NCBI GenBank assembly: GCA_964636375.1
Contig: CAZWRT010000002.1
Location: 11,528-75,527 of the forward strand
DNA length: 64,000 bases
Direction of reading: 5' to 3'
Source: an uncultured Lachnobacterium sp.
GTDB taxonomy: Bacteria > Bacillota > Clostridia > Lachnospirales > Lachnospiraceae
This document shows, one piece after another, positions 1 to 64,000 of this stretch (positions are counted from its first letter, which is position 1; every line of letters starts with the position of its first letter). The translations under genes and the position numbers were made by a program. The notes under the pieces were generated by a model. That model was not told where the DNA came from. It saw only the letters and a list, made by a program, of their open reading frames with translations, and did not search any database.

Positions 1-1566
1 AGAATCCCTCACCAGGCCGTGGAAGAGCACTGTGTGGAAGGGAGCCTTTCCCATCTGCTCATAGCCGGAGAAAATCATACGGATGACCCAGAAGAAGATG
101 ATATCATAGCCCGTCACAAGCACATCGTTCGGGTAGAAGTAATCAAGCGCCTCCGTCTTCTCGGGCCAGCCGAGCGTCGAGAACGGCCACAGTGCGGAGG
201 AAAACCACGTGTCCAGCGTGTCCTCATCCTGCGTCATGTGTGTGCAGCCGCACTTCGGACACTTGCCCGGATTTTCAGCGGCAACCACCATCTCGCCGCA
301 GTCGTCGCAGTACCATGCGGGAATGCGGTGTCCCCACCAGAGCTGGCGGCTGATGCACCAGTCGCGGATATTGTCGGTCCAATTGAAATAGATCTTGTCC
401 ATGCGGCTCGGCAAAAGCCGGATCTCGCCGTTCTTCACGCCCTCAACCGCCGGCTTGATCATCTCGTCCATCTTCACGAACCACTGCTGTTTGATCATCG
501 GCTCCACCGTCGTGTGGCACCGGTCGTGTGTGCCCACATTGTGAGCGTGCGGCACCACCTTGACAAGAAGTCCCGCCTCCTCCAGATCTGCAACCAACGC
601 CTTACGGCACGCATAGCGGTCCATGCCCGCATATTTTCCGGCTTTCTCGTTCATGGTGGCATCGTCGCCTATCACGATGATTTCCTCCAGATTGTGCCGT
701 TTGCCGACCTCAAAGTCGTTGGGGTCGTGGGCGGGCGTAATCTTTACGCAGCCGGTTCCGAACTCCTTATCCACATAGGCGTCCGCGATGACCGGAATCT
801 GCCGTCCGGTTGTCGGGAGCTCCAGCATTTTTCCAATGATGTCCTGATAGCGCTCATCCTCCGGGTTCACCGCCACCGCGGTATCGCCGAACAGCGTCTC
901 CGGCCGGGTGGTCGCGATCTCGACAAAACGCCCTTCCTCTCCCACTACCGGATAGTTAATATGCCAGAAAAATCCGTCCTGCTCTTCGTGTTCTACCTCG
1001 GCGTCCGAGATCGATGTCTTACAGACCGGGCACCAGTTGATAATCCGCGAGCCCTTGTAAATCCAGTTTTTTTCGTAGAGCTTGATAAACACATCCTGCA
1101 CGGCCTTGGAACAGCCCTCGTCCATCGTAAAACGTTCGCGCTCCCAGTCCGCGGAGGAGCCCAGCTTGCGAAGCTGCCTGACGATGCGTCCGCCGTATTC
1201 CTCTCTCCACGCCCAGCATTTTTCCAGAAACTCCTCGCGGGTCAGATCCGATTTTTCAATTCCCTGCTCCTTTAACGACTCGATAACCTTCACCTCTGTC
1301 GCGATGGAGGCGTGATCCGTTCCCGGCTGCCAGAGCGCATTGTACCCCTGCATCCTCTTGTAGCGGATCAGGATGTCCTGCATCGTGTTGTCCAGCGCAT
1401 GTCCCATATGAAGCTGTCCGGTGATATTGGGCGGCGGCATCACAATCGTGAACGGCTTTCTGCTCCTGTCCACCTCTGCGTGGAAATAGCCGTTGTCTTC
1501 CCATTTTTTGTATAAGTGATCCTCTATATTTTTGGGATCGTAGGTTTTGCTCAATTCTCTGTTCAT
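1..1566 (-). CDS. valS: Valine--tRNA ligase, N-terminal part (continues beyond window start)
   Basis: Not in the ORF track because it runs off the edge. Manual translation from ATG 1566 gives [28 protein letters not shown]...[22 protein letters not shown]...[11 protein letters not shown] (class I HIGH-like HMGH, ValRS pattern); AAGGAGG RBS at 1571-1578; upstream T-box. Confidence 0.97.
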
Positions 1567-1585
1567 GCTGTCCTCCTTAATAGTT

Positions 1586-1661
1586 AAAAGCCCTCCATGT
1601 ACATCCGTACATGAAGGGCGAATAATCGCGGTACCACCTTCGTTCGCCGAATCCCTCCGGC
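1586..1661 (-). promoter_or_regulatory. T-box antiterminator/terminator (short leader) upstream of valS
   Basis: Minus strand GAAGG-TGGTACC-GCG-ATTATT-CGC-CCTTC forms the antiterminator with the 7-nt UGGUACC bulge (T-box 1627-1640); alternative terminator GCCCTTCATGTAC/GTACATGGAGGGC-TTTT at 1586-1619; stem III-like hairpin at 1646-1661. Confidence 0.85.
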
Positions 1662-1693
1662 ATCTCGCATCAGCCGCTGCACATGTTTAAATA

Positions 1694-1722
1694 ATCATAC
1701 TTGTACGCTATCATTTTGTCAA
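1694..1722 (-). promoter_or_regulatory. Sigma-A promoter for valS
   Basis: TTGACA (1722-1717), 17 bp, TATGAT (1699-1694); the -35 overlaps the tetR stop codon. Confidence 0.7.
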
Positions 1723-2369
1723 GCGCAAATTTCCAGGGATTTCACCATCGTCTGATAGACGTGCTCACGCATTTTTGTATACTCCATCGAAAAGAAGGAC
1801 TGCTCCACCTTTTCGTCGAGCGTCAGCGCAATCTGAAATACCATGGTTGCAAACGCCAGCCTGCGCTTGACAGAATCCGTCTCCGCAAAAACACCTTCAA
1901 GATATCCCTGCTCCATAATCGCGTCTCCCGCTGTGAGCAGATAGGTGCGCAGTCCCTCCAGCGACTCATCCGTAAACTTATCCCGCAGCGTCTGGCACAA
2001 ATCCTGCCCGCCGGCAGAGAGATGCAGCATGCGCAGGAAGGTCATATGGTAACTGCTGCTGTCATGCAGCCAGTCCATAATGCAGAATATCTTATCCCGA
2101 AAATGCCCCACCCCGTCCATCAGCGCTTTCAGCTCTGCTATCTTTACACTGTAGTCATAGAGCAGTGCCAGTGTGATCAGCTCCTCCTTGGAGGAAAAAT
2201 ATTCGTAGGCCGTGCCCTTTCCGATACCGGCCCGCGCAGTGATATCCTGCACGGTCAGACTCCCGATATCCGTCTTCTCATTCAGAAAATCATTCACCGC
2301 CTGAAACATCAGACGAACCTTCTCCGGCGGCTCTGAAAAATTCTTTAAATCGAATTTTGCACCGCTCAT
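1719..2369 (-). CDS. TetR/AcrR family transcriptional regulator
   Basis: N-terminal HTH TVQDITARAGIGKGTAYEYFSSKEEL; abuts the RND gene. Confidence 0.92.
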   Translation of the reverse strand: MSGAKFDLKNFSEPPEKVRLMFQAVNDFLNEKTDIGSLTVQDITARAGIGKGTAYEYFSSKEELITLALLYDYSVKIAELKALMDGVGHFRDKIFCIMDWLHDSSSYHMTFLRMLHLSAGGQDLCQTLRDKFTDESLEGLRTYLLTAGDAIMEQGYLEGVFAETDSVKRRLAFATMVFQIALTLDEKVEQSFFSMEYTKMREHVYQTMVKSLEICA

Positions 2370-5300
2370 TTATAATTCCTCCTCCACCATACTTTTCTCG
2401 CGGTTGAATGCGTCATAAATACACGGGATTACGATCATCGTCAAAAGGGTTCCATAAATCATTCCGCCGATAATGGCCACCGCCATCGGTTTCATCATAC
2501 GCGCGCCCTGCTGGCGGCTCAGCGCGGAGGTGGACATTGCGAGGATCGTGGTGAGCGCCGTCATGAGGATCGGACGAAGCCTCGTCTTGCCTGCCTCTAT
2601 GATCGCCTCCTTCTTTCCGACGCCCTCCCTGCGCATCTGGTTAATATAATCGATCAAAACAATACCGTTGTTTACGATCAGTCCTGCCAGCATGATAAAT
2701 CCAAGCATGGAGGTGATGCTAACCGGCTCGCCGGTGACGAACAGTCCGATAAAACCGCCTGTGAACGCCAGCGGGATCGTAAACATAATGATAAACGGCG
2801 ACAGCAGCGACTGGAACTGTGCGACCATGATCAGGTAAATAAACACAACCGCAAGCAGCAGCATCAAAACCATCTGGCTCATCGAATCGTTGATTGTCTC
2901 ATCCTCTCCCGCCATCTCCACGGAATACCCCTCCGGGATGTTCAGCTTATTAAGCTCCTTCTGAACCGCGTCGCTGACAAGGGTCACATTGTGCTCCTCG
3001 TCAATTCTGCAGGATACCGTCAGATAGCGAATCTGGGCTTCGCGCCGGATCGTAGAAAGTGTCGTGGAGGTCTCCATTTTACAGATATCGGTGAGCGGAA
3101 TTTCTTTCTTTTCCCCCTCCTTGTCCGTGTGGGTAAACGTCAGATTCCTGATATCCGCCAGCGTCGGTTTTGCCTGTTCCTCCGACCGCAGGAACACCTC
3201 ATAGTCCTTGATGTCGCCGGAGACCGTCGTCGCGCTTGTCGCATCCGCCATCTTGGCATAGACGATCTGGAACACCTGCGCGACCGTCAGTCCGTACTCC
3301 GCCGCCTTCTCCTTATCCACCTGGATGGAGAGCTGGGGCACCGTGTTGTCCAGCCCGTCCTGCACTTCTGTCGTTCCCTCGGTTCTGCTCAAAATATCCG
3401 CCACATCCACCGCAATCTTCTGTAACGTGGCAATGTCATTTCCCTTGATGTTCACGGAAAGACCCTGGCCGAAAAAGGCGCTGAAATCCATTGAGGAGCT
3501 GTCAGTCTTGACGACATATTCCAGATCCTTCGTGCGCTCCTGGATTTCCTTTTCCACATCGGAGAGCAGCACACCGCTCTCCTCGTCCAGGAGCAGATAC
3601 ATGGATACGCTGTCGCTCCCGCCGCTCAACAGGCTCATGGTTGAGCTGCGCCCGATCGAGGCGGCGATCGTGCCGATGCCCTCAATATCGGAAATGCGTC
3701 CGATCACCTCCGTAGAGGCATTCTTTAACTCGTCAAAGGTATAGGTCTCCCCTTCCGGCGCCTCAATGCTCACCGAGAGCTGATTGGTCTCCATATCCAT
3801 ATCCATGAAGATCATGCCTCTGGACATCGCCAGGAAAAAGCTCCCCACCAGAAGGCCTATCGCCACGAGGAAGACTACCGGCTTAAAGCGAAGGCAGCCC
3901 TTTAAGAATTTCGCATAGCCGCTCTTTACGGCGTCGAACCACGGATGGCGGATCTCCCGCGTCCGTTTCATCGTCGCGATGGACATCGCAGGCACAAAGG
4001 TCAGGGCCACCACAAGGCTTGCAACCAGTGTGAAAGCGATCGTCAGCGCCAGGTCCACGAAGAGCTGTCTCGTAATGCCCTCCGTAAAGATAATCGGCGC
4101 ATACACACTGACTGTAGTGAGCGTGGACGCGACAATTGCTCCCGCCACCTGCGAGGAGCCCTCCACCGCCGCTTTTTTGACAGAAAGCCCCTCTCCGCGC
4201 ATACGGTAAATATTCTCAATGACAACGATCGAGTTGTCCACGAGCATTCCGATGCCCAGAAGCAGTCCGGACATGGAGATAATATTCAGCGAAATATCCG
4301 TAAAGTACATGAGCACAATCGCCGTAATCACGGACAGCGGAATCGAGCACGCGATCACGAGCGTCGGCTTTAAATCCTTCAGGAATATAAGCAGCACGAT
4401 GACGGCGAGCAGCGCCCCCCAGATCATGTTGCTCACCACGCTGTTGACGATCAGATCAATATAGATGCCCTGATTCATCAGAGTGGTGAGGTGCAGGTTT
4501 TCATTTGCCTTCATGAGGCTCTCAAAACGGTCCAGAATCCGGTCCGTGACTTCCCCGGTGGAATAGCCGGTCTGCTTTTCCATGGATATCGTAATGCCCG
4601 GGTTTCCGTTGATGATAGCGTAGGTCTCATCGGAATTGTCCTTCATCTCGATGTCTGCCACATCTGAGAGCCGGATTTCCTTCACCTCGTCCATCCCGAG
4701 GTTGATCAGAACCAGATCCCTCAAATCCTCAATGTTCTTCACTGCCTCGCCGACACGGACCAGATACTGGGTATCCTCATCCATGACATAGCCTGCCGGC
4801 ATATCAAAATTCTGCGCGGTAAACAGCCCCTTGATCGTGTCCATCGACAGAATCTGTTTGATGTCGGCAGACTGATACGCATTGTCCTTCGCCTCGTTCA
4901 GCGATGACTGCGCGCTCTCTAAGGAGGCTGCCGCATTGGCGAGCTCCGCGGAGCTGCTGCTCATCTGGATGGCAGCCAATGCCGCATTGGCATTGAGGGT
5001 ATCCAGCGCCTTGGACAGGGTGATTTTCCCCTGCTCAATCTGCACCAGCGCGCTCTCAATCGTCGTAATACCGGTGTTCACCTGTGTGAGCATTCCGCCC
5101 ACCGTCGCCGCTGCCATGGGAATATCCTCATATGTCTTAACGGTAATTCCAAGCTCGGTCATACCCGCAAACTGCTCTGCGATAACAGCATTTAACGCCT
5201 GAATCTGCGCCTGCACCTCCGGGAGCTGTGCTGCCTGCGGGTTCTCCTCCATCATTGTGACGATTCCGGTGTAAACATCGGACTTCATGAACGCGGAGAT

Positions 5301-6128
5301 CCCGGACTGAATCGCAGCAAGCGATTCCTTCTGCTGATTCAGCTCCTTTAGCTGCCCGTTTAAATCCGCCTCGTTCTTATACAGCTCATCCTGCTGGTTC
5401 AACGCCTCCTGAATGGCGCTCTTTAGGTCATCCGACCCGGAATTGAGTGCATCCTGCCCGTTTTTCACCTCGCTCGACGCATCGTCGAGATTCTTCTGGG
5501 CATCGACAAACTGCTTGTCGATCGACGCGCGGATCTTCTCGTTGAGCTTCGCGATTTTTTCATCGTTCAACGTTACCTGTATCCGCTCCTCCAGCTGTCC
5601 GGTGGCATTCACGGACGCCACTCCCTCCAGACTCTCGAGACTGGGGATCAGCTCGTGGTCCACATAATTGGACAGCTCCGTGGCGCTCATATTGTCCACA
5701 TCCACTGCGGCCACCAGCACCGGCAGCATATCCGGATTGATCTGCATAATCATCGGAGTTCCCACAGTGTCTCCCCAGCTGCCCGAGATCTGGTCCAGTT
5801 TCTGCTGAATCTCGATAACCACGGAGTCCATGTTCGCCTTCTGCTCGTACTCACAGGTCACAATGGAGACGCTGTTGTATGAAATCGAACCGATATTCTT
5901 GATATTGGAGGTGGTTGCCATTGCCGCCTCGATCGGAGCCGTCACCTCACTCTCCACCTTCTCCGGACTCGCGCCGACATCCGTCGTGATAATCAGTGCG
6001 TACTGAAAACTCATATCCGGGAACAGATCCGTCGTCATCCTCGTAATCGACACCACTCCGAGCACAATGACGAGAACCACACATACCAGAACGGTATACG
6101 GCCGTTTCACACTGTATTTCGATATCAT
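2370..6128 (-). CDS. RND-family (AcrB/SwrC-like) efflux permease with long coiled-coil insertion
   Basis: MISKYSVKRP start after GGAGG; RND motifs GMLVDNSIVVIENI, VNNGIVLID, RLRPILMT; helical insert at about aa 215-440. Confidence 0.93.
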   Translation of the reverse strand: MISKYSVKRPYTVLVCVVLVIVLGVVSITRMTTDLFPDMSFQYALIITTDVGASPEKVESEVTAPIEAAMATTSNIKNIGSISYNSVSIVTCEYEQKANMDSVVIEIQQKLDQISGSWGDTVGTPMIMQINPDMLPVLVAAVDVDNMSATELSNYVDHELIPSLESLEGVASVNATGQLEERIQVTLNDEKIAKLNEKIRASIDKQFVDAQKNLDDASSEVKNGQDALNSGSDDLKSAIQEALNQQDELYKNEADLNGQLKELNQQKESLAAIQSGISAFMKSDVYTGIVTMMEENPQAAQLPEVQAQIQALNAVIAEQFAGMTELGITVKTYEDIPMAAATVGGMLTQVNTGITTIESALVQIEQGKITLSKALDTLNANAALAAIQMSSSSAELANAAASLESAQSSLNEAKDNAYQSADIKQILSMDTIKGLFTAQNFDMPAGYVMDEDTQYLVRVGEAVKNIEDLRDLVLINLGMDEVKEIRLSDVADIEMKDNSDETYAIINGNPGITISMEKQTGYSTGEVTDRILDRFESLMKANENLHLTTLMNQGIYIDLIVNSVVSNMIWGALLAVIVLLIFLKDLKPTLVIACSIPLSVITAIVLMYFTDISLNIISMSGLLLGIGMLVDNSIVVIENIYRMRGEGLSVKKAAVEGSSQVAGAIVASTLTTVSVYAPIIFTEGITRQLFVDLALTIAFTLVASLVVALTFVPAMSIATMKRTREIRHPWFDAVKSGYAKFLKGCLRFKPVVFLVAIGLLVGSFFLAMSRGMIFMDMDMETNQLSVSIEAPEGETYTFDELKNASTEVIGRISDIEGIGTIAASIGRSSTMSLLSGGSDSVSMYLLLDEESGVLLSDVEKEIQERTKDLEYVVKTDSSSMDFSAFFGQGLSVNIKGNDIATLQKIAVDVADILSRTEGTTEVQDGLDNTVPQLSIQVDKEKAAEYGLTVAQVFQIVYAKMADATSATTVSGDIKDYEVFLRSEEQAKPTLADIRNLTFTHTDKEGEKKEIPLTDICKMETSTTLSTIRREAQIRYLTVSCRIDEEHNVTLVSDAVQKELNKLNIPEGYSVEMAGEDETINDSMSQMVLMLLLAVVFIYLIMVAQFQSLLSPFIIMFTIPLAFTGGFIGLFVTGEPVSITSMLGFIMLAGLIVNNGIVLIDYINQMRREGVGKKEAIIEAGKTRLRPILMTALTTILAMSTSALSRQQGARMMKPMAVAIIGGMIYGTLLTMIVIPCIYDAFNREKSMVEEEL

Positions 6129-6155
6129 ATGTATTCCTCCTGATAAACTGTTTTT

Positions 6156-6171
6156 GACCGACCGGTCGGTC
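6156..6171. promoter_or_regulatory. Putative TetR operator (perfect 16-bp palindrome GACCGACCGGTCGGTC)
   Basis: Perfect inverted repeat between the promoter (TTGAAA 6214-6209, 16 bp, TATAAT 6192-6187) and the RND RBS. Confidence 0.75.
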
Positions 6172-6258
6172 GGAAAGTTATTTCTCATTATACTCCATGC
6201 TTTGTATTTTTCAAGGTTCTTCCCAAGATTTTAGAATTAATTTATAAGTTTGTGAGGA

Positions 6259-6287
6259 TTGCTGTTGCAGGATAAATATGATATAAT
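6259..6287 (+). promoter_or_regulatory. Sigma-A promoter for PilZ gene
   Basis: TTGCTG, 17 bp, TATAAT with extended TG. Confidence 0.55.
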
Positions 6288-6327
6288 GGACGACGGTATC
6301 ACAGTTCACACACGATAGGGAGGCCTT

Positions 6328-7044
6328 ATGCGCATTAACGAATTGCCGGCAGAGAGCCAGCTGACCATTACAGCCTATACCGAGGACAAAAAGGCAGAGC
6401 TTGAGAGCGAGGTCATTGCTCTCTCAGAGAATGATCTCCTTTACATATCCGCCATTCTGGGATTGACCCAGTTCCGCTACGCAACGGCCGTCTCGCTGTT
6501 TACAAACGACAAGCAGGTCATCAATTTCTCTGCGCCTAACGTACAGTACGACTGCATCGGCATCGTGGACAACCTTCCCTACAGCTGGGAGCGTGTCATG
6601 ATCGAGAAACATGACCTGCCGGACGCGGGCACACACCATCTGGTCTTCTCCAACTCCAACGCCCACTCCATCAACCGCAGGAAGGATTTCCGCCTCTGGC
6701 TCGGGAAAGACTGTACGCTGAGCTACGGCTCCCCCGCCGAGAGCCAGCACGGCACGATTAAAGATATCTCTGTGACCGGCATCGGAATCATTGTCAGCTC
6801 AAAGGTGGAGATCAGCCTTGGCACTCGCATCAAGGTACAGTTTTCCGAGGTGCGCACAACGAGCGACGGAGAGGAGGAGAAGACCGTTTACATTCTCTTC
6901 GCACAGCCAGTCCGCTGCGCCCCGGTCAACGAGGGCAGCCAGATTATCGGCTGCCGAATCCTCGAGGCGGGCCGCGACTACGTCAACTATCTCTACAAGA
7001 AACAGCGGGAGGCAATGCAGCGCGAAAAAGGGACGGATCTGTGA
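6328..7044 (+). CDS. PilZ domain-containing protein (c-di-GMP receptor)
   Basis: RxxxR (NRRKDFR) and DxSxxG (DISVTG) motifs; GGAGG RBS. Confidence 0.85.
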   Translation: MRINELPAESQLTITAYTEDKKAELESEVIALSENDLLYISAILGLTQFRYATAVSLFTNDKQVINFSAPNVQYDCIGIVDNLPYSWERVMIEKHDLPDAGTHHLVFSNSNAHSINRRKDFRLWLGKDCTLSYGSPAESQHGTIKDISVTGIGIIVSSKVEISLGTRIKVQFSEVRTTSDGEEEKTVYILFAQPVRCAPVNEGSQIIGCRILEAGRDYVNYLYKKQREAMQREKGTDL

Positions 7045-7060
7045 GTGTACGGCGTTCCTG

Positions 7061-9100
7061 CTACTCCCTGCTCTTCGCTCCGCTGACAATCTGATAGTAG
7101 GCGCCCGCCGTAATACGGTACACAACCACATAAAACAATGCAAATATAAGGAAACTGCCTGTCGTGGTGCAGACGAACAGCGTATGGTTATAGAGATTGA
7201 AGAGCAGCAGCAGTTTCTCGATGATCGGAAACGCAAATGCCAGATGCAGCCCCGCGCCAAAAAGCGGCAGGAAAAACACCGTGAGAAGCTGAGAATTGAT
7301 GCTCTTCCGGATATCTCTCTTGGTCATGCCGACCTTCTGCATAATCTCATACCGCGACTGGTCTTCATACCCTTCCGATACCTGCTTGTAGTAGATGATG
7401 AGGACCGCAGCAAAGATAAACACCATGCTGAGTATGATGCCAAGATAGAAGATTCCGCCGTATAAGGAATAGAAATCCGCCCTCTCAAATTCGCGGCTCT
7501 GAACAATAAATGTATAATGATCCTGGCCGTCTTGTTTCAGTTCTGCGAAAGTCTCCTTTATTTCCCTGTGCAGTTCAATGTCCTCCTCATCGTCAAGCGA
7601 GGTGTCAAAGCAGTAATTCCATTTGCCGTAAGTCATATCGTCGCCTGCCGCGTCAGTCAGGCCTTCCGAAGCGGCATAGATGTCCGGAACAATGACAAGA
7701 ATCGACGGCACGATGCTCATCGCCATATCACTGCTGATAAAGCACTCGCTCAAATGCTCCCTGACTTTATAGTGCTTTGCACCCTGAAAGCCAAATGTCG
7801 CGCCGTCAAAATTGATGCGGTAGGCGTATGTTAAAGCCTCGTCGGGAGCAAGTGTCACATCGCACCCCATCATGGCATTGTAATCTTCCAGCGGAACCAG
7901 ATAATACTGAACCAGATCCGAATAGCTGCCAATGTTGAACTCGTTAAACTCTGAGCTGTCATAGATCACATCACCGCCATTCAGCAATCCCGCAATTTCC
8001 ACCGTCCGATAATCGATTACCTGATCGCAGGCGGCGCCGTGCGCGTTCACTACACTGTTTATGGTATCCCGGAAAAACGCAGTGTCTTCATTGGTCATAT
8101 GCTTGTTTTCATGCAGACGGAACTCTGTGTTGATCTCCCTTGGATAGCGGCTGCGGACCATGTCCTCGCCCCCGATAAAGAGCGCCGAGGTGGAGGCGAT
8201 CATGACGAGCACCATGGTCGCCAGAATGCAGATCGAGGCAAGACCGGCTCCGTTTCGTTTCATGCGGTACACCATGGAGGAGACGGATACAAAGTGGTTG
8301 GGCTTATAATAATAGCCCTTTCTCTTCTGCAGGATGCGGCAGAACCAGACCGAGCCTGCAATCATAATGAGATACGTGGCGGCAATCACCATGAGCACCG
8401 CGAGAAAAAAGACCAGAATCGCCGATACCGGGTCTTTGATCGTCACGGAAATGTAGTACGCTGCGCCAAGAACAAGAAATCCAAGAATTCCAAACAGCCA
8501 GTTCGCCTTCGGCGGTTTCTCGCCGGCAGTTTCACTGCGCAGCAGAGAAATGGCATTTGAGAACCATAGCTGCCGCAGAGAATTCAAAAACAACAGAAAG
8601 AAAATAACAGCAAACGGAATTACCGTGAAAATAACGCCCTCTATAGAAATCGAGAGTGTATAGCTGATTTTTCCCTCCATAATATTGACGATGCCAAGCT
8701 CCGCCAGCTTCGAGATGGCAAATCCACCGATCAATCCCGGCACCATCGAAAACAGAGCGACAAAAACGGACTCCCACAGGAGGATCAGCCCGATATTTTT
8801 CTTGCCCATCCCAAGGATATTGTAAAGCCCGAATTCCTTTTTCCTGCGCCGCATCAGAAAGGAGTTCGTATAGGACAAAAAAAGGAGCGAAAAGAATATC
8901 AGGATATAGACGCCAAGGTTCATAAATTCCTGAATGAGCGATCCCCCCCGCAAATTTGTGATCGCCTTCGCGGTCTTCAGGTAAGTGATGATATAGGTCA
9001 TCATCACCATACCGATACAGGTGAGGATATAGGGCGGATACATGCGCTTATTCTTTCTGATGCCGTCCAGTGCCAGTTTCGGGTAAAATCCGATTTTCAT
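7061..9100 (-). CDS. BceB-type (FtsX-like) ABC transporter permease, antimicrobial peptide resistance
   Basis: 679 aa, multi-TM with large extracellular loop, RRKKEFGLYNILGM motif; beside ATPase and TCS. Confidence 0.9.
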   Translation of the reverse strand: MKIGFYPKLALDGIRKNKRMYPPYILTCIGMVMMTYIITYLKTAKAITNLRGGSLIQEFMNLGVYILIFFSLLFLSYTNSFLMRRRKKEFGLYNILGMGKKNIGLILLWESVFVALFSMVPGLIGGFAISKLAELGIVNIMEGKISYTLSISIEGVIFTVIPFAVIFFLLFLNSLRQLWFSNAISLLRSETAGEKPPKANWLFGILGFLVLGAAYYISVTIKDPVSAILVFFLAVLMVIAATYLIMIAGSVWFCRILQKRKGYYYKPNHFVSVSSMVYRMKRNGAGLASICILATMVLVMIASTSALFIGGEDMVRSRYPREINTEFRLHENKHMTNEDTAFFRDTINSVVNAHGAACDQVIDYRTVEIAGLLNGGDVIYDSSEFNEFNIGSYSDLVQYYLVPLEDYNAMMGCDVTLAPDEALTYAYRINFDGATFGFQGAKHYKVREHLSECFISSDMAMSIVPSILVIVPDIYAASEGLTDAAGDDMTYGKWNYCFDTSLDDEEDIELHREIKETFAELKQDGQDHYTFIVQSREFERADFYSLYGGIFYLGIILSMVFIFAAVLIIYYKQVSEGYEDQSRYEIMQKVGMTKRDIRKSINSQLLTVFFLPLFGAGLHLAFAFPIIEKLLLLFNLYNHTLFVCTTTGSFLIFALFYVVVYRITAGAYYQIVSGAKSRE

Positions 9101-9861
9101 CTGCGCTCACCTCCCGTCGCGAGTAATGTGAGCGTGTGGGTAATTTTCTGGTACATCTGCTCGTCACTGTCGTCTCCGCGATAGATCTGATGATAGACCT
9201 CGCCATCCTTAATAAATAAAACACGACCCGCTACGCTGGCCGCCCTGACCGAGTGCGTCACCATCAGAATGGTCTGGCCGGACTGATTCACTTCTCCGAA
9301 CATGCGCAGCAGCTCGTCCGTAGCCTTGGAGTCGAGCGCTCCGGTTGGCTCATCCGCAAGGATAATCCTCGGATTCGTGATCATTGCCCGCGCAACAGCC
9401 GCCCTCTGTTTCTGACCACCCGACACCTCGTAAGGATATTTCTTCAAGAGCTCCGCAATACCAAGCTTTGCGGCGATGGGCTGCAGTCTTAAAAACATCT
9501 CTTTGTAATTCTTTCCGGCAAGCACCAGCGGAAGATAAATATTATCCTCCAGGGTAAAGGTGTCCAGCAGATTAAAATCCTGAAACACAAAGCCGAGATT
9601 GTCACGCCGAAACGCGGAAATCATTGACTCCTTGATTTTCGAAAAGTCATTCCCGTCTAAGACTACACTGCCGGACGTCGGCTTGTCGAGCGCCGCTAAA
9701 ATATTTAAGAGGGTCGTTTTTCCCGAACCCGACTCGCCCATAATGGCGACATATTCGCCCTCCTCCACTGAAAAATTCACATTTTTTAAAGCTTCCACTT
9801 TATTGCCGCCGAGGCGGGTGGAATAGATCTTTTTTAAGCCCCTTACTTCAAGAATACTCAT
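9097..9861 (-). CDS. BceA-type ABC transporter ATP-binding protein
   Basis: Walker A GESGSGKTT, signature VSGGQKQR, ADEPTGALD; start chosen by RBS spacing (9870 alternative). Confidence 0.93.
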   Translation of the reverse strand: MSILEVRGLKKIYSTRLGGNKVEALKNVNFSVEEGEYVAIMGESGSGKTTLLNILAALDKPTSGSVVLDGNDFSKIKESMISAFRRDNLGFVFQDFNLLDTFTLEDNIYLPLVLAGKNYKEMFLRLQPIAAKLGIAELLKKYPYEVSGGQKQRAAVARAMITNPRIILADEPTGALDSKATDELLRMFGEVNQSGQTILMVTHSVRAASVAGRVLFIKDGEVYHQIYRGDDSDEQMYQKITHTLTLLATGGERR

Positions 9862-9955
9862 TTTTTGCATCCTCCTTATCTTTTTGGGCTATCCCTTCCG
9901 GGATATCTCATAAGCCATTTTAGCAGGAACGGGAAATGCGACGCCATCGAATCGG

Positions 9956-9992
9956 CTTACATTTCCCGCTGTACTTCTTACACTTTTGTAAG
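9956..9992 (-). promoter_or_regulatory. BceR-type response-regulator binding site
   Basis: CTTACA-N4-TGTAAG palindrome at 9977-9992 plus half-site CTTACA at 9956-9961, 21 bp apart, upstream of the bceA-like gene. Confidence 0.75.
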
Positions 9993-9998
9993 ATATGA

Positions 9999-10988
9999 TT
10001 ACTCTTTTCGGAGCTGATACTGTTCAAGGCTTAATTCTATGACCGTGCCTTTGTCCAATTCGGATTTTGCCAGAATCCCTATCCCAAGATTTCTGCAGAT
10101 CCGTCTGCACAGATAGAGCCCGATACCGCTTGCCTTTTTATCCGAACGCCCATTGTACCCGGTATAACCGTTCTCAAAGATGCGCGGCAGGTCTTCCGGC
10201 GCGATGCCGATGCCCGTATCCTCGATGCATAACACATCCGGCCCATGCATATAAATCCTGACGCTGCCCTCCCGGGTGTACTTTAATGCATTGGAGATGA
10301 TCTGCTCGAATACAAAGGACAGCCATTTGTCATCCGTGACAATCTTTTTGTCAATCTGCTCATATTCCAGACGAATTTTTCTGCCGATGAACTCGTGGGA
10401 AAATTTTTTGACCGCCTGCCGGATGACGGTGTCAAGGGAATGCTCCCGGAACACATAGTCACTGGAGGTGGAGTCCAGACGGAGAAACGCGAGCACCATT
10501 TCCACATACTGCTCGATGCGGAATAAGTCCGATCTGAGCTTGCGGGAGACGGGCGTATCCTCGTTCTGCAGATGGAGGCGCATCGACGCGATGGGCGTCT
10601 TGATCTGATGCACCCACGTCGTGTAATATTCGATCATGTCCTGATACCTGGCACTCATCGTCGTATCAAGTGCACTGATCTCTGCCTGCTGGGCACGGAT
10701 CACCGCCTGATAATCCTCGTCGTCCAATCTTTCCGCATAAGGCAGATCAACGATCATTGCAGACTCCAGGCGGCTGATTCCCTCCAGCCTGGCATGCTTC
10801 TGTCTTGCCTTGCCGTAATCCGCAAGGACAAAAAGGATTCCAAGCATCATGCAGAGCAGACACGGATACATAACTGCCTCGAGGGGCAGTCGATACAGCC
10901 TGAAAACAACTGCAAATATCACGGAAAACAAAAGCATCACAAGGATAACCTTTTTCTGTTGTTTCAAGTATTTCCAAAACAGCGCCAT
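9999..10988 (-). CDS. BceS-type intramembrane-sensing histidine kinase
   Basis: Two N-terminal TMs with no sensor loop; H-box WVHQIKTP; N-box QIISNALKY; GIGLYL. Confidence 0.92.
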   Translation of the reverse strand: MALFWKYLKQQKKVILVMLLFSVIFAVVFRLYRLPLEAVMYPCLLCMMLGILFVLADYGKARQKHARLEGISRLESAMIVDLPYAERLDDEDYQAVIRAQQAEISALDTTMSARYQDMIEYYTTWVHQIKTPIASMRLHLQNEDTPVSRKLRSDLFRIEQYVEMVLAFLRLDSTSSDYVFREHSLDTVIRQAVKKFSHEFIGRKIRLEYEQIDKKIVTDDKWLSFVFEQIISNALKYTREGSVRIYMHGPDVLCIEDTGIGIAPEDLPRIFENGYTGYNGRSDKKASGIGLYLCRRICRNLGIGILAKSELDKGTVIELSLEQYQLRKE

Positions 10989-11000
10989 CGCGGCTCCTCC

Positions 11001-11672
11001 TCACTCAATGAGATAGCCCTCTCCAAATCTGGTTGCAATGAAATTCGCCAGCCCGGCGGAATCCAGCTTTTTGCGAAGACGATTTACATTGACCGTCAGA
11101 GTATTCTCATCGACAAAGCTGTCCGTTTCCCATAACCGCTCCATCAGTTTTTCCCTGCTTACCACCCTGCCCTTATTCTCCATCAGACACAACAGAATGC
11201 GGTACTCGTTTTTAGAGAGCTCGAGTTTCCCGTCGGGACAGACGAGCGTATGATCTCCGGTATTCAAAATGGCGCCCCGGTGTTCTATGACCGGAACGCT
11301 CGAAGCGAAATCGTAAGCACGGCGGAGCATCGCCTGCACTTTGGCGATCAAAACACTCTGATCGAAGGGCTTTGCGATAAACTCATCCGCGCCCATATTC
11401 ATTGCCATCACGATATTCATATTGTCGGACGCAGAGGAGATAAAAATGACCGGCACCTTGGATACCCTGCGGATCTCACTGCACCAATGGTATCCGTTGA
11501 AATACGGCAGTGAGATATCCATAAGGACAAGATGGGGCTGTGCCGCCGCAAACTCCGCCATAATATTGCGAAAGTCGTCGGCTATAATGACCTCGTAGTC
11601 CCACAATTCGGCCTGCTCTCTGATCGCCTCTGCAATTCCCCGGTCATCCTCGACCACAAACAGTCTGTACAT
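11001..11672 (-). CDS. BceR-type OmpR family response regulator
   Basis: VVEDD, LMDISLP receiver; winged-helix NTLTVNVNRLRKKL. Confidence 0.93.
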   Translation of the reverse strand: MYRLFVVEDDRGIAEAIREQAELWDYEVIIADDFRNIMAEFAAAQPHLVLMDISLPYFNGYHWCSEIRRVSKVPVIFISSASDNMNIVMAMNMGADEFIAKPFDQSVLIAKVQAMLRRAYDFASSVPVIEHRGAILNTGDHTLVCPDGKLELSKNEYRILLCLMENKGRVVSREKLMERLWETDSFVDENTLTVNVNRLRKKLDSAGLANFIATRFGEGYLIE

Positions 11673-11685
11673 GCGTTTTCTCCAA

Positions 11686-11724
11686 AAGGAAAATGGTGCG
11701 CTCCGTTTGAGACTGCACCATTTC
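11686..11724 (-). terminator. Possible intrinsic terminator after the small membrane protein gene
   Basis: Stem AAATGGTGC/GCACCATTT followed by T-rich run on the minus strand. Confidence 0.45.
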
Positions 11725-11734
11725 ACTATCTTCT

Positions 11735-11872
11735 CTATTCTTCCTCGGAATCCTCTTCATCGGCAATCGCGGCAGCAGCCCCGGACACGGATGCAATCAC
11801 CGCTATGATCGCGCCGAGAATTGCCACAAAAATGATTATACCCATAAAAACCAGAAAGCCTTCGTCTGTCAT
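11735..11872 (-). CDS. Small single-TM protein with acidic tail (45-48 aa)
   Basis: Purine-rich RBS (AAGGAGG); MTDEGFLVFMGIIIFVAILGAIIAVIASVSG...DEEDSEEE; 11881 alternative start. Confidence 0.6.
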   Translation of the reverse strand: MTDEGFLVFMGIIIFVAILGAIIAVIASVSGAAAAIADEEDSEEE

Positions 11873-11954
11873 CTCCCTCATCTCCTCCTTTACGTTCCAG
11901 TATATCACACACCGAGCGGAAAATGCAACCGTCAGAATGATAATGATAATTCCC

Positions 11955-12647
11955 TTACAGCCCCATGACGGAATCAATCGGAAGAGCCATCACAAGCCCC
12001 TTGGCGTCACTGCGCATACCGCATTTTTCGCTAATTGCGCTCATAATTTCCACCTTTTTCTCCTCCTCGGACAGGATGAGCACAATTTCCTTCTCCTCCT
12101 GCATACTGAGGCCCCACGACGCTGCCACCTCCTCATTTCCGATCCAGCGGCTGTGGATCACGGTTCCGCCACTGGCGCCTGCCGCTCTGGCAGCTTCCAT
12201 CACATCCCCGCTGAATCCGATATCGACAGTGGCAGCAATCAATGCATATTTTGTATCAGACATATTGTTTCCAGCCTTTCCTATACTATGAATCTCATTT
12301 TCCTCTTCTTCCTTCTGGAGCATACGCAAAAGCAGCTTGTTCATACCGGTGAGCGGAACCGTAAACGCAATCCCGCTGTTTACCGCCCCCAGACGCAGCT
12401 CCTGGCGCAGCCTTGTCAGCATGGCGTTGCCCTGCTGACAAGGCACCGTGCTCATCAGAACACACTTGTCGATGCTGCCGAGCCCCAGCATATCCATAAT
12501 CTCGCTGGACGCGGTGCCCACGGCGTTCAGCCGGTACTGAACCGGCAGCGTACTCTTGCGGAATATCTTAGTCGCCTTTTCTGCAAGCTTGGGGTTGGTA
12601 ATCAACACCAACATCTGATATGACGGGGCCTTTTCGTGATTCTCCAT
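11955..12647 (-). CDS. Tandem PII-like (GlnB-fold) regulator
   Basis: Two repeats of a PII-like pattern (GTASSE...KCVLM...GIAFTVP; ARAAGASGGTVIHSR...EKEIVLIL...GLVMALPID); GGAGG RBS. Confidence 0.75.
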   Translation of the reverse strand: MENHEKAPSYQMLVLITNPKLAEKATKIFRKSTLPVQYRLNAVGTASSEIMDMLGLGSIDKCVLMSTVPCQQGNAMLTRLRQELRLGAVNSGIAFTVPLTGMNKLLLRMLQKEEEENEIHSIGKAGNNMSDTKYALIAATVDIGFSGDVMEAARAAGASGGTVIHSRWIGNEEVAASWGLSMQEEKEIVLILSEEEKKVEIMSAISEKCGMRSDAKGLVMALPIDSVMGL

Positions 12648-12668
12648 CGAAACCTCCATTCACCCGCT

Positions 12669-14195
12669 TCAGCGGGCACTCAAATCAATAATCTCGTCGC
12701 AGTCATCCAGATACGCGGCATGCTCCAGAGCCTTCTTCTGCATTGCCGTAGTCTTGACCTGATAAACGATTCCCATGATCTGTATCGCAATTAACGGTGT
12801 CAGGGCGACCAGCGCAACTACGCCGAATGCGTCCGTCATCAGATTGCCGCCGAGCGCCTGACAGGTCCCGATACTGAGCGGCAGCAAAAAGGTGGAGGTC
12901 ATAGGCCCGCTCGCCACGCCGCCTGAGTCAAACGCAATACCCACAAATATTTTCGGGACAAAGCGGGACAGCACCAACGCAATCAAATAGCCGGGAATGA
13001 TGATCCATTGGATCGACAGCCCCGTGAGCACCCGCATCATGGCGAGCCCTACACTGATGGCTACACCGGCGGACATACAGCGGTTCATGGCTTTCACCGA
13101 GATCGCGCCGTCGGTGACACTCTCCACCTGATGGTTGAGCACCTGAATCGCCGGCTCCGCCTTTACTATGTAGTAACCGATCAGCATTCCGATCGGAACA
13201 AGTATCCAGTTGAACACCAGAGATGCCAGCTCCTGTCCCAGAAAGGAGCCCACCGGCGCGAAACCAACGTTCACGCCGCACAGAAACAGCACCAGACCGG
13301 CGTAGGTATAGATCAGTCCCACGGCAATCCGCTTCAACTGCCTTTTCTTGTAACGCCGGGTAAGCATCTGAAACAGAATAAATACCACACCGATCGGCAG
13401 AAGGGAAACCATAACCTCTCTGGCATACGTCGGCAGCATTCCCGCAAACACCCGTACCACATCGCGGGTCGTCTCCACCGCGGCGACGTCCCCAAGGGAG
13501 TACATCGCCTCTGTCGGCCTGTAAAAACAGCCAAGAATCAATACGGCAAGAATCGGGCCCACGCTGGACAACGCCACCAGACCAAAGCTGTCGCTCGCGG
13601 AGTTTTTATCGGTTCGGATCGACGCAAGACCCACGCCCATCGCCATGATAAACGGCACGGTCATCGGTCCGGTGGTCACGCCGCCTGAGTCAAACGCCAC
13701 TGCCAGAAACTCGCGGGGCACCAGAAACGATGCGCCGATCAGCAGCAGGTACAAGACAATCAGAATCTTGGACAGGTCGATCTGGAACTTGATACGCACG
13801 ATTGCCAGCGCGAGAAACAGACCTACACCCACAGCCACCGTCAGGATCAGCACCCGATTGGGCACTGACGGCACCTGCTCCGCAAGCACCTGCAGATCCG
13901 GCTCGGATATTGTAATAATCGCCCCCATGACAAAGCTGATCAGCAGCACAAGCAGAATTGTGCGCGTCTTCGACAGCTGCACGCCGATCCCTTCGCCGAT
14001 CGGTGTCATCGCCATCTCCGCACCGAGCTGGAAAAAACCCATTCCCAGAATCAGCATAATCGCACCGACAATAAAGATCACCAGACTGCCCAGCTCCATC
14101 GGCACCAGAAAAATGCTGATGAGCAATACAATGCCTGTAATTGGGAGAACAGCAGACAGAGATTCCATCGTTTTCTCTCGTAATTTTGGATTCAA
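12669..14195 (-). CDS. DUF1538 family membrane protein (two fused repeats), putative transporter
   Basis: Duplicated motifs EPDLQVL/EPAIQVL and AFDSGGVTTGPMT/AFDSGGVASGPMT, DSFG/DAFG; TTG start after AAGGAG. Confidence 0.85.
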   Translation of the reverse strand: MNPKLREKTMESLSAVLPITGIVLLISIFLVPMELGSLVIFIVGAIMLILGMGFFQLGAEMAMTPIGEGIGVQLSKTRTILLVLLISFVMGAIITISEPDLQVLAEQVPSVPNRVLILTVAVGVGLFLALAIVRIKFQIDLSKILIVLYLLLIGASFLVPREFLAVAFDSGGVTTGPMTVPFIMAMGVGLASIRTDKNSASDSFGLVALSSVGPILAVLILGCFYRPTEAMYSLGDVAAVETTRDVVRVFAGMLPTYAREVMVSLLPIGVVFILFQMLTRRYKKRQLKRIAVGLIYTYAGLVLFLCGVNVGFAPVGSFLGQELASLVFNWILVPIGMLIGYYIVKAEPAIQVLNHQVESVTDGAISVKAMNRCMSAGVAISVGLAMMRVLTGLSIQWIIIPGYLIALVLSRFVPKIFVGIAFDSGGVASGPMTSTFLLPLSIGTCQALGGNLMTDAFGVVALVALTPLIAIQIMGIVYQVKTTAMQKKALEHAAYLDDCDEIIDLSAR

Positions 14196-14225
14196 GTTTC
14201 GCTCCTTCCTAACATAATCTTCCTT

Positions 14226-14498
14226 TTATCCTCCCGCACGCATCAGGCAGCACAGAAAAACCTGTACGGCAAGAATCAGCGGCATCCCAGCCACAAAGTA
14301 CCAGTGCCTGGTCTTATGGCGGAATAAGTACATTCCCGCCCAACAGCCCGCACTCCCCCCGAGAAGGCTCACGAGAAAAAAGCTCCGCTCCGGAATCCGC
14401 CACCTGCGGGTCCTCGCCCTGTGCTTATCCATCCCCATCATAACCAACCCGGTCAAGTTCATCGCAGTGACATAGACTGCCGCCAAAATCGAATTCAT
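14226..14498 (-). CDS. DUF1294 family small membrane protein
   Basis: MGMDKHRA...WRIPE...GG..G...FRHKT.HWYF signature. Confidence 0.88.
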   Translation of the reverse strand: MNSILAAVYVTAMNLTGLVMMGMDKHRARTRRWRIPERSFFLVSLLGGSAGCWAGMYLFRHKTRHWYFVAGMPLILAVQVFLCCLMRAGG

Positions 14499-14561
14499 AA
14501 CATGATTTTACACCATAGAGGCCCGTCCCTGCAAGACAGAATATTACTATTCACAGTAACG

Positions 14562-15167
14562 TCAAATACACAGCCACCGTCCCCCGCAGCAGCAGTTGCA
14601 CAGCGCATTGATCAGGCACAGCCGGAAACATATATTTGCCGGATCAAGATCCGGCATTCCGTAGGTTTGCTGCCTGCTCTGATACCAGGTGCCTCCGCTC
14701 TCCATCTGCATTTTACAAAACTGGTAATTCGGGTTGCCCGGCTCCATCGCAACCGCCCGGTCAATATACTGCTTGGCAAGAACCGCATTTCCGACTCCCG
14801 CGTTCGCCAAAGCACTGAAGTAATACCACTGCGCGTTCCGCTCCTGCATTTCATTCAGTATACGAATCGCCTCCCTGTAATAGCCGGCATTGATGTAATT
14901 GGCGGCCGCCCTCAGATGCGAGGAGTCCTCTTCCCTGCTCTCCGCCCGGGCTCCCTGCCTCTGACCGTGGTATGTCTGTCCGCCGCTTCTCTCCTCCACA
15001 ATCGCTTTATAGGCCTGCTGGACTTCCTTAAACCTGTCTTCGGCTTCCTTCGGATTGTCTATATTTGCGTCCGGATGGTATTTTCTGCTCGCCGCGCGAT
15101 ACGCTTTCTTGATCTCGTCGTCGGAGGCATCCCTTCGGACACCCAGCACCTCATAAGGATCTTTCAT
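14562..15167 (-). CDS. J-domain protein with TPR-like segment and Cys-rich C-terminus
   Basis: DPYEVLGV...KYHPD J-domain; helical repeat [10 protein letters not shown]...AVAMEPGN; tail [17 protein letters not shown]. Confidence 0.88.
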
Positions 15168-16006
15168 GCTCTGTTCTCCTTTTCTGCCATCCGTTTTCTC
15201 TTCGTAATTTCATAGCGGTTCCACACGCCGGAGTACAGAATGTTTCTCAAAATTTCTACATTTGTTATGATTGGCAGCCGCTCAAAGGTCCGACAGCATT
15301 CCGCCATCATCATGGTCATCAGTTCCTTGCAGCTATCCTCAAAAAAAGCCTCTCCGTATATGCTCAAAAAGGGATTGTATCTGCCCTTTTTGATGTCGTC
15401 CTCAATATCCTCATAGGCGTCGCACAGATAAATAAACCGGCCTAAATAGGAGCCCATACGATACAATTCGTCCTTCCACTCATCCTCGTGGCAGACAAAG
15501 ACCGTCCCCAGCATGTTCCCGGAAAGCTCAGCCATCTTGTCGATATCCTTTTCCTTCTGCCTCTCACATTCCGTCAGGGCATTAATCGCCCTCTCGATCT
15601 GTTCCGCTTTCTGCGGATATTTCTCCTTGACCTTTCTCTGCCCCTTGCGCAGTAAGGTTTTGTAGACGGCACTCCTGCACTTTCTTTCGTCCGTCCAGTC
15701 GTCCTGACATTTGTAGTACATGAGAAGCAGGTTCATGTCCGCCGCGTACTCCGTATAACGGTTGCGCCGCACCGGGCGTTTTTCGAAAGGATGCAGCATA
15801 CAGCCCTTCCCCAAATCCTCCTTTTGCGGCTCATACAGCCCCGTCAGCAGGAGCAGCAGAAAATTCATATCGTAATTCAGTCCGATCCTCCCCGCGACGC
15901 CATACCGATCCTTCAGTTCCCTGCACAGGCCGCAGTAGTAGGACTGATACAGCTCCAGCTCCCGGATTTTCAGCTCCGATTTATTTACCGTAACGTATCC
16001 AAACAT
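15164..16006 (-). CDS. DUF5685 family protein
   Basis: MFGYV...YYCGLC...NYD signature; Asp-rich motifs QDDWTDE and DAYEDIEDD; 4-bp overlap with the J-domain gene. Confidence 0.8.
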
Positions 16007-16012
16007 CCGCTC

Positions 16013-16465
16013 TTACGACTTCCTTTCAAACTGGTTTCTGCATTTTGGACAGGTGATGACGATCCTTCCATGCCCTCTGGGAACCCGGCTGTAGGATCTG
16101 CATTTTGGGCATCGGTAGTAGCGGTACTCCTTTCGCTCCCTAAACCGTTTTTTCTGAATGCGGAAAAATTTTTTCACGCTGCCGGAAAGCTGAAGATAGC
16201 CGTCCCTCTCCTTCCTTCTGCGCGCATAATTCTTGGAAAAACAGCGATAAGCTCCCCAGATTATCAGCGCAAACCCCAGCAGGTAAAAAAATCGAAACCA
16301 GGGGATCAGGGACACTATGACTAAAACAAGTCCCGCCATATACAAAACATTCGTAAGCTCATCCGGCCCGCAGCAGCCGTATGTCGCCCGCCTGAACTTT
16401 TCCCTGAGCTGATACCAAAAACCCTTCAATGCAAATCCTGCCTCCCTTCGACCATGATCCGCCAA
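16013..16465 (-). CDS. Membrane protein with C-terminal zinc ribbon
   Basis: Two TM segments then CPKC...RVP...ITCPKC; TTG start after AAGGA. Confidence 0.75.
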   Translation of the reverse strand: MADHGRREAGFALKGFWYQLREKFRRATYGCCGPDELTNVLYMAGLVLVIVSLIPWFRFFYLLGFALIIWGAYRCFSKNYARRRKERDGYLQLSGSVKKFFRIQKKRFRERKEYRYYRCPKCRSYSRVPRGHGRIVITCPKCRNQFERKS

Positions 16466-16553
16466 TATATTCCTTATTTTTAAGTAAACAACAGATTTCG
16501 CACGCTGTCAAATTAAAATACTATAAACAAAATAAACTGTAACAAAATCCACA

Positions 16554-16567
16554 GTGACTTTCGTCAT
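16554..16567 (+). promoter_or_regulatory. Putative NarL/LnrK-type regulator binding site
   Basis: GTGAC-TTTC-GTCAT inverted repeat about 100 bp upstream of the ABC operon that carries a NarL-type regulator. Confidence 0.5.
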
Positions 16568-16668
16568 GTTGATTTTCTATCTTTTGGCACTGACTATTCC
16601 CCGCCTCATCTGATACAATGTTGTGCGTAAAGACAAGAAAACCGCTGGTAAAAGAATAGGAGCAGGAA

Positions 16669-17442
16669 ATGAAAACAGTTGTGAAATTGGATGGATTGAT
16701 ACGAAAGTATGACAATCGGGCAGTCGTTGACGGCGTGTCCTTAGAGATCAGGGAGGGAGAAATTTTCGGTCTTCTGGGGCCCAACGGCGCCGGGAAATCG
16801 ACGACCATGAATATGATCTGCTCTCTCTTAAAGCCGACGGCAGGGGAAATCGAGCTGTTCGGCTGCAATATCAAAAGGGACGTGCATAAGGTAAAACCGA
16901 TGCTCGGATATATTCCGCAGGAGCTGGCAATTTACGGCAATCTGAAGGCATGGGAGAATGTCGAGCTCTTCACTTCTCTGTACGACATCAAAGGGAAGGA
17001 CTTAAAAAACGCCATCGACGAGTCTCTGGCATTTGTGGAGCTGGCAGATAAGCGGAATGCCTTCGCAAAAACCTTTTCCGGCGGCATGAAACGGCGGCTG
17101 AATATCGCCTGTGCACTGGGCCATAAGCCAAAGCTGCTGATCTTCGACGAACCCACGGTGGGAATCGATCCCCAGTCCCGGAATTTTATTCTGGAAAAGA
17201 TCAGGCAGGCGAATCAGAACGGAACCACCGTGATCTATACCAGCCACTACATGGAAGAGGTGGAGGCGCTGTGCAGCCGGGTGGCCATCATGGACAACGG
17301 CAAAATCATTGCCTGCGGCACCAAAGATGAGTTAAAGAATATGGTGCGCAAAGACCCGTCGGAGGAAATCTCGCTGGAGGAAGTCTTCCTGACGCTGACC
17401 GGCAAATCCCTTCGCGATTATGTGGAGGGATTAAGAAGATGA
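16669..17442 (+). CDS. ABC-2 type exporter ATP-binding protein (LnrL/YfiL-like)
   Basis: GPNGAGKST, FSGGMKRRLNIA, DEPTVGIDPQSRN. Confidence 0.92.
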   Translation: MKTVVKLDGLIRKYDNRAVVDGVSLEIREGEIFGLLGPNGAGKSTTMNMICSLLKPTAGEIELFGCNIKRDVHKVKPMLGYIPQELAIYGNLKAWENVELFTSLYDIKGKDLKNAIDESLAFVELADKRNAFAKTFSGGMKRRLNIACALGHKPKLLIFDEPTVGIDPQSRNFILEKIRQANQNGTTVIYTSHYMEEVEALCSRVAIMDNGKIIACGTKDELKNMVRKDPSEEISLEEVFLTLTGKSLRDYVEGLRR

Positions 17443-18515
17443 ATAAATTAGGCATCCTCATAAAGAATAATCTCAAGCTGATATTCCGCAATAGAGTAAT
17501 AATCTTTGTCGTGATCGCGAGCACCGTACTGGTCGTTGCCGCACTGTCCAACGCATTTCACACTCTGCTGGACCAGGCGGAAAAGTCCGGCGAGTTCAGG
17601 CTGGGCTACCAGATGGCGGAGGACAGCTCTTTCCTTATGGACGAAGAAATGCTCCTCTCGTCACTGGAAAGCGAAGGGATTTCCTGCCAGAAATTTTATG
17701 GAGAAACACCCTCAGAAATCGTAGAGGACGGACAGGTAGCGGTATTTATCGATTTCTCCGGAGACGATTATCACATTTTCGGCGGCAGTAAAAATGAGGG
17801 GCAGGTTCGCTCAATCCAGTTCGCGATGTTTCTCGCCACGGAATCTGCGAGAGCCGCCCTGTCCGGCAGTGCATCCACCTTCCGGCCGGAGGTATCCGAG
17901 CTCCCTGCCCTCCAGACCGTAGGTGCACAGGACTATTACAGTATGATTGAAATTATTTATTTTTTAAGCCTTTGCGTAATCTTCCTGAGTATCATCATAC
18001 AGGCGGAGCGTGGAAATCATATTCAGAGCCGTTTTCGAGCCTGCAATGCAGGCAGCGCCGTACTGTATTTCGGGAAACTGATTTCCTGCGTCCTGGTTGC
18101 ATGGCTGACGCAGATCGCGATAACGGGCGGGCTTGTGACTGTACTGTTCGACGTTCACTGGGGAAAGCCATGGATTGTTTTCCCTCTGCTGGCTCTGGAG
18201 GCAGCGGCGTTTGCCGCATTCGGAATGGTGTTCTTTCTGCTTTTTCGCAATATGGCAACAGCAATCGGTCTATTGTTCATGGTTCTCTGGTTCTCCGGCT
18301 TTGTGGGCGGAACCTTTGAGACTTACATGTACTCCTCGGTGCCGGATTCCATCAAGGAACTCTCACCGCTGTATTATCTGAACCGGACGATCGTGGAGTA
18401 TTCCGCCATGGGGGAGAGCCGCTATCTCCTGCCGTGTGTTCTCTATATGGCGGCAATGCTTTTGGTATGTGTTCCTCTGGGAATCTTTTTGACCGGACGG
18501 GGAAAGGAGAAATAA
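17439..18515 (+). CDS. ABC-2 type permease (LnrM-like)
   Basis: 1 TM + loop + several TMs; overlaps the ATPase gene. Confidence 0.82.
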   Translation: MNKLGILIKNNLKLIFRNRVIIFVVIASTVLVVAALSNAFHTLLDQAEKSGEFRLGYQMAEDSSFLMDEEMLLSSLESEGISCQKFYGETPSEIVEDGQVAVFIDFSGDDYHIFGGSKNEGQVRSIQFAMFLATESARAALSGSASTFRPEVSELPALQTVGAQDYYSMIEIIYFLSLCVIFLSIIIQAERGNHIQSRFRACNAGSAVLYFGKLISCVLVAWLTQIAITGGLVTVLFDVHWGKPWIVFPLLALEAAAFAAFGMVFFLLFRNMATAIGLLFMVLWFSGFVGGTFETYMYSSVPDSIKELSPLYYLNRTIVEYSAMGESRYLLPCVLYMAAMLLVCVPLGIFLTGRGKEK

Positions 18516-19670
18516 ATGAAAAATGCATGTAGAATGGCAAAATCTTCTCTGAAGCTTCTATTTCGCAACAAAGGTTTCTTCGTCGTGGGAATATTGATTC
18601 CGATTTTAGCGACGCTTCTCATCCGTATACCAAACGGAGTTTCGGAGACAGCGACCCCGAATTCTGTCTGTGAGCTTCCCCGGCTCAACACGCAGATGGC
18701 ATATCTGTGCAACTTTAACTGCCTTCCGGTAAAGGTTTATGACCGGGTGAATTCCGATCAGTCGCAGGCCTTATGCGCCAGGCTCACCGAGGCGGGATTA
18801 TTTCAGATTTTCCGCGTAGACTGCAGCGCATATTCCACGGAAGAGATCATGGAGAGCGCGCGGACTTCGGCATTGAATGACAAAGTGGGAGCGATTCTGA
18901 TTCTGGAAGAAAACCAAGAGGATACCAAACTGTTCCGCGTGGGGGAGGACGATCGCTTCGATCTGCTGAAAGAAGCTCTGGCGCTCTGTATCCCCATGCC
19001 CTCCTCCGCACAGGAGGCCTCTTCCAGAGTGACCTATGTGACCGTGAACTCCGGGGACGATGTCAATTACAATCGGACGAAAGGATTTGCCTACTGTGTC
19101 GCAGTGGCAACGATCGCCTTTATCTTCGGAGGTGTACTGATCCTGGGCACCATCCTCACAGAAAAGCAGGATCACGTATATTCCCGGCTCATGCTGACAA
19201 CGGCGACGCGGGCGAGCTATATCCTTTCCAAGGTAATACTGACATTCGGTATTTCCCTGATCCAGACCGTTGTAATGACGCTCAGCTTTGTATTTCTGGT
19301 AAAAGCGGATCTTGAGATCAGCGTCCTGCAGTTTGCCTGCATTCTGTTCCTTGAGGGCATTGTTTTTAACTTTTTAAGCGTCTGCACGGGGATGTTCTGC
19401 AATTCCATGTCAGCTGCGGCATTCCTCGCCTTTACGATGTGGAGCATATCGGCGCTTTTGGCGGGAACTTATTTCGATATCAGCAGCGCGGGAGACCTGT
19501 ACAAAAAATTTGCGATGCTGATGCCCCAGCGTTGGGCGCTTCTTGCCGCCACGCGGTTTCAGAACGGGGATTCCGGCGCCTACCCGCTCATTTTTAGTGT
19601 GACAGCAGCATATTTACTTGTTATACTGGTGATAGGTATCCTGGGACTCAAGCTGAATGAAAGGGAATAG
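18516..19670 (+). CDS. ABC-2 type permease (LnrN-like)
   Basis: Same topology; EKQDHVYSRL and MPQRW motifs. Confidence 0.82.
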   Translation: MKNACRMAKSSLKLLFRNKGFFVVGILIPILATLLIRIPNGVSETATPNSVCELPRLNTQMAYLCNFNCLPVKVYDRVNSDQSQALCARLTEAGLFQIFRVDCSAYSTEEIMESARTSALNDKVGAILILEENQEDTKLFRVGEDDRFDLLKEALALCIPMPSSAQEASSRVTYVTVNSGDDVNYNRTKGFAYCVAVATIAFIFGGVLILGTILTEKQDHVYSRLMLTTATRASYILSKVILTFGISLIQTVVMTLSFVFLVKADLEISVLQFACILFLEGIVFNFLSVCTGMFCNSMSAAAFLAFTMWSISALLAGTYFDISSAGDLYKKFAMLMPQRWALLAATRFQNGDSGAYPLIFSVTAAYLLVILVIGILGLKLNERE

Positions 19671-19676
19671 GCATGT

Positions 19677-20807
19677 ATGGAGTCAAGCCTTAGAAACCAC
19701 TATTTCGCAGTGGCGAAATTCATCGGAATACTGGGCCTGGTCTTTTGGGGGCTGACGCAAGCCGAACACAGCACAGCCGTCACATGCGGCATTTTTCTGG
19801 AAGGATCGGCGTTCCTCCTATGCGCGGTGATGTATGAGCTTGATCGGGCCGACCGGAGCCGACTATGGCTTTGGGGAGAGGGAATACTGGCAGTTATCGC
19901 CGTATTCCTGTTTTCCGTTATCGGAATTTATTTTGCAGCGATTCTGTTTTTTGATTTACTCGGAGAGCGGGGCGGGCATTTTTACCCCTTATGCTATCTT
20001 CTGCTCCTGCCCTCCTTTTACCTTCGGCAGAATGTCGGACAGTGTTTTCTGATCCTCACTTTTTTGATGCTCTTATATCTGCAGCACCGCAAGATCGTTG
20101 GCTGGTATCAGAAGGTAGTGGGCGAAAACCAGCAGACGGAATCCAGACTGAAATTCGATATGGAGCAGAGCAAGCTGCTCCACAGGGATGAGCTCAGGCA
20201 GTCCCGCCTTCAGCACGAAAACGAGCTTTTGGAGGAAAAGGCAAGGATCTCCCAGGCTCTCCACGACAAGCTGGGACACAGTATCAACGGTTCGCTCTAC
20301 AAGTTGGAGGCCGCAAGGCTTTTGATCGGCAACCGGCCGGATGAGAGCGGCAAGATCCTGCAGGAGGTCATTGATCACTTAAGGGGCAGCATGGATGAGA
20401 TCCGGGTGATCCTCCGAAATGAACGTCCGGACAAAAAACGGATGGCGATGAAGTCTCTGCAGGCACTCTGCGACGAGTGCGAGGAATATAATATCAAGGC
20501 AACCCTGACTCTGGAACAGGACGGGAGGGAAATTTCGGAATCCATCTGGGAGATCATTCTGGACAATACCTTCGAGGCAGTCACGAACGCTCTTCGGTAT
20601 TCCGGCTGTGATGAGATTTCGATCACCATCCTGGTGCTCGGCGAGGTGGTCCGATGCACCGTGAGCGACAACGGAAAGGGTGTGGAGAATGTAAGAGACG
20701 GCATGGGAATTCAGGGAATGAAACAGCGCGTGAGAAACGTAAAGGGCTATCTGGACATCGAATCACGGAACGGATTTACGATCAATATGATCCTGCCGAT
20801 CAAATAA
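19677..20807 (+). CDS. Sensor histidine kinase, HisKA_3 (LnrJ/YfiJ-like)
   Basis: Multi-TM N-terminus; RISQALHDKLGHS; EAVTNALRY; DNGKG; GMGIQGM. Confidence 0.9.
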   Translation: MESSLRNHYFAVAKFIGILGLVFWGLTQAEHSTAVTCGIFLEGSAFLLCAVMYELDRADRSRLWLWGEGILAVIAVFLFSVIGIYFAAILFFDLLGERGGHFYPLCYLLLLPSFYLRQNVGQCFLILTFLMLLYLQHRKIVGWYQKVVGENQQTESRLKFDMEQSKLLHRDELRQSRLQHENELLEEKARISQALHDKLGHSINGSLYKLEAARLLIGNRPDESGKILQEVIDHLRGSMDEIRVILRNERPDKKRMAMKSLQALCDECEEYNIKATLTLEQDGREISESIWEIILDNTFEAVTNALRYSGCDEISITILVLGEVVRCTVSDNGKGVENVRDGMGIQGMKQRVRNVKGYLDIESRNGFTINMILPIK

Positions 20808-20829
20808 AAACAGAAAGGATTGGGGAGAC

Positions 20830-21468
20830 ATGGATACAATCAAGGTAATCATTGCGGACGACAGCGATTTTGTGAGGGACGGCATGCGTATTATCCTGGA
20901 GATCGACGATGCTTTTGAGGTGCTCGGCTGCGCCGCAAACGGCCGGGAGGCCGTGGATATGGCACGCCAGGCTCCCTGCGACGTGGTACTGATGGACATT
21001 CAGATGCCGGTCATGGACGGAATCGAGGCGACAAAAATATTTGTGGAAGAAAATCTGGGCAAGGTCATGATCCTCACCACCTTCGACGACGACGAGCTGG
21101 TGCAGCAGGCGATCAAAAACGGCGCTAAGGGATACCTGATCAAAAACCATACGCCCGAACAGCTAAAGCAGATGATCCGCTCCATTCATCAGGGCGTTCA
21201 GGTCATGGACGGGCAGGTTTTTGACAGATTCGTGGACGCGGGAATCCGTCCCGGCAATAATTTCCGAAAAGAAAACTATACTGCAAGGGAATTGGAAATC
21301 ATGGAGGCAGTTGCCTCCGGTCTCTCCAACAAAGAGATCGCGGAAAAGCTCTTTATCTCCGAGGGCACTGTTAAAAATTATATCAGCTCGCTGCTGGATA
21401 AGGAGGGGCTTTCCCACAGAACCCAGCTTGCCGTCTACTACCTGACCGGCCGAAAAGCATTACCGTGA
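20830..21468 (+). CDS. NarL/LuxR family response regulator (LnrK/YfiK-like)
   Basis: ADD, LMDIQMP, LTTFDD; HTH SNKEIAEKLFISEGTVKNY. Confidence 0.93.
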   Translation: MDTIKVIIADDSDFVRDGMRIILEIDDAFEVLGCAANGREAVDMARQAPCDVVLMDIQMPVMDGIEATKIFVEENLGKVMILTTFDDDELVQQAIKNGAKGYLIKNHTPEQLKQMIRSIHQGVQVMDGQVFDRFVDAGIRPGNNFRKENYTARELEIMEAVASGLSNKEIAEKLFISEGTVKNYISSLLDKEGLSHRTQLAVYYLTGRKALP

Positions 21469-21520
21469 GCCACTGACAGCCCATCCTCTTCGGCCGGCCC
21501 CGTCAGGCGATTAACCCCAA

Positions 21521-22321
21521 CTATTCGTCTGCAATCTGTTTTCCTGTCACATCCATATGGTATTTCTCGCGCATAATCAGCTCCGAAATCGGCACGATGG
21601 TATAGCCCTGCTCCTCCAGATTGGTCAGCATGGTATCCAGCGCATCCGCCGTGTACTTTGCCCCGTTGTGGCAGAGAATAATTGCCCCCGGCCCCAACGC
21701 CTTGTGCTTGCAGACCGTCCTGATGATGGAATCCACACCATAGTCCTTCCAGTCGAGACTGTCCACAGACCACTGAATCGGATAATATTTCAATTCGTAC
21801 GCCGTCTTAATCACGGAATTATCATAGGCTCCGTAGGGCGGACGGAACAGAAACATCTCGTATCCCGTGAGCTCCTTCACCTTGTTATGTACCTCCATCA
21901 GCTCCTGACTCTGCTCCTTCTTGGAGATCTTGGTCATATCGTAGTGATGCTGGCTGTGGTTTCCTAAGTCATGGCCCCGCTTCACCAGCTCCTTCACGCA
22001 CTCAGGGTTGTCGTCCACCCAACCGCCTGTCATAAAAAAGGTTACCTTGATATTGTGCTTCTCCAAAATTTCCATGATTCTCGGAAAATCTTCCGCACCC
22101 CACGCCGCATCAAAGCTGAGCGCTACCTTATTTTCTTTCGTATCCACGCTGTAGATCGGCAGCTCCCGGTCGCCGTAGGTTGCACTCGTGACCACTGCCT
22201 TGCATGCCTGATAAGAGACAAAAATCAGGCACACAAAAAGAGCCATCACGAAAAAGCCTATGCGAGGCCTTCTGTGTGACTCTTTCCATCCTCTGACCGT
22301 GTCAAAGTATTTGTTATCCAT
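21521..22321 (-). CDS. Polysaccharide deacetylase (CE4, PdaB-like)
   Basis: N-terminal TM; LSFDAAWG, GNHSQHH, FRPPYG, DSLDWK, ILCHN. Confidence 0.9.
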   Translation of the reverse strand: MDNKYFDTVRGWKESHRRPRIGFFVMALFVCLIFVSYQACKAVVTSATYGDRELPIYSVDTKENKVALSFDAAWGAEDFPRIMEILEKHNIKVTFFMTGGWVDDNPECVKELVKRGHDLGNHSQHHYDMTKISKKEQSQELMEVHNKVKELTGYEMFLFRPPYGAYDNSVIKTAYELKYYPIQWSVDSLDWKDYGVDSIIRTVCKHKALGPGAIILCHNGAKYTADALDTMLTNLEEQGYTIVPISELIMREKYHMDVTGKQIADE

Positions 22322-22373
22322 GATCCACCAACATAGAATAGGTCTTACACTATCTTATTCGGTGAAAAAAATT

Positions 22374-23075
22374 TTATTCTATATCCAGTTCCTCAATCCG
22401 ACGGATAAACTCGATGACAACCTCAATTGCCTGCTCTGCCGCCTTCTCGGAGAACGTCTCGTAATCCATCGCTCCGCCCTCCCCGTCGGAAATGCAGCGC
22501 AGGACCGCGAAGGGCACATGATTCACATGACACACATGTCCGATACTGCCGCCCTCCATCTCGCCGGCAATGGCGCCAAAGCGCTCATGCAGGAGTGCCT
22601 TCTGCGTGGGCTTCTGCAGGAAAAGATCGCCCGTTGCAATCGTTCCAACCTTGTAGCGGATTTTCTGGTCATCCAAACAGGAGCAGAGCAGCCTGCGCAT
22701 TTTTTCATCGCTTGGCAGAAAAATCTGGTTCAGCCCGGAGAGCAGCCCGATCGGATCTCCCAGTGCAGAAGTATTCATATCATGCTGCACCACCTGATCT
22801 GCAACCGCCACTTCCATCACACCCAAATCCTTACAGAGCGTTCCCGCCACACCGACATTGACCACTATGTCCACATGGTACATCAGGATCATTGCCTCCG
22901 TGCAGATCGCAGCGAACACCTTGCCGATTCCGCTCACTGCCGCCACAACCTCCTGACCCTCGATGGTTCCGCTCACAAAGGTCACACCGCTGTATTCCTT
23001 TGTCTCTACATTCTGCATGGACGCCTTTAAGTTGTCCACCTCCATCTGCATTGCTCCGATAACACCGATTTTCAT
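22374..23075 (-). CDS. mtnN: 5'-methylthioadenosine/S-adenosylhomocysteine nucleosidase
   Basis: MKIGVIGAM, SGIGKV, VQHDM, TGDLF, EMEG, RCISD; GGAGG RBS. Confidence 0.95.
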   Translation of the reverse strand: MKIGVIGAMQMEVDNLKASMQNVETKEYSGVTFVSGTIEGQEVVAAVSGIGKVFAAICTEAMILMYHVDIVVNVGVAGTLCKDLGVMEVAVADQVVQHDMNTSALGDPIGLLSGLNQIFLPSDEKMRRLLCSCLDDQKIRYKVGTIATGDLFLQKPTQKALLHERFGAIAGEMEGGSIGHVCHVNHVPFAVLRCISDGEGGAMDYETFSEKAAEQAIEVVIEFIRRIEELDIE

Positions 23076-23088
23076 AGCCCTCCTCCTC

Positions 23089-23550
23089 TCATTCCGGGTA
23101 AGTAAATTCCATATTGGTCTGTGCATTCAGCACTTCCAGATACGTCTTCGCCTCTGTTTTTGCCGCCTCTAAGGACAGGTTCTCATAATGCCCGCACTCG
23201 ATCGCCGACGCGCCGAACACCGGTCCCTCATGGTCAATCGTCTGGCGCAGCACCTGCTTTGTCATCTCAAAGACCTCTTTGGGACTTCTATCCTCCCTCA
23301 CCAGCAGATAAAAACCTGTCTGGCAACCCATCGGTCCGAAATATACCACAGAATCCGACATCTCGGAATTGCGGATGTAGGTCGCAAACATGTGCTCCAA
23401 CGAGTGCATGGCGGGATTGCTCATGTAGTCCCCTGCGTTGGGCTTGCGGGTCCGCAAATCGTACGTAACCACGTCACCATCCACCCGTGAAATGTAAAAC
23501 CCCGGAACCAGCACATTGTGATTAATCTCAAAGCTCTTGATTCGATTCAT
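23089..23550 (-). CDS. luxS: S-ribosylhomocysteine lyase (AI-2 synthase)
   Basis: SFEINH, HSLEH, GPMGCQTGFY, ECGHY. Confidence 0.96.
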   Translation of the reverse strand: MNRIKSFEINHNVLVPGFYISRVDGDVVTYDLRTRKPNAGDYMSNPAMHSLEHMFATYIRNSEMSDSVVYFGPMGCQTGFYLLVREDRSPKEVFEMTKQVLRQTIDHEGPVFGASAIECGHYENLSLEAAKTEAKTYLEVLNAQTNMEFTYPE

Positions 23551-23565
23551 AATACCCCTCCCCTT

Positions 23566-24501
23566 TCATCCCTTCCGGATCAGTGTTCCCCTGCCGCCAA
23601 TCAGCTCTTTGTCCTCTTTGTTCAGTTTCGTGATCAGCGCGGAGCGGATTGCGGAATCCCCGATAAAGTCGATTGCCGCCTCAATCTTCGGAGCCATCGT
23701 CCCCCGCTCAAACTCTCCTGCCACAAGATATCTCTTCGCATCCGCGACGGAGAGCGTGTCCAGCTTTACCTCATCCTCCGTACCGTAGTGAATACAGACC
23801 TTATCGACGCCGGTTAAAATAACCAGCATATCTGCATCCAGAAGCTCCGCCAGGCGCCCAGCCGCCAGATCCTTCTCAATCACGGCGCTCGCCCCCTGCA
23901 GACGGTTATGCTGCGCAAGCACGGGAATGCCGCCTCCGCCGCAGGCAATCACTACCTGGTCTGCGTCCGACAGTGTCCGGATCGCGTCGATCTCCACAAT
24001 ATCCATGGGTTTCGGCGACGCCACTACACGTCGGTAGCCGCCCTGCACCTCCACCACATGATTGCCCTTCTTTTCCTCCTCGTCCGCCTCCTCCTTCGTC
24101 ATCACACGCCCGATTACCTTGGTCGGATGGTAAAACGCCTCATCATAGGGATCTACCACCACCTGTGTCAGGATCGTGGACACTGTTTTACAGATTCCGC
24201 GGTTTAAAAGCTCCGTGCGGATCGCACCCTGTAAATCATAGCCGATATATCCCTGGCTCATCGCCGAGCACACAGCGGTCGGTGTGCTCGTGTACTCCGG
24301 ATACAAACGGCAGAACTCGCTCATTGCCGTGTGGATCATCCCCACCTGCGGGCCGTTGCTGTGGGTGATCACCACCTGATAATCCTCCCGGATAAAGTCC
24401 GCTACTGCTTTTGCCGTGCGCAAAGCAGCCTCCCGCTGCTGTGGCAGAGTGACGCCCAGCGCCTCATGGCCCAGCGCGATTACAATTTTTTTCTTCCTCA
24501 T
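23566..24501 (-). CDS. arcC: Carbamate kinase
   Basis: THSNGPQVG, SQGYIGY, PTKVIG, YRRVVASP, GGGGIPV, MAPKIEAA. Confidence 0.9.
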   Translation of the reverse strand: MRKKKIVIALGHEALGVTLPQQREAALRTAKAVADFIREDYQVVITHSNGPQVGMIHTAMSEFCRLYPEYTSTPTAVCSAMSQGYIGYDLQGAIRTELLNRGICKTVSTILTQVVVDPYDEAFYHPTKVIGRVMTKEEADEEEKKGNHVVEVQGGYRRVVASPKPMDIVEIDAIRTLSDADQVVIACGGGGIPVLAQHNRLQGASAVIEKDLAAGRLAELLDADMLVILTGVDKVCIHYGTEDEVKLDTLSVADAKRYLVAGEFERGTMAPKIEAAIDFIGDSAIRSALITKLNKEDKELIGGRGTLIRKG

Positions 24502-24528
24502 CTCAATTCTTCCCCCATGCGGTAAAAC

Positions 24529-24921
24529 TCACTTCTCCAGAACCAGCTTTCTGGATATAAAATTATAGACCATGACCAGAATGGTGGCAGCCACCTTTGC
24601 CAGCGCATAAAATACGTGGAAAAATTCTACTGCAATCCACATGGTGAGCTGATTCAGCCCCAGGCCCAGCGTGCTCAGCGCCACAAAAATAATCATCTCC
24701 TGCAGGCGGCTTTTGTCCTCTTTTCCGTGAAAGACATAGCGCATACTGAGTATGTAGTTGACGGCTACCGACACGACAAACGAGATTGCCGCAGACACCA
24801 GATACATGATATGAAACAGCTCTGTCAGCATGATCATCAGCGCATAATCAATGCCAAAACAGATCACACCAACCAATCCAAATTTACAGATCTGTGTGAA
24901 CAGACGCCGCATCCTGTCCAT
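24529..24921 (-). CDS. GtrA family flippase-like membrane protein
   Basis: KFGLVG start, NYILSMRYVF, four TMs. Confidence 0.88.
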   Translation of the reverse strand: MDRMRRLFTQICKFGLVGVICFGIDYALMIMLTELFHIMYLVSAAISFVVSVAVNYILSMRYVFHGKEDKSRLQEMIIFVALSTLGLGLNQLTMWIAVEFFHVFYALAKVAATILVMVYNFISRKLVLEK

Positions 24922-24931
24922 AATATTCCTC

Positions 24932-25067
24932 GTAACTATTCAGTCCCTTCATAGTTACGAACATCAAGCCATGAAAAAATCACTTCGTGATTGGCTTGAT
25001 GTATGGCACACGCTACGTTTTCTTACGGTCAGCGCAGTAAATGCGCAGACCTGTACTGAACAGTTAC
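24932..25067. repeat. 136-bp element with terminal inverted repeats (MITE/REP-like or structured leader)
   Basis: Ends GTAACTATTCAGT ... ACTGAACAGTTAC (12/13 match); internal hairpins CGTAACTAT/ATAGTTACG and ACATCAAGCCA/TGGCTTGATGT. Confidence 0.65.
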
Positions 25068-25074
25068 TTTTCCT

Positions 25075-25112
25075 AAAAAATAGATTGCCCGTTCACTACC
25101 GGACAATCTATT
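25075..25112 (-). terminator. Intrinsic terminator of htrA
   Basis: AATAGATTGTCCG/CGGGCAATCTATT stem followed by T run on the minus strand. Confidence 0.75.
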
Positions 25113-25138
25113 ATATCTCATTCTGACAATTTCATCAA
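25110..25138 (-). promoter_or_regulatory. Sigma-A promoter for gtrA-arcC-luxS-mtnN
   Basis: TTGATG, 17 bp, TATAAT; overlaps the 5' arm of the htrA terminator. Confidence 0.55.
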
Positions 25139-25150
25139 TATATTTATCGC

Positions 25151-26503
25151 TTATCTCTGGGTTCCGCTCATGGTGCCAAGTGTCACCTGTATATCGCGCG
25201 CCTCATATCCGCCGTTGCCCAGCCGATGAATCTTCACCGTGACCTCCTGTCCTACCGTGCAGCGGGCAATCTGAGCTTTGAGTTCTGTCATAGTTCTCAC
25301 ATTTACCCCGTTGAAGGCGGTAATGATATCGCCCAGACGAATCCCTGCTTCTGCCGCTGCAGAGTCCTCAAATACCTGATAGATATAGATACCCTCCGGC
25401 ATGTTGTAGGCTGCCGCAATATCCGAGGAAATGTTCTCTCCCTGAATTCCGAGATATGCGGCCTCCGGCTCCTGTACCTTTCCGTTCTCGATCAGCTGGC
25501 TGACCAGCGGCATCGCATCTGAAATCGCTATGGCATAGCCCATACCCTCCACATCCGAATCCACATATTTGGAGGAATTGATTCCGATCACCTGCCCCTG
25601 CGCATTTAATAGTGCTCCTCCGCTGTTGCCCGGATTGATGGCGGCAGTCGTCTGAATCATGTTCGTGATCACAATCGTCTCCTTGCTGGCGCTGTCCTCA
25701 AGCGTGACGGTTCTGCCCAGTGCACTGATATGGCCGCAGGTCAGGGACTGACCGTAACCCAGTGCGTTTCCGATGGCAATCGCAGGATTTCCGACCTTCA
25801 GCTCATTGGAATCTCCGATCGATGCCAGCTTAATGTTCTTTAAGGTATCCTCGCTGATACTGTTCAGCGCTACCCGCACCACGGCGAGATCGTTCGCCGG
25901 AACTGTTCCCCGGATCTCACAGCTGACCGTCGTATTGTCAAAGAACTGAATCATCAGCGTGTCTGAATTCTCCACCACATGGTTGTTTGTCACAATATAG
26001 ATATACTTGTCATCCTGCTCAACGATAATTCCTGAACCACAGCTCTTGTTCGTATATTTCTGAGGTCCCCAGAAGGACTGGTATACGGTTGTCTGTGTGT
26101 TGGTGATCGCAACGATGCTCGGTATCACCTCATCGAAGATCGCAGACACATCGGTGAGCTCCTTCGCCAGCCCTGCCGCTGTCTGCTGAACCGTCACTTC
26201 CTTATTCTGATTTGACTGGCTCTGATTTGGCTGGTTTTTATCCTGTTCTGGGCCAGAGTTTGTTTTTTCCGTAGAAGTAATTCCCAGCGCCTTCGACCCG
26301 ACATAAGTGACTCCGGTAAAGGTGCATCCCGCGACCAGCCCGAAAATCAGGGCAATCGCCGCACATTTGGCGAGCTTGCTCCCGAAACCGCCCTTTTTCT
26401 TTGGCGGCTTCTGCGGCATGGGATTCACCTGCTGGTAGGGATTGTAACTGCCGTAATCGTAACTGGTGTTACTGTAATTGCTGTTATTGTAATTATTATC
26501 CAT
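25151..26503 (-). CDS. htrA: HtrA/DegP-like membrane serine protease with PDZ domain
   Basis: TM anchor; TNNHV, DLAVV, INPGNSGG; C-terminal PDZ (AYLGI...GDII). Confidence 0.92.
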   Translation of the reverse strand: MDNNYNNSNYSNTSYDYGSYNPYQQVNPMPQKPPKKKGGFGSKLAKCAAIALIFGLVAGCTFTGVTYVGSKALGITSTEKTNSGPEQDKNQPNQSQSNQNKEVTVQQTAAGLAKELTDVSAIFDEVIPSIVAITNTQTTVYQSFWGPQKYTNKSCGSGIIVEQDDKYIYIVTNNHVVENSDTLMIQFFDNTTVSCEIRGTVPANDLAVVRVALNSISEDTLKNIKLASIGDSNELKVGNPAIAIGNALGYGQSLTCGHISALGRTVTLEDSASKETIVITNMIQTTAAINPGNSGGALLNAQGQVIGINSSKYVDSDVEGMGYAIAISDAMPLVSQLIENGKVQEPEAAYLGIQGENISSDIAAAYNMPEGIYIYQVFEDSAAAEAGIRLGDIITAFNGVNVRTMTELKAQIARCTVGQEVTVKIHRLGNGGYEARDIQVTLGTMSGTQR

Positions 26504-26607
26504 AATTAATGCGCTCTCCTTTCGATCTAATTTTGCCTATCTGTAGAGAATTCTAAACGCATTCTGTGTCCAAATTGTGATAAAAAAGTGTAAAAATTAT
26601 TTTCTTT

Positions 26608-28443
26608 TTATTCGACTGTAACCGATTTTGCCAGATTTCTCGGCTTATCCACATCCAGGCCTTTTCCGACCGACACATAGTAGCCGAAAATCTGCAGAGG
26701 GATAATCGCCAGCGAATTCGTGAAATAGCGGCTCGTCTTTGGAATGTAGATCACACAGTCGGCTGTCTTTTCTATCTCGATGTTATCCTCGTTCGTGACT
26801 GCCAGAACATATGCGCCTCTGGTCCGCACCTCCACGATATTGCTGATCGTCTTCTTGTACAGCTCCTCCTGCGTCACAACCGCCGCCACCAGCGTGCCGT
26901 CCTCAATCAGGGAGATGGTGCCGTGCTTAAGCTCTCCTGCCGCGTAAGCTTCGGAATGAATGTATGAAATCTCCTTTAACTTGAGAGAGCCCTCCAGAGA
27001 AATCGCATAGTCGATCCCCCTCCCAATGAAAAACACGTCCTTTGCCGCGACGTAGCGGTTCGCAAATTTCTGAATTTTCTGCTTGTTGTCTAACAAACTC
27101 TCGATCTGATTCGGGAGCATTTCCATTTCATGGAGATACTCTCCCAGCTGCGCGTCCGTGATCTGCCCGCGCACCTGTGCAAATTTCAGCGCAAGAAGAT
27201 ACTGCGCCACAAGCTGGCAGCTGTACGCCTTTGTCGTAGCCACCGCAATCTCCGGTCCCGCCCAGGTGTACATCACCTTGTCTGCCTCCCGGGCAATCGA
27301 GCTGCCGACAACATTGACAATTCCAAGCGTCGTGATCCCGCGCTCCTTTGCAAGGCGGAGCGCCGCCAGGGAATCTGCAGTCTCTCCGGACTGGCTGATA
27401 ATAATCACCAGCGCCCCCTCCTCCAGAATCGGGTCGCGATAGCGGAACTCCGAGGCGAGATCCACCTCCACCGGAATCCGCGCAAGCCCCTCGAAGACAT
27501 ATTTGCTCGTCACGCCGGTGTGATACGCACTGCCGCAGGCCGCAATATGGATCTTTTTCACCGCCCGGATTTCCTCGTCGGTCATCCCGAGTTCCTCAAT
27601 CACAATGGAATTATCGCGGATGCGGGGGCTGATCGTATCCCGCACGGCCTTCGGCTGCTCGTAGATCTCCTTCAGCATGAAGTGCTCGTAGCCGCCCTTC
27701 TCCGCGGCATTGATATCCCAGTCGATATGCTTCGATTCCTTCCGGAGCGGATCTCCGTCCATGTTAAAGAACTCAATGTTCTTCTCCGTGAGCACAGCGA
27801 CCTCTTCATTTTCTATGAAGTACACATCCCTCGTGTACTTGAGTACCGCGGGGACATCGGAGGCAATCAGGTTGCCATCCTCACCGATACCCACGATAAG
27901 GGGGGCGTCCTTACGCACCGAATACATTACGTCCGGATGATCCGCAAACATAATGCCGAGCGCGTAGGAGCCCTCCACACGGTGAATGACCTTGGTCACC
28001 GCCGTCAGCGGATTTTTGTCATACCGGTTATAATAATAATCCAACAGATGAACCACGACCTCCGTGTCCGTCTCGGAGAGGAACTGATAGCCCCTGTCCT
28101 GCAAAAGCTTCCGGAGCTTGAGATAATTCTCGATAATTCCGTTTTGAACCACCGCGATGCTCTGGTCCTTGTTAAAATGCGGATGTGCGTTGACATCCGA
28201 AGGCTCTCCGTGGGTCGCCCAGCGGGTGTGCCCGATTCCGATATGACCGGACATCGTCGCGCCATCATGTGTCAGCTCACTCAACACCTTGAGCCTGCCT
28301 GTGGTCTTGCTGATAACGATTTTTTCTCCGTCATACACCGCCATACCGGCGGAATCATAGCCTCGGTATTCCAGTCTGGACAAACCGTCCAAGAGGATCG
28401 GCGCTGCCTGCTTTTTTCCAACGTAACCTACAATCCCACACAT
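26608..28443 (-). CDS. glmS: Glutamine--fructose-6-phosphate transaminase
   Basis: MCGIVG, LEYRGYDS, HTRWATHG, SQSGETAD, PRNLAKSVTVE. Confidence 0.98.
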   Translation of the reverse strand: MCGIVGYVGKKQAAPILLDGLSRLEYRGYDSAGMAVYDGEKIVISKTTGRLKVLSELTHDGATMSGHIGIGHTRWATHGEPSDVNAHPHFNKDQSIAVVQNGIIENYLKLRKLLQDRGYQFLSETDTEVVVHLLDYYYNRYDKNPLTAVTKVIHRVEGSYALGIMFADHPDVMYSVRKDAPLIVGIGEDGNLIASDVPAVLKYTRDVYFIENEEVAVLTEKNIEFFNMDGDPLRKESKHIDWDINAAEKGGYEHFMLKEIYEQPKAVRDTISPRIRDNSIVIEELGMTDEEIRAVKKIHIAACGSAYHTGVTSKYVFEGLARIPVEVDLASEFRYRDPILEEGALVIIISQSGETADSLAALRLAKERGITTLGIVNVVGSSIAREADKVMYTWAGPEIAVATTKAYSCQLVAQYLLALKFAQVRGQITDAQLGEYLHEMEMLPNQIESLLDNKQKIQKFANRYVAAKDVFFIGRGIDYAISLEGSLKLKEISYIHSEAYAAGELKHGTISLIEDGTLVAAVVTQEELYKKTISNIVEVRTRGAYVLAVTNEDNIEIEKTADCVIYIPKTSRYFTNSLAIIPLQIFGYYVSVGKGLDVDKPRNLAKSVTVE

Positions 28444-28459
28444 ACCCACTCCTCCATAA

Positions 28460-29668
28460 TTATAAAATAACTCCGTTCTGCCGCAGCAATTCTCTGGCAG
28501 ACTCCACAGAATCAACACCGGTCGCGTTCTTCACAGGCGCAAACTCCTTCTCCCGCTCCACCTCGAAAGACAGGCAGTCATCCATCATGTACACCATATC
28601 AAGAATCAGCGTCTCGAATTTGTATGCGTTCGGCTCCTCCGGCTTCACCGGATTTCCGCTCTCATCCAGATACGGCACCTTCTTATCGACAATGTGCACG
28701 GGAAGCCTCCGCTCGGTGATCCCCATCAGGCGGTCAACCCGGAACAGATAGTTTAAAATCACTCCGAACCCATAGAGAAGCGTCCCCTTCTCGTCCTTCG
28801 CCTCCGCCATCTCGGGCGTCAGCTCATAGTATTCCACAATCGAGGGGTGTCCGTCCTCGAGACACAGCGCCCCCACCCGCTCGTAGGGATCACACTTGCG
28901 CACCACCTTCGCCCCACAGACACAGCCGGAGAGAATGGTCGCACCCACAAATACCGGATCTGCAATCTGCTGCAGCACATTGTCCACGGCAAACACGTTG
29001 AGCCATTCTATGCCCTTTGCCTTTAAATCCGGCCCAAGGCCTGCCGCCAGCATCGACTTAAACCAGCCGCCGTTGCCGTTCGGCGACATCGCCAGAGAAT
29101 CCTGCGCCTCAAGCAGAAGGTTTCCCTCAAAGTCCACCGCAGGCGCCATCTCCTGCACGAAAAACTGGACCGACGCCGGATCATAACCGAAGAAATCATG
29201 CTCCCTGAAAAAGGCGCGCGTGTCACTGTCATTCTTCTCGCTGGTCATAATATACAGCGGAACCCATGCTCCCGCCTGGGTCGTCACCTTTTTTAAATTC
29301 TCGATGAGCTGTTCAAATATGTAGAGTGTTCGATCCACGCCAATATTGTACATACCCTTCGCCTTGTCAAAGCCCAGCCGCGTGCCCTGACCTCCTGCCA
29401 GAAGGATCGCGCCGACCTTTCCTGCACGCAGTGCCTCAAGTCCTGCCTGCTCAAGCTCCCCTCTGCGCCGGGCAATCTCCTCCCGCTCCATGGCTCCAAG
29501 CGGGGCGAACTGTCCCCGCTCCTGTTTCCCCTCATGCAGCAGATCCAGCGCTGACCAGTCCAGCTTTTCGAGCTGTTCCTCCAGTCGCGCCGGGAGCTTT
29601 TTCCCAATCAGTGGCTTCAAATACTTCTGATTCTTCTGAATTATTTTTTGTTCTGTCTCCGCGTTCAT
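28460..29668 (-). CDS. UDPGP-family (eukaryote-type UAP1/AGX-like) UDP-N-acetylhexosamine pyrophosphorylase
   Basis: LLAGGQGTRLG, PNGNGG, VDN, IVEY, YKFE, EFAPVKN; no left-handed beta-helix, so not GlmU. Confidence 0.85.
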   Translation of the reverse strand: MNAETEQKIIQKNQKYLKPLIGKKLPARLEEQLEKLDWSALDLLHEGKQERGQFAPLGAMEREEIARRRGELEQAGLEALRAGKVGAILLAGGQGTRLGFDKAKGMYNIGVDRTLYIFEQLIENLKKVTTQAGAWVPLYIMTSEKNDSDTRAFFREHDFFGYDPASVQFFVQEMAPAVDFEGNLLLEAQDSLAMSPNGNGGWFKSMLAAGLGPDLKAKGIEWLNVFAVDNVLQQIADPVFVGATILSGCVCGAKVVRKCDPYERVGALCLEDGHPSIVEYYELTPEMAEAKDEKGTLLYGFGVILNYLFRVDRLMGITERRLPVHIVDKKVPYLDESGNPVKPEEPNAYKFETLILDMVYMMDDCLSFEVEREKEFAPVKNATGVDSVESARELLRQNGVIL

Positions 29669-29700
29669 ACTTCCTCCTAAAAATGTGATATTTGACATGA

Positions 29701-29733
29701 AAGTAGACCAACCTTCCCGATTGGTCTGCTTTT
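29701..29733. terminator. Hairpin/terminator between LCP and pyrophosphorylase genes
   Basis: AAGTAGACCAA/TTGGTCTGCTT inverted repeat; weak U-tail on the minus strand. Confidence 0.45.
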
Positions 29734-29738
29734 ACAGA

Positions 29739-30869
29739 TTATTCCTTACTCTTTTGAATATTGTCTGTCCCATTCGCTCCCACGGTCTCATTGTATTTCG
29801 TAATATCAATCAGCTTAGAATCCTTCGTGATTCCCGTCAGCTGTACAATCGAATTACTGATTTCCGTGACCGTCTTGGACGGCTGATAATCGACCGTTCC
29901 AAACAAATACTCGTGCAGCTTTGCAACATTCGTCGAGAGATCGCCAGGAATGACCATATCCCCGCCATTGACAACCTTCGTCGTCAAATCAAACGGAAAA
30001 CCGGTCGTAGAAACCAGGCTGTATGACCTGACATCCTTTGCGAGGCCAAGGATCTGATCCAGGGTCAGCGATGTCGAAATATCGTCCACCACCGAATTTA
30101 CGATGCTAAGGAGCGTTCCGATATCCGCCTTCTTCGCCTTTTCCATCATCGCCTGCAGAACAATCCTCTGCCGGCTGGCACGCTTGAAGTCATCGCCCGC
30201 CAGCTTGCGGAGTCTGGCATAGCTCGTCGCCTGTGTGCCGTTTAAGTGGACCAGGCCGGACTGAGTCACCTCCGGAGTGGACATGCCTGTCACCTCATCA
30301 ATGTCCTTTTTGTACTTGTTGATCTGTTTCCGCTCTGCATCCGTGATCTCCAGGTCCAGTCCGCCCAGAGCATCGATGACCTCCACTAAAGCCGCCCAAT
30401 CCACACAGACATACTCCGTGATGTTGAGATCCAGATTGGAGTTGAGCATCTGTACCGCCTGCTTGGGTCCTCCCTTCGAATATGCGGAGTTCGCCTTGCG
30501 GTACTGGCCATCCCCAATGTTTAAACAGGTATCACGAAAGACCGATACGAGCTTGACCTTCTTCGTCTTGTTGTCGATGCTGGCAATCATGATCGTGTCG
30601 GAACGGCCGGTGCTATACTGGTTGCTGCTGCGGTTGTCGAGTCCGAACAGGGCGATATTGGTGTATCGCTCCATCGTCTTGATCGTATCCTTGTCCAGAT
30701 CGGTGTTGATTCCGGCCTCAGAGTTATCCAGGTTGTGAAACTCTATCTTGTTCACAATTCCGAAAACGTACGCCGCAACCAGAAGGATAATCAGGAACAG
30801 CACCTCCGCAGCCAGTAACAATACCTTTTTTTTGCCTTTATTCACTTTCTTTTTTCTTGTCTGTGCCAT
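29739..30869 (-). CDS. LCP (LytR-CpsA-Psr) family glycopolymer-peptidoglycan ligase
   Basis: Basic N-terminus + TM; NIALFGLD, RSDTIMI, VSVFRDT, YARLR, DFKRASRQR. Confidence 0.93.
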   Translation of the reverse strand: MAQTRKKKVNKGKKKVLLLAAEVLFLIILLVAAYVFGIVNKIEFHNLDNSEAGINTDLDKDTIKTMERYTNIALFGLDNRSSNQYSTGRSDTIMIASIDNKTKKVKLVSVFRDTCLNIGDGQYRKANSAYSKGGPKQAVQMLNSNLDLNITEYVCVDWAALVEVIDALGGLDLEITDAERKQINKYKKDIDEVTGMSTPEVTQSGLVHLNGTQATSYARLRKLAGDDFKRASRQRIVLQAMMEKAKKADIGTLLSIVNSVVDDISTSLTLDQILGLAKDVRSYSLVSTTGFPFDLTTKVVNGGDMVIPGDLSTNVAKLHEYLFGTVDYQPSKTVTEISNSIVQLTGITKDSKLIDITKYNETVGANGTDNIQKSKE

Positions 30870-30872
30870 ATT

Positions 30873-31073
30873 CTAACCCTTTTGCCTGCTGTGAATATAA
30901 AGCCAGGCATCCGCATAACCGGTTCGCTCCTCCTCGGACATGGTGCTGTATTTCTCCAGGTCCAGATTCGTCAGGCGCATCGACTTGTTATCGCACTGAT
31001 GACATTCGACATCCTTGCGTCTGGACACCATGCGCAGCCACCCGCACTGCGGACAAATATAAATTTTCATCAT
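30873..31073 (-). CDS. Small zinc-ribbon protein
   Basis: CPQCG...CHQC; fills the gap between pgm and LCP tightly. Confidence 0.7.
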   Translation of the reverse strand: MMKIYICPQCGWLRMVSRRKDVECHQCDNKSMRLTNLDLEKYSTMSEEERTGYADAWLYIHSRQKG

Positions 31074-31087
31074 AGTGCTATTACCGT

Positions 31088-32812
31088 TTACTCAAAATAT
31101 TCCAACACTTTCTCCTTCAAATCTGCAAGCAGGGTTTCTGCCTGATCGAAGGAAGAGCCCTTCACACCTACATAAAACTTAATCTTCGGTTCGGTTCCGG
31201 ACGGGCGCACACAGCACCACGCATTGTCAGACAGTTCATAGTAGAGCACATCGGAGGAAGGCAGCCCGGTGGATGTCACCTCGCCGGTCTTTAAATCCTT
31301 TCTGGTATCCTTCTTGTAATCCCGTGCAGCAAGCACATCAAAGGAGCCAAATTTAGTGGGAGTGTTCGTCCTCGCCTTGTTCATGATCTCCTGAATCTGT
31401 GCCGCCCCGTCGATTCCCTTCAGGGTCATCGTCGCAATACCCTCGCGGTAATAGCCGTACTTCTCATACAGCTCGATCATGCCGTCCCAGAGCGTCTTGC
31501 CCTGCGACTTATAGAATGCGGCAACCTCGCAGAGCATACACACCGCTGCAGGCGCGTCCTTATCTCTGGCGTATGTGCCGGGCAGACAGCCGTAGCTCTC
31601 CTCGAAACCGAATACATAGTTATTGCATCCGGTCTTCTCGAACTTCAGCATCTGCTCTCCGATATACTTAAACCCGGTCAGAACCTCGATCAGCTCCACA
31701 TTGTACGCAGCGGCGATCGCCTTCGCCATATCGGTGGACACGATGGACTCCACAAGGGCCGGGTTCTCCGGCATCGTCCCCATGAGTGACTTCTGTCCCA
31801 GAATATATTCCGCAATCAGCATTGCAGACATGTTTCCGGTGAAAGTTACGTATTCGCCGGACTTGGTATCCTTGCAGTATACACCAAGGCGGTCCGCATC
31901 CGGGTCAGTCGCAAGCACCAGATCTGCATCCTTCTCTTTCGCAAGCTTTAAAGCCAGAGTCCACGCATCCGGATTTTCCGGGTTTGGATAGGGTGCCGTG
32001 GGGAAATGACCGTCCGCAACTGCCTGCTGCGGCTCAATATACACATTCTCAAAGCCAAGGTCTTTGAGTACACGCTGTACCGGACCGAGTCCCGTTCCAT
32101 GGAGCGGTGTGTATACGATCTTGATGTCCTTCGCCATCTGCTTGATGATCTCCGGATGGATGGAGAGGGCGCGCACGGTCGCGAAATACTCCTCGTCAAC
32201 CTCGTCCCCGATCACACTGTACAATCCTGCCTTGACTGCCTCATCCTTATCCATAGTCCTGACCATGTCAAAGGAGGTGACCTTGCCGACCTCGTCCATA
32301 ATGTTGGTATCATGCGGCGGCGTCACCTGCGCACCGTCCTCCCAGTATACCTTGTAACCGTTGTATTCTCTCGGGTTATGGCTTGCGGTAATCACGATTC
32401 CGGCAATACATCCAAGCTTGCGCACCGCGAAAGAGAGCTCCGGAACCGGCCGCAGGCTCGGGAACACATATGCCTTGATGCCGTTCGCCGCGAGACAGAG
32501 TGCCGCAGCGTCCGTGAACTCGTCTGCCATCAGACGGGAGTCGTGTGCGATTGCCACCCCGCGCTCTGCCCCATTCTGTGACAGAATATAGTTGGCAAGC
32601 CCCTGTGTCGCCTGACGGACCGTGTAAATATTCATGCGGTTCGTTCCCGCCCCGATTACACCGCGCAGTCCCGCCGTGCCGAATTCCAGAGTCCGGTAAA
32701 AGCGATCCTCAATTTCTTTCTCATCTCCCGCAATCTCTTTCAGCTCCGCCCGGGTAGCCTCATCAAAATACGGATCCGTACACCACTTCTCATATTCTTT
32801 CCTGTAATCCAT
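31088..32812 (-). CDS. pgm: Phosphoglucomutase/phosphomannomutase (PgcA-like)
   Basis: FGTAGLRG, TASHNP, DPDADR, FEESYG, RPSGTEPKIK. Confidence 0.93.
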   Translation of the reverse strand: MDYRKEYEKWCTDPYFDEATRAELKEIAGDEKEIEDRFYRTLEFGTAGLRGVIGAGTNRMNIYTVRQATQGLANYILSQNGAERGVAIAHDSRLMADEFTDAAALCLAANGIKAYVFPSLRPVPELSFAVRKLGCIAGIVITASHNPREYNGYKVYWEDGAQVTPPHDTNIMDEVGKVTSFDMVRTMDKDEAVKAGLYSVIGDEVDEEYFATVRALSIHPEIIKQMAKDIKIVYTPLHGTGLGPVQRVLKDLGFENVYIEPQQAVADGHFPTAPYPNPENPDAWTLALKLAKEKDADLVLATDPDADRLGVYCKDTKSGEYVTFTGNMSAMLIAEYILGQKSLMGTMPENPALVESIVSTDMAKAIAAAYNVELIEVLTGFKYIGEQMLKFEKTGCNNYVFGFEESYGCLPGTYARDKDAPAAVCMLCEVAAFYKSQGKTLWDGMIELYEKYGYYREGIATMTLKGIDGAAQIQEIMNKARTNTPTKFGSFDVLAARDYKKDTRKDLKTGEVTSTGLPSSDVLYYELSDNAWCCVRPSGTEPKIKFYVGVKGSSFDQAETLLADLKEKVLEYFE

Positions 32813-32870
32813 GCTCCATATCCCTCCTATTTATGTTCTCCTATAATTTACCATTCTAGCACAATCGGTT

Positions 32871-33677
32871 TTATTTGGAAAGTCCCACCGTGAATTTGCA
32901 CTTGTAACTCTTCTTCCCGATTTTCGCCGTAATGGTAACCTTCCCGGGCTTTTGGGCAGTCACCACGCCTTTTGCATCTACGTTTGCCACTGACGCGTCT
33001 GAGCTCTTCCACTTAATGTTATTCGGATTGTTGTACACGGCAATCATGCGTTTTTCGCCGACAGCCATGGTCTTTTTGCCAAAGTCAATCTTGAGCTTTT
33101 TGCTGTTCGTACAATGAATTCCATGCAGAGCTGCATAGGATTCCGCCACAGATCCGCGCGGAGTGACTATCGTCAGCCTGCTGAAATCACAGCCGTCAAA
33201 GACATGTTCCCCGATCTGCGTGACACTCTTCGGGATCTCAACGCGATAGAGCTTATCCTGGTTCTGAAACGCCCCGGTTCTTCCCCCGTCCCCGGACTCA
33301 ATGGTCGTATAGCCCTTGGGAATCTTCACTGTGGACAGACTCGTCATACCGTTCCCGAGAAAACCGATCAGACTGGAAAAATTCGTGTCGATGCCGGTCA
33401 CCTTGCAGAAGCCGCATGTTTTCGGCAGAACAATGTCTGCCTCCTTTCCTCCGTACACATAGACAACACACTCCCCGGCCGCGAGCTGCGCCTCGTCCGC
33501 ACGGTAATAATATCCGTCTTTATCCTCCCCTGTCACATAGTCCCCGCTGGCCTCACGAGAAAACTCCATCGCGTACACCGCCTGCGGATTCATGCACAGA
33601 GCTGCCAGCATCACGGCAAGAACAAGCGCCGCGGCTATCCCCGCCCTTTTGAACAAACAATATGATGTGGTTTTCAT
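32871..33677 (-). CDS. Secreted protein with BspA-type leucine-rich repeats and C-terminal Ig-like (Big_2) domain
   Basis: Signal peptide ending AVYA; VKIPKGYTTIE, VEIPKSVTQIGEHVF; WKSSDASVANVDAKGVVTA..PG.VTITA. Confidence 0.8.
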   Translation of the reverse strand: MKTTSYCLFKRAGIAAALVLAVMLAALCMNPQAVYAMEFSREASGDYVTGEDKDGYYYRADEAQLAAGECVVYVYGGKEADIVLPKTCGFCKVTGIDTNFSSLIGFLGNGMTSLSTVKIPKGYTTIESGDGGRTGAFQNQDKLYRVEIPKSVTQIGEHVFDGCDFSRLTIVTPRGSVAESYAALHGIHCTNSKKLKIDFGKKTMAVGEKRMIAVYNNPNNIKWKSSDASVANVDAKGVVTAQKPGKVTITAKIGKKSYKCKFTVGLSK

Positions 33678-33698
33678 CCCGTACCTCCTCACAGCGAA

Positions 33699-34520
33699 TC
33701 AGCGAATGACCAGATCCGCAACCCAGTCCTCCCGCAAATTCATGCCGAAGGGCACATCCGGTTTCACTTTCTCTCCGTGGAAATCCGAGCCGCAGGAAAT
33801 CTTAAGTCCAAACTCGGATGCCCAGTCATAATAGAGCCTCACCTGCTGCGGCTTATGCTTGAAATAACAGCACTCGAGTGCATCCAGCCCGGCGTCCTTC
33901 AATCTTGATACCAGCTTTTTCTGCTCTTCCACAGGCATTTTCATCAGTCCCGGATGCGCCAGAACTGCCTTGCCGCCCGCCCCGTGAATCAGTCGTATCG
34001 ACTCCTCCGCCGGCGGCAGCTTCCGGTCCGTCGCCTCGTGAAATTCGGGCGTGTCCAGATAGCGCCGAAAGGCCTCCTTCCGCTCGGCCACGTACCCGTG
34101 CTCCTGCAGCCATGCGGCAAAATGCGGGCGGGCGATGTTCGCCTCCCCGGCAATCTTTCGAATCTCCTCCATCGTGACGTCCATCCCGAGCCCGTTTAAA
34201 TACCGGCAGATGACCTCTCCGCGGTTATCCCTGCTCTCTATGAATTCCCGGCATTTTCCCGCAAGCTGCGGCTCATTCTCGTCGATGGCGAGACCCACGA
34301 CATGAACCTCCTCCCCGGCCGCGGAGCTGATTTCAATGCCCGGAATAAATGGTACACCGAGCTCTTTTGCCGCCGCCTTAGCCTCCCCGATTCCGTTCAT
34401 CGTATCATGATCCGTGAGCGCGTACATCGCAAGTCCGCGTTCCTTCGCCATTTTCACCAGCTCCGCGGGCGCGTACTGCCCATCCGAAGCTGTGCTGTGT
34501 GTGTGCAGATCGATTAACAT
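33699..34520 (-). CDS. PHP domain phosphoesterase (TrpH/YciV family), putative 3',5'-bisphosphate (PAP) phosphatase
   Basis: DLHTHSTASDG, TDHD, GIEIS, RPH, AHP, GSDFHG; 1 bp downstream of cysNC. Confidence 0.85.
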   Translation of the reverse strand: MLIDLHTHSTASDGQYAPAELVKMAKERGLAMYALTDHDTMNGIGEAKAAAKELGVPFIPGIEISSAAGEEVHVVGLAIDENEPQLAGKCREFIESRDNRGEVICRYLNGLGMDVTMEEIRKIAGEANIARPHFAAWLQEHGYVAERKEAFRRYLDTPEFHEATDRKLPPAEESIRLIHGAGGKAVLAHPGLMKMPVEEQKKLVSRLKDAGLDALECCYFKHKPQQVRLYYDWASEFGLKISCGSDFHGEKVKPDVPFGMNLREDWVADLVIR

Positions 34521-34521
34521 A

Positions 34522-36354
34522 TTATGCTCCCGTTGTCTCTATTTTCATCGCCCCAAGAATTGCCTCCACGCACTCGTCCACAGACATTTTGGAGGTGTCG
34601 AGCGAAAGATCCGCATTTGTCGGAATTTCATAGGGGCTCGTAATTCCGGTGAAGTTGGCGATCTCTCCGCTTCTGGCCTTGCGGTAAAGCCCTTTGACAT
34701 CCCTCGCCTCGCACTCCTCGATCGGCGTGCTCACATAGACCTCCACAAAGCCTTCTCCGATAATCTCCTTGGCATTCTTGCGGTCCAGGTGCATCGGTGA
34801 GATAAAGGAGGTGATGACTATCAGGCCCGCATCGTTCATGAGCTTTGCCACCTCCGCGATACGCCGGATATTCTCAACACGGTCCGTCTCGGAAAATCCA
34901 AGGTTGCGGTTTAATCCCATGCGGACATTGTCTCCGTCTAAGAGCATCGTGTGCTTACCCATGGCAAAAAGCTTTTTCTCCAGTGCATTTGCGACTGTGG
35001 ATTTGCCCGCGCCGGAAAGTCCGGTCAGCCAGATGGTCAATGCCTTCTGGCCCATCTGCCCCTCGCGGAGCGAGCGGTTGATATCCATGTTGTGCCAGGT
35101 CAGATTGCTCCCCCGGTCAAGCGTCTTGCGCACAACGCCGCAGGCACTGGTCATATTTGTGATCCGGTCAATCAAAATTAAGCTGCCAAGATCACTGCTG
35201 TTGCTGAAATTGTCAAACACAATCCGGCTGGAGACTGAAATCTCGCAGCGCGCGATCTCATTCTTTAAAATATATTCTGCGGACACCTCCGCGCCCGTAT
35301 TCACGTCAATCCGATAGCGGATATTCATCACCGTAGCAGGCACAAGCTGCGTCCCGATTTTCATCATATAGTTGCGTCCCGGCATCAGGCGGTCATCATC
35401 CATCCACAGAATGTCCGCCGCAAACATGGTTCCCGTCTGGCAGGTAGAATCCCGCTCCAACACACAGCCGCGCGAGATGTCAATCTCCCTGTCAAGCTGG
35501 ATGTTGACCGGCATTCCGACAGATGCCTCCTCCACCTTCTGATCACCGATATGAATCGAGAGCACCGACGCCTTCTCCCCGCTTGGAAGTGCGGTCAGCT
35601 CATCTCCGATACGCACACTGCCGGATGCAATCTGGCCCTGAAAACCGCGGAACGTGTGATCCGGGCGGCAGACGCGCTGAATCGGAAGGGCAAAGCCGAT
35701 ATTCTCCGCTTCCTCATCCACATCCACCTTCTCCAGATATTCCAAAAGAGACTCGCCCTTGTACCACGGCATGCGCGGCGCGCGGGACGTCACATTGTCG
35801 CCGTTTGTCGCCGACACCGGAATGATCTTCATGGTATCGTACTCAAATTCGGACATGAGCACCTTGATCTCTTTCTCGATCCTGCGGAAACGGTCGGCGT
35901 CATAGTTCACCAAATCCATCTTGTTCACCGCGAACACAAAATGCCGGATACCCATAAGGGCGCAGATCCTCGCATGTCTCCGCGTCTGAACCAGAACGCC
36001 CTGGCTGGCGTCAGTCAGAATCACGGAAAGGGAGGCAAAGGAAGCTCCCACTGCCATATTTCTCGTATACTCCTCGTGCCCGGGCGTGTCCGCCACAATA
36101 AAGCTGCGCTTCTCCGTGGAAAAATAGCGGTAGGCGACATCAATCGTGATCCCCTGCTCCCTCTCTGCCATCAGGCCGTCCAAAAGGAGGGAATAGTCCA
36201 ATCCGCCGCTCGCCGAACCAATCTTGGAATCCATCTGAAGAGCCTTCTCCTGATCCGCAAAGAGCAGCTTCGCGTCATACAGCATATGCCCGATCAGCGT
36301 GGATTTTCCGTCATCCACGCTGCCGCAGGTTATAAATTTCAACAAGTTATTCAT
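34522..36354 (-). CDS. cysNC: Bifunctional sulfate adenylyltransferase subunit 1 / APS kinase (NodQ-like)
   Basis: GTPase CGSVDDGKSTLIG, EREQGITIDVAY, DTPGH, NKMD; C-terminal APS kinase WLTGLSGAGKST, LDGDNVR, DVKGLY. Confidence 0.96.
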   Translation of the reverse strand: MNNLLKFITCGSVDDGKSTLIGHMLYDAKLLFADQEKALQMDSKIGSASGGLDYSLLLDGLMAEREQGITIDVAYRYFSTEKRSFIVADTPGHEEYTRNMAVGASFASLSVILTDASQGVLVQTRRHARICALMGIRHFVFAVNKMDLVNYDADRFRRIEKEIKVLMSEFEYDTMKIIPVSATNGDNVTSRAPRMPWYKGESLLEYLEKVDVDEEAENIGFALPIQRVCRPDHTFRGFQGQIASGSVRIGDELTALPSGEKASVLSIHIGDQKVEEASVGMPVNIQLDREIDISRGCVLERDSTCQTGTMFAADILWMDDDRLMPGRNYMMKIGTQLVPATVMNIRYRIDVNTGAEVSAEYILKNEIARCEISVSSRIVFDNFSNSSDLGSLILIDRITNMTSACGVVRKTLDRGSNLTWHNMDINRSLREGQMGQKALTIWLTGLSGAGKSTVANALEKKLFAMGKHTMLLDGDNVRMGLNRNLGFSETDRVENIRRIAEVAKLMNDAGLIVITSFISPMHLDRKNAKEIIGEGFVEVYVSTPIEECEARDVKGLYRKARSGEIANFTGITSPYEIPTNADLSLDTSKMSVDECVEAILGAMKIETTGA

Positions 36355-36355
36355 C

Positions 36356-37249
36356 CTAGAAATACCCCTCCCGCTTTCTTTTTTCCATACTGGCAGCGCC
36401 GCCGTCCGAATCGATCACACGGCTTGTCCGCTCGGACTCCACACTGGCCAGCGTCTCCTCGATGATCGCATCCAGCGTGTCCGCGTCCGACTCCACCGCA
36501 CCGGTAAGCGGGTAGCATCCGAGTGTGCGGAAACGAACCTTTTTCATCTCCATCTTTTCTCCCGGCAAAAGCTTCATCCGGTCGTCATCTACCATGATAA
36601 TGTTGCCGTTTCGGTTCACAACCGGACGCTCCTTGGCAAAATACAGCGACGGGATCTCAATGTTCTCCCTGCGGATGTATTCCCAGATATCCTTTTCCGT
36701 CCAGTTGGAGAGCGGAAACACCCTGACCTCCTCGCCCTGAAAAATCTGCGTGTTAAAAAGCTTCCACATCTCCGGCCTCTGATTCTTCGGGTCCCAGGCG
36801 TGCGCCGAGTTGCGGAAGGAGAAAATGCGTTCCTTGGCTCTCGACTTCTCCTCATCGCGCCTGCCGCCGCCGAAGGCCGCTGTAAACCCATACTTGTCCA
36901 GCGCCTGTTTCAAAGCCTGCGTCTTCATGATATCCGTGTAGGCGCTTCCGTGGTCGAACGGATTGATTCCCTTTTTCACGCCGTCCTCATTGATGTATTC
37001 GATAATCTCAATGCCAAGCTTCTCTGCCATCTTCTCGCGAAACTCTATCATTTCATGAAACTTCCATGTCGTGTTTACATGAAGAAAAGGGAACGGCGGT
37101 TTCTCCGGATAAAAAGCCTTCATCGCAATGCGGAGCATGACCGACGAATCCTTTCCGATCGAGTAAAGCATGACCGGTTTCTCACTCTCGGCCGCCACCT
37201 CCCGCATGATAAAAATCGCCTCAGCTTCTAATTCCTGTAAATGATCCAA
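36356..37249 (-). CDS. cysD: Sulfate adenylyltransferase subunit 2
   Basis: [43 protein letters not shown]; TTG start after AAGGAG. Confidence 0.97.
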
Positions 37250-37316
37250 TGATTTTCTCCTTTCCCTGCGGTTCTTATTGAAATTCTTAAGTAAATTGTC
37301 TCTAAATACACGGTAA

Positions 37317-37345
37317 ATTATACCTTGTTACCCATTTAAAGTCAA
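37317..37345 (-). promoter_or_regulatory. Near-consensus sigma-A promoter for cysD-cysNC-PHP
   Basis: TTGACT (37345-37340), 17 bp, TATAAT (37322-37317). Confidence 0.75.
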
Positions 37346-37467
37346 CCGTATTACTCGCGTGAGAACGTTTGCAAATATGTATAGCTTTTGAAGAATATTT
37401 TTCTGCCGTGTATAAATAATATTATTATTTATCGTAAAAAAATGGACTTATCAACGAGAAGGAGAAT

Positions 37468-38484
37468 ATGAGATCCATGAGAAATAAACTGATAAAAAGA
37501 ACCATAACGTCAATGATTTTAACCGCCTCTCTTCTGCTCGGCCTCTCCGGCTGCGGAAACAGCAACGACAAGGACGGGAAAACCGCGGTGAGAATCGCCT
37601 ATTTCCCTAATATCACGCACTCTCAGGCGTTAGTTATGAAGGCACAGGGGACTCTGGAAAAGAAATGGGCAGACACCTGTAACGTGAGCTGGACCTCCTT
37701 CAACGCGGGTCCCGCCGAGACGGAGGCAATCTTTGCCGGAGAAATCGACCTCGGCTACATCGGACCGGTTCCGGCGTTAAGCGCCAACTCCAAATCCCGC
37801 GGCGAAGTAAAGATCATCTCCAACAGCACGGACTACGGCGCAGTCCTGCTCGTAAGAAAGGACGCCAATATCCACAGCATTCCAGACCTAAGCGGCAAAA
37901 ATATTGCGGTGCCGCAGCTCGGCAACACCCAGCACCTATGCCTTTTAGCCCTTCTCTCCGAAAACGGCTTAAAGACGGTAGACAAGGGCGGTGACGTGAC
38001 CGTGAGCGCCAGCGCAAACGCAGATATCCTGAACCTGATCGACAACGGCAGCGTGGACGCGGCGCTGGTTCCGGAGCCCTGGGGCACAACGATTGAGAAA
38101 AACGGCAGCGTGGAGGTGCTCCTCGACTTTGACAAGATCATGCCAGACGGCAACTACCCCACTGCGGTTGTGGTTGTAAACGAGGATTTTATGAAAAAAC
38201 ACCCGGAGCTGGTCAAAGAATTTTTAGAGGCGCATGAAGATATCACCGTATATATCAACGAACATAAGGACGACGCCATCAAAACCGTCAACGCGGAGAT
38301 CAAGGCCGCTACAGGCAAGGCTCTCGAGGACGACGTGATAGAGAGCGCATTCACGCGTATGGACATCACGACGAAACTGAACAGGGAAGCCATCATGCTG
38401 TTCGGACAAACCAGTAAGGATGAGGGATTTATCACGGCGGTCCCGGAGGAAAAGGATGTATTTACAGCTGAATTCAATCAATAA
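37468..38484 (+). CDS. SsuA/TauA-like ABC substrate-binding lipoprotein (sulfonate/sulfate/nitrate class)
   Basis: Lipobox LSGC; RIAYFPNITH, FNAGP, YIGPVPA, PEPW. Confidence 0.88.
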   Translation: MRSMRNKLIKRTITSMILTASLLLGLSGCGNSNDKDGKTAVRIAYFPNITHSQALVMKAQGTLEKKWADTCNVSWTSFNAGPAETEAIFAGEIDLGYIGPVPALSANSKSRGEVKIISNSTDYGAVLLVRKDANIHSIPDLSGKNIAVPQLGNTQHLCLLALLSENGLKTVDKGGDVTVSASANADILNLIDNGSVDAALVPEPWGTTIEKNGSVEVLLDFDKIMPDGNYPTAVVVVNEDFMKKHPELVKEFLEAHEDITVYINEHKDDAIKTVNAEIKAATGKALEDDVIESAFTRMDITTKLNREAIMLFGQTSKDEGFITAVPEEKDVFTAEFNQ

Positions 38485-39247
38485 AAAATTTGAAAATACA
38501 GATAAGGAGAGTCTTCTGGACATCTCCCTCTCCGTGGAGGCGGGAGAATTCATCTGTATCGTCGGTCCCTCCGGCTGCGGCAAATCCACGATCCTCAATC
38601 TGGTAGCGGGCCTGCTTCTCCCCACCTCCGGCGAAATCCTTCTGGACGGACAGCGGGTGGAAAAACCGGGAGCAGAACGGGTCATGATGTTCCAGGAGGC
38701 CGCTCTGTATCCCTGGCTGAATGTCATGGAAAATGTAATGTTCGGCCTGGAGGCCGCCGGACATTCCAAAGCCGGGCAAAGAGAGCTGGCGGAAAAATAT
38801 CTGCGCATGGTCCAGCTCTGGAAATACAGAGAATACCCGATCCACCAGATTTCCGGCGGAATGAAACAGCGCACGGCATTAGCCCGCGCTCTGGCGATGG
38901 ACAGTAAGCTGCTCCTTATGGACGAGCCCTTCTCCGCTCTGGATAAACAGACAATCAATGTACTCAGGGAGGAACTGGAAGATATCTGGGAGAAGACCCG
39001 CAAGACCATCCTTTACGTGACCCACAGTGTCGAGGAGGCAATCTACTTCGCAGACCGCGTCGTAGTCATGTCGGAGAATCCCGGACAGATCCGCGAGATT
39101 ATTCCGATCACCTTAAAACGCCCCCGCCACGTGGAAAACGCAGAGTTTATGTCCCTCCGGCAGCAGATCCTTCAGAGCGTAAGGGCAGGAGTCCGAAAAA
39201 GTATGCAGGAGGAATTCGATACGGCGTTACAGGAGGGAAAATCATGA
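38456..39247 (+). CDS. SsuB/TauB-like ABC ATP-binding protein
   Basis: GPSGCGKST, ISGGMKQR, MDEPFSALD, VTHSVEEA. Confidence 0.92.
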   Translation: MYLQLNSINKKFENTDKESLLDISLSVEAGEFICIVGPSGCGKSTILNLVAGLLLPTSGEILLDGQRVEKPGAERVMMFQEAALYPWLNVMENVMFGLEAAGHSKAGQRELAEKYLRMVQLWKYREYPIHQISGGMKQRTALARALAMDSKLLLMDEPFSALDKQTINVLREELEDIWEKTRKTILYVTHSVEEAIYFADRVVVMSENPGQIREIIPITLKRPRHVENAEFMSLRQQILQSVRAGVRKSMQEEFDTALQEGKS

Positions 39248-40017
39248 AAACACGTAAAATTATCAGCAGCATCCTGTTTATTGTGGGATTAATTCTTTTC
39301 TGGCAGCTTCTCTACATTGCCGGAACCGACTGGTTTCATCTGGTGAAACCGTACGCTGTCCCCCACCCTCTGGGCGTGTGGGAAAGCCTGTGGCGGCTGA
39401 CCCTTGACGGGACTCTGTTCGCCGCCGTCTGCCGCAGCCTGCTGCGCGCACTCTTCGGGTTTGCAATTGCGATTGTGATCGGAACAATTTTTGGTATAAT
39501 GATACTGAACTCCGAGTATCTGTGCCGAAACTTAAAACCCCTGATCCTCGGCGTACAGACACTTCCCAGCATCTGCTGGGTCCCCTTCGCCATTCTCTGG
39601 TTCGGTCTAAAGGACAGCGCCATCATCTTCGTAGTGGTCATAGGCTCCGCCTTCTCCATCTCACTTGCAGTGGAGAGCGGTGTCAAAAATATCCCGCCGA
39701 TTTATGTCAAAGCGGCCAGAACTATGGGCGTGAACGGCTTAACTTTGTACCGTAAGGTGATTTACCCGGCGGCGCTGCCCGCCTTTGTCAGCGGCCTGAA
39801 ACAGGGCTGGTCCTTCGCGTGGCGCGCGCTGATGTCCGGCGAGGTCATGTCTGCCTCCATCGGTCTGGGCTACACGCTGATGCTGGGCCGGGATCTCGCA
39901 GACATTAATCAGGTGATGACAATCATGCTGGTGATCATCCTGCTCGGAATCTTAATGGACAAGGGGATATTCTCGCTGATCGAGAATCGAATTTTAAAGA
40001 AACGCGGGTTTATTTGA
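39244..40017 (+). CDS. SsuC/TauC-like ABC permease
   Basis: QTLPSICWVP, EAA-like loop KAARTMG, AWRALMSGE. Confidence 0.9.
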   Translation: MKTRKIISSILFIVGLILFWQLLYIAGTDWFHLVKPYAVPHPLGVWESLWRLTLDGTLFAAVCRSLLRALFGFAIAIVIGTIFGIMILNSEYLCRNLKPLILGVQTLPSICWVPFAILWFGLKDSAIIFVVVIGSAFSISLAVESGVKNIPPIYVKAARTMGVNGLTLYRKVIYPAALPAFVSGLKQGWSFAWRALMSGEVMSASIGLGYTLMLGRDLADINQVMTIMLVIILLGILMDKGIFSLIENRILKKRGFI

Positions 40018-41266
40018 CCGGTTTCTTTGTCACCTTCCCGACGACCGTTTTAAACGGATGCTTCAGCTTTTCTTTTAACTGTTTCTGCTGCTCATCCAGC
40101 TTGTTCGTCTGTGCCTCCAGTTTCTGAAGCTGTTGCTCCAGATTCTGAATCTGTTTTTTCAGCTTCGGAATCTGCCCCTTGAGCTCCCGTATCTCTTTCT
40201 CCTTATGTTTGTTGCTGTTTTCGAGTGCCGTCACTTTGCGCAGAAGCTTCCGGTCGGATATCGCCATAAAACGAATGATATCCTCATACAGGTAGGGATT
40301 GTCCGGGTCCCACTTGGGCAAATTCGAGTATTTGTCCGAGAACAGCGGCCTGCCGTCCTTTATATATTCCTCGACGACCTTGCAGTTGCTCTCCTCAAAT
40401 CTCTGTACATATGCCCGCGCCTCCTCCTCCGAAAACATCGTGCTCGGATACTGTTCTCCCGCCACCTTCGTATCCATCAAAGCCACTGAACGGAAATAAT
40501 GGTTGTCCGCCCATGACAGTGCTGGAATGGTGTTGATGACGCGCTTGACCTCGATCGCATTGCTTTTCAGCCTGGCGTTCAAGTTTTCTTTCTCCTCCGG
40601 AAGAACAAACTCCTCCGACCAGCCCAGACCGATCACATTCATGAAATCATGCTGAATACTTCCCTCCTCAAACTCACTTCTGGCAAATCTCCGCACGATA
40701 ATATTTTCTTTTCCCAGCTCCCCGGCGATGATTGACAGGCAGCTGTAGTAATCCGGCATACTGTCCTCTGCGGCATCAGCCAGAAATTCTTCCCATTTCA
40801 TCGTGTTGTACTTGATGAGGTCAATCTTTACCCGCTGATTCCACCAGGACTCTACAAATTCATCCTGCCGTCGCAGATACACGACAATTTTGACCGTGTA
40901 GCCGCCCTTTTCGGCCTCCTCGCGAATCCTTTTCCAGACATCACTTTTCCTTCGGAAACCGGTCATCCAGACTGCCTCGTCGGAGAGAAACACGTTATCA
41001 AACGTCTCAAATGCCTCGCGAACCATGTCAAAGCCCGCCTGCATGCGCCGGTCTTCCTCCTCCAGATCTCGTTTTCCCTTCTCATCATACACGACGCCGT
41101 TTAAAAACAGCGCATTCCGATCCGGCCGCTTTCCAAAATAGCTAAACGGCAGAATCGGGTAACAGTACCCGAATTTTTCAAATATTTCGCGGTTTGAGTA
41201 ACAGAAATTCTGAAGGGATGTCGTACCGGTCTTCGGCGTTCCGATATGCAGATATAATGTTTTCAT
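40010..41266 (-). CDS. Putative PAPS-dependent sulfotransferase with C-terminal coiled coil
   Basis: 5'-PSB-like loop LHIGTPKTGTTSLQ; LSDE; 3'-PB-like VVYLRRQDEFVESWW; about 60-aa heptad repeat and basic tail. Confidence 0.75.
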   Translation of the reverse strand: MKTLYLHIGTPKTGTTSLQNFCYSNREIFEKFGYCYPILPFSYFGKRPDRNALFLNGVVYDEKGKRDLEEEDRRMQAGFDMVREAFETFDNVFLSDEAVWMTGFRRKSDVWKRIREEAEKGGYTVKIVVYLRRQDEFVESWWNQRVKIDLIKYNTMKWEEFLADAAEDSMPDYYSCLSIIAGELGKENIIVRRFARSEFEEGSIQHDFMNVIGLGWSEEFVLPEEKENLNARLKSNAIEVKRVINTIPALSWADNHYFRSVALMDTKVAGEQYPSTMFSEEEARAYVQRFEESNCKVVEEYIKDGRPLFSDKYSNLPKWDPDNPYLYEDIIRFMAISDRKLLRKVTALENSNKHKEKEIRELKGQIPKLKKQIQNLEQQLQKLEAQTNKLDEQQKQLKEKLKHPFKTVVGKVTKKPVK

Positions 41267-43239
41267 GCTTCTTCTCCTTTTTTCACATACAGTTTCCCCA
41301 GCTTATTGTTCATAAACTGATTATTCTTTCGTTTCACACTGATCTCTGTATTTGTGATAGAAATTCCGTAGCCTTTCGTTTCTGTTATGACATTTCCCTT
41401 GATCTCGGTTGCGATTCCGGTGCTCGTCACAGCAATTCCGTGACCTTTTTCCGTCCTGCAGTTCGAGATAAGGTTTTTCTGTATGCAGTCGGCCGCTCCC
41501 GAGGATGTAAGATAGATTCCCGCGCCGGTTCCTCCCGAAATTATATTTTTCGTTATGTTTTTCACATAGGCAGAATTTGAGATCCTGATGCCTTCCTGCC
41601 GATAGCCCTGTATCGTATTTTCGTAGATTTTTTTTACCGTCGCGTCCAGCGTGACCGACACGCCGTAACGGCATCCCCCAAATATGATATTGTGATCTAC
41701 CTCCTCAATCCGCGCCTCCTTCTGCGCCAGTATTCCATCCCCCTGCAAGGCCATGATCCGGTTGTAAGACACACTCTGCACCCAGCTGCTGCTTGTCACC
41801 ACAACGCCGTTGCCGACTGCATCATTCAGGATGACATTGGGATACTCTTCGGTTCCGATCACATCCACATAACTTCCGCTGGCGACCTGAATTCCACCCG
41901 ATTTTGACAGAATGGCATTGCCGACAATCTGACTTGCCTCGGCTCCATCCCCAAAGGCGATTCCCATTCCCTTATAGGCGACAATCGTGTTTCCAGCCGC
42001 ATCAGCTTTTGTTCCGATATCATCCACCCGGCTGCCTGCACCTGTTACGCGGACTCCGTCAGCATGAGTGGAAATCACCTCGTTGGCAGTAATCTCCGTC
42101 AGCATACTGCCGGCAGACACCAGAATTCCATACTTTCCGCTCCCCGTGACCGATATCCGGTTGCCCGTGATCACACCGCCGGACAGGGGCTGCTTTTCAA
42201 AGTCGTACCCCTGATCCACAAGGTAGCTGTTTGCCACCGTACAGTTAATCCCGTTCCCCGGCAGCGGCTGTCCCTCAGCCCCGATCACATTGCCGCTCAC
42301 GATGACGTCTGATCCCCCGCTCACAAGAATCCCGTGCGTGTAATTGCCCGAAATCATGTTGTTCTCGATCACACAGCCATCAAACCCATAGCACCAGATC
42401 GCAGGAGCCGACGCGGGCTTCTGATTCAGGAACATATTATTGGAAATCCGAATATTCTGGCTGTGCTCCCCGTCATAGAGCGCGTGATGGTTGCCCACTC
42501 CCGACGGATAATTCTTAAAGGTACAATCGTCCACGGTGATATTTCTGCACGCGGTCCCATCCGGCGTGTACACACCGTTCCAGCTGTCGCCCGTACCGTT
42601 ATAGCTGATATCCAGCTGGATCGCCTCGCTCTCCGACTGGTCTCCCGTAAATCCGTCGAAGGAACAGCCGCTGATCATCACATCCATACAGCCGCAAAGC
42701 TCAATCAGATGTCCACCACGGCAGTTTTTCAAATTGAGCTTTTCAAAGGTGATATTTCTCGCATGTCCGATATTGATCAGATTCGCGTTAACCTCCTCGC
42801 CCCCGCTTCCATCCAGCGTCCCGTTTTTTACGGTAATATCATGGCACAGGTCATAGCCGCCTGCCTTCCGCTCTCCATCCAGACCGTAGCCCTGAATAAA
42901 GTTGTTCATCATACCGGCGCGGATCAGCGTGGAGCCGTTCAAATCCAGCGTCACATTCGACCGCAGATGAATGGCACGGCCTCCGTCGTCGGCACCCACG
43001 TAATAGGTTCCCGGCACAGTGATCTGTAAGACCAGCTTCGTATCCTCCGAGGCGAGCGCACACATCTCATTGATGTAATCCAGATTGTAGGTACTGTTCT
43101 CTTCCCCTTCGAGCAGTGCCAGCGGCATGCAGGACTCCGAACCGGGGTCCGCCGACACCCGCCAGGTCCCGCAGAGACCTAACAAAACTACAAGTCCTAT
43201 CCCTATCAGTGTTTTGACAATATACAATCTATCCCGCAT
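41263..43239 (-). CDS. Exported right-handed parallel beta-helix (pectin lyase-fold) protein
   Basis: N-terminal signal/TM; VPGTY, SNVTLDLNG, repeated I.GN.I / GI.V PbH1-type motifs; AGGAG RBS. Confidence 0.8.
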   Translation of the reverse strand: MRDRLYIVKTLIGIGLVVLLGLCGTWRVSADPGSESCMPLALLEGEENSTYNLDYINEMCALASEDTKLVLQITVPGTYYVGADDGGRAIHLRSNVTLDLNGSTLIRAGMMNNFIQGYGLDGERKAGGYDLCHDITVKNGTLDGSGGEEVNANLINIGHARNITFEKLNLKNCRGGHLIELCGCMDVMISGCSFDGFTGDQSESEAIQLDISYNGTGDSWNGVYTPDGTACRNITVDDCTFKNYPSGVGNHHALYDGEHSQNIRISNNMFLNQKPASAPAIWCYGFDGCVIENNMISGNYTHGILVSGGSDVIVSGNVIGAEGQPLPGNGINCTVANSYLVDQGYDFEKQPLSGGVITGNRISVTGSGKYGILVSAGSMLTEITANEVISTHADGVRVTGAGSRVDDIGTKADAAGNTIVAYKGMGIAFGDGAEASQIVGNAILSKSGGIQVASGSYVDVIGTEEYPNVILNDAVGNGVVVTSSSWVQSVSYNRIMALQGDGILAQKEARIEEVDHNIIFGGCRYGVSVTLDATVKKIYENTIQGYRQEGIRISNSAYVKNITKNIISGGTGAGIYLTSSGAADCIQKNLISNCRTEKGHGIAVTSTGIATEIKGNVITETKGYGISITNTEISVKRKNNQFMNNKLGKLYVKKGEEA

Positions 43240-43295
43240 CTTTCGTCTCCTTCTCATCTGTGTTGACATATCCCGGCAGCATGGACATCCCGTTT

Positions 43296-44330
43296 CTAAG
43301 CCATCCACTCTGACATTCTCAGATATGCGTCCGCAAGCCCGACCTTGGGCTCCCACCCGAGTGCCCGCATTTTGGAGGCATCCAGCCACATTTTCACCGG
43401 CGGCGCATAGCCAAGAGCTGCCAGATTCTCCGGTATCTCGATCTTAACCTTAATCTTTCCGCCGGCCAGCTCCCGCGCGACCATCTCCGCCATCTCCCGA
43501 ATGGTGGTATGGCTCTGCTCATTGGCGATATTGTACGCCTGTCCGGCTTCTCCCCGCAGGAGCAGAAGCAGTATCGCGGTCACCGCATCGGAGGAATAAA
43601 CGTAGTTGCCTTCCGACTCTCCGGTTGTGTGCAGTACAATATCCTCACCGGCTGTCGCGCTCCTTGCAAACTGCGCAAACACACGGTTTTCCGTGGGCAG
43701 AATTCCCGCTCCAAAGGTCTGCGCCAGCCGGGCACTGGTCACCCGCAGACCGTGCTGGGACGCATAGGCTGTGCACAGACATTCACACATGCGCTTCCCC
43801 TCCGGATAGCAGGATCTTGTGGATGCAAGGTCCACGTATCCCAGATCCTCCTCCTTTGTCTTCCCCTCCTGCTTCGGCTGTCCGTATACCTCCATAGAAG
43901 AGAGATATACCATGGCCTTCACGTTCTTGTCCACAGCAAAACGCAGGATTTTATCCGTGCCGTCCACAGCAGTCCGGATCGTCCCGACCGGGTCCTCCAC
44001 CATGAGCTTTGAGGTTGTCACCGCGGCCGCATGTACGATAAAATCACAGTCCTCCTGCATCTCAATCGGCTGCTTCGTCAAATCTCCGACAACATAATGG
44101 GGTCTGGGCCCGTCCGCAAACAGCTTATCCGCCTTTTCCACATCGCGCACCAGCGCATGGACTGTAAGCTCCAGCTCGTACTTTTCATTCGTGTAAAGCA
44201 AAGTCCGCACCAGCAGAGAACCGATCAGCCCCGTCGCCCCGGTGATCAGGAAACTGCTGCCGCGAAAGTCCTCCCACGGCAGGCCGCTCGCGCAGACCGC
44301 CTCCATATCCTCAATCAATACCTTTTTCAT
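43296..44330 (-). CDS. Extended SDR (NAD-dependent epimerase/reductase), probable CDP-ketose reductase for CDP-alditol synthesis
   Basis: ITGATGLIG, HAAA, SSMEVYG, YPEGK; beside an IspD-like gene. Confidence 0.82.
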   Translation of the reverse strand: MKKVLIEDMEAVCASGLPWEDFRGSSFLITGATGLIGSLLVRTLLYTNEKYELELTVHALVRDVEKADKLFADGPRPHYVVGDLTKQPIEMQEDCDFIVHAAAVTTSKLMVEDPVGTIRTAVDGTDKILRFAVDKNVKAMVYLSSMEVYGQPKQEGKTKEEDLGYVDLASTRSCYPEGKRMCECLCTAYASQHGLRVTSARLAQTFGAGILPTENRVFAQFARSATAGEDIVLHTTGESEGNYVYSSDAVTAILLLLLRGEAGQAYNIANEQSHTTIREMAEMVARELAGGKIKVKIEIPENLAALGYAPPVKMWLDASKMRALGWEPKVGLADAYLRMSEWMA

Positions 44331-44338
44331 AGCTCCCC

Positions 44339-45067
44339 CTACTCTTCCATGCCGTAAATCTGAGCATCCTCTTTTGCATTGAGGAGCGCACGCATGGTAT
44401 AGAAATCATCGGGTGTGGTGATCTTGATGTTCTCCTGCGGCCCGTCGATCAGATACAGTTTCTTCCCATAGTACTGCATCATCGAGCAGGAGTCGATAAA
44501 ATCCAGCTTTCCTGCCGCTATGGATTTTTCGTGGGCATCCAGCAGCTCGTCCAGGTAAAAGCTCTGCGGCGCGCGGGCAAGCCTGGTGTCCTCCCGGCTC
44601 GGAATCGCAGAGATCGCATTGTCCTTCGACACGACAAGAACCGTCTCTTTGACCGCAACGCTGGTGATCGCCGACCCATGCTCACGCACAGAGGCCAGAT
44701 TATCGTCGATAGTTCTTGCATTGATCAGCGGACGCACACCGTCGTGGACCAGCACGATCGACTTCTCCCCAGCCGCAATCTCCTCGGCTGCCTTCAGCCC
44801 GTGATAGATGGATTCCTGCCCACAGGAACCTCCCGGAACAATTTTTTTCACTTTCTTTAGATTGAACCGACTGACAAGCTCCTCCAGGTAATCGATCCAG
44901 TCCGCCAGACACGCCACCGCGATGGCGTCGATATCCGGATGCTTGTCAAAGATTTCCATCGTGTGAATAATGATAGGCTTTCCGTACACGTTAATAAACT
45001 GTTTCGGTTTAATCCGGGAATTCATCCGCCTCCCGACTCCACCGGCAAAAATTACTCCTATATTCAC
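44339..45067 (-). CDS. IspD/TarI family cytidylyltransferase
   Basis: FAGGVGRRM, PKQF, HDGVRP, APQSF, NIKITTPDD. Confidence 0.9.
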   Translation of the reverse strand: MNIGVIFAGGVGRRMNSRIKPKQFINVYGKPIIIHTMEIFDKHPDIDAIAVACLADWIDYLEELVSRFNLKKVKKIVPGGSCGQESIYHGLKAAEEIAAGEKSIVLVHDGVRPLINARTIDDNLASVREHGSAITSVAVKETVLVVSKDNAISAIPSREDTRLARAPQSFYLDELLDAHEKSIAAGKLDFIDSCSMMQYYGKKLYLIDGPQENIKITTPDDFYTMRALLNAKEDAQIYGMEE

Positions 45068-46386
45068 CTGTTCTGTCCTCCGTCCTGTTGCTTTGTGTGC
45101 TCGCAGATAAAGTCTACCACGCCCTCACAGGCATTTCCCTTTTCGTAACACCCCTTCCCCTCAAAGAAAGCGTCTAGGCGTTTCTGATAATCTCCGTCAT
45201 CAAACTCCATCACATTTTGGTTCAACGCATCGTCACTGTCCGCAATCGCAAACGGCGTTTCCGTCAGCGGATAGTAAAATCCGCGGTCATCGATGTACTG
45301 GCTGATATCCAGTGCATAAATAAATGCCGGCCGGCGGGTAAAGATGAAATCGAAAATCCAGCTGGAATAATCCGTGATTCCCACATCCACCGCCGCCATC
45401 AGCTCCTGCATATCCCGGTAGCCGCTCGCGTTGATGACGCCGTCCATCTCCTCAAACATATCCTTGAGCAGACGGTTCTTCGCATTGTGCATGTGCATGC
45501 GCACAATCACACGCCACTCCCCGCCGAATTTCTGCTCCATGGTCGCCTTCAGACGCGCACAGTCCATCCGGATGGAGCTGACATCCGACTTGTTGTCGCG
45601 GAAGGTCGGCGCGTACATCACGGTCTTAACCGCCGGATCCAGATCGTAATATTCATACACCCGCGCCTTCAGCTCCTGTAATTTTTTCGGGTCGAAAAAG
45701 ATATCATTGCGCGGATGTCCGACCTTTAAAAATTTCGCATGCGGCCAGAAGGACTCCGCAAACACATGCTCGTCAAACACACTGTCCGTCAGAAAATAGT
45801 CGATGGTCTTGTCCGCGCCCCTTGCAATCTTAATCCAGTGCTTGTTCCCGCCGAGCACCTTAATGCCGAGCGATCCGTGCCAGGTGTTAAGATAAATCTG
45901 TCCCTTCTTCTTGGGAACCTTGCGCCACACACAGTTGAGCGCATTGTCAATCCAGAAATGCGCGCTCCCGAGTGCGACAAAGCTGTCCATCGTGTCCCGC
46001 TCCACCAGCCGGATCTGTTTGGGAATCTCCAATTCCTCCCGTTTGCTGATGGTCGTCTTGTTGACGATGAAGATCAGCTCATAGTCCAGCCCTTTTTCCA
46101 TGATCTTTTCGGCAATATATTTTCCGTTGCAGGTGTAGCTGTTTTGAAACTGTCCAAACACGATCCGGTTTTCCTTGATGGGCAGGTGCCTCATAAATAT
46201 CGAGCGCACCATGACGCCCAGGCCCTCCTCGATATTTGCAAAAAAACGTCCGATGTAATAGCCGATCTTTTTTTTGCAGTTCGTGAGGAAATGCCCCTCC
46301 GCGAGTGCAGTGATCAGGATATCCTTTTTCCTCGTCTTCTCGATATAAAATTTCTGCGTCTGCGGATCATACTGTTCCTTTATCAT
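45064..46386 (-). CDS. TagF/TarL-family CDP-alditol:poly(alditol-phosphate) transferase (paralog 1)
   Basis: TWHG, GHPRND, YAPTFRD, ITDYSSWIFDF, RGFY. Confidence 0.9.
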   Translation of the reverse strand: MIKEQYDPQTQKFYIEKTRKKDILITALAEGHFLTNCKKKIGYYIGRFFANIEEGLGVMVRSIFMRHLPIKENRIVFGQFQNSYTCNGKYIAEKIMEKGLDYELIFIVNKTTISKREELEIPKQIRLVERDTMDSFVALGSAHFWIDNALNCVWRKVPKKKGQIYLNTWHGSLGIKVLGGNKHWIKIARGADKTIDYFLTDSVFDEHVFAESFWPHAKFLKVGHPRNDIFFDPKKLQELKARVYEYYDLDPAVKTVMYAPTFRDNKSDVSSIRMDCARLKATMEQKFGGEWRVIVRMHMHNAKNRLLKDMFEEMDGVINASGYRDMQELMAAVDVGITDYSSWIFDFIFTRRPAFIYALDISQYIDDRGFYYPLTETPFAIADSDDALNQNVMEFDDGDYQKRLDAFFEGKGCYEKGNACEGVVDFICEHTKQQDGGQNR

Positions 46387-46389
46387 GTC

Positions 46390-47583
46390 CTACTTCCTCT
46401 CAATTTCTTCGGTGTGGCTTACAATAAAATTCACGACCTGTTCACTTGCATTTCCGCTTTCATAACATCCCCGTGCCTGCAAAAACAATTCACACCGTTT
46501 CCTGTATTCTGCGCTGTCAAACTGACAAATATTTTCATACAGCCGCACGTCATCCTCCGCGACCGCAAACGGTGTCTCGCTCAGTGGATAGTAAAATCCT
46601 CTTTCATCTGCGTAGCAATCCTGATCCGCGGTATACAAAAATGCCGGTTTCCCGGTGAACACAAAATCAAAAATCCAACTGGAATAGTCGGTAATCCCAG
46701 CGTCCACCGCCGTCATCAGCTCCTGAATGTCCGGGTAATCGCTCACATCTGTGACATATTCACATTTGTCTCCCCCGCCGGCCTGCAGCCCATCGCCTAT
46801 ATCATGAAAATGGCAGCGCAGCAAAATCCTCCACACTCCGCCAAAGCGTTTTGAACACGCCCCGGCAAGCTTCCCAAAATCCGGATGGCGCACGTTTTGC
46901 CCATGCTCCCGGAAGGTTGGCGCATACAAAAGTGTATGTTCATTTTGGTCAATCTGATAGCGGAGATAAATCTGCTGCCGGATTTCTGCCCAGTTCTCCT
47001 TCTGAAACAGGATATCATTCCGGGGATGTCCCACCTTCAGATGCTTCACATCCGGCCAGAAGGACTCCGAAAAGACACGCTCATCAAACACACTGTCTGT
47101 AAGAAAATAATCGATCCTGCGGTTGCCGTACCGCGCAACAGCCCTCCAATGACGGCTGCCGTCCAGACGCTTGATGCCCAGCGATCCATGCCAGGTATTC
47201 AGATAAATCTGTCCGGGACGTTTCGGCACCCGTTTCCAGATACAGTTCAGCCCGTTGTCAATCCAGAAGGCAGCGGACGCCTGCACGCGAAAGTGCTCGT
47301 CGGAATACTGCTCTACAAGACGAATTTCTTTTGGAATATGGTACGCGTCACGGTTCTCGCAGACCTCGCGGCTCACACAGAAAAACAGCTCGTACGCCAG
47401 CTTGCGCTTTAAGATTTCTTCTGCAATGTACTTACAGTTGCAGGTATAAGCAGTCTGGTATGTCGCCAGAAAAATGCGGTTGGGTACAATCGGAACTCTC
47501 TTCAGACGAACCATCCGTCCGGCTGCGTCAAGCACTTCCCTTCCTGCACGTACCAGTTTTGATTGTATCTCTTTTTCCCTCAA
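46390..47583 (-). CDS. TagF/TarL-family CDP-alditol phosphotransferase (paralog 2)
   Basis: TWHG, GHPRND, YAPTFRE, ITDYSSWIFDF, RGFY; TTG start. Confidence 0.9.
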   Translation of the reverse strand: MREKEIQSKLVRAGREVLDAAGRMVRLKRVPIVPNRIFLATYQTAYTCNCKYIAEEILKRKLAYELFFCVSREVCENRDAYHIPKEIRLVEQYSDEHFRVQASAAFWIDNGLNCIWKRVPKRPGQIYLNTWHGSLGIKRLDGSRHWRAVARYGNRRIDYFLTDSVFDERVFSESFWPDVKHLKVGHPRNDILFQKENWAEIRQQIYLRYQIDQNEHTLLYAPTFREHGQNVRHPDFGKLAGACSKRFGGVWRILLRCHFHDIGDGLQAGGGDKCEYVTDVSDYPDIQELMTAVDAGITDYSSWIFDFVFTGKPAFLYTADQDCYADERGFYYPLSETPFAVAEDDVRLYENICQFDSAEYRKRCELFLQARGCYESGNASEQVVNFIVSHTEEIERK

Positions 47584-47596
47584 ATTACAATCCCTC

Positions 47597-48493
47597 TTAC
47601 AGCTTCAGCTCATACAAAACATGATACTCCCTCTCCTCCTCCGGCGGCAGCCGCATGTAGTCCTCCCCATATAATTGCTGAAGATACTCCGCTTTCATCC
47701 GCGAGATCGTAAATTTCCTTCCCTCAAAAAGAATCGGCTCCAGCGACAGAAACGGTTTTCTGGGATAGATTTCCCCTCGAAAGTGCCGCTTTCCGGATGG
47801 TATCACCACATAATCCGTATTCTCGTCCCTGCATTTTGACAGGCACTTTTGAATTTTCTGATACCAGAATCGGTGCGCCGGCGCGAACAGCATTCCGATC
47901 ATGCCCTTAACTCTCACCAGAAGCACTGCATAGCGCGTGCCGGCCGCAAGCTCTAAATACTCTCTCCTCCATGCGTACATGCGCCAGCAGGACAGAATCA
48001 AAAGCCCCAGATCGCACTGCACACCATGGAGATAACGGTGAAATTTTCCGGAATAGGTATTCTCGATGGGAAAAATATCAATTTTCACCCCGCACTTGTC
48101 CCGCTCCTGCATCCGATGTTCCCGAAAGAGAGTTCCGTTCCTGTGTATCTGGATAAAGGAGCTCCAGTATTCCGGCGTCCTTAGAGGCGCTTCAATATAG
48201 TATTTGTCCCCATACTCCGCCTCGACAGCATCCAGCAGCCGGTCGATGCAGTTTCTCGGAACATTGATGTCGATGTCATCATCCCACGGGATAAACCCCT
48301 GATGGCGGACAGCGCCAAGCGCTGTTCCTCCGCCCAGCATATAGGGAATTCCCTCCCTCTCACAGACGGCGGCGATATCAGTTAGTATCTCCAGAGATAT
48401 CTGTTTTAACCGGGCCAGTTCCTCCTCCGTGATCCGATGCATCTTCCTTGCCAGCTCTGTCTTTAGCAGCCGGTTTGTCTCCATCCACGCCAT
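47597..48493 (-). CDS. LicD family phosphotransferase
   Basis: GGTALGAVRHQGFIPWDDDID, KIDIFP, YGEDYMRLPP; start uncertain (48484/48493/48505). Confidence 0.92.
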   Translation of the reverse strand: MAWMETNRLLKTELARKMHRITEEELARLKQISLEILTDIAAVCEREGIPYMLGGGTALGAVRHQGFIPWDDDIDINVPRNCIDRLLDAVEAEYGDKYYIEAPLRTPEYWSSFIQIHRNGTLFREHRMQERDKCGVKIDIFPIENTYSGKFHRYLHGVQCDLGLLILSCWRMYAWRREYLELAAGTRYAVLLVRVKGMIGMLFAPAHRFWYQKIQKCLSKCRDENTDYVVIPSGKRHFRGEIYPRKPFLSLEPILFEGRKFTISRMKAEYLQQLYGEDYMRLPPEEEREYHVLYELKL

Positions 48494-49328
48494 TGCCCTC
48501 ACCATTCAAACCCTTCCGTAATGCCCGCCGCTTCGCCTTTTTGCGCTTTTTCTCCCTCTTTTTTATTCTGTCAATTTCCCTGAGCTCCTCCGTGATCGCC
48601 TCGTATTCCGCTCCCACTTTATCAATCCCACCGACAGCGCGCACCGTCCCGTTTTCCAGGATCAGCGCCTTGTTGCAGATGTTGCGGACCTGACTGAGCG
48701 AGTGCGACACTAACAGCACCGTGACACCCTGGTCGAACATACTGCGAATTTTTGCCATGCTCTTCTTTTTAAATCGCGCATCACCCACAGACAACACTTC
48801 ATCCAGGATCAGAATATCGGGGTTCACCGCCGTACAGATTGCAAACCCCAGCCGTGACTTCATACCTGAGGAAAAATTCTTCAGCGGCACATCCAAAAAT
48901 TTCTCCAGTTCGGAGAACGCAACAATCTCATCAAATTTGTCATCGATAAATTCCTTGGAATAACCCAGAACCGCACCGTACAGATAGATATTTTCCCGCG
49001 CCGTATACTGCGGGTCAAACCCCGCCCCCAGCTCGAGCAGAGGGGCAATGACGCCTTTTCTTTTCACGGTTCCCTCTGTGGGCTTATACACGCCGGCAAT
49101 CACCTTGAGCAGCGTGCTCTTTCCGGCTCCGTTCAGACCCAGGATTCCGATGCGGTCCCCCCGGTAGAGGGTAAAACTGACGTCCTTAAGCGCCCAAAAC
49201 TCTTTGTACCGCAATTGCTTTTTAACTAATTTTAAAAAGAATTCCTTCAGAGAATCCACTTTTTCCTGACTGAGGTTAAATTTGACGCCCACATGTTCAA
49301 CCTTAACCGCGATCTCTCTCTCACCCAT
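48378..49328 (-). CDS. Wzt/TagH-type polysaccharide ABC exporter ATPase
   Basis: FWALKDVSF, GLNGAGKSTL, LELGAGF, FSSGM, DEVLSVGD; no recognisable C-terminal carbohydrate-binding module. Confidence 0.92.
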   Translation of the reverse strand: MGEREIAVKVEHVGVKFNLSQEKVDSLKEFFLKLVKKQLRYKEFWALKDVSFTLYRGDRIGILGLNGAGKSTLLKVIAGVYKPTEGTVKRKGVIAPLLELGAGFDPQYTARENIYLYGAVLGYSKEFIDDKFDEIVAFSELEKFLDVPLKNFSSGMKSRLGFAICTAVNPDILILDEVLSVGDARFKKKSMAKIRSMFDQGVTVLLVSHSLSQVRNICNKALILENGTVRAVGGIDKVGAEYEAITEELREIDRIKKREKKRKKAKRRALRKGLNGEGNGVDGDKPAAKDRAGKEDASDHGGGTGPVKTDISGDTN

Positions 49329-49337
49329 GGCAAACCT

Positions 49338-50108
49338 CTATATATGAAGGATAAAATCATCCTGCTTTTTCTTAAACAACACGATTCCCAGCACCAGCGA
49401 ACCAAAGCTCCACGCCACGACATATAAATAATGTTTCGGCTCCACCGAATATCCCAGCAAAGCGCCGCGGCACATCTCGATAATGTGATAGATTGGATTG
49501 TAATTTAAAATCCATGCATAACCACTCTTTAACAGGCGCTCCGGATAGTAGAAGATCGCGCTCATGTACATGATAATAAGGAGCAGGACATTCCATAAAT
49601 ATTCTACATCCCGGAAAAAAACAGCCAGCGTGCACAGGATAAGCCCCACCCCCAGCGTTAAGAGAAACAGAAGCAACAGCGCAGGGATAAACTGGACAAT
49701 ATGCCAGGTGGGAATTACCTTGCAGTAAATATCCACCGCAACCAGAGCAATCAATGAGATCAGAAAAAACACAAACGTATCGATCACACTTGCCAGCGGG
49801 TAAAGATATTTGGGAATATAAACCTTTTTAATCATTGGAGCATTGCTGCGGATGGATTTGGCGGCAGCCTTCGTCCCTGTCGTAAAACAGGAATAAATCA
49901 AACGGCCGGTTATTACATACAGCGGAAATCCCGGTTTTCTCTCAAAAACCGTTCCAAAAACGATCACCAGCACGCAGGTCGTCATAAGCGGCTCGATCAG
50001 TGACCATAATATCCCCAGATAGGACCGGCGGTATTTCAAGCGGATTCCCTTTTTTACAAGCTCTCCCAGAAGAAACTTGTAATTGAAAAATGCCTTGATA
50101 TAGTTCAT
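49338..50108 (-). CDS. Wzm/TagG-type polysaccharide ABC exporter permease
   Basis: KYRRSYLGILWSLIEP, IKKVYIP, FFRD, NP motifs. Confidence 0.92.
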   Translation of the reverse strand: MNYIKAFFNYKFLLGELVKKGIRLKYRRSYLGILWSLIEPLMTTCVLVIVFGTVFERKPGFPLYVITGRLIYSCFTTGTKAAAKSIRSNAPMIKKVYIPKYLYPLASVIDTFVFFLISLIALVAVDIYCKVIPTWHIVQFIPALLLLFLLTLGVGLILCTLAVFFRDVEYLWNVLLLIIMYMSAIFYYPERLLKSGYAWILNYNPIYHIIEMCRGALLGYSVEPKHYLYVVAWSFGSLVLGIVLFKKKQDDFILHI

Positions 50109-50129
50109 ATATGTCTCCTCAATATGCGT

Positions 50130-50879
50130 TCACATACGCTTTCTGAGCGCATGGTACACATAACCAACAAAACACCAGCAGGACTTCCACAGCGGGAACT
50201 TCAGATAATGGCGAAAAATATTCCAATTCCAGACGGCCGCCCGCCTTTTGTCTGCACTCGCCGAATCGGCGGCAAGCCGGTACTGCGCCAGCACCTCATC
50301 TAACCCGTATGCGGTTTCCCCGGCCTTTAACAGATTCAGCCACGCGGCATAGTCTTCATGCGGAATCTGCGGCATTTCAATGTCGGCAAAATATTCGCGG
50401 TCGATCAGCACCGTGAGGCACGCAATCGGATTGCCCTTCAGCAATTGCTTATACGCAACTGTTTCCGGCACATGCCGGATCTGTCCGGTCAAAGTTCCTT
50501 CCGCGTCGATCACCTCGCAGGCCGTGTGGCAGAAATGCGCACCGGTACGGCGCATAAATTCCAGCTGCCGCTCCAGCTTCTTCGGTTTCCACAAATCATC
50601 ACTGTCCAAAAAGGCGATATATTTTCCGGCCGCAAAGCCGATGGCAGTATTCCGCGCACACGCAATTCCGCCGTTTTCTGACCGGCGGAAATAGCGGATT
50701 CTTTGATCCTCCCGGGCAAATTCCTGAACAATCGCAGGAGAATCGTCCGTAGAGCAGTCATCCACAATAATCATTTCCCAATCCGGATATGTCTGAGCGA
50801 GAACTGACTGAATCGTCTGCGCAATATAACGCTTAGCATTGTACATCGGTGTGATGATTGATACCCGATTACTTTCCAT
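50130..50879 (-). CDS. Glycosyltransferase family 2 (TuaG-like)
   Basis: SIITPMYN, VDDCSTD, ARN, AFLDSDD, HEDY. Confidence 0.92.
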   Translation of the reverse strand: MESNRVSIITPMYNAKRYIAQTIQSVLAQTYPDWEMIIVDDCSTDDSPAIVQEFAREDQRIRYFRRSENGGIACARNTAIGFAAGKYIAFLDSDDLWKPKKLERQLEFMRRTGAHFCHTACEVIDAEGTLTGQIRHVPETVAYKQLLKGNPIACLTVLIDREYFADIEMPQIPHEDYAAWLNLLKAGETAYGLDEVLAQYRLAADSASADKRRAAVWNWNIFRHYLKFPLWKSCWCFVGYVYHALRKRM

Positions 50880-50886
50880 ACAGCTT

Positions 50887-52245
50887 TTATCCTTTTTTGA
50901 TCGCTGTGATCTGCTGCTCGTCCACCCCTTCCGTATTCTCCTTCACAAAGAGGATCTTGAATGTCAGAAACAGAATCTTGATATCCATCCACAGCGAATA
51001 ATTCTCGATATAGGTCAAATCCAGCTTGAGCTTGTCATAGGGCGTCGTGTTGTATTTACCGTACACCTGTGCATAACCGGTCAGTCCGGCCTTCACCTTG
51101 AGCCTCAGCACAAATTCCGGAATTTCCTCCGTATACTCCTCGGCGATCTCCGGCCGCTCCGGCCTGGGCCCCACCATAGACATCTCGCCCTTTAAAATAT
51201 TAAACAGCTGCGGGAGCTCATCGAAGTGGACCGCACGGATCAAACGCCCCACCGGAGTAATCCTCTCATCCCCCTTAGCCGCGAGCCTTGCCCCCTCTTT
51301 CTCGGAATTCACGGACATGCTGCGGAATTTATAGATCATAAAAACTCTGCCCTCCAGGGTCAGGCGTTTCTGCTTGTACAGAATCGGACCGCGGTCATAG
51401 AGCTTGATCCCGAGCGAAATGATCAGCATAAACGGAGATGCGATCATGATCCCGATCAATGCCAGCACAATATCCACCACGCGCTTGACAAAAAGCTCAA
51501 CTATGCTCAGGCCCTGATTTCTTGACAAAAGGAGCGGCGTGTCAAACAGATGGATATCATCCGCCCCCCGGAACAGGATGTCGGAAATTTTAGGAGTCAC
51601 ATATGTGCGGACCGACTCCTGATAGCAGAATTTCATGATCTGATTGCGCGCCTCAGCCGGCAGGTCACACAGCACCACAGCATTGTACTGTAAGATCATG
51701 GGATACAGTTTTTCATACCCCACCCGGTAACTCACGGAAGCGCAGATATTGTATTTGTCCTTTCGCGTATTGATCTTTGCGATCAGCTCGTCCGGCGCGT
51801 AGTGGCCGTAAATAACCAGCATCTGTCTCGGCGGATAAAGGCGCCGGTATGCGTTTCGGACAAGAATTACCCACTGCACCAGAAAACCGATATCCATAAG
51901 CGCCATAAGGATGAGCGGCTGCATAGGCAGATAATCGTTTGCAACCAGACAGATTTCCAGATAAGTGACACCTGTGGACAAAATTACAGCCAGCGTCTGG
52001 GACAGAACGATGTCCGACAGGCGCATATAGCCAATGCGATAGCCTCCGAATACCTTGGTGAAAAAAAACACAAACAGCACATACAGACCAATCACAGCCC
52101 AGTTTCCACGCCGGAAAAGCCGGTTTTCTTCGTCAAGCATCGGGATATAAACGATATACCACAACCATGCAAACAGCGCCGCCTCTACAGTCAGCGAAAT
52201 CACATTGGCCGTGAAATTCAGCAGATGCTTATATTTTTCCCTCAT
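50887..52245 (-). CDS. Initiating polyprenyl-phosphate sugar-1-phosphate transferase (WcaJ/CpsE-like)
   Basis: N-terminal TMs; KRVVD, YKFRSM, DELPQL, VGPRPE, GLTGYAQV; GTG 52266 alternative start. Confidence 0.92.
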   Translation of the reverse strand: MREKYKHLLNFTANVISLTVEAALFAWLWYIVYIPMLDEENRLFRRGNWAVIGLYVLFVFFFTKVFGGYRIGYMRLSDIVLSQTLAVILSTGVTYLEICLVANDYLPMQPLILMALMDIGFLVQWVILVRNAYRRLYPPRQMLVIYGHYAPDELIAKINTRKDKYNICASVSYRVGYEKLYPMILQYNAVVLCDLPAEARNQIMKFCYQESVRTYVTPKISDILFRGADDIHLFDTPLLLSRNQGLSIVELFVKRVVDIVLALIGIMIASPFMLIISLGIKLYDRGPILYKQKRLTLEGRVFMIYKFRSMSVNSEKEGARLAAKGDERITPVGRLIRAVHFDELPQLFNILKGEMSMVGPRPERPEIAEEYTEEIPEFVLRLKVKAGLTGYAQVYGKYNTTPYDKLKLDLTYIENYSLWMDIKILFLTFKILFVKENTEGVDEQQITAIKKG

Positions 52246-52284
52246 ACTAACATTATCCTCTGTCACGTAAAAAATATACGCGCC

Positions 52285-52548
52285 TTACTCGCCCAATCCG
52301 CTCTCGACAAATGCAGCCAGAGCCTCAAGCGCCTCGCCCTCATCCTCTCCCTCACAGACCAGGGTAATCTCGTCGCCGGACTTGATGCACGCGCCAAGAA
52401 CACTCAAAACACTCTTCGCATTTGCAATATTTCCACTGTATTCAAAAGTCACCTTGCACCTGTATTTCATAGCCTCTTTACACAAATTTCCCGCCGGGCG
52501 CAGATGAAGCCCGGTGGGATTTGTAATCTTTACAAGTTTTGATACCAC
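52285..52548 (-). CDS. ptsH: Phosphocarrier protein HPr
   Basis: GLHLRPA (His15) and NAKSVLSV (Ser46); 87 aa. Confidence 0.88.
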   Translation of the reverse strand: MVSKLVKITNPTGLHLRPAGNLCKEAMKYRCKVTFEYSGNIANAKSVLSVLGACIKSGDEITLVCEGEDEGEALEALAAFVESGLGE

Positions 52549-52560
52549 GTAAAACCCCCC

Positions 52561-53910
52561 TTATAACATCACTTTGGTAATTAACTCTGCCAGACGTCTG
52601 GCCTCCTCTTCAATCACCTGTTGATCCTTGCCCTCAATCATGACGCGGACCAGCGGCTCCGTGCCGGAGGGACGAATAAGAACTCTCCCCTCCCCCGCAA
52701 ATTTCTGCTCCAACGCCGAGATGGCATCTGCGATCTGCTCATATTCCATATAGCTCTCTTTTTTGTGATTCGGCACCTTTGCATTCACAAGAGCCTGCGG
52801 CAAAACCTCCATGACAGCGGCAAGCTCCGACAGCTTTTTGCCGGTGGCCTCCATCACCTGCAAAAGGTGAAGTGCCGAAAGAAGGCCGTCCCCGGTGGTA
52901 TTATCGTCGAGAAAAATAACATGCCCGGACTGCTCTCCGCCGAGATTGTAGCCATTCTCCAGCATATTTTCCAGGACATAGCGGTCTCCCACTTTCGTCT
53001 TTTCAATGTGAATTCCCTGTTTTTCTCCCATCAGGGAAAAACCCAGATTCGTCATAACCGTGACGACGATCGTATTCTTTTTCAGCTTCCCGGTCTGTTT
53101 GAGATAGTTTCCGCAGATGGCCATGATTTCGTCGCCGTCCACCAGCTTTCCATTCTCGTCAACCGCAAGCATGCGGTCTGCATCCCCGTCGAACGCGATT
53201 CCGATATCCGCCCGCTCCGACACCACTCTCGCCATGAGTTCGTCCATGTGCGTGCTGCCGCAGTTGGCGTTAATGTTGGTTCCGTCCGGATTCGTGTGGA
53301 TTGCAATGAGCTTCGCGCCGAGATCCTGCAGTGTCTTGACAGACGTGTAAGAGCTCGCGCCCTCCGCGCAGTCCACAACAATCTTAAATCCCGATAAATC
53401 CACAGGAACCGTCTTTTTCTCAAATGCAATGTACTCATCCACAATATCCGGACGGTATTCCACCCTCCCGATGCCCGGACCGATCGGGAACACAACATCC
53501 TCCATATTGTTGCGAATCAACGCCTCAATCTCATCCTCCAGCGTGTCGGAGAGCTTGTAGCCCTCCCCGTTGAAAAACTTGATCCCGTTAAATTCCATTG
53601 GATTGTGGGACGCAGAAATGACCACCCCCGCATCCACCTTATGTTTCTTCGTCAGATATGCAATCGCCGGAGTCGGAGCTACACCGACATAAATCGCGTT
53701 CGCCCCGACGGAGCAGATCCCCGCTATCAGCGCATTCGCGAGCATTCCTCCCGAAATTCTGGTATCGCAGCCAACAATGATTGTCGGCTGGTGTGACTGC
53801 TCTTTCGTAAGGACATATGCGCCGGCCTGCCCAAGTTTCATGGCAAGCTCTATTGTGAGCTCCGTCCCCGCAACTCCCCGCACGCCGTCCGTTCCAAACA
53901 TTCTAGCCAT
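52561..53910 (-). CDS. glmM: Phosphoglucosamine mutase
   Basis: [34 protein letters not shown]. Confidence 0.96.
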
Positions 53911-53911
53911 A

Positions 53912-55255
53912 TTATGGTTCCTCCAAATGATTTTCCCCCGGGATATTGCTGCCGCTATCACCCTCAGAGCCCCCGGGATCAGTACCCTCCTCCGGCTCAT
54001 CTATTCCAATCTCCGAGATCGTCACGTCCACAGTGACATCCTGGCAGGTGAACTTCTCCTCCGGAAGATTGATCGTGACCGGCAGACTGTAGTTTCCCGG
54101 CCCGCGCCCTTCTGCATCAACCACTCCCGTAATGTCATTCGCATCCAGCCCCACAAAGTCCTTTTCAAACGCACTGACCGAGATGTTCAGCGGGCTTGCA
54201 AATCTCAGCTCATATCCCTCAGGCAAACCATCCACAGTGATCTGGTCTCTCTTAATCAGATATCTCAGCGTCCGGTAGGGTTCGACGGTTACCTTCACCG
54301 ACACAATCCCGTCCGACGCGTCGAGCACGCTTATGCCCTCCGGCAATGAGTCCTGAATCTCCACGGTCGTAGTCAGGTCACCGTTTGCCCCGTCCACATT
54401 GACCGCGTCCCCCGGTACATTGATGGCTGTGACCGCATTGACCGCGGAAGCCGATCCCTTTATTTTTATCCTCTCCGGCTCCACCGCCACGCTGCGTACC
54501 CGGTATCCGACCGCCGGTGTTCCGGTCGTGGAAACGCGCACCGGAACCTCGCGTACCACAAGGATTCGCGCGGAAATCGTCACGGTGTTGTTGCTCAATG
54601 TCAGCCTTGTCGTGTCAATCTTATTGCCGTCCTTGTCGTAGAGCACCGGAATCACACTGTCAGAAAGATAGTTCGACATCCCCTCCACGTCAATCGTCGC
54701 CACCACGCTGGCAATCGTATCGACGATTGATTTCGGACCGGACACCGTGAGCACATTCGGGGCGGTTACAGACGCATCGCCAAGTACATAGCCCTCCGCC
54801 ACATTTCCGGTGGTCGCTGCACTGATCATATAACGCTCGCTCACCAAATCCTCCAGCGCAATTTTTAAAACCTTCCGATTCAGGTAACTCAGCGCACTGT
54901 TAGACCGGTTGCTCGTGATCTCGATCGGAACCGTTCCTGTCTCACCCTTCGAATCCATGAGCACCTGGTTAAAATCCGCCGTCGCCCGGAAATTACTGCT
55001 GTCAAGATTCTTTAATACACTGCGCTTTGCCGTCACTGCAAATGTCACGATATTTGTGCCGTCCAGGATCTGATAGCATTTGTTCTGCTCCGTCACCGTC
55101 GACGCATTCTCAATAATCACGTTTGTCGTGTAGGTCTGCGTTTTTTTCGGGTCATCCATATTATATACGATCAGCCACAGAATAAATGCCAGGCCAACCG
55201 CAAGAATTTTAAAAGGCAGATTTCTCGTCAATGCCTTAAGAATTTTTCTTACCAT
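53912..55255 (-). CDS. cdaR: YbbR-repeat regulator of diadenylate cyclase
   Basis: N-terminal TM, repeated YbbR-like beta domains (VTVSGP, IKIKGS); lies between cdaA and glmM. Confidence 0.88.
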
Positions 55256-56132
55256 TCCTGAACCTCCTTTTCAACTGTCCCAGACCGCCCGTCTCGCGGT
55301 TTCGGTTCGGGCTCTGCAGGTCCACAAGTTTTTCGCGCAGGAAGTCCGCATCAACGTCCGGATACAATTTTCCCATCATGGCAACGGACACCTCTCCGGT
55401 TTCCTCCGATACAATGATGGTCAGGGAATCGCTAACCTCACTGACTCCCAGCGCCGCACGGTGTCTCGTGCCGAGCTCCTTGCTCAGAGAGAGACTGTCC
55501 GACACCGGCAGATAGCAGGTTGCCGACACGACGCGGTCCCCGCGCACGATCACTGCCCCGTCGTGCAATGGCGTGTTTTTCTCAAAAATATTGATCAGAA
55601 GCTGGCTTGTCAGGATTGCATCCACATCGATGCCCGTCCTCACAAACTCGTTTAATAGTATATCGTTTTCCATCACGATCAGAGCGCCGGTTTTGACCTT
55701 TGCCATGGCAAAGGATGCCCGGATCAGTTCATTGACCGTTTTATCCGAAAACTTACATTCCTCCGCCCGGTTGATATTGATCAGTTTCCCGAAAAAGCTT
55801 TTTCCGCCCAAATTCTCCAGGGCCCTTCGCAACTCCGGCTGAAAAATAATCACCAGCGCAACCAACCCGACACTCAGCATATTCCGCGCCAGCCAGAGTA
55901 TCGTATTCATCTGGAAAAGCGCAGCGACAAGCACAAAAAGCAGAATTACCAGAATTCCCTTGAACAGGTTCCACGCACGCGTGCTTTTCACCCACAGCAG
56001 CATGTGATATACAAGGACAGAAATAATCACGATCTCAACGATGTCCACCCAGGCCAGCGTGATATCCGGAAGGTCCAGTACCATGGAAATCTTTCTATAA
56101 AATTCACTTAACATCCCTGCAAACTTCTGCAT
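55236..56132 (-). CDS. cdaA: Diadenylate cyclase
   Basis: Three TMs; IFQPELRR, PLHDGA, GTRHRAA, VSEETG. Confidence 0.96.
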   Translation of the reverse strand: MQKFAGMLSEFYRKISMVLDLPDITLAWVDIVEIVIISVLVYHMLLWVKSTRAWNLFKGILVILLFVLVAALFQMNTILWLARNMLSVGLVALVIIFQPELRRALENLGGKSFFGKLININRAEECKFSDKTVNELIRASFAMAKVKTGALIVMENDILLNEFVRTGIDVDAILTSQLLINIFEKNTPLHDGAVIVRGDRVVSATCYLPVSDSLSLSKELGTRHRAALGVSEVSDSLTIIVSEETGEVSVAMMGKLYPDVDADFLREKLVDLQSPNRNRETGGLGQLKRRFRNGKKNS

Positions 56133-56161
56133 GAAATCCCCCTTCACATTAAAAACATTCG

Positions 56162-57223
56162 TTATTTCAGCAGATTGTCATCCTCATCTACATCCAACTC
56201 TCTCGCAATCACTTTCCGGCTGTTGAGCTCCTGCTCCTCGCTGAGCGCCGTATCCCTGTGATCAATCCGTCTGCCTATGTTGGAGGTATTTCCAAAACGC
56301 TTGACGGTAACTTCCTTTGTTGTCATTAGTTTTTTGGGCACTGCCTTCACGTAATAATAATATTCATCGTCCTCAAACTGAACGCGCTCCGCCCGGTCAT
56401 AGTCTAAATTCATGAACACAAATTCCAATCCGAACGCAATCAGCATCGAGAAGATGTTGCCTAACAAAAGCCACAGCGTTTTCCCGGAAATATTGAGCAC
56501 TGTATATCCCACAAACAGTCCGGCAATCTGGATCAGCTCCCCCGAGACAATCGCCAGCGTCCATGCGTGCTCCACATCAAGCCTGCGCACAAGATAGACG
56601 ACCGCCGCCGTCACGACAAACAGTGCGACAAAAAGAAACATCTCCTTGTTGTTTAACAGCTGGCCCACAGAAATATCAAATTTCGAGGCAAGCGCTGTCT
56701 CCGCATCCACATCGGCCGACACTGCCAAAAGCGTCGATTCGTTCTGATGAATTCCATCCAGAAAAAAATACACGATCGTCCCGCACACCACTGCGACCAC
56801 GGAATAAACCTGCCGCAACAGGCCGCATCCGATCGGCATTATGTAGGGGATGCGCAGAACAAAACAAATGGGAGTGAGTACCGCGGCAATTCCGTCTCTC
56901 GGTGCAAAACGGAAATAAACCAAAAGGATGACCGCAAAAAGTACCAACGCCGTGAGCGCAGCCTCCATCGAGAGCACGTATAAATCCAGGAGCACGACAA
57001 GCGCCGCCAGCCATATCATGGCATAATTCGGCAGAATCGCACACAACAATGCCAGAATGAGCGCGACCGGCAACGTGCTGATCCGTTGCATATAGCCGAT
57101 CCTGCTGTTAATTGTCTGAAAAAGGATCAATGCAAGCACAAATTTCACAACAGGATACAAATACGATTCATATTTCCCGTAAATACGGATTATCTGATCC
57201 CGGATTTCCAATAATTTTGTCAT
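56162..57223 (-). CDS. Hypothetical multi-pass membrane protein
   Basis: Many TMs; DY.RAERVQFEDDEYYYYVKAVPK motif; GGAGG RBS. Confidence 0.8.
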   Translation of the reverse strand: MTKLLEIRDQIIRIYGKYESYLYPVVKFVLALILFQTINSRIGYMQRISTLPVALILALLCAILPNYAMIWLAALVVLLDLYVLSMEAALTALVLFAVILLVYFRFAPRDGIAAVLTPICFVLRIPYIMPIGCGLLRQVYSVVAVVCGTIVYFFLDGIHQNESTLLAVSADVDAETALASKFDISVGQLLNNKEMFLFVALFVVTAAVVYLVRRLDVEHAWTLAIVSGELIQIAGLFVGYTVLNISGKTLWLLLGNIFSMLIAFGLEFVFMNLDYDRAERVQFEDDEYYYYVKAVPKKLMTTKEVTVKRFGNTSNIGRRIDHRDTALSEEQELNSRKVIARELDVDEDDNLLK

Positions 57224-57232
57224 AAAACCTCC

Positions 57233-57637
57233 CTAAGACCGCTGCTGATCTTCCCGGTGATACAATTTCCGTGCCTTCGTCATATGTCCCTCATATTCTT
57301 TCAGGCGCTTTCTCCCATTCGTAAAACGGACACTGTAGACAATGACCGTCACAAACAGGTAGACCGCCATAAAGCCGATATATAAGACGATCAGGCTCAC
57401 TGCCAGACTTAACACATTCAGATTATTGATCAGGACGGTCACCTGTTCAAGACAGCTCAGCACCCATAAAAGCACCAGCAGCAGGTAGGCAATTGTCCCG
57501 GAAAAAAAGCTTTTGATCAATTCTTTACTCACATAATCCCACATATAATACTGACCCATCTGCTGGTCCGTTTTGTCTTTGTGGGCATCATACACTGCCA
57601 TGTGGCACAGCTCTTTCACACGCTTTTCGTTGATCAT
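57233..57637 (-). CDS. Hypothetical two-TM membrane protein
   Basis: 134-aa ORF with RBS, directly after a predicted promoter. Confidence 0.75.
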   Translation of the reverse strand: MINEKRVKELCHMAVYDAHKDKTDQQMGQYYMWDYVSKELIKSFFSGTIAYLLLVLLWVLSCLEQVTVLINNLNVLSLAVSLIVLYIGFMAVYLFVTVIVYSVRFTNGRKRLKEYEGHMTKARKLYHREDQQRS

Positions 57638-57668
57638 ACCGTTCCCTCACAGTTAAGTCTTTGCATTT

Positions 57669-57696
57669 ATTATACCATACATGTACCATTTTTCAA
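57669..57696 (-). promoter_or_regulatory. Sigma-A promoter heading the cdaA-cdaR-glmM gene run
   Basis: TTGAAA, 16 bp, TATAAT with extended TG (TGGTATAAT). Confidence 0.65.
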
Positions 57697-57700
57697 ACAT

Positions 57701-57727
57701 AAAAAAACCCCCGCATTCGACGGGGGC
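57701..57727 (-). terminator. Intrinsic terminator after the yvyF-like gene
   Basis: CCCCCG/CGGGGG stem then T7 on the minus strand. Confidence 0.8.
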
Positions 57728-57741
57728 AAAAATTCCATTCC

Positions 57742-58140
57742 TTACAGAAAACGCATTCTGTCACGGTCTCGTGACGATTTCTGCGGTTCGATCGATTTTG
57801 GTTTATCGATCACGCTCATAAGATCGTTCGTCACCGACTTCTTGCACACTTCGCAGAAACGCCCGGTGCGAATCATTTTACCGCATTTCTCACACTCAAT
57901 TCCTTCCATGGAGGTCTCCGAAAAACTCAGCCTCTCTTCACGAATCCACTGCTTGATCTGTTTTACCGACACGTCATTCTCTCTGGAAACCTCATCCATG
58001 GAGGCATTCTTATGTTCCTCGAGATATCGTTTCACATCCTGAAATTTGTCCTCGATTGCCTGAATGCAAGCCTGACACAAGCGCTGGTTTCCCAGCGAAT
58101 TAAACAATCTGCCACAATTCTTACAATTCCTGACATCCAT
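57742..58140 (-). CDS. YvyF-like flagellar-region protein (Zn ribbon-HTH-Zn ribbon)
   Basis: NCKNCGRLF...CQAC, WIREERL, CEKCG...CEVC; follows comF. Confidence 0.82.
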   Translation of the reverse strand: MDVRNCKNCGRLFNSLGNQRLCQACIQAIEDKFQDVKRYLEEHKNASMDEVSRENDVSVKQIKQWIREERLSFSETSMEGIECEKCGKMIRTGRFCEVCKKSVTNDLMSVIDKPKSIEPQKSSRDRDRMRFL

Positions 58141-58151
58141 GATTCAACCTC

Positions 58152-58928
58152 CTAAAATCCACGGCCGATACAAGCCGCAAGAAAATAGACCTTCTCAACC
58201 CCCGCCAGACGCAGCTGACTGGCCACAGCCTCCGCCGTACTGCCGGTCGTGTAGATATCGTCCACCAAAAGGACTCTCTTATATTGTACTATATTTTTTG
58301 TCGTCTGAAAAGCATTTTTCAGAATATTTTTTCTTTCTTTTTCATTTAATTCCTTCAAAGGCTTCGTATCGCGTGTCCGGACGACAGCATTCGGCAGATA
58401 AGCAATCCCCATCCGCCCGGCCAGAGCCTCCGCGAACAGGGCCGCCTGATTGTAACCTCTGCGCCGTTTTTTCCCACGGTACATCGGAACCGGAACAACC
58501 GCCTCCACTCCGCTCGCAAGCATCCAGTCTCCCCACCGCTCACAGGCCGCCTGCCGTAAAAAGCGGGCATACTCCCGGCGGTTGGAATACTTGAAACGGT
58601 ACATGGTTTTTTTGAGCGCGCCGCGGTACTCAAACACACCCCGCCCCTGCTCAATACAGGAAAATACGTTTTGTCCCCGGCCAGGGGAATTTGCACCGGC
58701 AATCCCTCTCCCGCAGTCACGACAGTATTCCTGTCCTTCACGCTCCAACGGTCGCCCGCAGTGCATACAGTAGTGCTCTCCGACAAACGTCAGCTTTTTC
58801 CGGCACTTTGCATGAATGCCCTCCTCAATCTCCTCCGGGGCAAGCAATGCGTCACACACGGCACACCGAGGCGGAAATATCAGCTGCAGCGCTGCCTCGA
58901 GCCACTCTCTCCAACTCGTATCAAGCAT
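58152..58928 (-). CDS. comF: ComF family (ComFC-like) amidophosphoribosyltransferase-fold protein
   Basis: FPPRCAVC, CMHC..CRDC, RRGYNQA, LVDDIYTTGST. Confidence 0.9.
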   Translation of the reverse strand: MLDTSWREWLEAALQLIFPPRCAVCDALLAPEEIEEGIHAKCRKKLTFVGEHYCMHCGRPLEREGQEYCRDCGRGIAGANSPGRGQNVFSCIEQGRGVFEYRGALKKTMYRFKYSNRREYARFLRQAACERWGDWMLASGVEAVVPVPMYRGKKRRRGYNQAALFAEALAGRMGIAYLPNAVVRTRDTKPLKELNEKERKNILKNAFQTTKNIVQYKRVLLVDDIYTTGSTAEAVASQLRLAGVEKVYFLAACIGRGF

Positions 58929-58931
58929 GGA

Positions 58932-60125
58932 CTAGCCTAGGCGGATTCGGTTCACAAGAGCAATCTGCGCAGCTTTTGTCTCAAACTCCGACTCACGCAT
59001 CCCTTCCGTCGTAAAGCCGAGCTCTCCCGGCACTCCTGCATCCACGTACTCCACAGAGCCGAACGCTTTTTCCACCGTCTCCCGGTCCGAGTTCGTGCGC
59101 ACAAAGAAACGGTTATTGCTCTCACGATAATCTTTAAGCGCAAGTTTTTCCGACTTCCAGTTAATATAAATATTGACATTTGTGTGTTTCACCATATCCA
59201 CAATGTCCGAGACCACTGCGCTTGCAGTCGGAAGCTTGCCTGCGCCGCTCCCGTAAAACATGGCATCCCCCAGAACATTCCCATGAACAAAAATCCCGTT
59301 GAACACACCATTGACATTGCACAGCGGATGCTCTGCCGGCAGCATAAACGGCGCCACCATACAGGAATAAGTTTCATCCTGCTTGCGGCTTGTGGCAAGC
59401 AGCTTGACACAGCGGTTCATCACGCTCGCGTACTTGAAATCCACGGCGCTGATTTTTGTGATTCCCTCGCATAAGATATCCTCATAATCCACCTGCTGGC
59501 CGCATACCAGAGAGGTGAGAATTGCGATCTTGCGGCAGCTGTCGTGCCCCTCCACATCCGCTGTGGGATCTTTCTCCGCATAGCCCTTCTCCTGCGCGTC
59601 TTTCAGCACGACATCAAACTCGGCGCCCTCGCTCGCCATCTTGGTCAGCATGTAGTTGGTCGTTCCGTTCAGGATACCTGTGATCTCCTCGATCTCGTCT
59701 GCCGTCAGACACTTGTTTAACGGCCGGATAATCGGAATTCCGCCCCCAACACTCGCCTCAAACTGGAAATTCACGTCGTGCTCCCGCGCAAGCTGAATCA
59801 GCTCTGCCCCTTTGGCTGCCACCAGATTTTTATTGCTGGTCGTCACCTGCTTGCCCGCAAGCAGCATTTCCCTCACATAGGTGTAGGCCGGCTCCACGCC
59901 GCCCATGGTCTCCACAACAATCCCGATCTCCGGATCATTCACAATCACCTGATAATCATGGATAATCTTATCCTCCATCGGATCGTCCGGAAACTCTCTC
60001 AAATCAAGAATATACTTGACCTCCACCGGCTGCCCCGCGCGCTCCGCGATTTTTTTCTGATTGATTTTTAACACTTCGACAACGCCGGAACCGATCGTGC
60101 CGTAGCCCATCACTGCAATTTTCAT
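58932..60125 (-). CDS. hom: Homoserine dehydrogenase
   Basis: GYGTIGSG, FEASVGGGIP, GILNGTTNY, GAGKLPTASAV. Confidence 0.95.
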   Translation of the reverse strand: MKIAVMGYGTIGSGVVEVLKINQKKIAERAGQPVEVKYILDLREFPDDPMEDKIIHDYQVIVNDPEIGIVVETMGGVEPAYTYVREMLLAGKQVTTSNKNLVAAKGAELIQLAREHDVNFQFEASVGGGIPIIRPLNKCLTADEIEEITGILNGTTNYMLTKMASEGAEFDVVLKDAQEKGYAEKDPTADVEGHDSCRKIAILTSLVCGQQVDYEDILCEGITKISAVDFKYASVMNRCVKLLATSRKQDETYSCMVAPFMLPAEHPLCNVNGVFNGIFVHGNVLGDAMFYGSGAGKLPTASAVVSDIVDMVKHTNVNIYINWKSEKLALKDYRESNNRFFVRTNSDRETVEKAFGSVEYVDAGVPGELGFTTEGMRESEFETKAAQIALVNRIRLG

Positions 60126-60148
60126 ATCTTCTCTACTCCTGACTTCTA

Positions 60149-61375
60149 TTAATTCCTCGGCTTGCCGCACTCACTGCAGAATTTTCCGGTATTGACTGTC
60201 CCGCACGAGCAGGTCCACTCTCCCGTTGCCGCAGGCATCGGCTTGCCGCACTCACTACAGAATTTCCCGGTATTGACTGTCCCGCACGAACAGGTCCAGC
60301 CGTTGGCAGATTGCGTAGGCTGCGCAGGCTGAGTGGGCTGAGCACCGAATACGGAGCCCGCCATCGCCTGCGGTGTCTGCTGCTGCATCTGCATCTGTGC
60401 CATATTGTTGGCGGACGCATTTCCCATAAATGCCCCTCCGGCGTTCATGCCCACGCCCATGCCCATAAATCCGGCCATGGAACCGTTGGCATTGGAACCG
60501 GCCGCCTCCAAACCACGTGCCACTGCACCCTGCACATAGCCCTCGCGGACCGTCGGATCAGAAAGCATCGCGCCCTGGTTTCTCATGTTGATGAGCTTCT
60601 GCGACTCCTCATCGTAGGAGAGGCTGGCAATACCCACCGCCTGGATCTCCATACCGCGGGACTGGTTCCACTCTTCATCCAGAATGGAGGACATGTATTT
60701 GCCCAGCTCTCTCGCCTTGCTGGTCACAAAGGAAATCCTCGTCCCCTCCGCAGACATCTGGTTGATAGCGGACTGAAGCGCCTCCAAAAACTCCGAAAGA
60801 TACTGCTCATTGATCTCGCCGATCTGCACGTGATCCTTGTTTCTCGGAATGGCCTCCGCGTAAAACTGCAGCGGATTCACGATCTTGATCGAGTAGGTAC
60901 CATGGGCCCGCAGAAACAGCTCCGCATTGTAGAACATATCAAAATAGTTGATCGGCTGCCGTGTCCCGAACTTGATCCCCTTGATTTCCTGCAGATTGAT
61001 AAAGAACACCTTCTGTGCCTTCGGTGTCTCTCCACCATAACGGATTCGGTTGAAGGATTCCTTCAGGGTCTCCCCGAACTCTCCGTTGAACAGGGACGGC
61101 ATAGAGGAATTATCCACCTTGTAATATCCCGGCTCTGCAGTGTAATCCACCACCTTGCCTCCGTCAACCAGAATCATAAACTGATTGTCGTACACATGAA
61201 TGATGGAACCGTTGGAGACCGTGTTCTCCGTCCCCTTCTTATTCTCGCCCCTGCGCATCAGTACGCCTCTGGTAAAGACGGTCTGATCACTCATGCTGTC
61301 CGCCTCATAGACCTCCAGCCACTGATCCGCAAGGCCACCGCTGATGGCGTTTCCGATTGCTCTGATAATTCCCAT
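60149..61375 (-). CDS. SPFH (Band 7, YdjI-like) domain protein with two C-terminal zinc ribbons
   Basis: EIKGIKFGT, RAHGTYSIKI; G/M/Q-rich linker; two copies of WTCSCGTVNTGKFCSECGKP. Confidence 0.85.
   Translation of the reverse strand: MGIIRAIGNAISGGLADQWLEVYEADSMSDQTVFTRGVLMRRGENKKGTENTVSNGSIIHVYDNQFMILVDGGKVVDYTAEPGYYKVDNSSMPSLFNGEFGETLKESFNRIRYGGETPKAQKVFFINLQEIKGIKFGTRQPINYFDMFYNAELFLRAHGTYSIKIVNPLQFYAEAIPRNKDHVQIGEINEQYLSEFLEALQSAINQMSAEGTRISFVTSKARELGKYMSSILDEEWNQSRGMEIQAVGIASLSYDEESQKLINMRNQGAMLSDPTVREGYVQGAVARGLEAAGSNANGSMAGFMGMGVGMNAGGAFMGNASANNMAQMQMQQQTPQAMAGSVFGAQPTQPAQPTQSANGWTCSCGTVNTGKFCSECGKPMPAATGEWTCSCGTVNTGKFCSECGKPRN
60157..60298. repeat. Intragenic duplication (two 61-bp copies, 81-bp period) encoding the zinc ribbons
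   Basis: 60157-60217 and 60238-60298 differ at three positions. Confidence 0.85.
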
Positions 61376-61460
61376 ATATCATTCCTCCCTCAGTCTACTG
61401 TTTATTGTAACGATAGTCATAAGGAATCCTCCCACTCCGTGGGTCCCTCCTTGTGACAGA

Positions 61461-62237
61461 TTAAACATGATTATAATCAACCTCATAAAAATTGTGAAGC
61501 GACCAAACTTTTATATTTATGAGCTGCACTGCCGACCCGCAATATTCGCACATCGGATTGCCAAGAGTCCGAATCGGTGCGCCGCAGTGCGGGCAGACCG
61601 CTCCAACGGCATTTCCTGCCGCAGCGTCCGCATCCTGTATGTAGATCAGCTCCATGTTGTACCTGGTCTGCTTTTTGCGCTCCCTGGAGCCCTCCGTGAC
61701 CTGTCCGTCCGCGGCCGTCCTGTAGTGATAATACTCCACGGCACTCTGGATCGTGATCACGCACTTTCCATGGTCTTTCCGGTAATTTGCGATCTCCGTC
61801 TGATGAATCCTGATGTTATCGTACACCTCCCGGACACCCATGGCCCGATTGCCGGCGATGCGGTTTTCCACCTGACGGCGCATGTCCTCCGAAGCCCCCT
61901 CCATACGTCCCTCATCCTCTGCGGTGATTGCGAGCAGAGCGAGGGTCAGCATATTTTCCGCGCGATGCTTAAATTCCTGCCACACAAAGTCCGGAAAGTC
62001 CCGAACGATCTGCGGCTCCATCAGCCGGGTCATGCCGGAGACGGATTTGGGTGTAGCCGCCAGCTCATCGGCCTGCCGATTCAGCCCCTCGGTCAGACTG
62101 TTCGTCCCGAACGCAGCCTGAGAAAACTTCTGTATTTTGTTCCGAATCGCCAGCGCACCGATGCCGATAGACACAAGAACCGCAAAAAACACGCCCAGCC
62201 CGATGCCCGCCACAATTTTAACTGCAAGACAAACCAA
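61461..62237 (-). CDS. Membrane-anchored protein with Tim44-like domain and C-terminal zinc ribbon
   Basis: N-terminal TM; DFPDFVWQEFK...; CPHCGAP...CEYCGS; W.L at the C-terminus; TTG start after GGAGG. The Tim44-like call is tentative. Confidence 0.65.
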   Translation of the reverse strand: MVCLAVKIVAGIGLGVFFAVLVSIGIGALAIRNKIQKFSQAAFGTNSLTEGLNRQADELAATPKSVSGMTRLMEPQIVRDFPDFVWQEFKHRAENMLTLALLAITAEDEGRMEGASEDMRRQVENRIAGNRAMGVREVYDNIRIHQTEIANYRKDHGKCVITIQSAVEYYHYRTAADGQVTEGSRERKKQTRYNMELIYIQDADAAAGNAVGAVCPHCGAPIRTLGNPMCEYCGSAVQLINIKVWSLHNFYEVDYNHV

Positions 62238-62240
62238 CGC

Positions 62241-63378
62241 CTATACCTCCTCACTGCCCGAATTCTTCGGGCATCCCAGACTCAGCCACTTGAGGTAGCC
62301 GTTGACAAAGAGATCAATCCCTCCGTCCATGACTGCGTTGACATTGCCGCTCTCCACACCGGTCCGGTGGTCCTTGACCATCGTGTAGGGCTGCATAACA
62401 TAGGAGCGGATCTGGCTGCCCCAGCCGATCTCCGTGACCTCCCCGCGGATTCCTTCCGCCTTGACGGCATTTTCCTCCTGTTTTAAGAGGTATAGCTTTG
62501 CCTTTAACATCTGCATGGCCTTGTCTTTGTTCATGTGCTGTGACCGCTCATTCTGGCACTGCACAACAATCCCCGTCGGAAAATGCGTAATACGGATCGC
62601 GGAGGAGGTTTTATTGATATGCTGTCCGCCCGCACCGCTGGAACGGTACGTGTCAATGCGGATGTCCTCATCCTTCACTTCAATATCCAGATCTTCCTCG
62701 ATATCCGGCATGACATCGCAGGAGACAAAGGATGTCTGGCGTTTTCCCGCCGCGTTGAAGGGCGAAATGCGCACCAGTCGGTGTACACCCCTCTCAGATT
62801 TCAGACAGCCGTATGCATTCTCACCATTCACCTGAAACGTAATTGACTTGATGCCCGCCTCATCCCCGTCCAGAGAATCCAGAACCTCAAGCGCATAGCC
62901 TCTCTTGTCTGCCCACTTGGAGTACATGCGAAAGAGCATGGATGCCCAGTCACAGGACTCCGTGCCCCCTGCCCCGGCGTGCAGTGTGACAATGGCATTC
63001 TCGTCATCATATTCTCCGGACAAAAGCGTCTTCATCCGGATATTCTCATAGTTCGTTTCAAACTCCGTAAACAGCTCCTCAATCTCCGGAATCAGCGACG
63101 CATCGTTCTCCTCATAGCCCATCTCGATCATCGTCTCGATGTCATCATACGCCCGCTCAAGACCGGCACAGGTCTCCACATCATCCTTGAGGCTTTTAAG
63201 CTTTTTCATTTTCTCCTGCGAGACAACCGGGTCATTCCAGAACTCCGGCGCCTCCATCTCCCGCTCAAGCTCCTCGATCTGATGCTTTTTCCCTGCTAAG
63301 TCAAAGTGAATCCCTCACTTCCTGCAGCGGAGATTTGTAGGCTAAAAGCCGACTTTTGAAATTATCTAATTCAACCAC
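62241..63378 (-). CDS. prfB: Peptide chain release factor 2 (programmed +1 frameshift)
   Basis: SPF and GGQ motifs; GTG start at 63378 gives 25 codons to CTT TGA C, continuing +1 as DLAGKKHQIEELEREMEAPEFW. Confidence 0.96.
63300..63316 (-). other. prfB +1 frameshift site
   Basis: Internal SD-like GAGGGA, then TTCA, then CTTTGAC (63306-63300). Confidence 0.92.
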
Positions 63379-63382
63379 AGTA

Positions 63383-63904
63383 TCACCCCTTTTTTCTTTT
63401 TCGTTTATTGTACCAATTTGCAAGCCCAAATACAACCAGCAATCCAAGGAATCCTCCGAATGTATCGATCAGCACGTCCGTCACACGTCCGGCCCGCCCC
63501 GGGACAAAGCGCTGATGCACTTCGTCGGCTGTCGCGACCAAAAGCGTGAATCCCAGCGCACCCGCATAGCGAAACAGCCGGCTCGCCCCCCTGCTGCCCT
63601 CCGGCGTCTCCCGAAGTGTGACAGTAAAAAGAAACAGCAGCGCAAGGATCGCGAACTCCGTCATATGAGCCGCCTTGCGCACCGGAAAATCAATGCGGTG
63701 CGCCCGCTCCTCGATCTGCGCATCGGTCATTTCCAGATGGAACACCCCGTTGACGCTCTCCACAATCCGGTAGCTCACCCGCCCGCTGACTCTGGCAGAC
63801 TCCGTGTCCGGCTGAGCAGAGAATGCATAAATCAGCGCTGTCCACGCGAGCAGAAACAGAAAAGATATCCAGAAAAAGACCTGTCTGACGATTCGTTTCT
63901 TCAA
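63383..63904 (-). CDS. VanZ family membrane protein
   Basis: IYAFSAQP..S...S, VRKAAHMTEF, DEVHQRFVPGR, DVLID. Confidence 0.9.
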   Translation of the reverse strand: MKKRIVRQVFFWISFLFLLAWTALIYAFSAQPDTESARVSGRVSYRIVESVNGVFHLEMTDAQIEERAHRIDFPVRKAAHMTEFAILALLFLFTVTLRETPEGSRGASRLFRYAGALGFTLLVATADEVHQRFVPGRAGRVTDVLIDTFGGFLGLLVVFGLANWYNKRKRKKG

Positions 63905-64000
63905 TCCAGCATCCCCCGCATCACCTCCAGCGCGCGCTGGAACTGATTGTCGTACTGCCTGTCATAGGGTTCATCCTTCGGTCCCCCGTACTTATAGTCT
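63901..64000 (-). CDS. C-terminus of an upstream gene, possibly S41 (CtpA-like) peptidase
   Basis: Reads DYKYGGPKDEPYDRQYDNQFQRALEVMRGMLD*; DxQxxxAL resembles S41 tails; only 32 codons visible. Confidence 0.4.
   Translation of the reverse strand, partial: DYKYGGPKDEPYDRQYDNQFQRALEVMRGMLD

What the first reader, a model, noticed from the sequence alone, without database searches (positions are those of the whole stretch)
32871..52266. Candidate system for a sulfated teichoic-acid-like wall polymer
Seen: one contiguous block holds (i) cysD + fused cysNC, which make PAPS, (ii) a PHP phosphoesterase 1 bp after cysNC, (iii) a divergent SsuABC-like importer, (iv) a protein with sulfotransferase PAPS-binding motifs, and (v) a full ABC-dependent polymer pathway: initiating transferase, GT2, Wzm/Wzt, LicD, two TagF-family enzymes and a CDP-alditol synthesis pair. 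An LCP ligase and GtrA lie nearby. No APS/PAPS reductase, sulfite reductase, cysteine synthase or desulfonase is in the window. Known: CysD/CysNC next to a sulfotransferase supplies PAPS for sulfation (rhizobial NodPQ/NodH, mycobacterial sulfolipid pathway); the usual teichoic acid decorations are D-Ala, sugars and phosphocholine. Inference: this organism imports sulfur oxyanion, activates it, sulfates an alditol-phosphate wall polymer and recycles PAP. I am not aware of a described sulfated teichoic acid pathway in Clostridia. Such a polymer could affect phage binding, cationic peptide binding or mimicry of host sulfated glycans.
Basis: partly seen in the sequence, partly recalled or inferred. 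Interest (0 to 1): 0.85.

Follow-up and report, generated by a model that had tools for sequence, protein, structure and literature searches.

The report
Gut bacterium's sulfated teichoic-acid-like wall genes
A gut Lachnospiraceae bacterium carries genes that make the sulfate donor PAPS beside an unannotated enzyme with a predicted sulfotransferase fold that ends a teichoic-acid-type polymer operon, so it likely puts sulfate on its cell-wall polymer, a decoration I found no description of in this group.

Summary
The block is real and as described. The key gene, 40010-41266, has no catalytic Pfam hit. Its confident model (pLDDT 93.9) matches sulfotransferases in the top 15 wide-search rows (best Z 14.7, heparan N-sulfotransferase), and PAPS-site residues are near-invariant in 120 homologues.

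The family tracks APS kinase: 16 of 16 genera versus 20 of 284 without it. In relatives CysQ replaces the PHP gene, and true sulfate transporters replace the SsuABC-like importer. No reductase was found here or in the two closest genomes.

The acceptor is inferred. The gene ends the TagF/LicD/Wzm-Wzt operon (4-bp overlap). Homologues sit in or beside TagF clusters in five other arrangements, away from cys genes, and distant homologues are fused to glycosyltransferases. Against this, only 9 of 76 homologue loci have TagF within 10 kb, and the genome has other possible acceptors.

Verdict: sulfation machinery about 93%; this wall polymer as acceptor about 62%. It is not a canonical wall teichoic acid locus. 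The gene logic resembles the Cobetia sulfated capsule cluster. New variant of a known kind; no chemistry yet.

The parts
50887..52266 (-). Initiating polyprenyl phosphoglycosyltransferase (WbaP/WcaJ-type, not TagO)
   Evidence: PF02397; TIGR03025 above cut-off
50130..50879 (-). GT2 glycosyltransferase (TuaG-like)
   Evidence: PF00535; NF047683 296 bits, below cut-off 400
49338..50108 (-). Wzm/TagG-type ABC-2 permease
   Evidence: PF01061
48378..49328 (-). Wzt/TagH-type ATPase; no C-terminal carbohydrate-binding domain detected
   Evidence: PF00005 and a weak PF13476 only; NF010065/NF010066 below cut-off
47597..48505 (-). LicD-family phosphotransferase
   Evidence: PF04991
46390..47583 (-). TagF-family CDP-alditol phosphotransferase 2
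   Evidence: PF04464 E 6e-58; nearest NCBIfam TarF, below cut-off
45064..46386 (-). TagF-family CDP-alditol phosphotransferase 1 (49% identical to the other)
   Evidence: PF04464 E 6e-62
44339..45067 (-). IspD/TarI-like cytidylyltransferase for CDP-alditol; a second IspD lies at C84
   Evidence: PF01128; best PDB hit 4jis ribitol-5-P cytidylyltransferase
43296..44330 (-). SDR reductase, predicted CDP-ketose to CDP-alditol (alditol identity open)
   Evidence: PF01370; best PDB hits 8v4g/8v4h; PMC10918830 names 8V4G and describes a CDP-6-D-glucitol synthase
41263..43239 (-). Exported right-handed beta-helix protein (likely start at 43239); recurs beside the same polymer operons; role unknown
   Evidence: PF13229; N-terminal hydrophobic stretch
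40010..41266 (-). Predicted PAPS-dependent sulfotransferase: catalytic domain about 1-330, coiled coil about 340-402, basic tail; last gene of the polymer operon
39244..40017 (+). SsuC-like permease (3' end overlaps the sulfotransferase 3' end by 8 bp)
   Evidence: PF00528
38420..39247 (+). SsuB-like ABC ATPase
37468..38484 (+). SsuA-family binding lipoprotein; predicted sulfur-oxyanion (likely sulfate) uptake
   Evidence: TIGR01728 above cut-off; slot held by Sbp or ChrA in relatives
37317..37345 (-). Sigma-70-like promoter match upstream of cysD (11 of 12; consensus match only)
36356..37249 (-). CysD, ATP sulfurylase small subunit
   Evidence: NF009214, TIGR02039 above cut-off
34522..36354 (-). 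CysNC, ATP sulfurylase GTPase fused to APS kinase (makes PAPS)
   Evidence: NF004035 above cut-off; PF01583
33699..34520 (-). PHP phosphoesterase of the YciV/CV1693 group; predicted PAP phosphatase
   Evidence: NF041577 best hit, below cut-off; PDB 2yb1 E 9e-38; CysQ holds this slot in L123 and L134
32871..33692 (-). Exported LRR_5 + Big_2 protein after the PHP gene; membership in the system not shown
   Evidence: a match in 1 of 76 homologue loci
29739..30869 (-). LCP ligase, candidate wall-anchoring enzyme (10 kb from the sulfotransferase; link inferred)
   Evidence: PF03816, TIGR00350

Best explanation
The locus likely builds a sulfated, alditol-phosphate-containing wall polymer: CysD and fused CysNC make PAPS, and the predicted sulfotransferase ending the TagF/LicD/Wzm-Wzt operon would move its sulfate onto the lipid-linked polymer inside the cell before export. 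Steps: (1) the SsuABC-like ABC transporter imports sulfate (inferred from slot swaps); (2) CysD/CysN make APS and the CysC domain makes PAPS (family-level, above cut-offs); (3) the phosphoglycosyltransferase and GT2 start a glycan on undecaprenyl-PP, IspD-like + SDR make a CDP-alditol, and the two TagF enzymes and LicD add alditol-phosphate (inferred from families); (4) the cytoplasmic sulfotransferase, probably held at the membrane by its coiled coil and basic tail, sulfates a sugar or alditol hydroxyl (fold predicted, acceptor inferred); (5) the PHP enzyme hydrolyses PAP to AMP (inferred); (6) Wzm/Wzt exports the polymer and an LCP ligase attaches it to peptidoglycan (inferred). Sulfation is probably an optional anionic decoration.
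For: Fold: pLDDT 93.9; top 15 VIA rows are sulfotransferases, best Z 14.7/rmsd 3.8/237 aligned, first kinase Z 8.4; top Foldseek row is a sulfotransferase; 13 of 73 homologues score weakly on PF00685. Residues: K12 115, T13 119, R132 120, S140 120, E97 120 of 120. PAPS supply: APS kinase in 16 of 16 family-bearing genera vs 20 of 284 and 25 of 26 vs 10 of 125 in the genus; APS kinase within 10 kb in 48 of 76 loci. Slot swaps: CysQ for PHP; Sbp 10, ChrA 9, SsuA 8 of 76 loci; in-frame sulfotransferase-binding-protein fusions. No reductase found in G000, G089, G101. Polymer link: 4-bp overlap at the operon end; homologues in or beside TagF clusters with no cys genes alongside in G139/G117, G144, G334, G363 (five tandem copies) and G383; TagF within 10 kb in 6 of 15 fetched genera vs about 0.5 expected; TagF family in 13 of 16 vs 131 of 284 genera and 11 of 12 vs 8 of 21 in a matched genus sample; the TagF-near label needs at least 10 changes on the tree; distant domain fused to GT4 and GT2 proteins.
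Against: Only 9 of 76 homologue loci (7 of 51 long ones) have TagF within 10 kb; many cassettes sit among housekeeping genes. 3 of 16 family-bearing genera have no PF04464 hit, one a strong hit in a 99% complete genome (G362). The same type of polymer operon occurs without the sulfotransferase in G010 and G109. This genome has a second paralogue and other possible acceptors: a glycosyltransferase-flanked flagellin, a second polysaccharide locus, sulfatase-domain (LtaS-like) proteins. Foldseek did not separate sulfotransferases from kinases (E 1.7e-4 vs 2.4e-4). The tail's hydrophobic moment is modest (0.39-0.58). 30 of 41 other family-bearing genomes have a sulfite-reductase-type domain. The chance estimate ignores that surface-glycan genes cluster in variable islands. 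No chemistry.
Confidence: 0.62

Rival explanations
1. The enzyme is a PAPS sulfotransferase, but its acceptor is another surface glycoconjugate made elsewhere (flagellin O-glycan, the second polysaccharide, lipoteichoic acid or a glycolipid). Its place at the end of the TagF operon would reflect insertion into a surface-glycan island.
For: 67 of 76 loci lack TagF nearby. cysD-cysNC also sits beside flagellin genes in G136 and G145 (L114, L115). This genome has flagellin beside glycosyltransferase-like genes and a second polysaccharide locus. G362 has the enzyme and no TagF hit.
Against: The two flagellin-side cysNC loci show no member of this family in the 20 kb fetched. Flagellin lies within 10 kb in 1 of 76 loci. 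The family sits repeatedly in TagF clusters away from the cys genes, and TagF is enriched genome-wide.
Confidence: 0.23
2. It sulfates a small molecule (host sterol, bile acid, hydroxy fatty acid or secondary metabolite), as BtSULT and ErSULT do in gut bacteria.
For: Gut bacteria have such PAPS-dependent enzymes (PMC13449962, passages). Stand-alone cassettes next to two-component systems (RR 34, HK 31 of 76 loci) fit a regulated detoxification role.
Against: ErSULT is STF1-like per that paper, whereas this model scores Z 8.9 on STF1 and 13.8-14.7 on heparan sulfotransferases and 3rnl. Distant homologues are fused to glycosyltransferases. No recurring small-molecule pathway gene was evident among operon neighbours by inspection.
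Confidence: 0.07
3. The protein is a P-loop kinase or other NTP-binding enzyme (for example a WbdD-like phosphorylating terminator), and the cys genes are unrelated neighbours.
For: Foldseek ranks PFKFB, zeta toxin and adenylate kinases close behind; no Pfam sulfotransferase hit for the protein itself.
Against: No GK[ST] Walker A motif: the loop is GTPKTGTT, with an invariant R-x7-S; VIA separates sulfotransferases from kinases by 6 Z units; 16 of 16 genera co-occur with APS kinase.
Confidence: 0.04
4. cysD-cysNC-ssuABC serve sulfur assimilation, and the reductases are simply missing from an incomplete assembly.
For: The genome is 85% complete and has cysK-like genes; 37 of 39 cysD-positive genus genomes lacking the sulfotransferase have a NIR_SIR domain.
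Against: No NIR_SIR domain and no APS reductase above cut-off in three separate close assemblies, 85, 84 and 75% complete. Most cysD-positive genomes without the sulfotransferase also lack APS kinase, and where cysDN sits with an APS reductase the sulfotransferase carries its own stand-alone cysC (L105).
Confidence: 0.04

Closest known systems
Cobetia marina KMM 1449 sulfated capsular polysaccharide cluster (PMC11766843; passages read)
   Same: cysD + bifunctional cysN/cysC + PAP phosphatase + sulfate permease + sulfotransferase inside an ABC-transporter glycan cluster; the polymer shown there is both sulfated and glycerophosphorylated.
   Different: Gram-negative Kps capsule. Here the host is a Gram-positive Lachnospiraceae with TagF/LicD alditol-phosphate enzymes, Wzm/Wzt and a nearby LCP; PHP replaces CysQ; an SsuABC-like importer replaces the permease; the sulfotransferase has no Pfam family.
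Wall teichoic acid pathway of Bacillus subtilis / Staphylococcus aureus (TagO, TagA, TagB, TagF/TarF/TarL, TagGH, LCP; recalled)
   Same: TagF-family enzymes, CDP-alditol supply, ABC-2 export, LCP nearby.
   Different: Initiator is WbaP/WcaJ-type; no TagO or TagB found and only a weak partial TagA-family match outside the window; SDR-type rather than TarJ-type reduction; LicD present; sulfate is not among the usual decorations (D-Ala, sugars, phosphocholine; recalled).
Heparan sulfate N- and 3-O-sulfotransferases (PDB 1nst, 3bd9) and Alicyclobacillus sulfotransferase 3rnl
   Same: Best structural matches (Z 13.8-14.7 over residues 1-313); 5'-phosphosulfate loop lysine and R-x7-S motif conserved.
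   Different: About 14% identity, no PDB sequence-level hit; has a C-terminal coiled coil and basic tail and no transmembrane segment.
Sulfated polysaccharide-peptidoglycan complex of Arthrobacter sp. (cited in PMC7278926; passage read)
   Same: Precedent for a sulfated, peptidoglycan-associated polymer in a Gram-positive bacterium.
   Different: Described there as a repeating trisaccharide motif in an actinobacterium; the passage gives no genes and no teichoic-acid pathway.
Actinoplanes missouriensis wps-1 cluster (PMC13390465; passages read)
   Same: Sulfotransferase genes in a Gram-positive polysaccharide cluster; product predicted, unverified.
   Different: Wzx/Wzy exopolysaccharide, recognisable sulfotransferase domains, no TagF in the passages read.
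WbdD-type chain terminators of ABC-dependent O antigens (PMC11231755; passages read)
   Same: N-terminal catalytic domain, coiled coil, C-terminal membrane-associated region, in a Wzm/Wzt operon.
   Different: Cap chemistry would be sulfate; the coil is short (about 60 residues here, shorter in most homologues); Wzt shows no cap-binding module; the same tail is present in homologues far from exporters.

Membership tests
PAPS-dependent sulfotransferase superfamily | Sulfotransferase alpha/beta fold | tested here: met
   Predicted model; top 15 of the wide search are sulfotransferases, Z up to 14.7
PAPS-dependent sulfotransferase superfamily | 5'-phosphosulfate loop with catalytic Lys (P-K-T-G-T-T type; motif recalled) | tested here: met
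   K12 115 of 120 (R in 5), T13 119, T15 115
PAPS-dependent sulfotransferase superfamily | 3'-phosphate-binding R-x7-S (motif recalled) | tested here: met
   R132 and S140 in 120 of 120; assigned by spacing and position, no residue-level superposition
PAPS-dependent sulfotransferase superfamily | Scores above a curated Pfam sulfotransferase cut-off | tested here: not met
   No hit for the window protein; 13 of 73 homologues weak on PF00685, best E 6e-5
PAPS-dependent sulfotransferase superfamily | PAPS-dependent sulfuryl transfer | not testable with these tools
   needs an assay
Canonical wall teichoic acid pathway | TagO GlcNAc-1-P transferase initiates the linker | tested here: inconclusive
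   The locus has a WbaP/WcaJ-type initiator; the genome's single PF00953 gene scores only on mraY, below cut-off; genome 85% complete
Canonical wall teichoic acid pathway | TagA and TagB complete the linker | tested here: inconclusive
   None in the locus; one weak partial PF03808 match 5 kb beyond the window; the TagF pair is nearer TarF than TarB
Canonical wall teichoic acid pathway | TagF-family alditol-phosphate transferases and CDP-alditol supply | tested here: met
   Two PF04464 genes; IspD-like + SDR pair
Canonical wall teichoic acid pathway | ABC-2 export (TagGH) and an LCP ligase | tested here: met
   Wzm/Wzt in the operon; LCP 10 kb away; that this LCP acts on this polymer was not tested
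Sulfated surface-glycan cluster (Cobetia type) | cysD + cysNC + PAP phosphatase + sulfate uptake + sulfotransferase within a glycan export cluster | tested here: met
   All slots present; PHP and SsuABC assigned by slot swaps
Sulfated surface-glycan cluster (Cobetia type) | Sulfate ester shown on the polymer | not testable with these tools
   needs NMR/MS
Assimilatory sulfate reduction operon | APS/PAPS reductase and sulfite reductase | tested here: not met
   None in the window; none found in G000, and no NIR_SIR or APS reductase in G089, G101 (75-85% complete)
WbdD-type capped ABC glycan system | Terminator with coiled coil and membrane-associated C-terminus | tested here: inconclusive
   Coiled coil 340-402 and basic tail present; amphipathy modest
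WbdD-type capped ABC glycan system | Wzt with cap-recognising carbohydrate-binding module (recalled) | tested here: not met
   Wzt is 316 aa, with no such Pfam domain and a charged low-complexity tail

The most novel reading that the evidence does not exclude
A previously unnamed family of membrane-tethered sulfotransferases, found in about 5% of sampled Lachnospiraceae genera, sulfates teichoic-acid-type wall polymers of gut commensals. It would be a plug-in, often two-component-linked anionic decoration comparable to dlt, alternating with pyruvylation in the same operon type. In the boldest form its variable-length coiled coil acts as a WbdD-like ruler, so sulfate caps the chain and sets its length (about 0.15 for that sub-claim). 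Such walls could bind heparin-binding host proteins or be substrates for gut sulfatases.
Probability: 0.45. Interest if true: 0.82.

Novelty: new variant of a known kind. Interest (0 to 1): 0.62.

Why it matters
Sulfate is not among the textbook decorations of teichoic acids, and five exact-phrase terms for a sulfated teichoic acid or wall polymer returned only an algal paper. If the prediction holds, gut commensals carry a densely anionic, sulfated wall. That would bear on phage adsorption, cationic peptide binding and recognition by host proteins that read sulfated glycans. The work also names a testable enzyme family that Pfam misses. Named relatives exist among the hits (for example Eubacterium oxidoreducens DSM 3217, Lachnospiraceae bacterium 3-2 and Parablautia sp. 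Marseille-Q6255), so 34S labelling is feasible.

Tried and rejected
Sequence searches of the PDB with the protein and its profile found no catalytic relative. No viral contig encodes a relative. No Rfam hit in the window. Promoter and terminator counts were not above shuffles, apart from one 11-of-12 match. The RNA library X1 covers the whole stretch evenly as contigs, so expression and co-transcription are not shown. The ESM Atlas did not complete and the representative-protein search was never run, so the family's full range outside Lachnospiraceae rests on plasmid hits only. Mann et al. 2019 (Glycobiology 29:822), which may discuss sulfate as a chain cap, is not held (the DOI was a wrong guess); I saw only its citation. 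The flagellin-sulfation paper search gave only general reviews in the listing. The CDP-alditol phrase search gave nothing. The IQ-TREE run timed out, so the tree is FastTree only and omits homologues under 300 aa, including the truncated G147 copy. Tail length does not separate TagF-near homologues from others on inspection, so a ruler role is not supported by it. No complex prediction was run. G324's locus was not fetched, and G072 was left out. Supplements of the papers were not opened. A Campylobacter sulfation cluster named in an earlier AI note was not checked.

Full report
OBSERVATION. The window is G000:C2:11528-75527 of a 2.5 Mb assembly, 85% complete. Close named relatives are Lachnospiraceae. 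Eleven minus-strand genes run from the phosphoglycosyltransferase (52266) to the candidate sulfotransferase (40010). Gaps are 21 bp or less, except 56 bp before the beta-helix gene; the wzt and licD ORFs overlap; the last two genes overlap by 4 bp. An SsuABC-like importer on the plus strand converges on the sulfotransferase and diverges from cysD-cysNC-PHP, whose genes are 1 bp apart. Family assignments are in 'parts'. Contigs from two other runs, about 96% identical, cover all 30 bins and bridge the junctions around the sulfotransferase.

IS 40010-41266 A SULFOTRANSFERASE? Pfam and NCBIfam give it only coiled-coil hits at 340-402, and PDB sequence searches give nothing catalytic. It has 1356 homologues at E<=0.001 among 7996 scored, nearly all unnamed. 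13 of 73 aligned homologues score weakly on PF00685. AlphaFold on that alignment gave pLDDT 93.9. Against 48,161 chains the top 15 rows are all sulfotransferases: heparan N-sulfotransferase 1nst Z 14.7 (rmsd 3.8, 237 aligned), 3rnl 14.1, 3-O-sulfotransferase 13.8; the first kinase scores 8.4. Foldseek was less decisive: a sulfotransferase first (E 1.7e-4), kinases just behind. In 120 homologues G9, E97, R132 and S140 are invariant, and K12, T13 and T15 nearly so. From recalled motifs, P-K-T-G-T-T is the 5'-phosphosulfate loop rather than a Walker A, and R-x7-S the 3'-phosphate site; E97 is a candidate base (inference). There is no transmembrane or signal segment, so the enzyme is cytoplasmic. 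The family ends in a coiled coil of variable length and a basic tail (an HP/NP motif in 70 of 116; mean charge +4.5 in the last 20 residues). The window tail's hydrophobic moment is only modest.

DOES IT USE PAPS? In a draw of 300 genomes, one per genus and at least 90% complete, 16 have the family; all 16 have APS kinase, against 20 of 284 others (Fisher p 5e-17). In 151 genomes of the genus, 26 have it; 26 of 26 have cysD (40 of 125 others) and 25 of 26 have APS kinase (10 of 125 others) (kin are not independent). APS kinase lies within 10 kb in 48 of 76 loci (6 of these 76 are the same DNA as handle loci). Where cysD-cysN sit with an APS reductase, the sulfotransferase carries a stand-alone cysC (L105). 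The neighbouring slots are interchangeable. CysQ above cut-off replaces PHP in L123 and L134. The PHP's best matches are NF041577 (below cut-off) and the YciV/CV1693 structures; PMC11528712 (passages) reports enhanced activity of YciV on 3',5'-pAp. The importer slot holds SsuA-like (8), Sbp (10) or ChrA (9) proteins among 76 loci, and four records read the sulfotransferase in frame into the binding protein. The window SsuA-like protein is nearest to taurine and sulfonate binders in the PDB, so sulfate as its ligand is inferred. No second PF01507 gene, NIR_SIR domain or APS reductase was found in G000, and no NIR_SIR domain or APS reductase above cut-off in G089 and G101, which share the locus. 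In contrast 37 of 39 cysD-positive, family-negative genus genomes have NIR_SIR; so do 30 of 41 family-positive ones. I put PAPS-dependent sulfation at about 93%.

WHAT IS THE ACCEPTOR? For the polymer: the gene is the overlapping last gene of the operon. In G139 and G117 a homologue ends a similar PGT-LicD-TagF-Wzm-Wzt-TagF-IspD-SDR-TagF operon and precedes a beta-helix gene, while cysD lies on another contig. In G144 it directly follows a TagF gene. In G334 it converges on such an operon; in G363 five copies precede TagF-IspD-SDR; in G383 copies flank TagF clusters. TagF lies within 10 kb in 6 of 15 fetched genera (of 16), against 0.47 expected, or 1.4 if TagF counts are tripled (p 1e-6 and 7e-4); island clustering of surface genes is not modelled. 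TagF-family genes occur in 13 of 16 vs 131 of 284 genera (p 0.008). Among genus genomes lacking a close TagF1 match they occur in 11 of 12 family-positive vs 8 of 21 family-negative genomes that I picked for completeness (p 0.004). The sulfotransferase is within 15 kb of TagF in 7 of 14 genus genomes having both (four arrangements), and cysD in 0 of 7 family-negative ones (p 0.047). On a FastTree of 120 homologues the 25 TagF-near rows need 13 changes, at least 10 forced by strong branches; this shows repeated association or loss, not its direction. Distant homologous domains are fused to GT4 and GT2 glycosyltransferases in Phaeobacter and Qingshengfaniella.

Against the polymer: only 9 of 76 loci have TagF nearby, and most cassettes sit among housekeeping genes. 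G362, G297 and G324 lack PF04464. G010 and G109 have the polymer operon type without the enzyme. G000 has a second paralogue, flagellin beside glycosyltransferase-like genes, and another polysaccharide locus. A cassette acting in trans, as dlt does (recalled), reconciles these, but that is inference. I put this polymer as acceptor at 0.62.

WHAT POLYMER? It is not a canonical WTA locus: the initiator is WbaP/WcaJ-type, no TagO was found, and only a weak partial TagA-family match lies outside the window. The SDR's best structures are 8v4g/8v4h; PMC10918830 (passages) describes a cytidylyltransferase/SDR pair making CDP-glucitol and cites Mnp1/Mnp2 making CDP-mannitol. The alditol here is open. 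A glycosyl-alditol-phosphate polymer is the best description; wall anchoring by the LCP 10 kb away is inferred, and a lipid-anchored or capsular product is not excluded.

COMPARISON AND NOVELTY. The gene logic matches the Cobetia marina KMM 1449 cluster, whose capsule is sulfated and glycerophosphorylated (PMC11766843, passages). A sulfated peptidoglycan-linked polysaccharide is cited for Arthrobacter (PMC7278926, passage), and one is predicted for Actinoplanes (PMC13390465, passages). Characterised gut sulfotransferases act on small molecules, and ErSULT is STF1-like (PMC13449962, passages). Searches for a sulfated teichoic acid, or for this pathway in Lachnospiraceae (listings and abstract starts), showed no description; the library lacks most subscription journals. 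Earlier AI notes list 17 findings with similar words, one in another Lachnospiraceae. They are unchecked and are not evidence, but they suggest the theme recurs. The domain order also resembles WbdD terminators (PMC11231755, passages), but Wzt shows no binding module and tail length does not follow context, so capping is a minority reading.

VERDICT. A real, coherent PAPS-to-sulfotransferase module joined to a teichoic-acid-like polymer operon, with an enzyme family that standard annotation misses. New variant of a known kind; interest 0.62; the chemistry is untested.

Noticed in passing
G000:C7:20910-22043 (L001 10911-12047): Second member of the same sulfotransferase family (35% identical), alone and divergent from a two-component pair, just before the ETF/butyryl-CoA genes. 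A response regulator lies within 10 kb in 34 of 76 homologue loci and a histidine kinase in 31, hinting at regulated sulfation.
   Followed up: partly
L035:10001-12130, L089:9390-11714, P0041, P0048: Sulfotransferase read in frame into the lipoprotein signal and body of an SsuA- or Sbp-type binding protein. Real two-sided membrane fusions or lost stop codons; not resolved.
   Followed up: partly
L126 (G363:C37) 8573-14307: Five tandem sulfotransferase paralogues (a sixth hit elsewhere in a 1.6 Mb genome) directly upstream of a polysaccharide pyruvyltransferase, TagF, IspD-like and SDR genes; best candidate for a heavily sulfated polymer.
   Followed up: partly
L096, L104, L120, L126, L135: Polysaccharide pyruvyltransferase genes (PF04230) recur in or beside the same TagF/IspD/SDR operon type. 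The window operon has none.
   Followed up: partly
L114 (G136:C11), L115 (G145:C11): cysD-cysNC (with ssuABC in L114) inserted directly beside flagellin and glycosylation-type genes, with no member of this family in view: possible sulfated flagellin glycan using another transferase.
   Followed up: no
L139 (NC_018288.1) 10330-13047; L140 5643-9446: Roseobacter-group glycosyltransferases carry an unannotated C-terminal domain matching this family; the Phaeobacter one lies in an ABC-exporter polysaccharide cluster with a second, Pfam-recognised sulfotransferase.
   Followed up: partly
window:2370-6188: 1272-aa AcrB/RND-family transporter next to a TetR gene, unusual in length for a Gram-positive host.
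   Followed up: no
G000:C14:33055-33920: One of two cysK-like genes is matched in two pieces in different frames, possibly frameshifted.
   Followed up: no
window:52561-57223: The polymer operon follows the conserved cdaA-cdaR(ybbR)-glmM genes; glmS, a UDPGP-family gene, LCP and pgm lie on the other side, so the block sits within cell-wall precursor genes.
   Followed up: no
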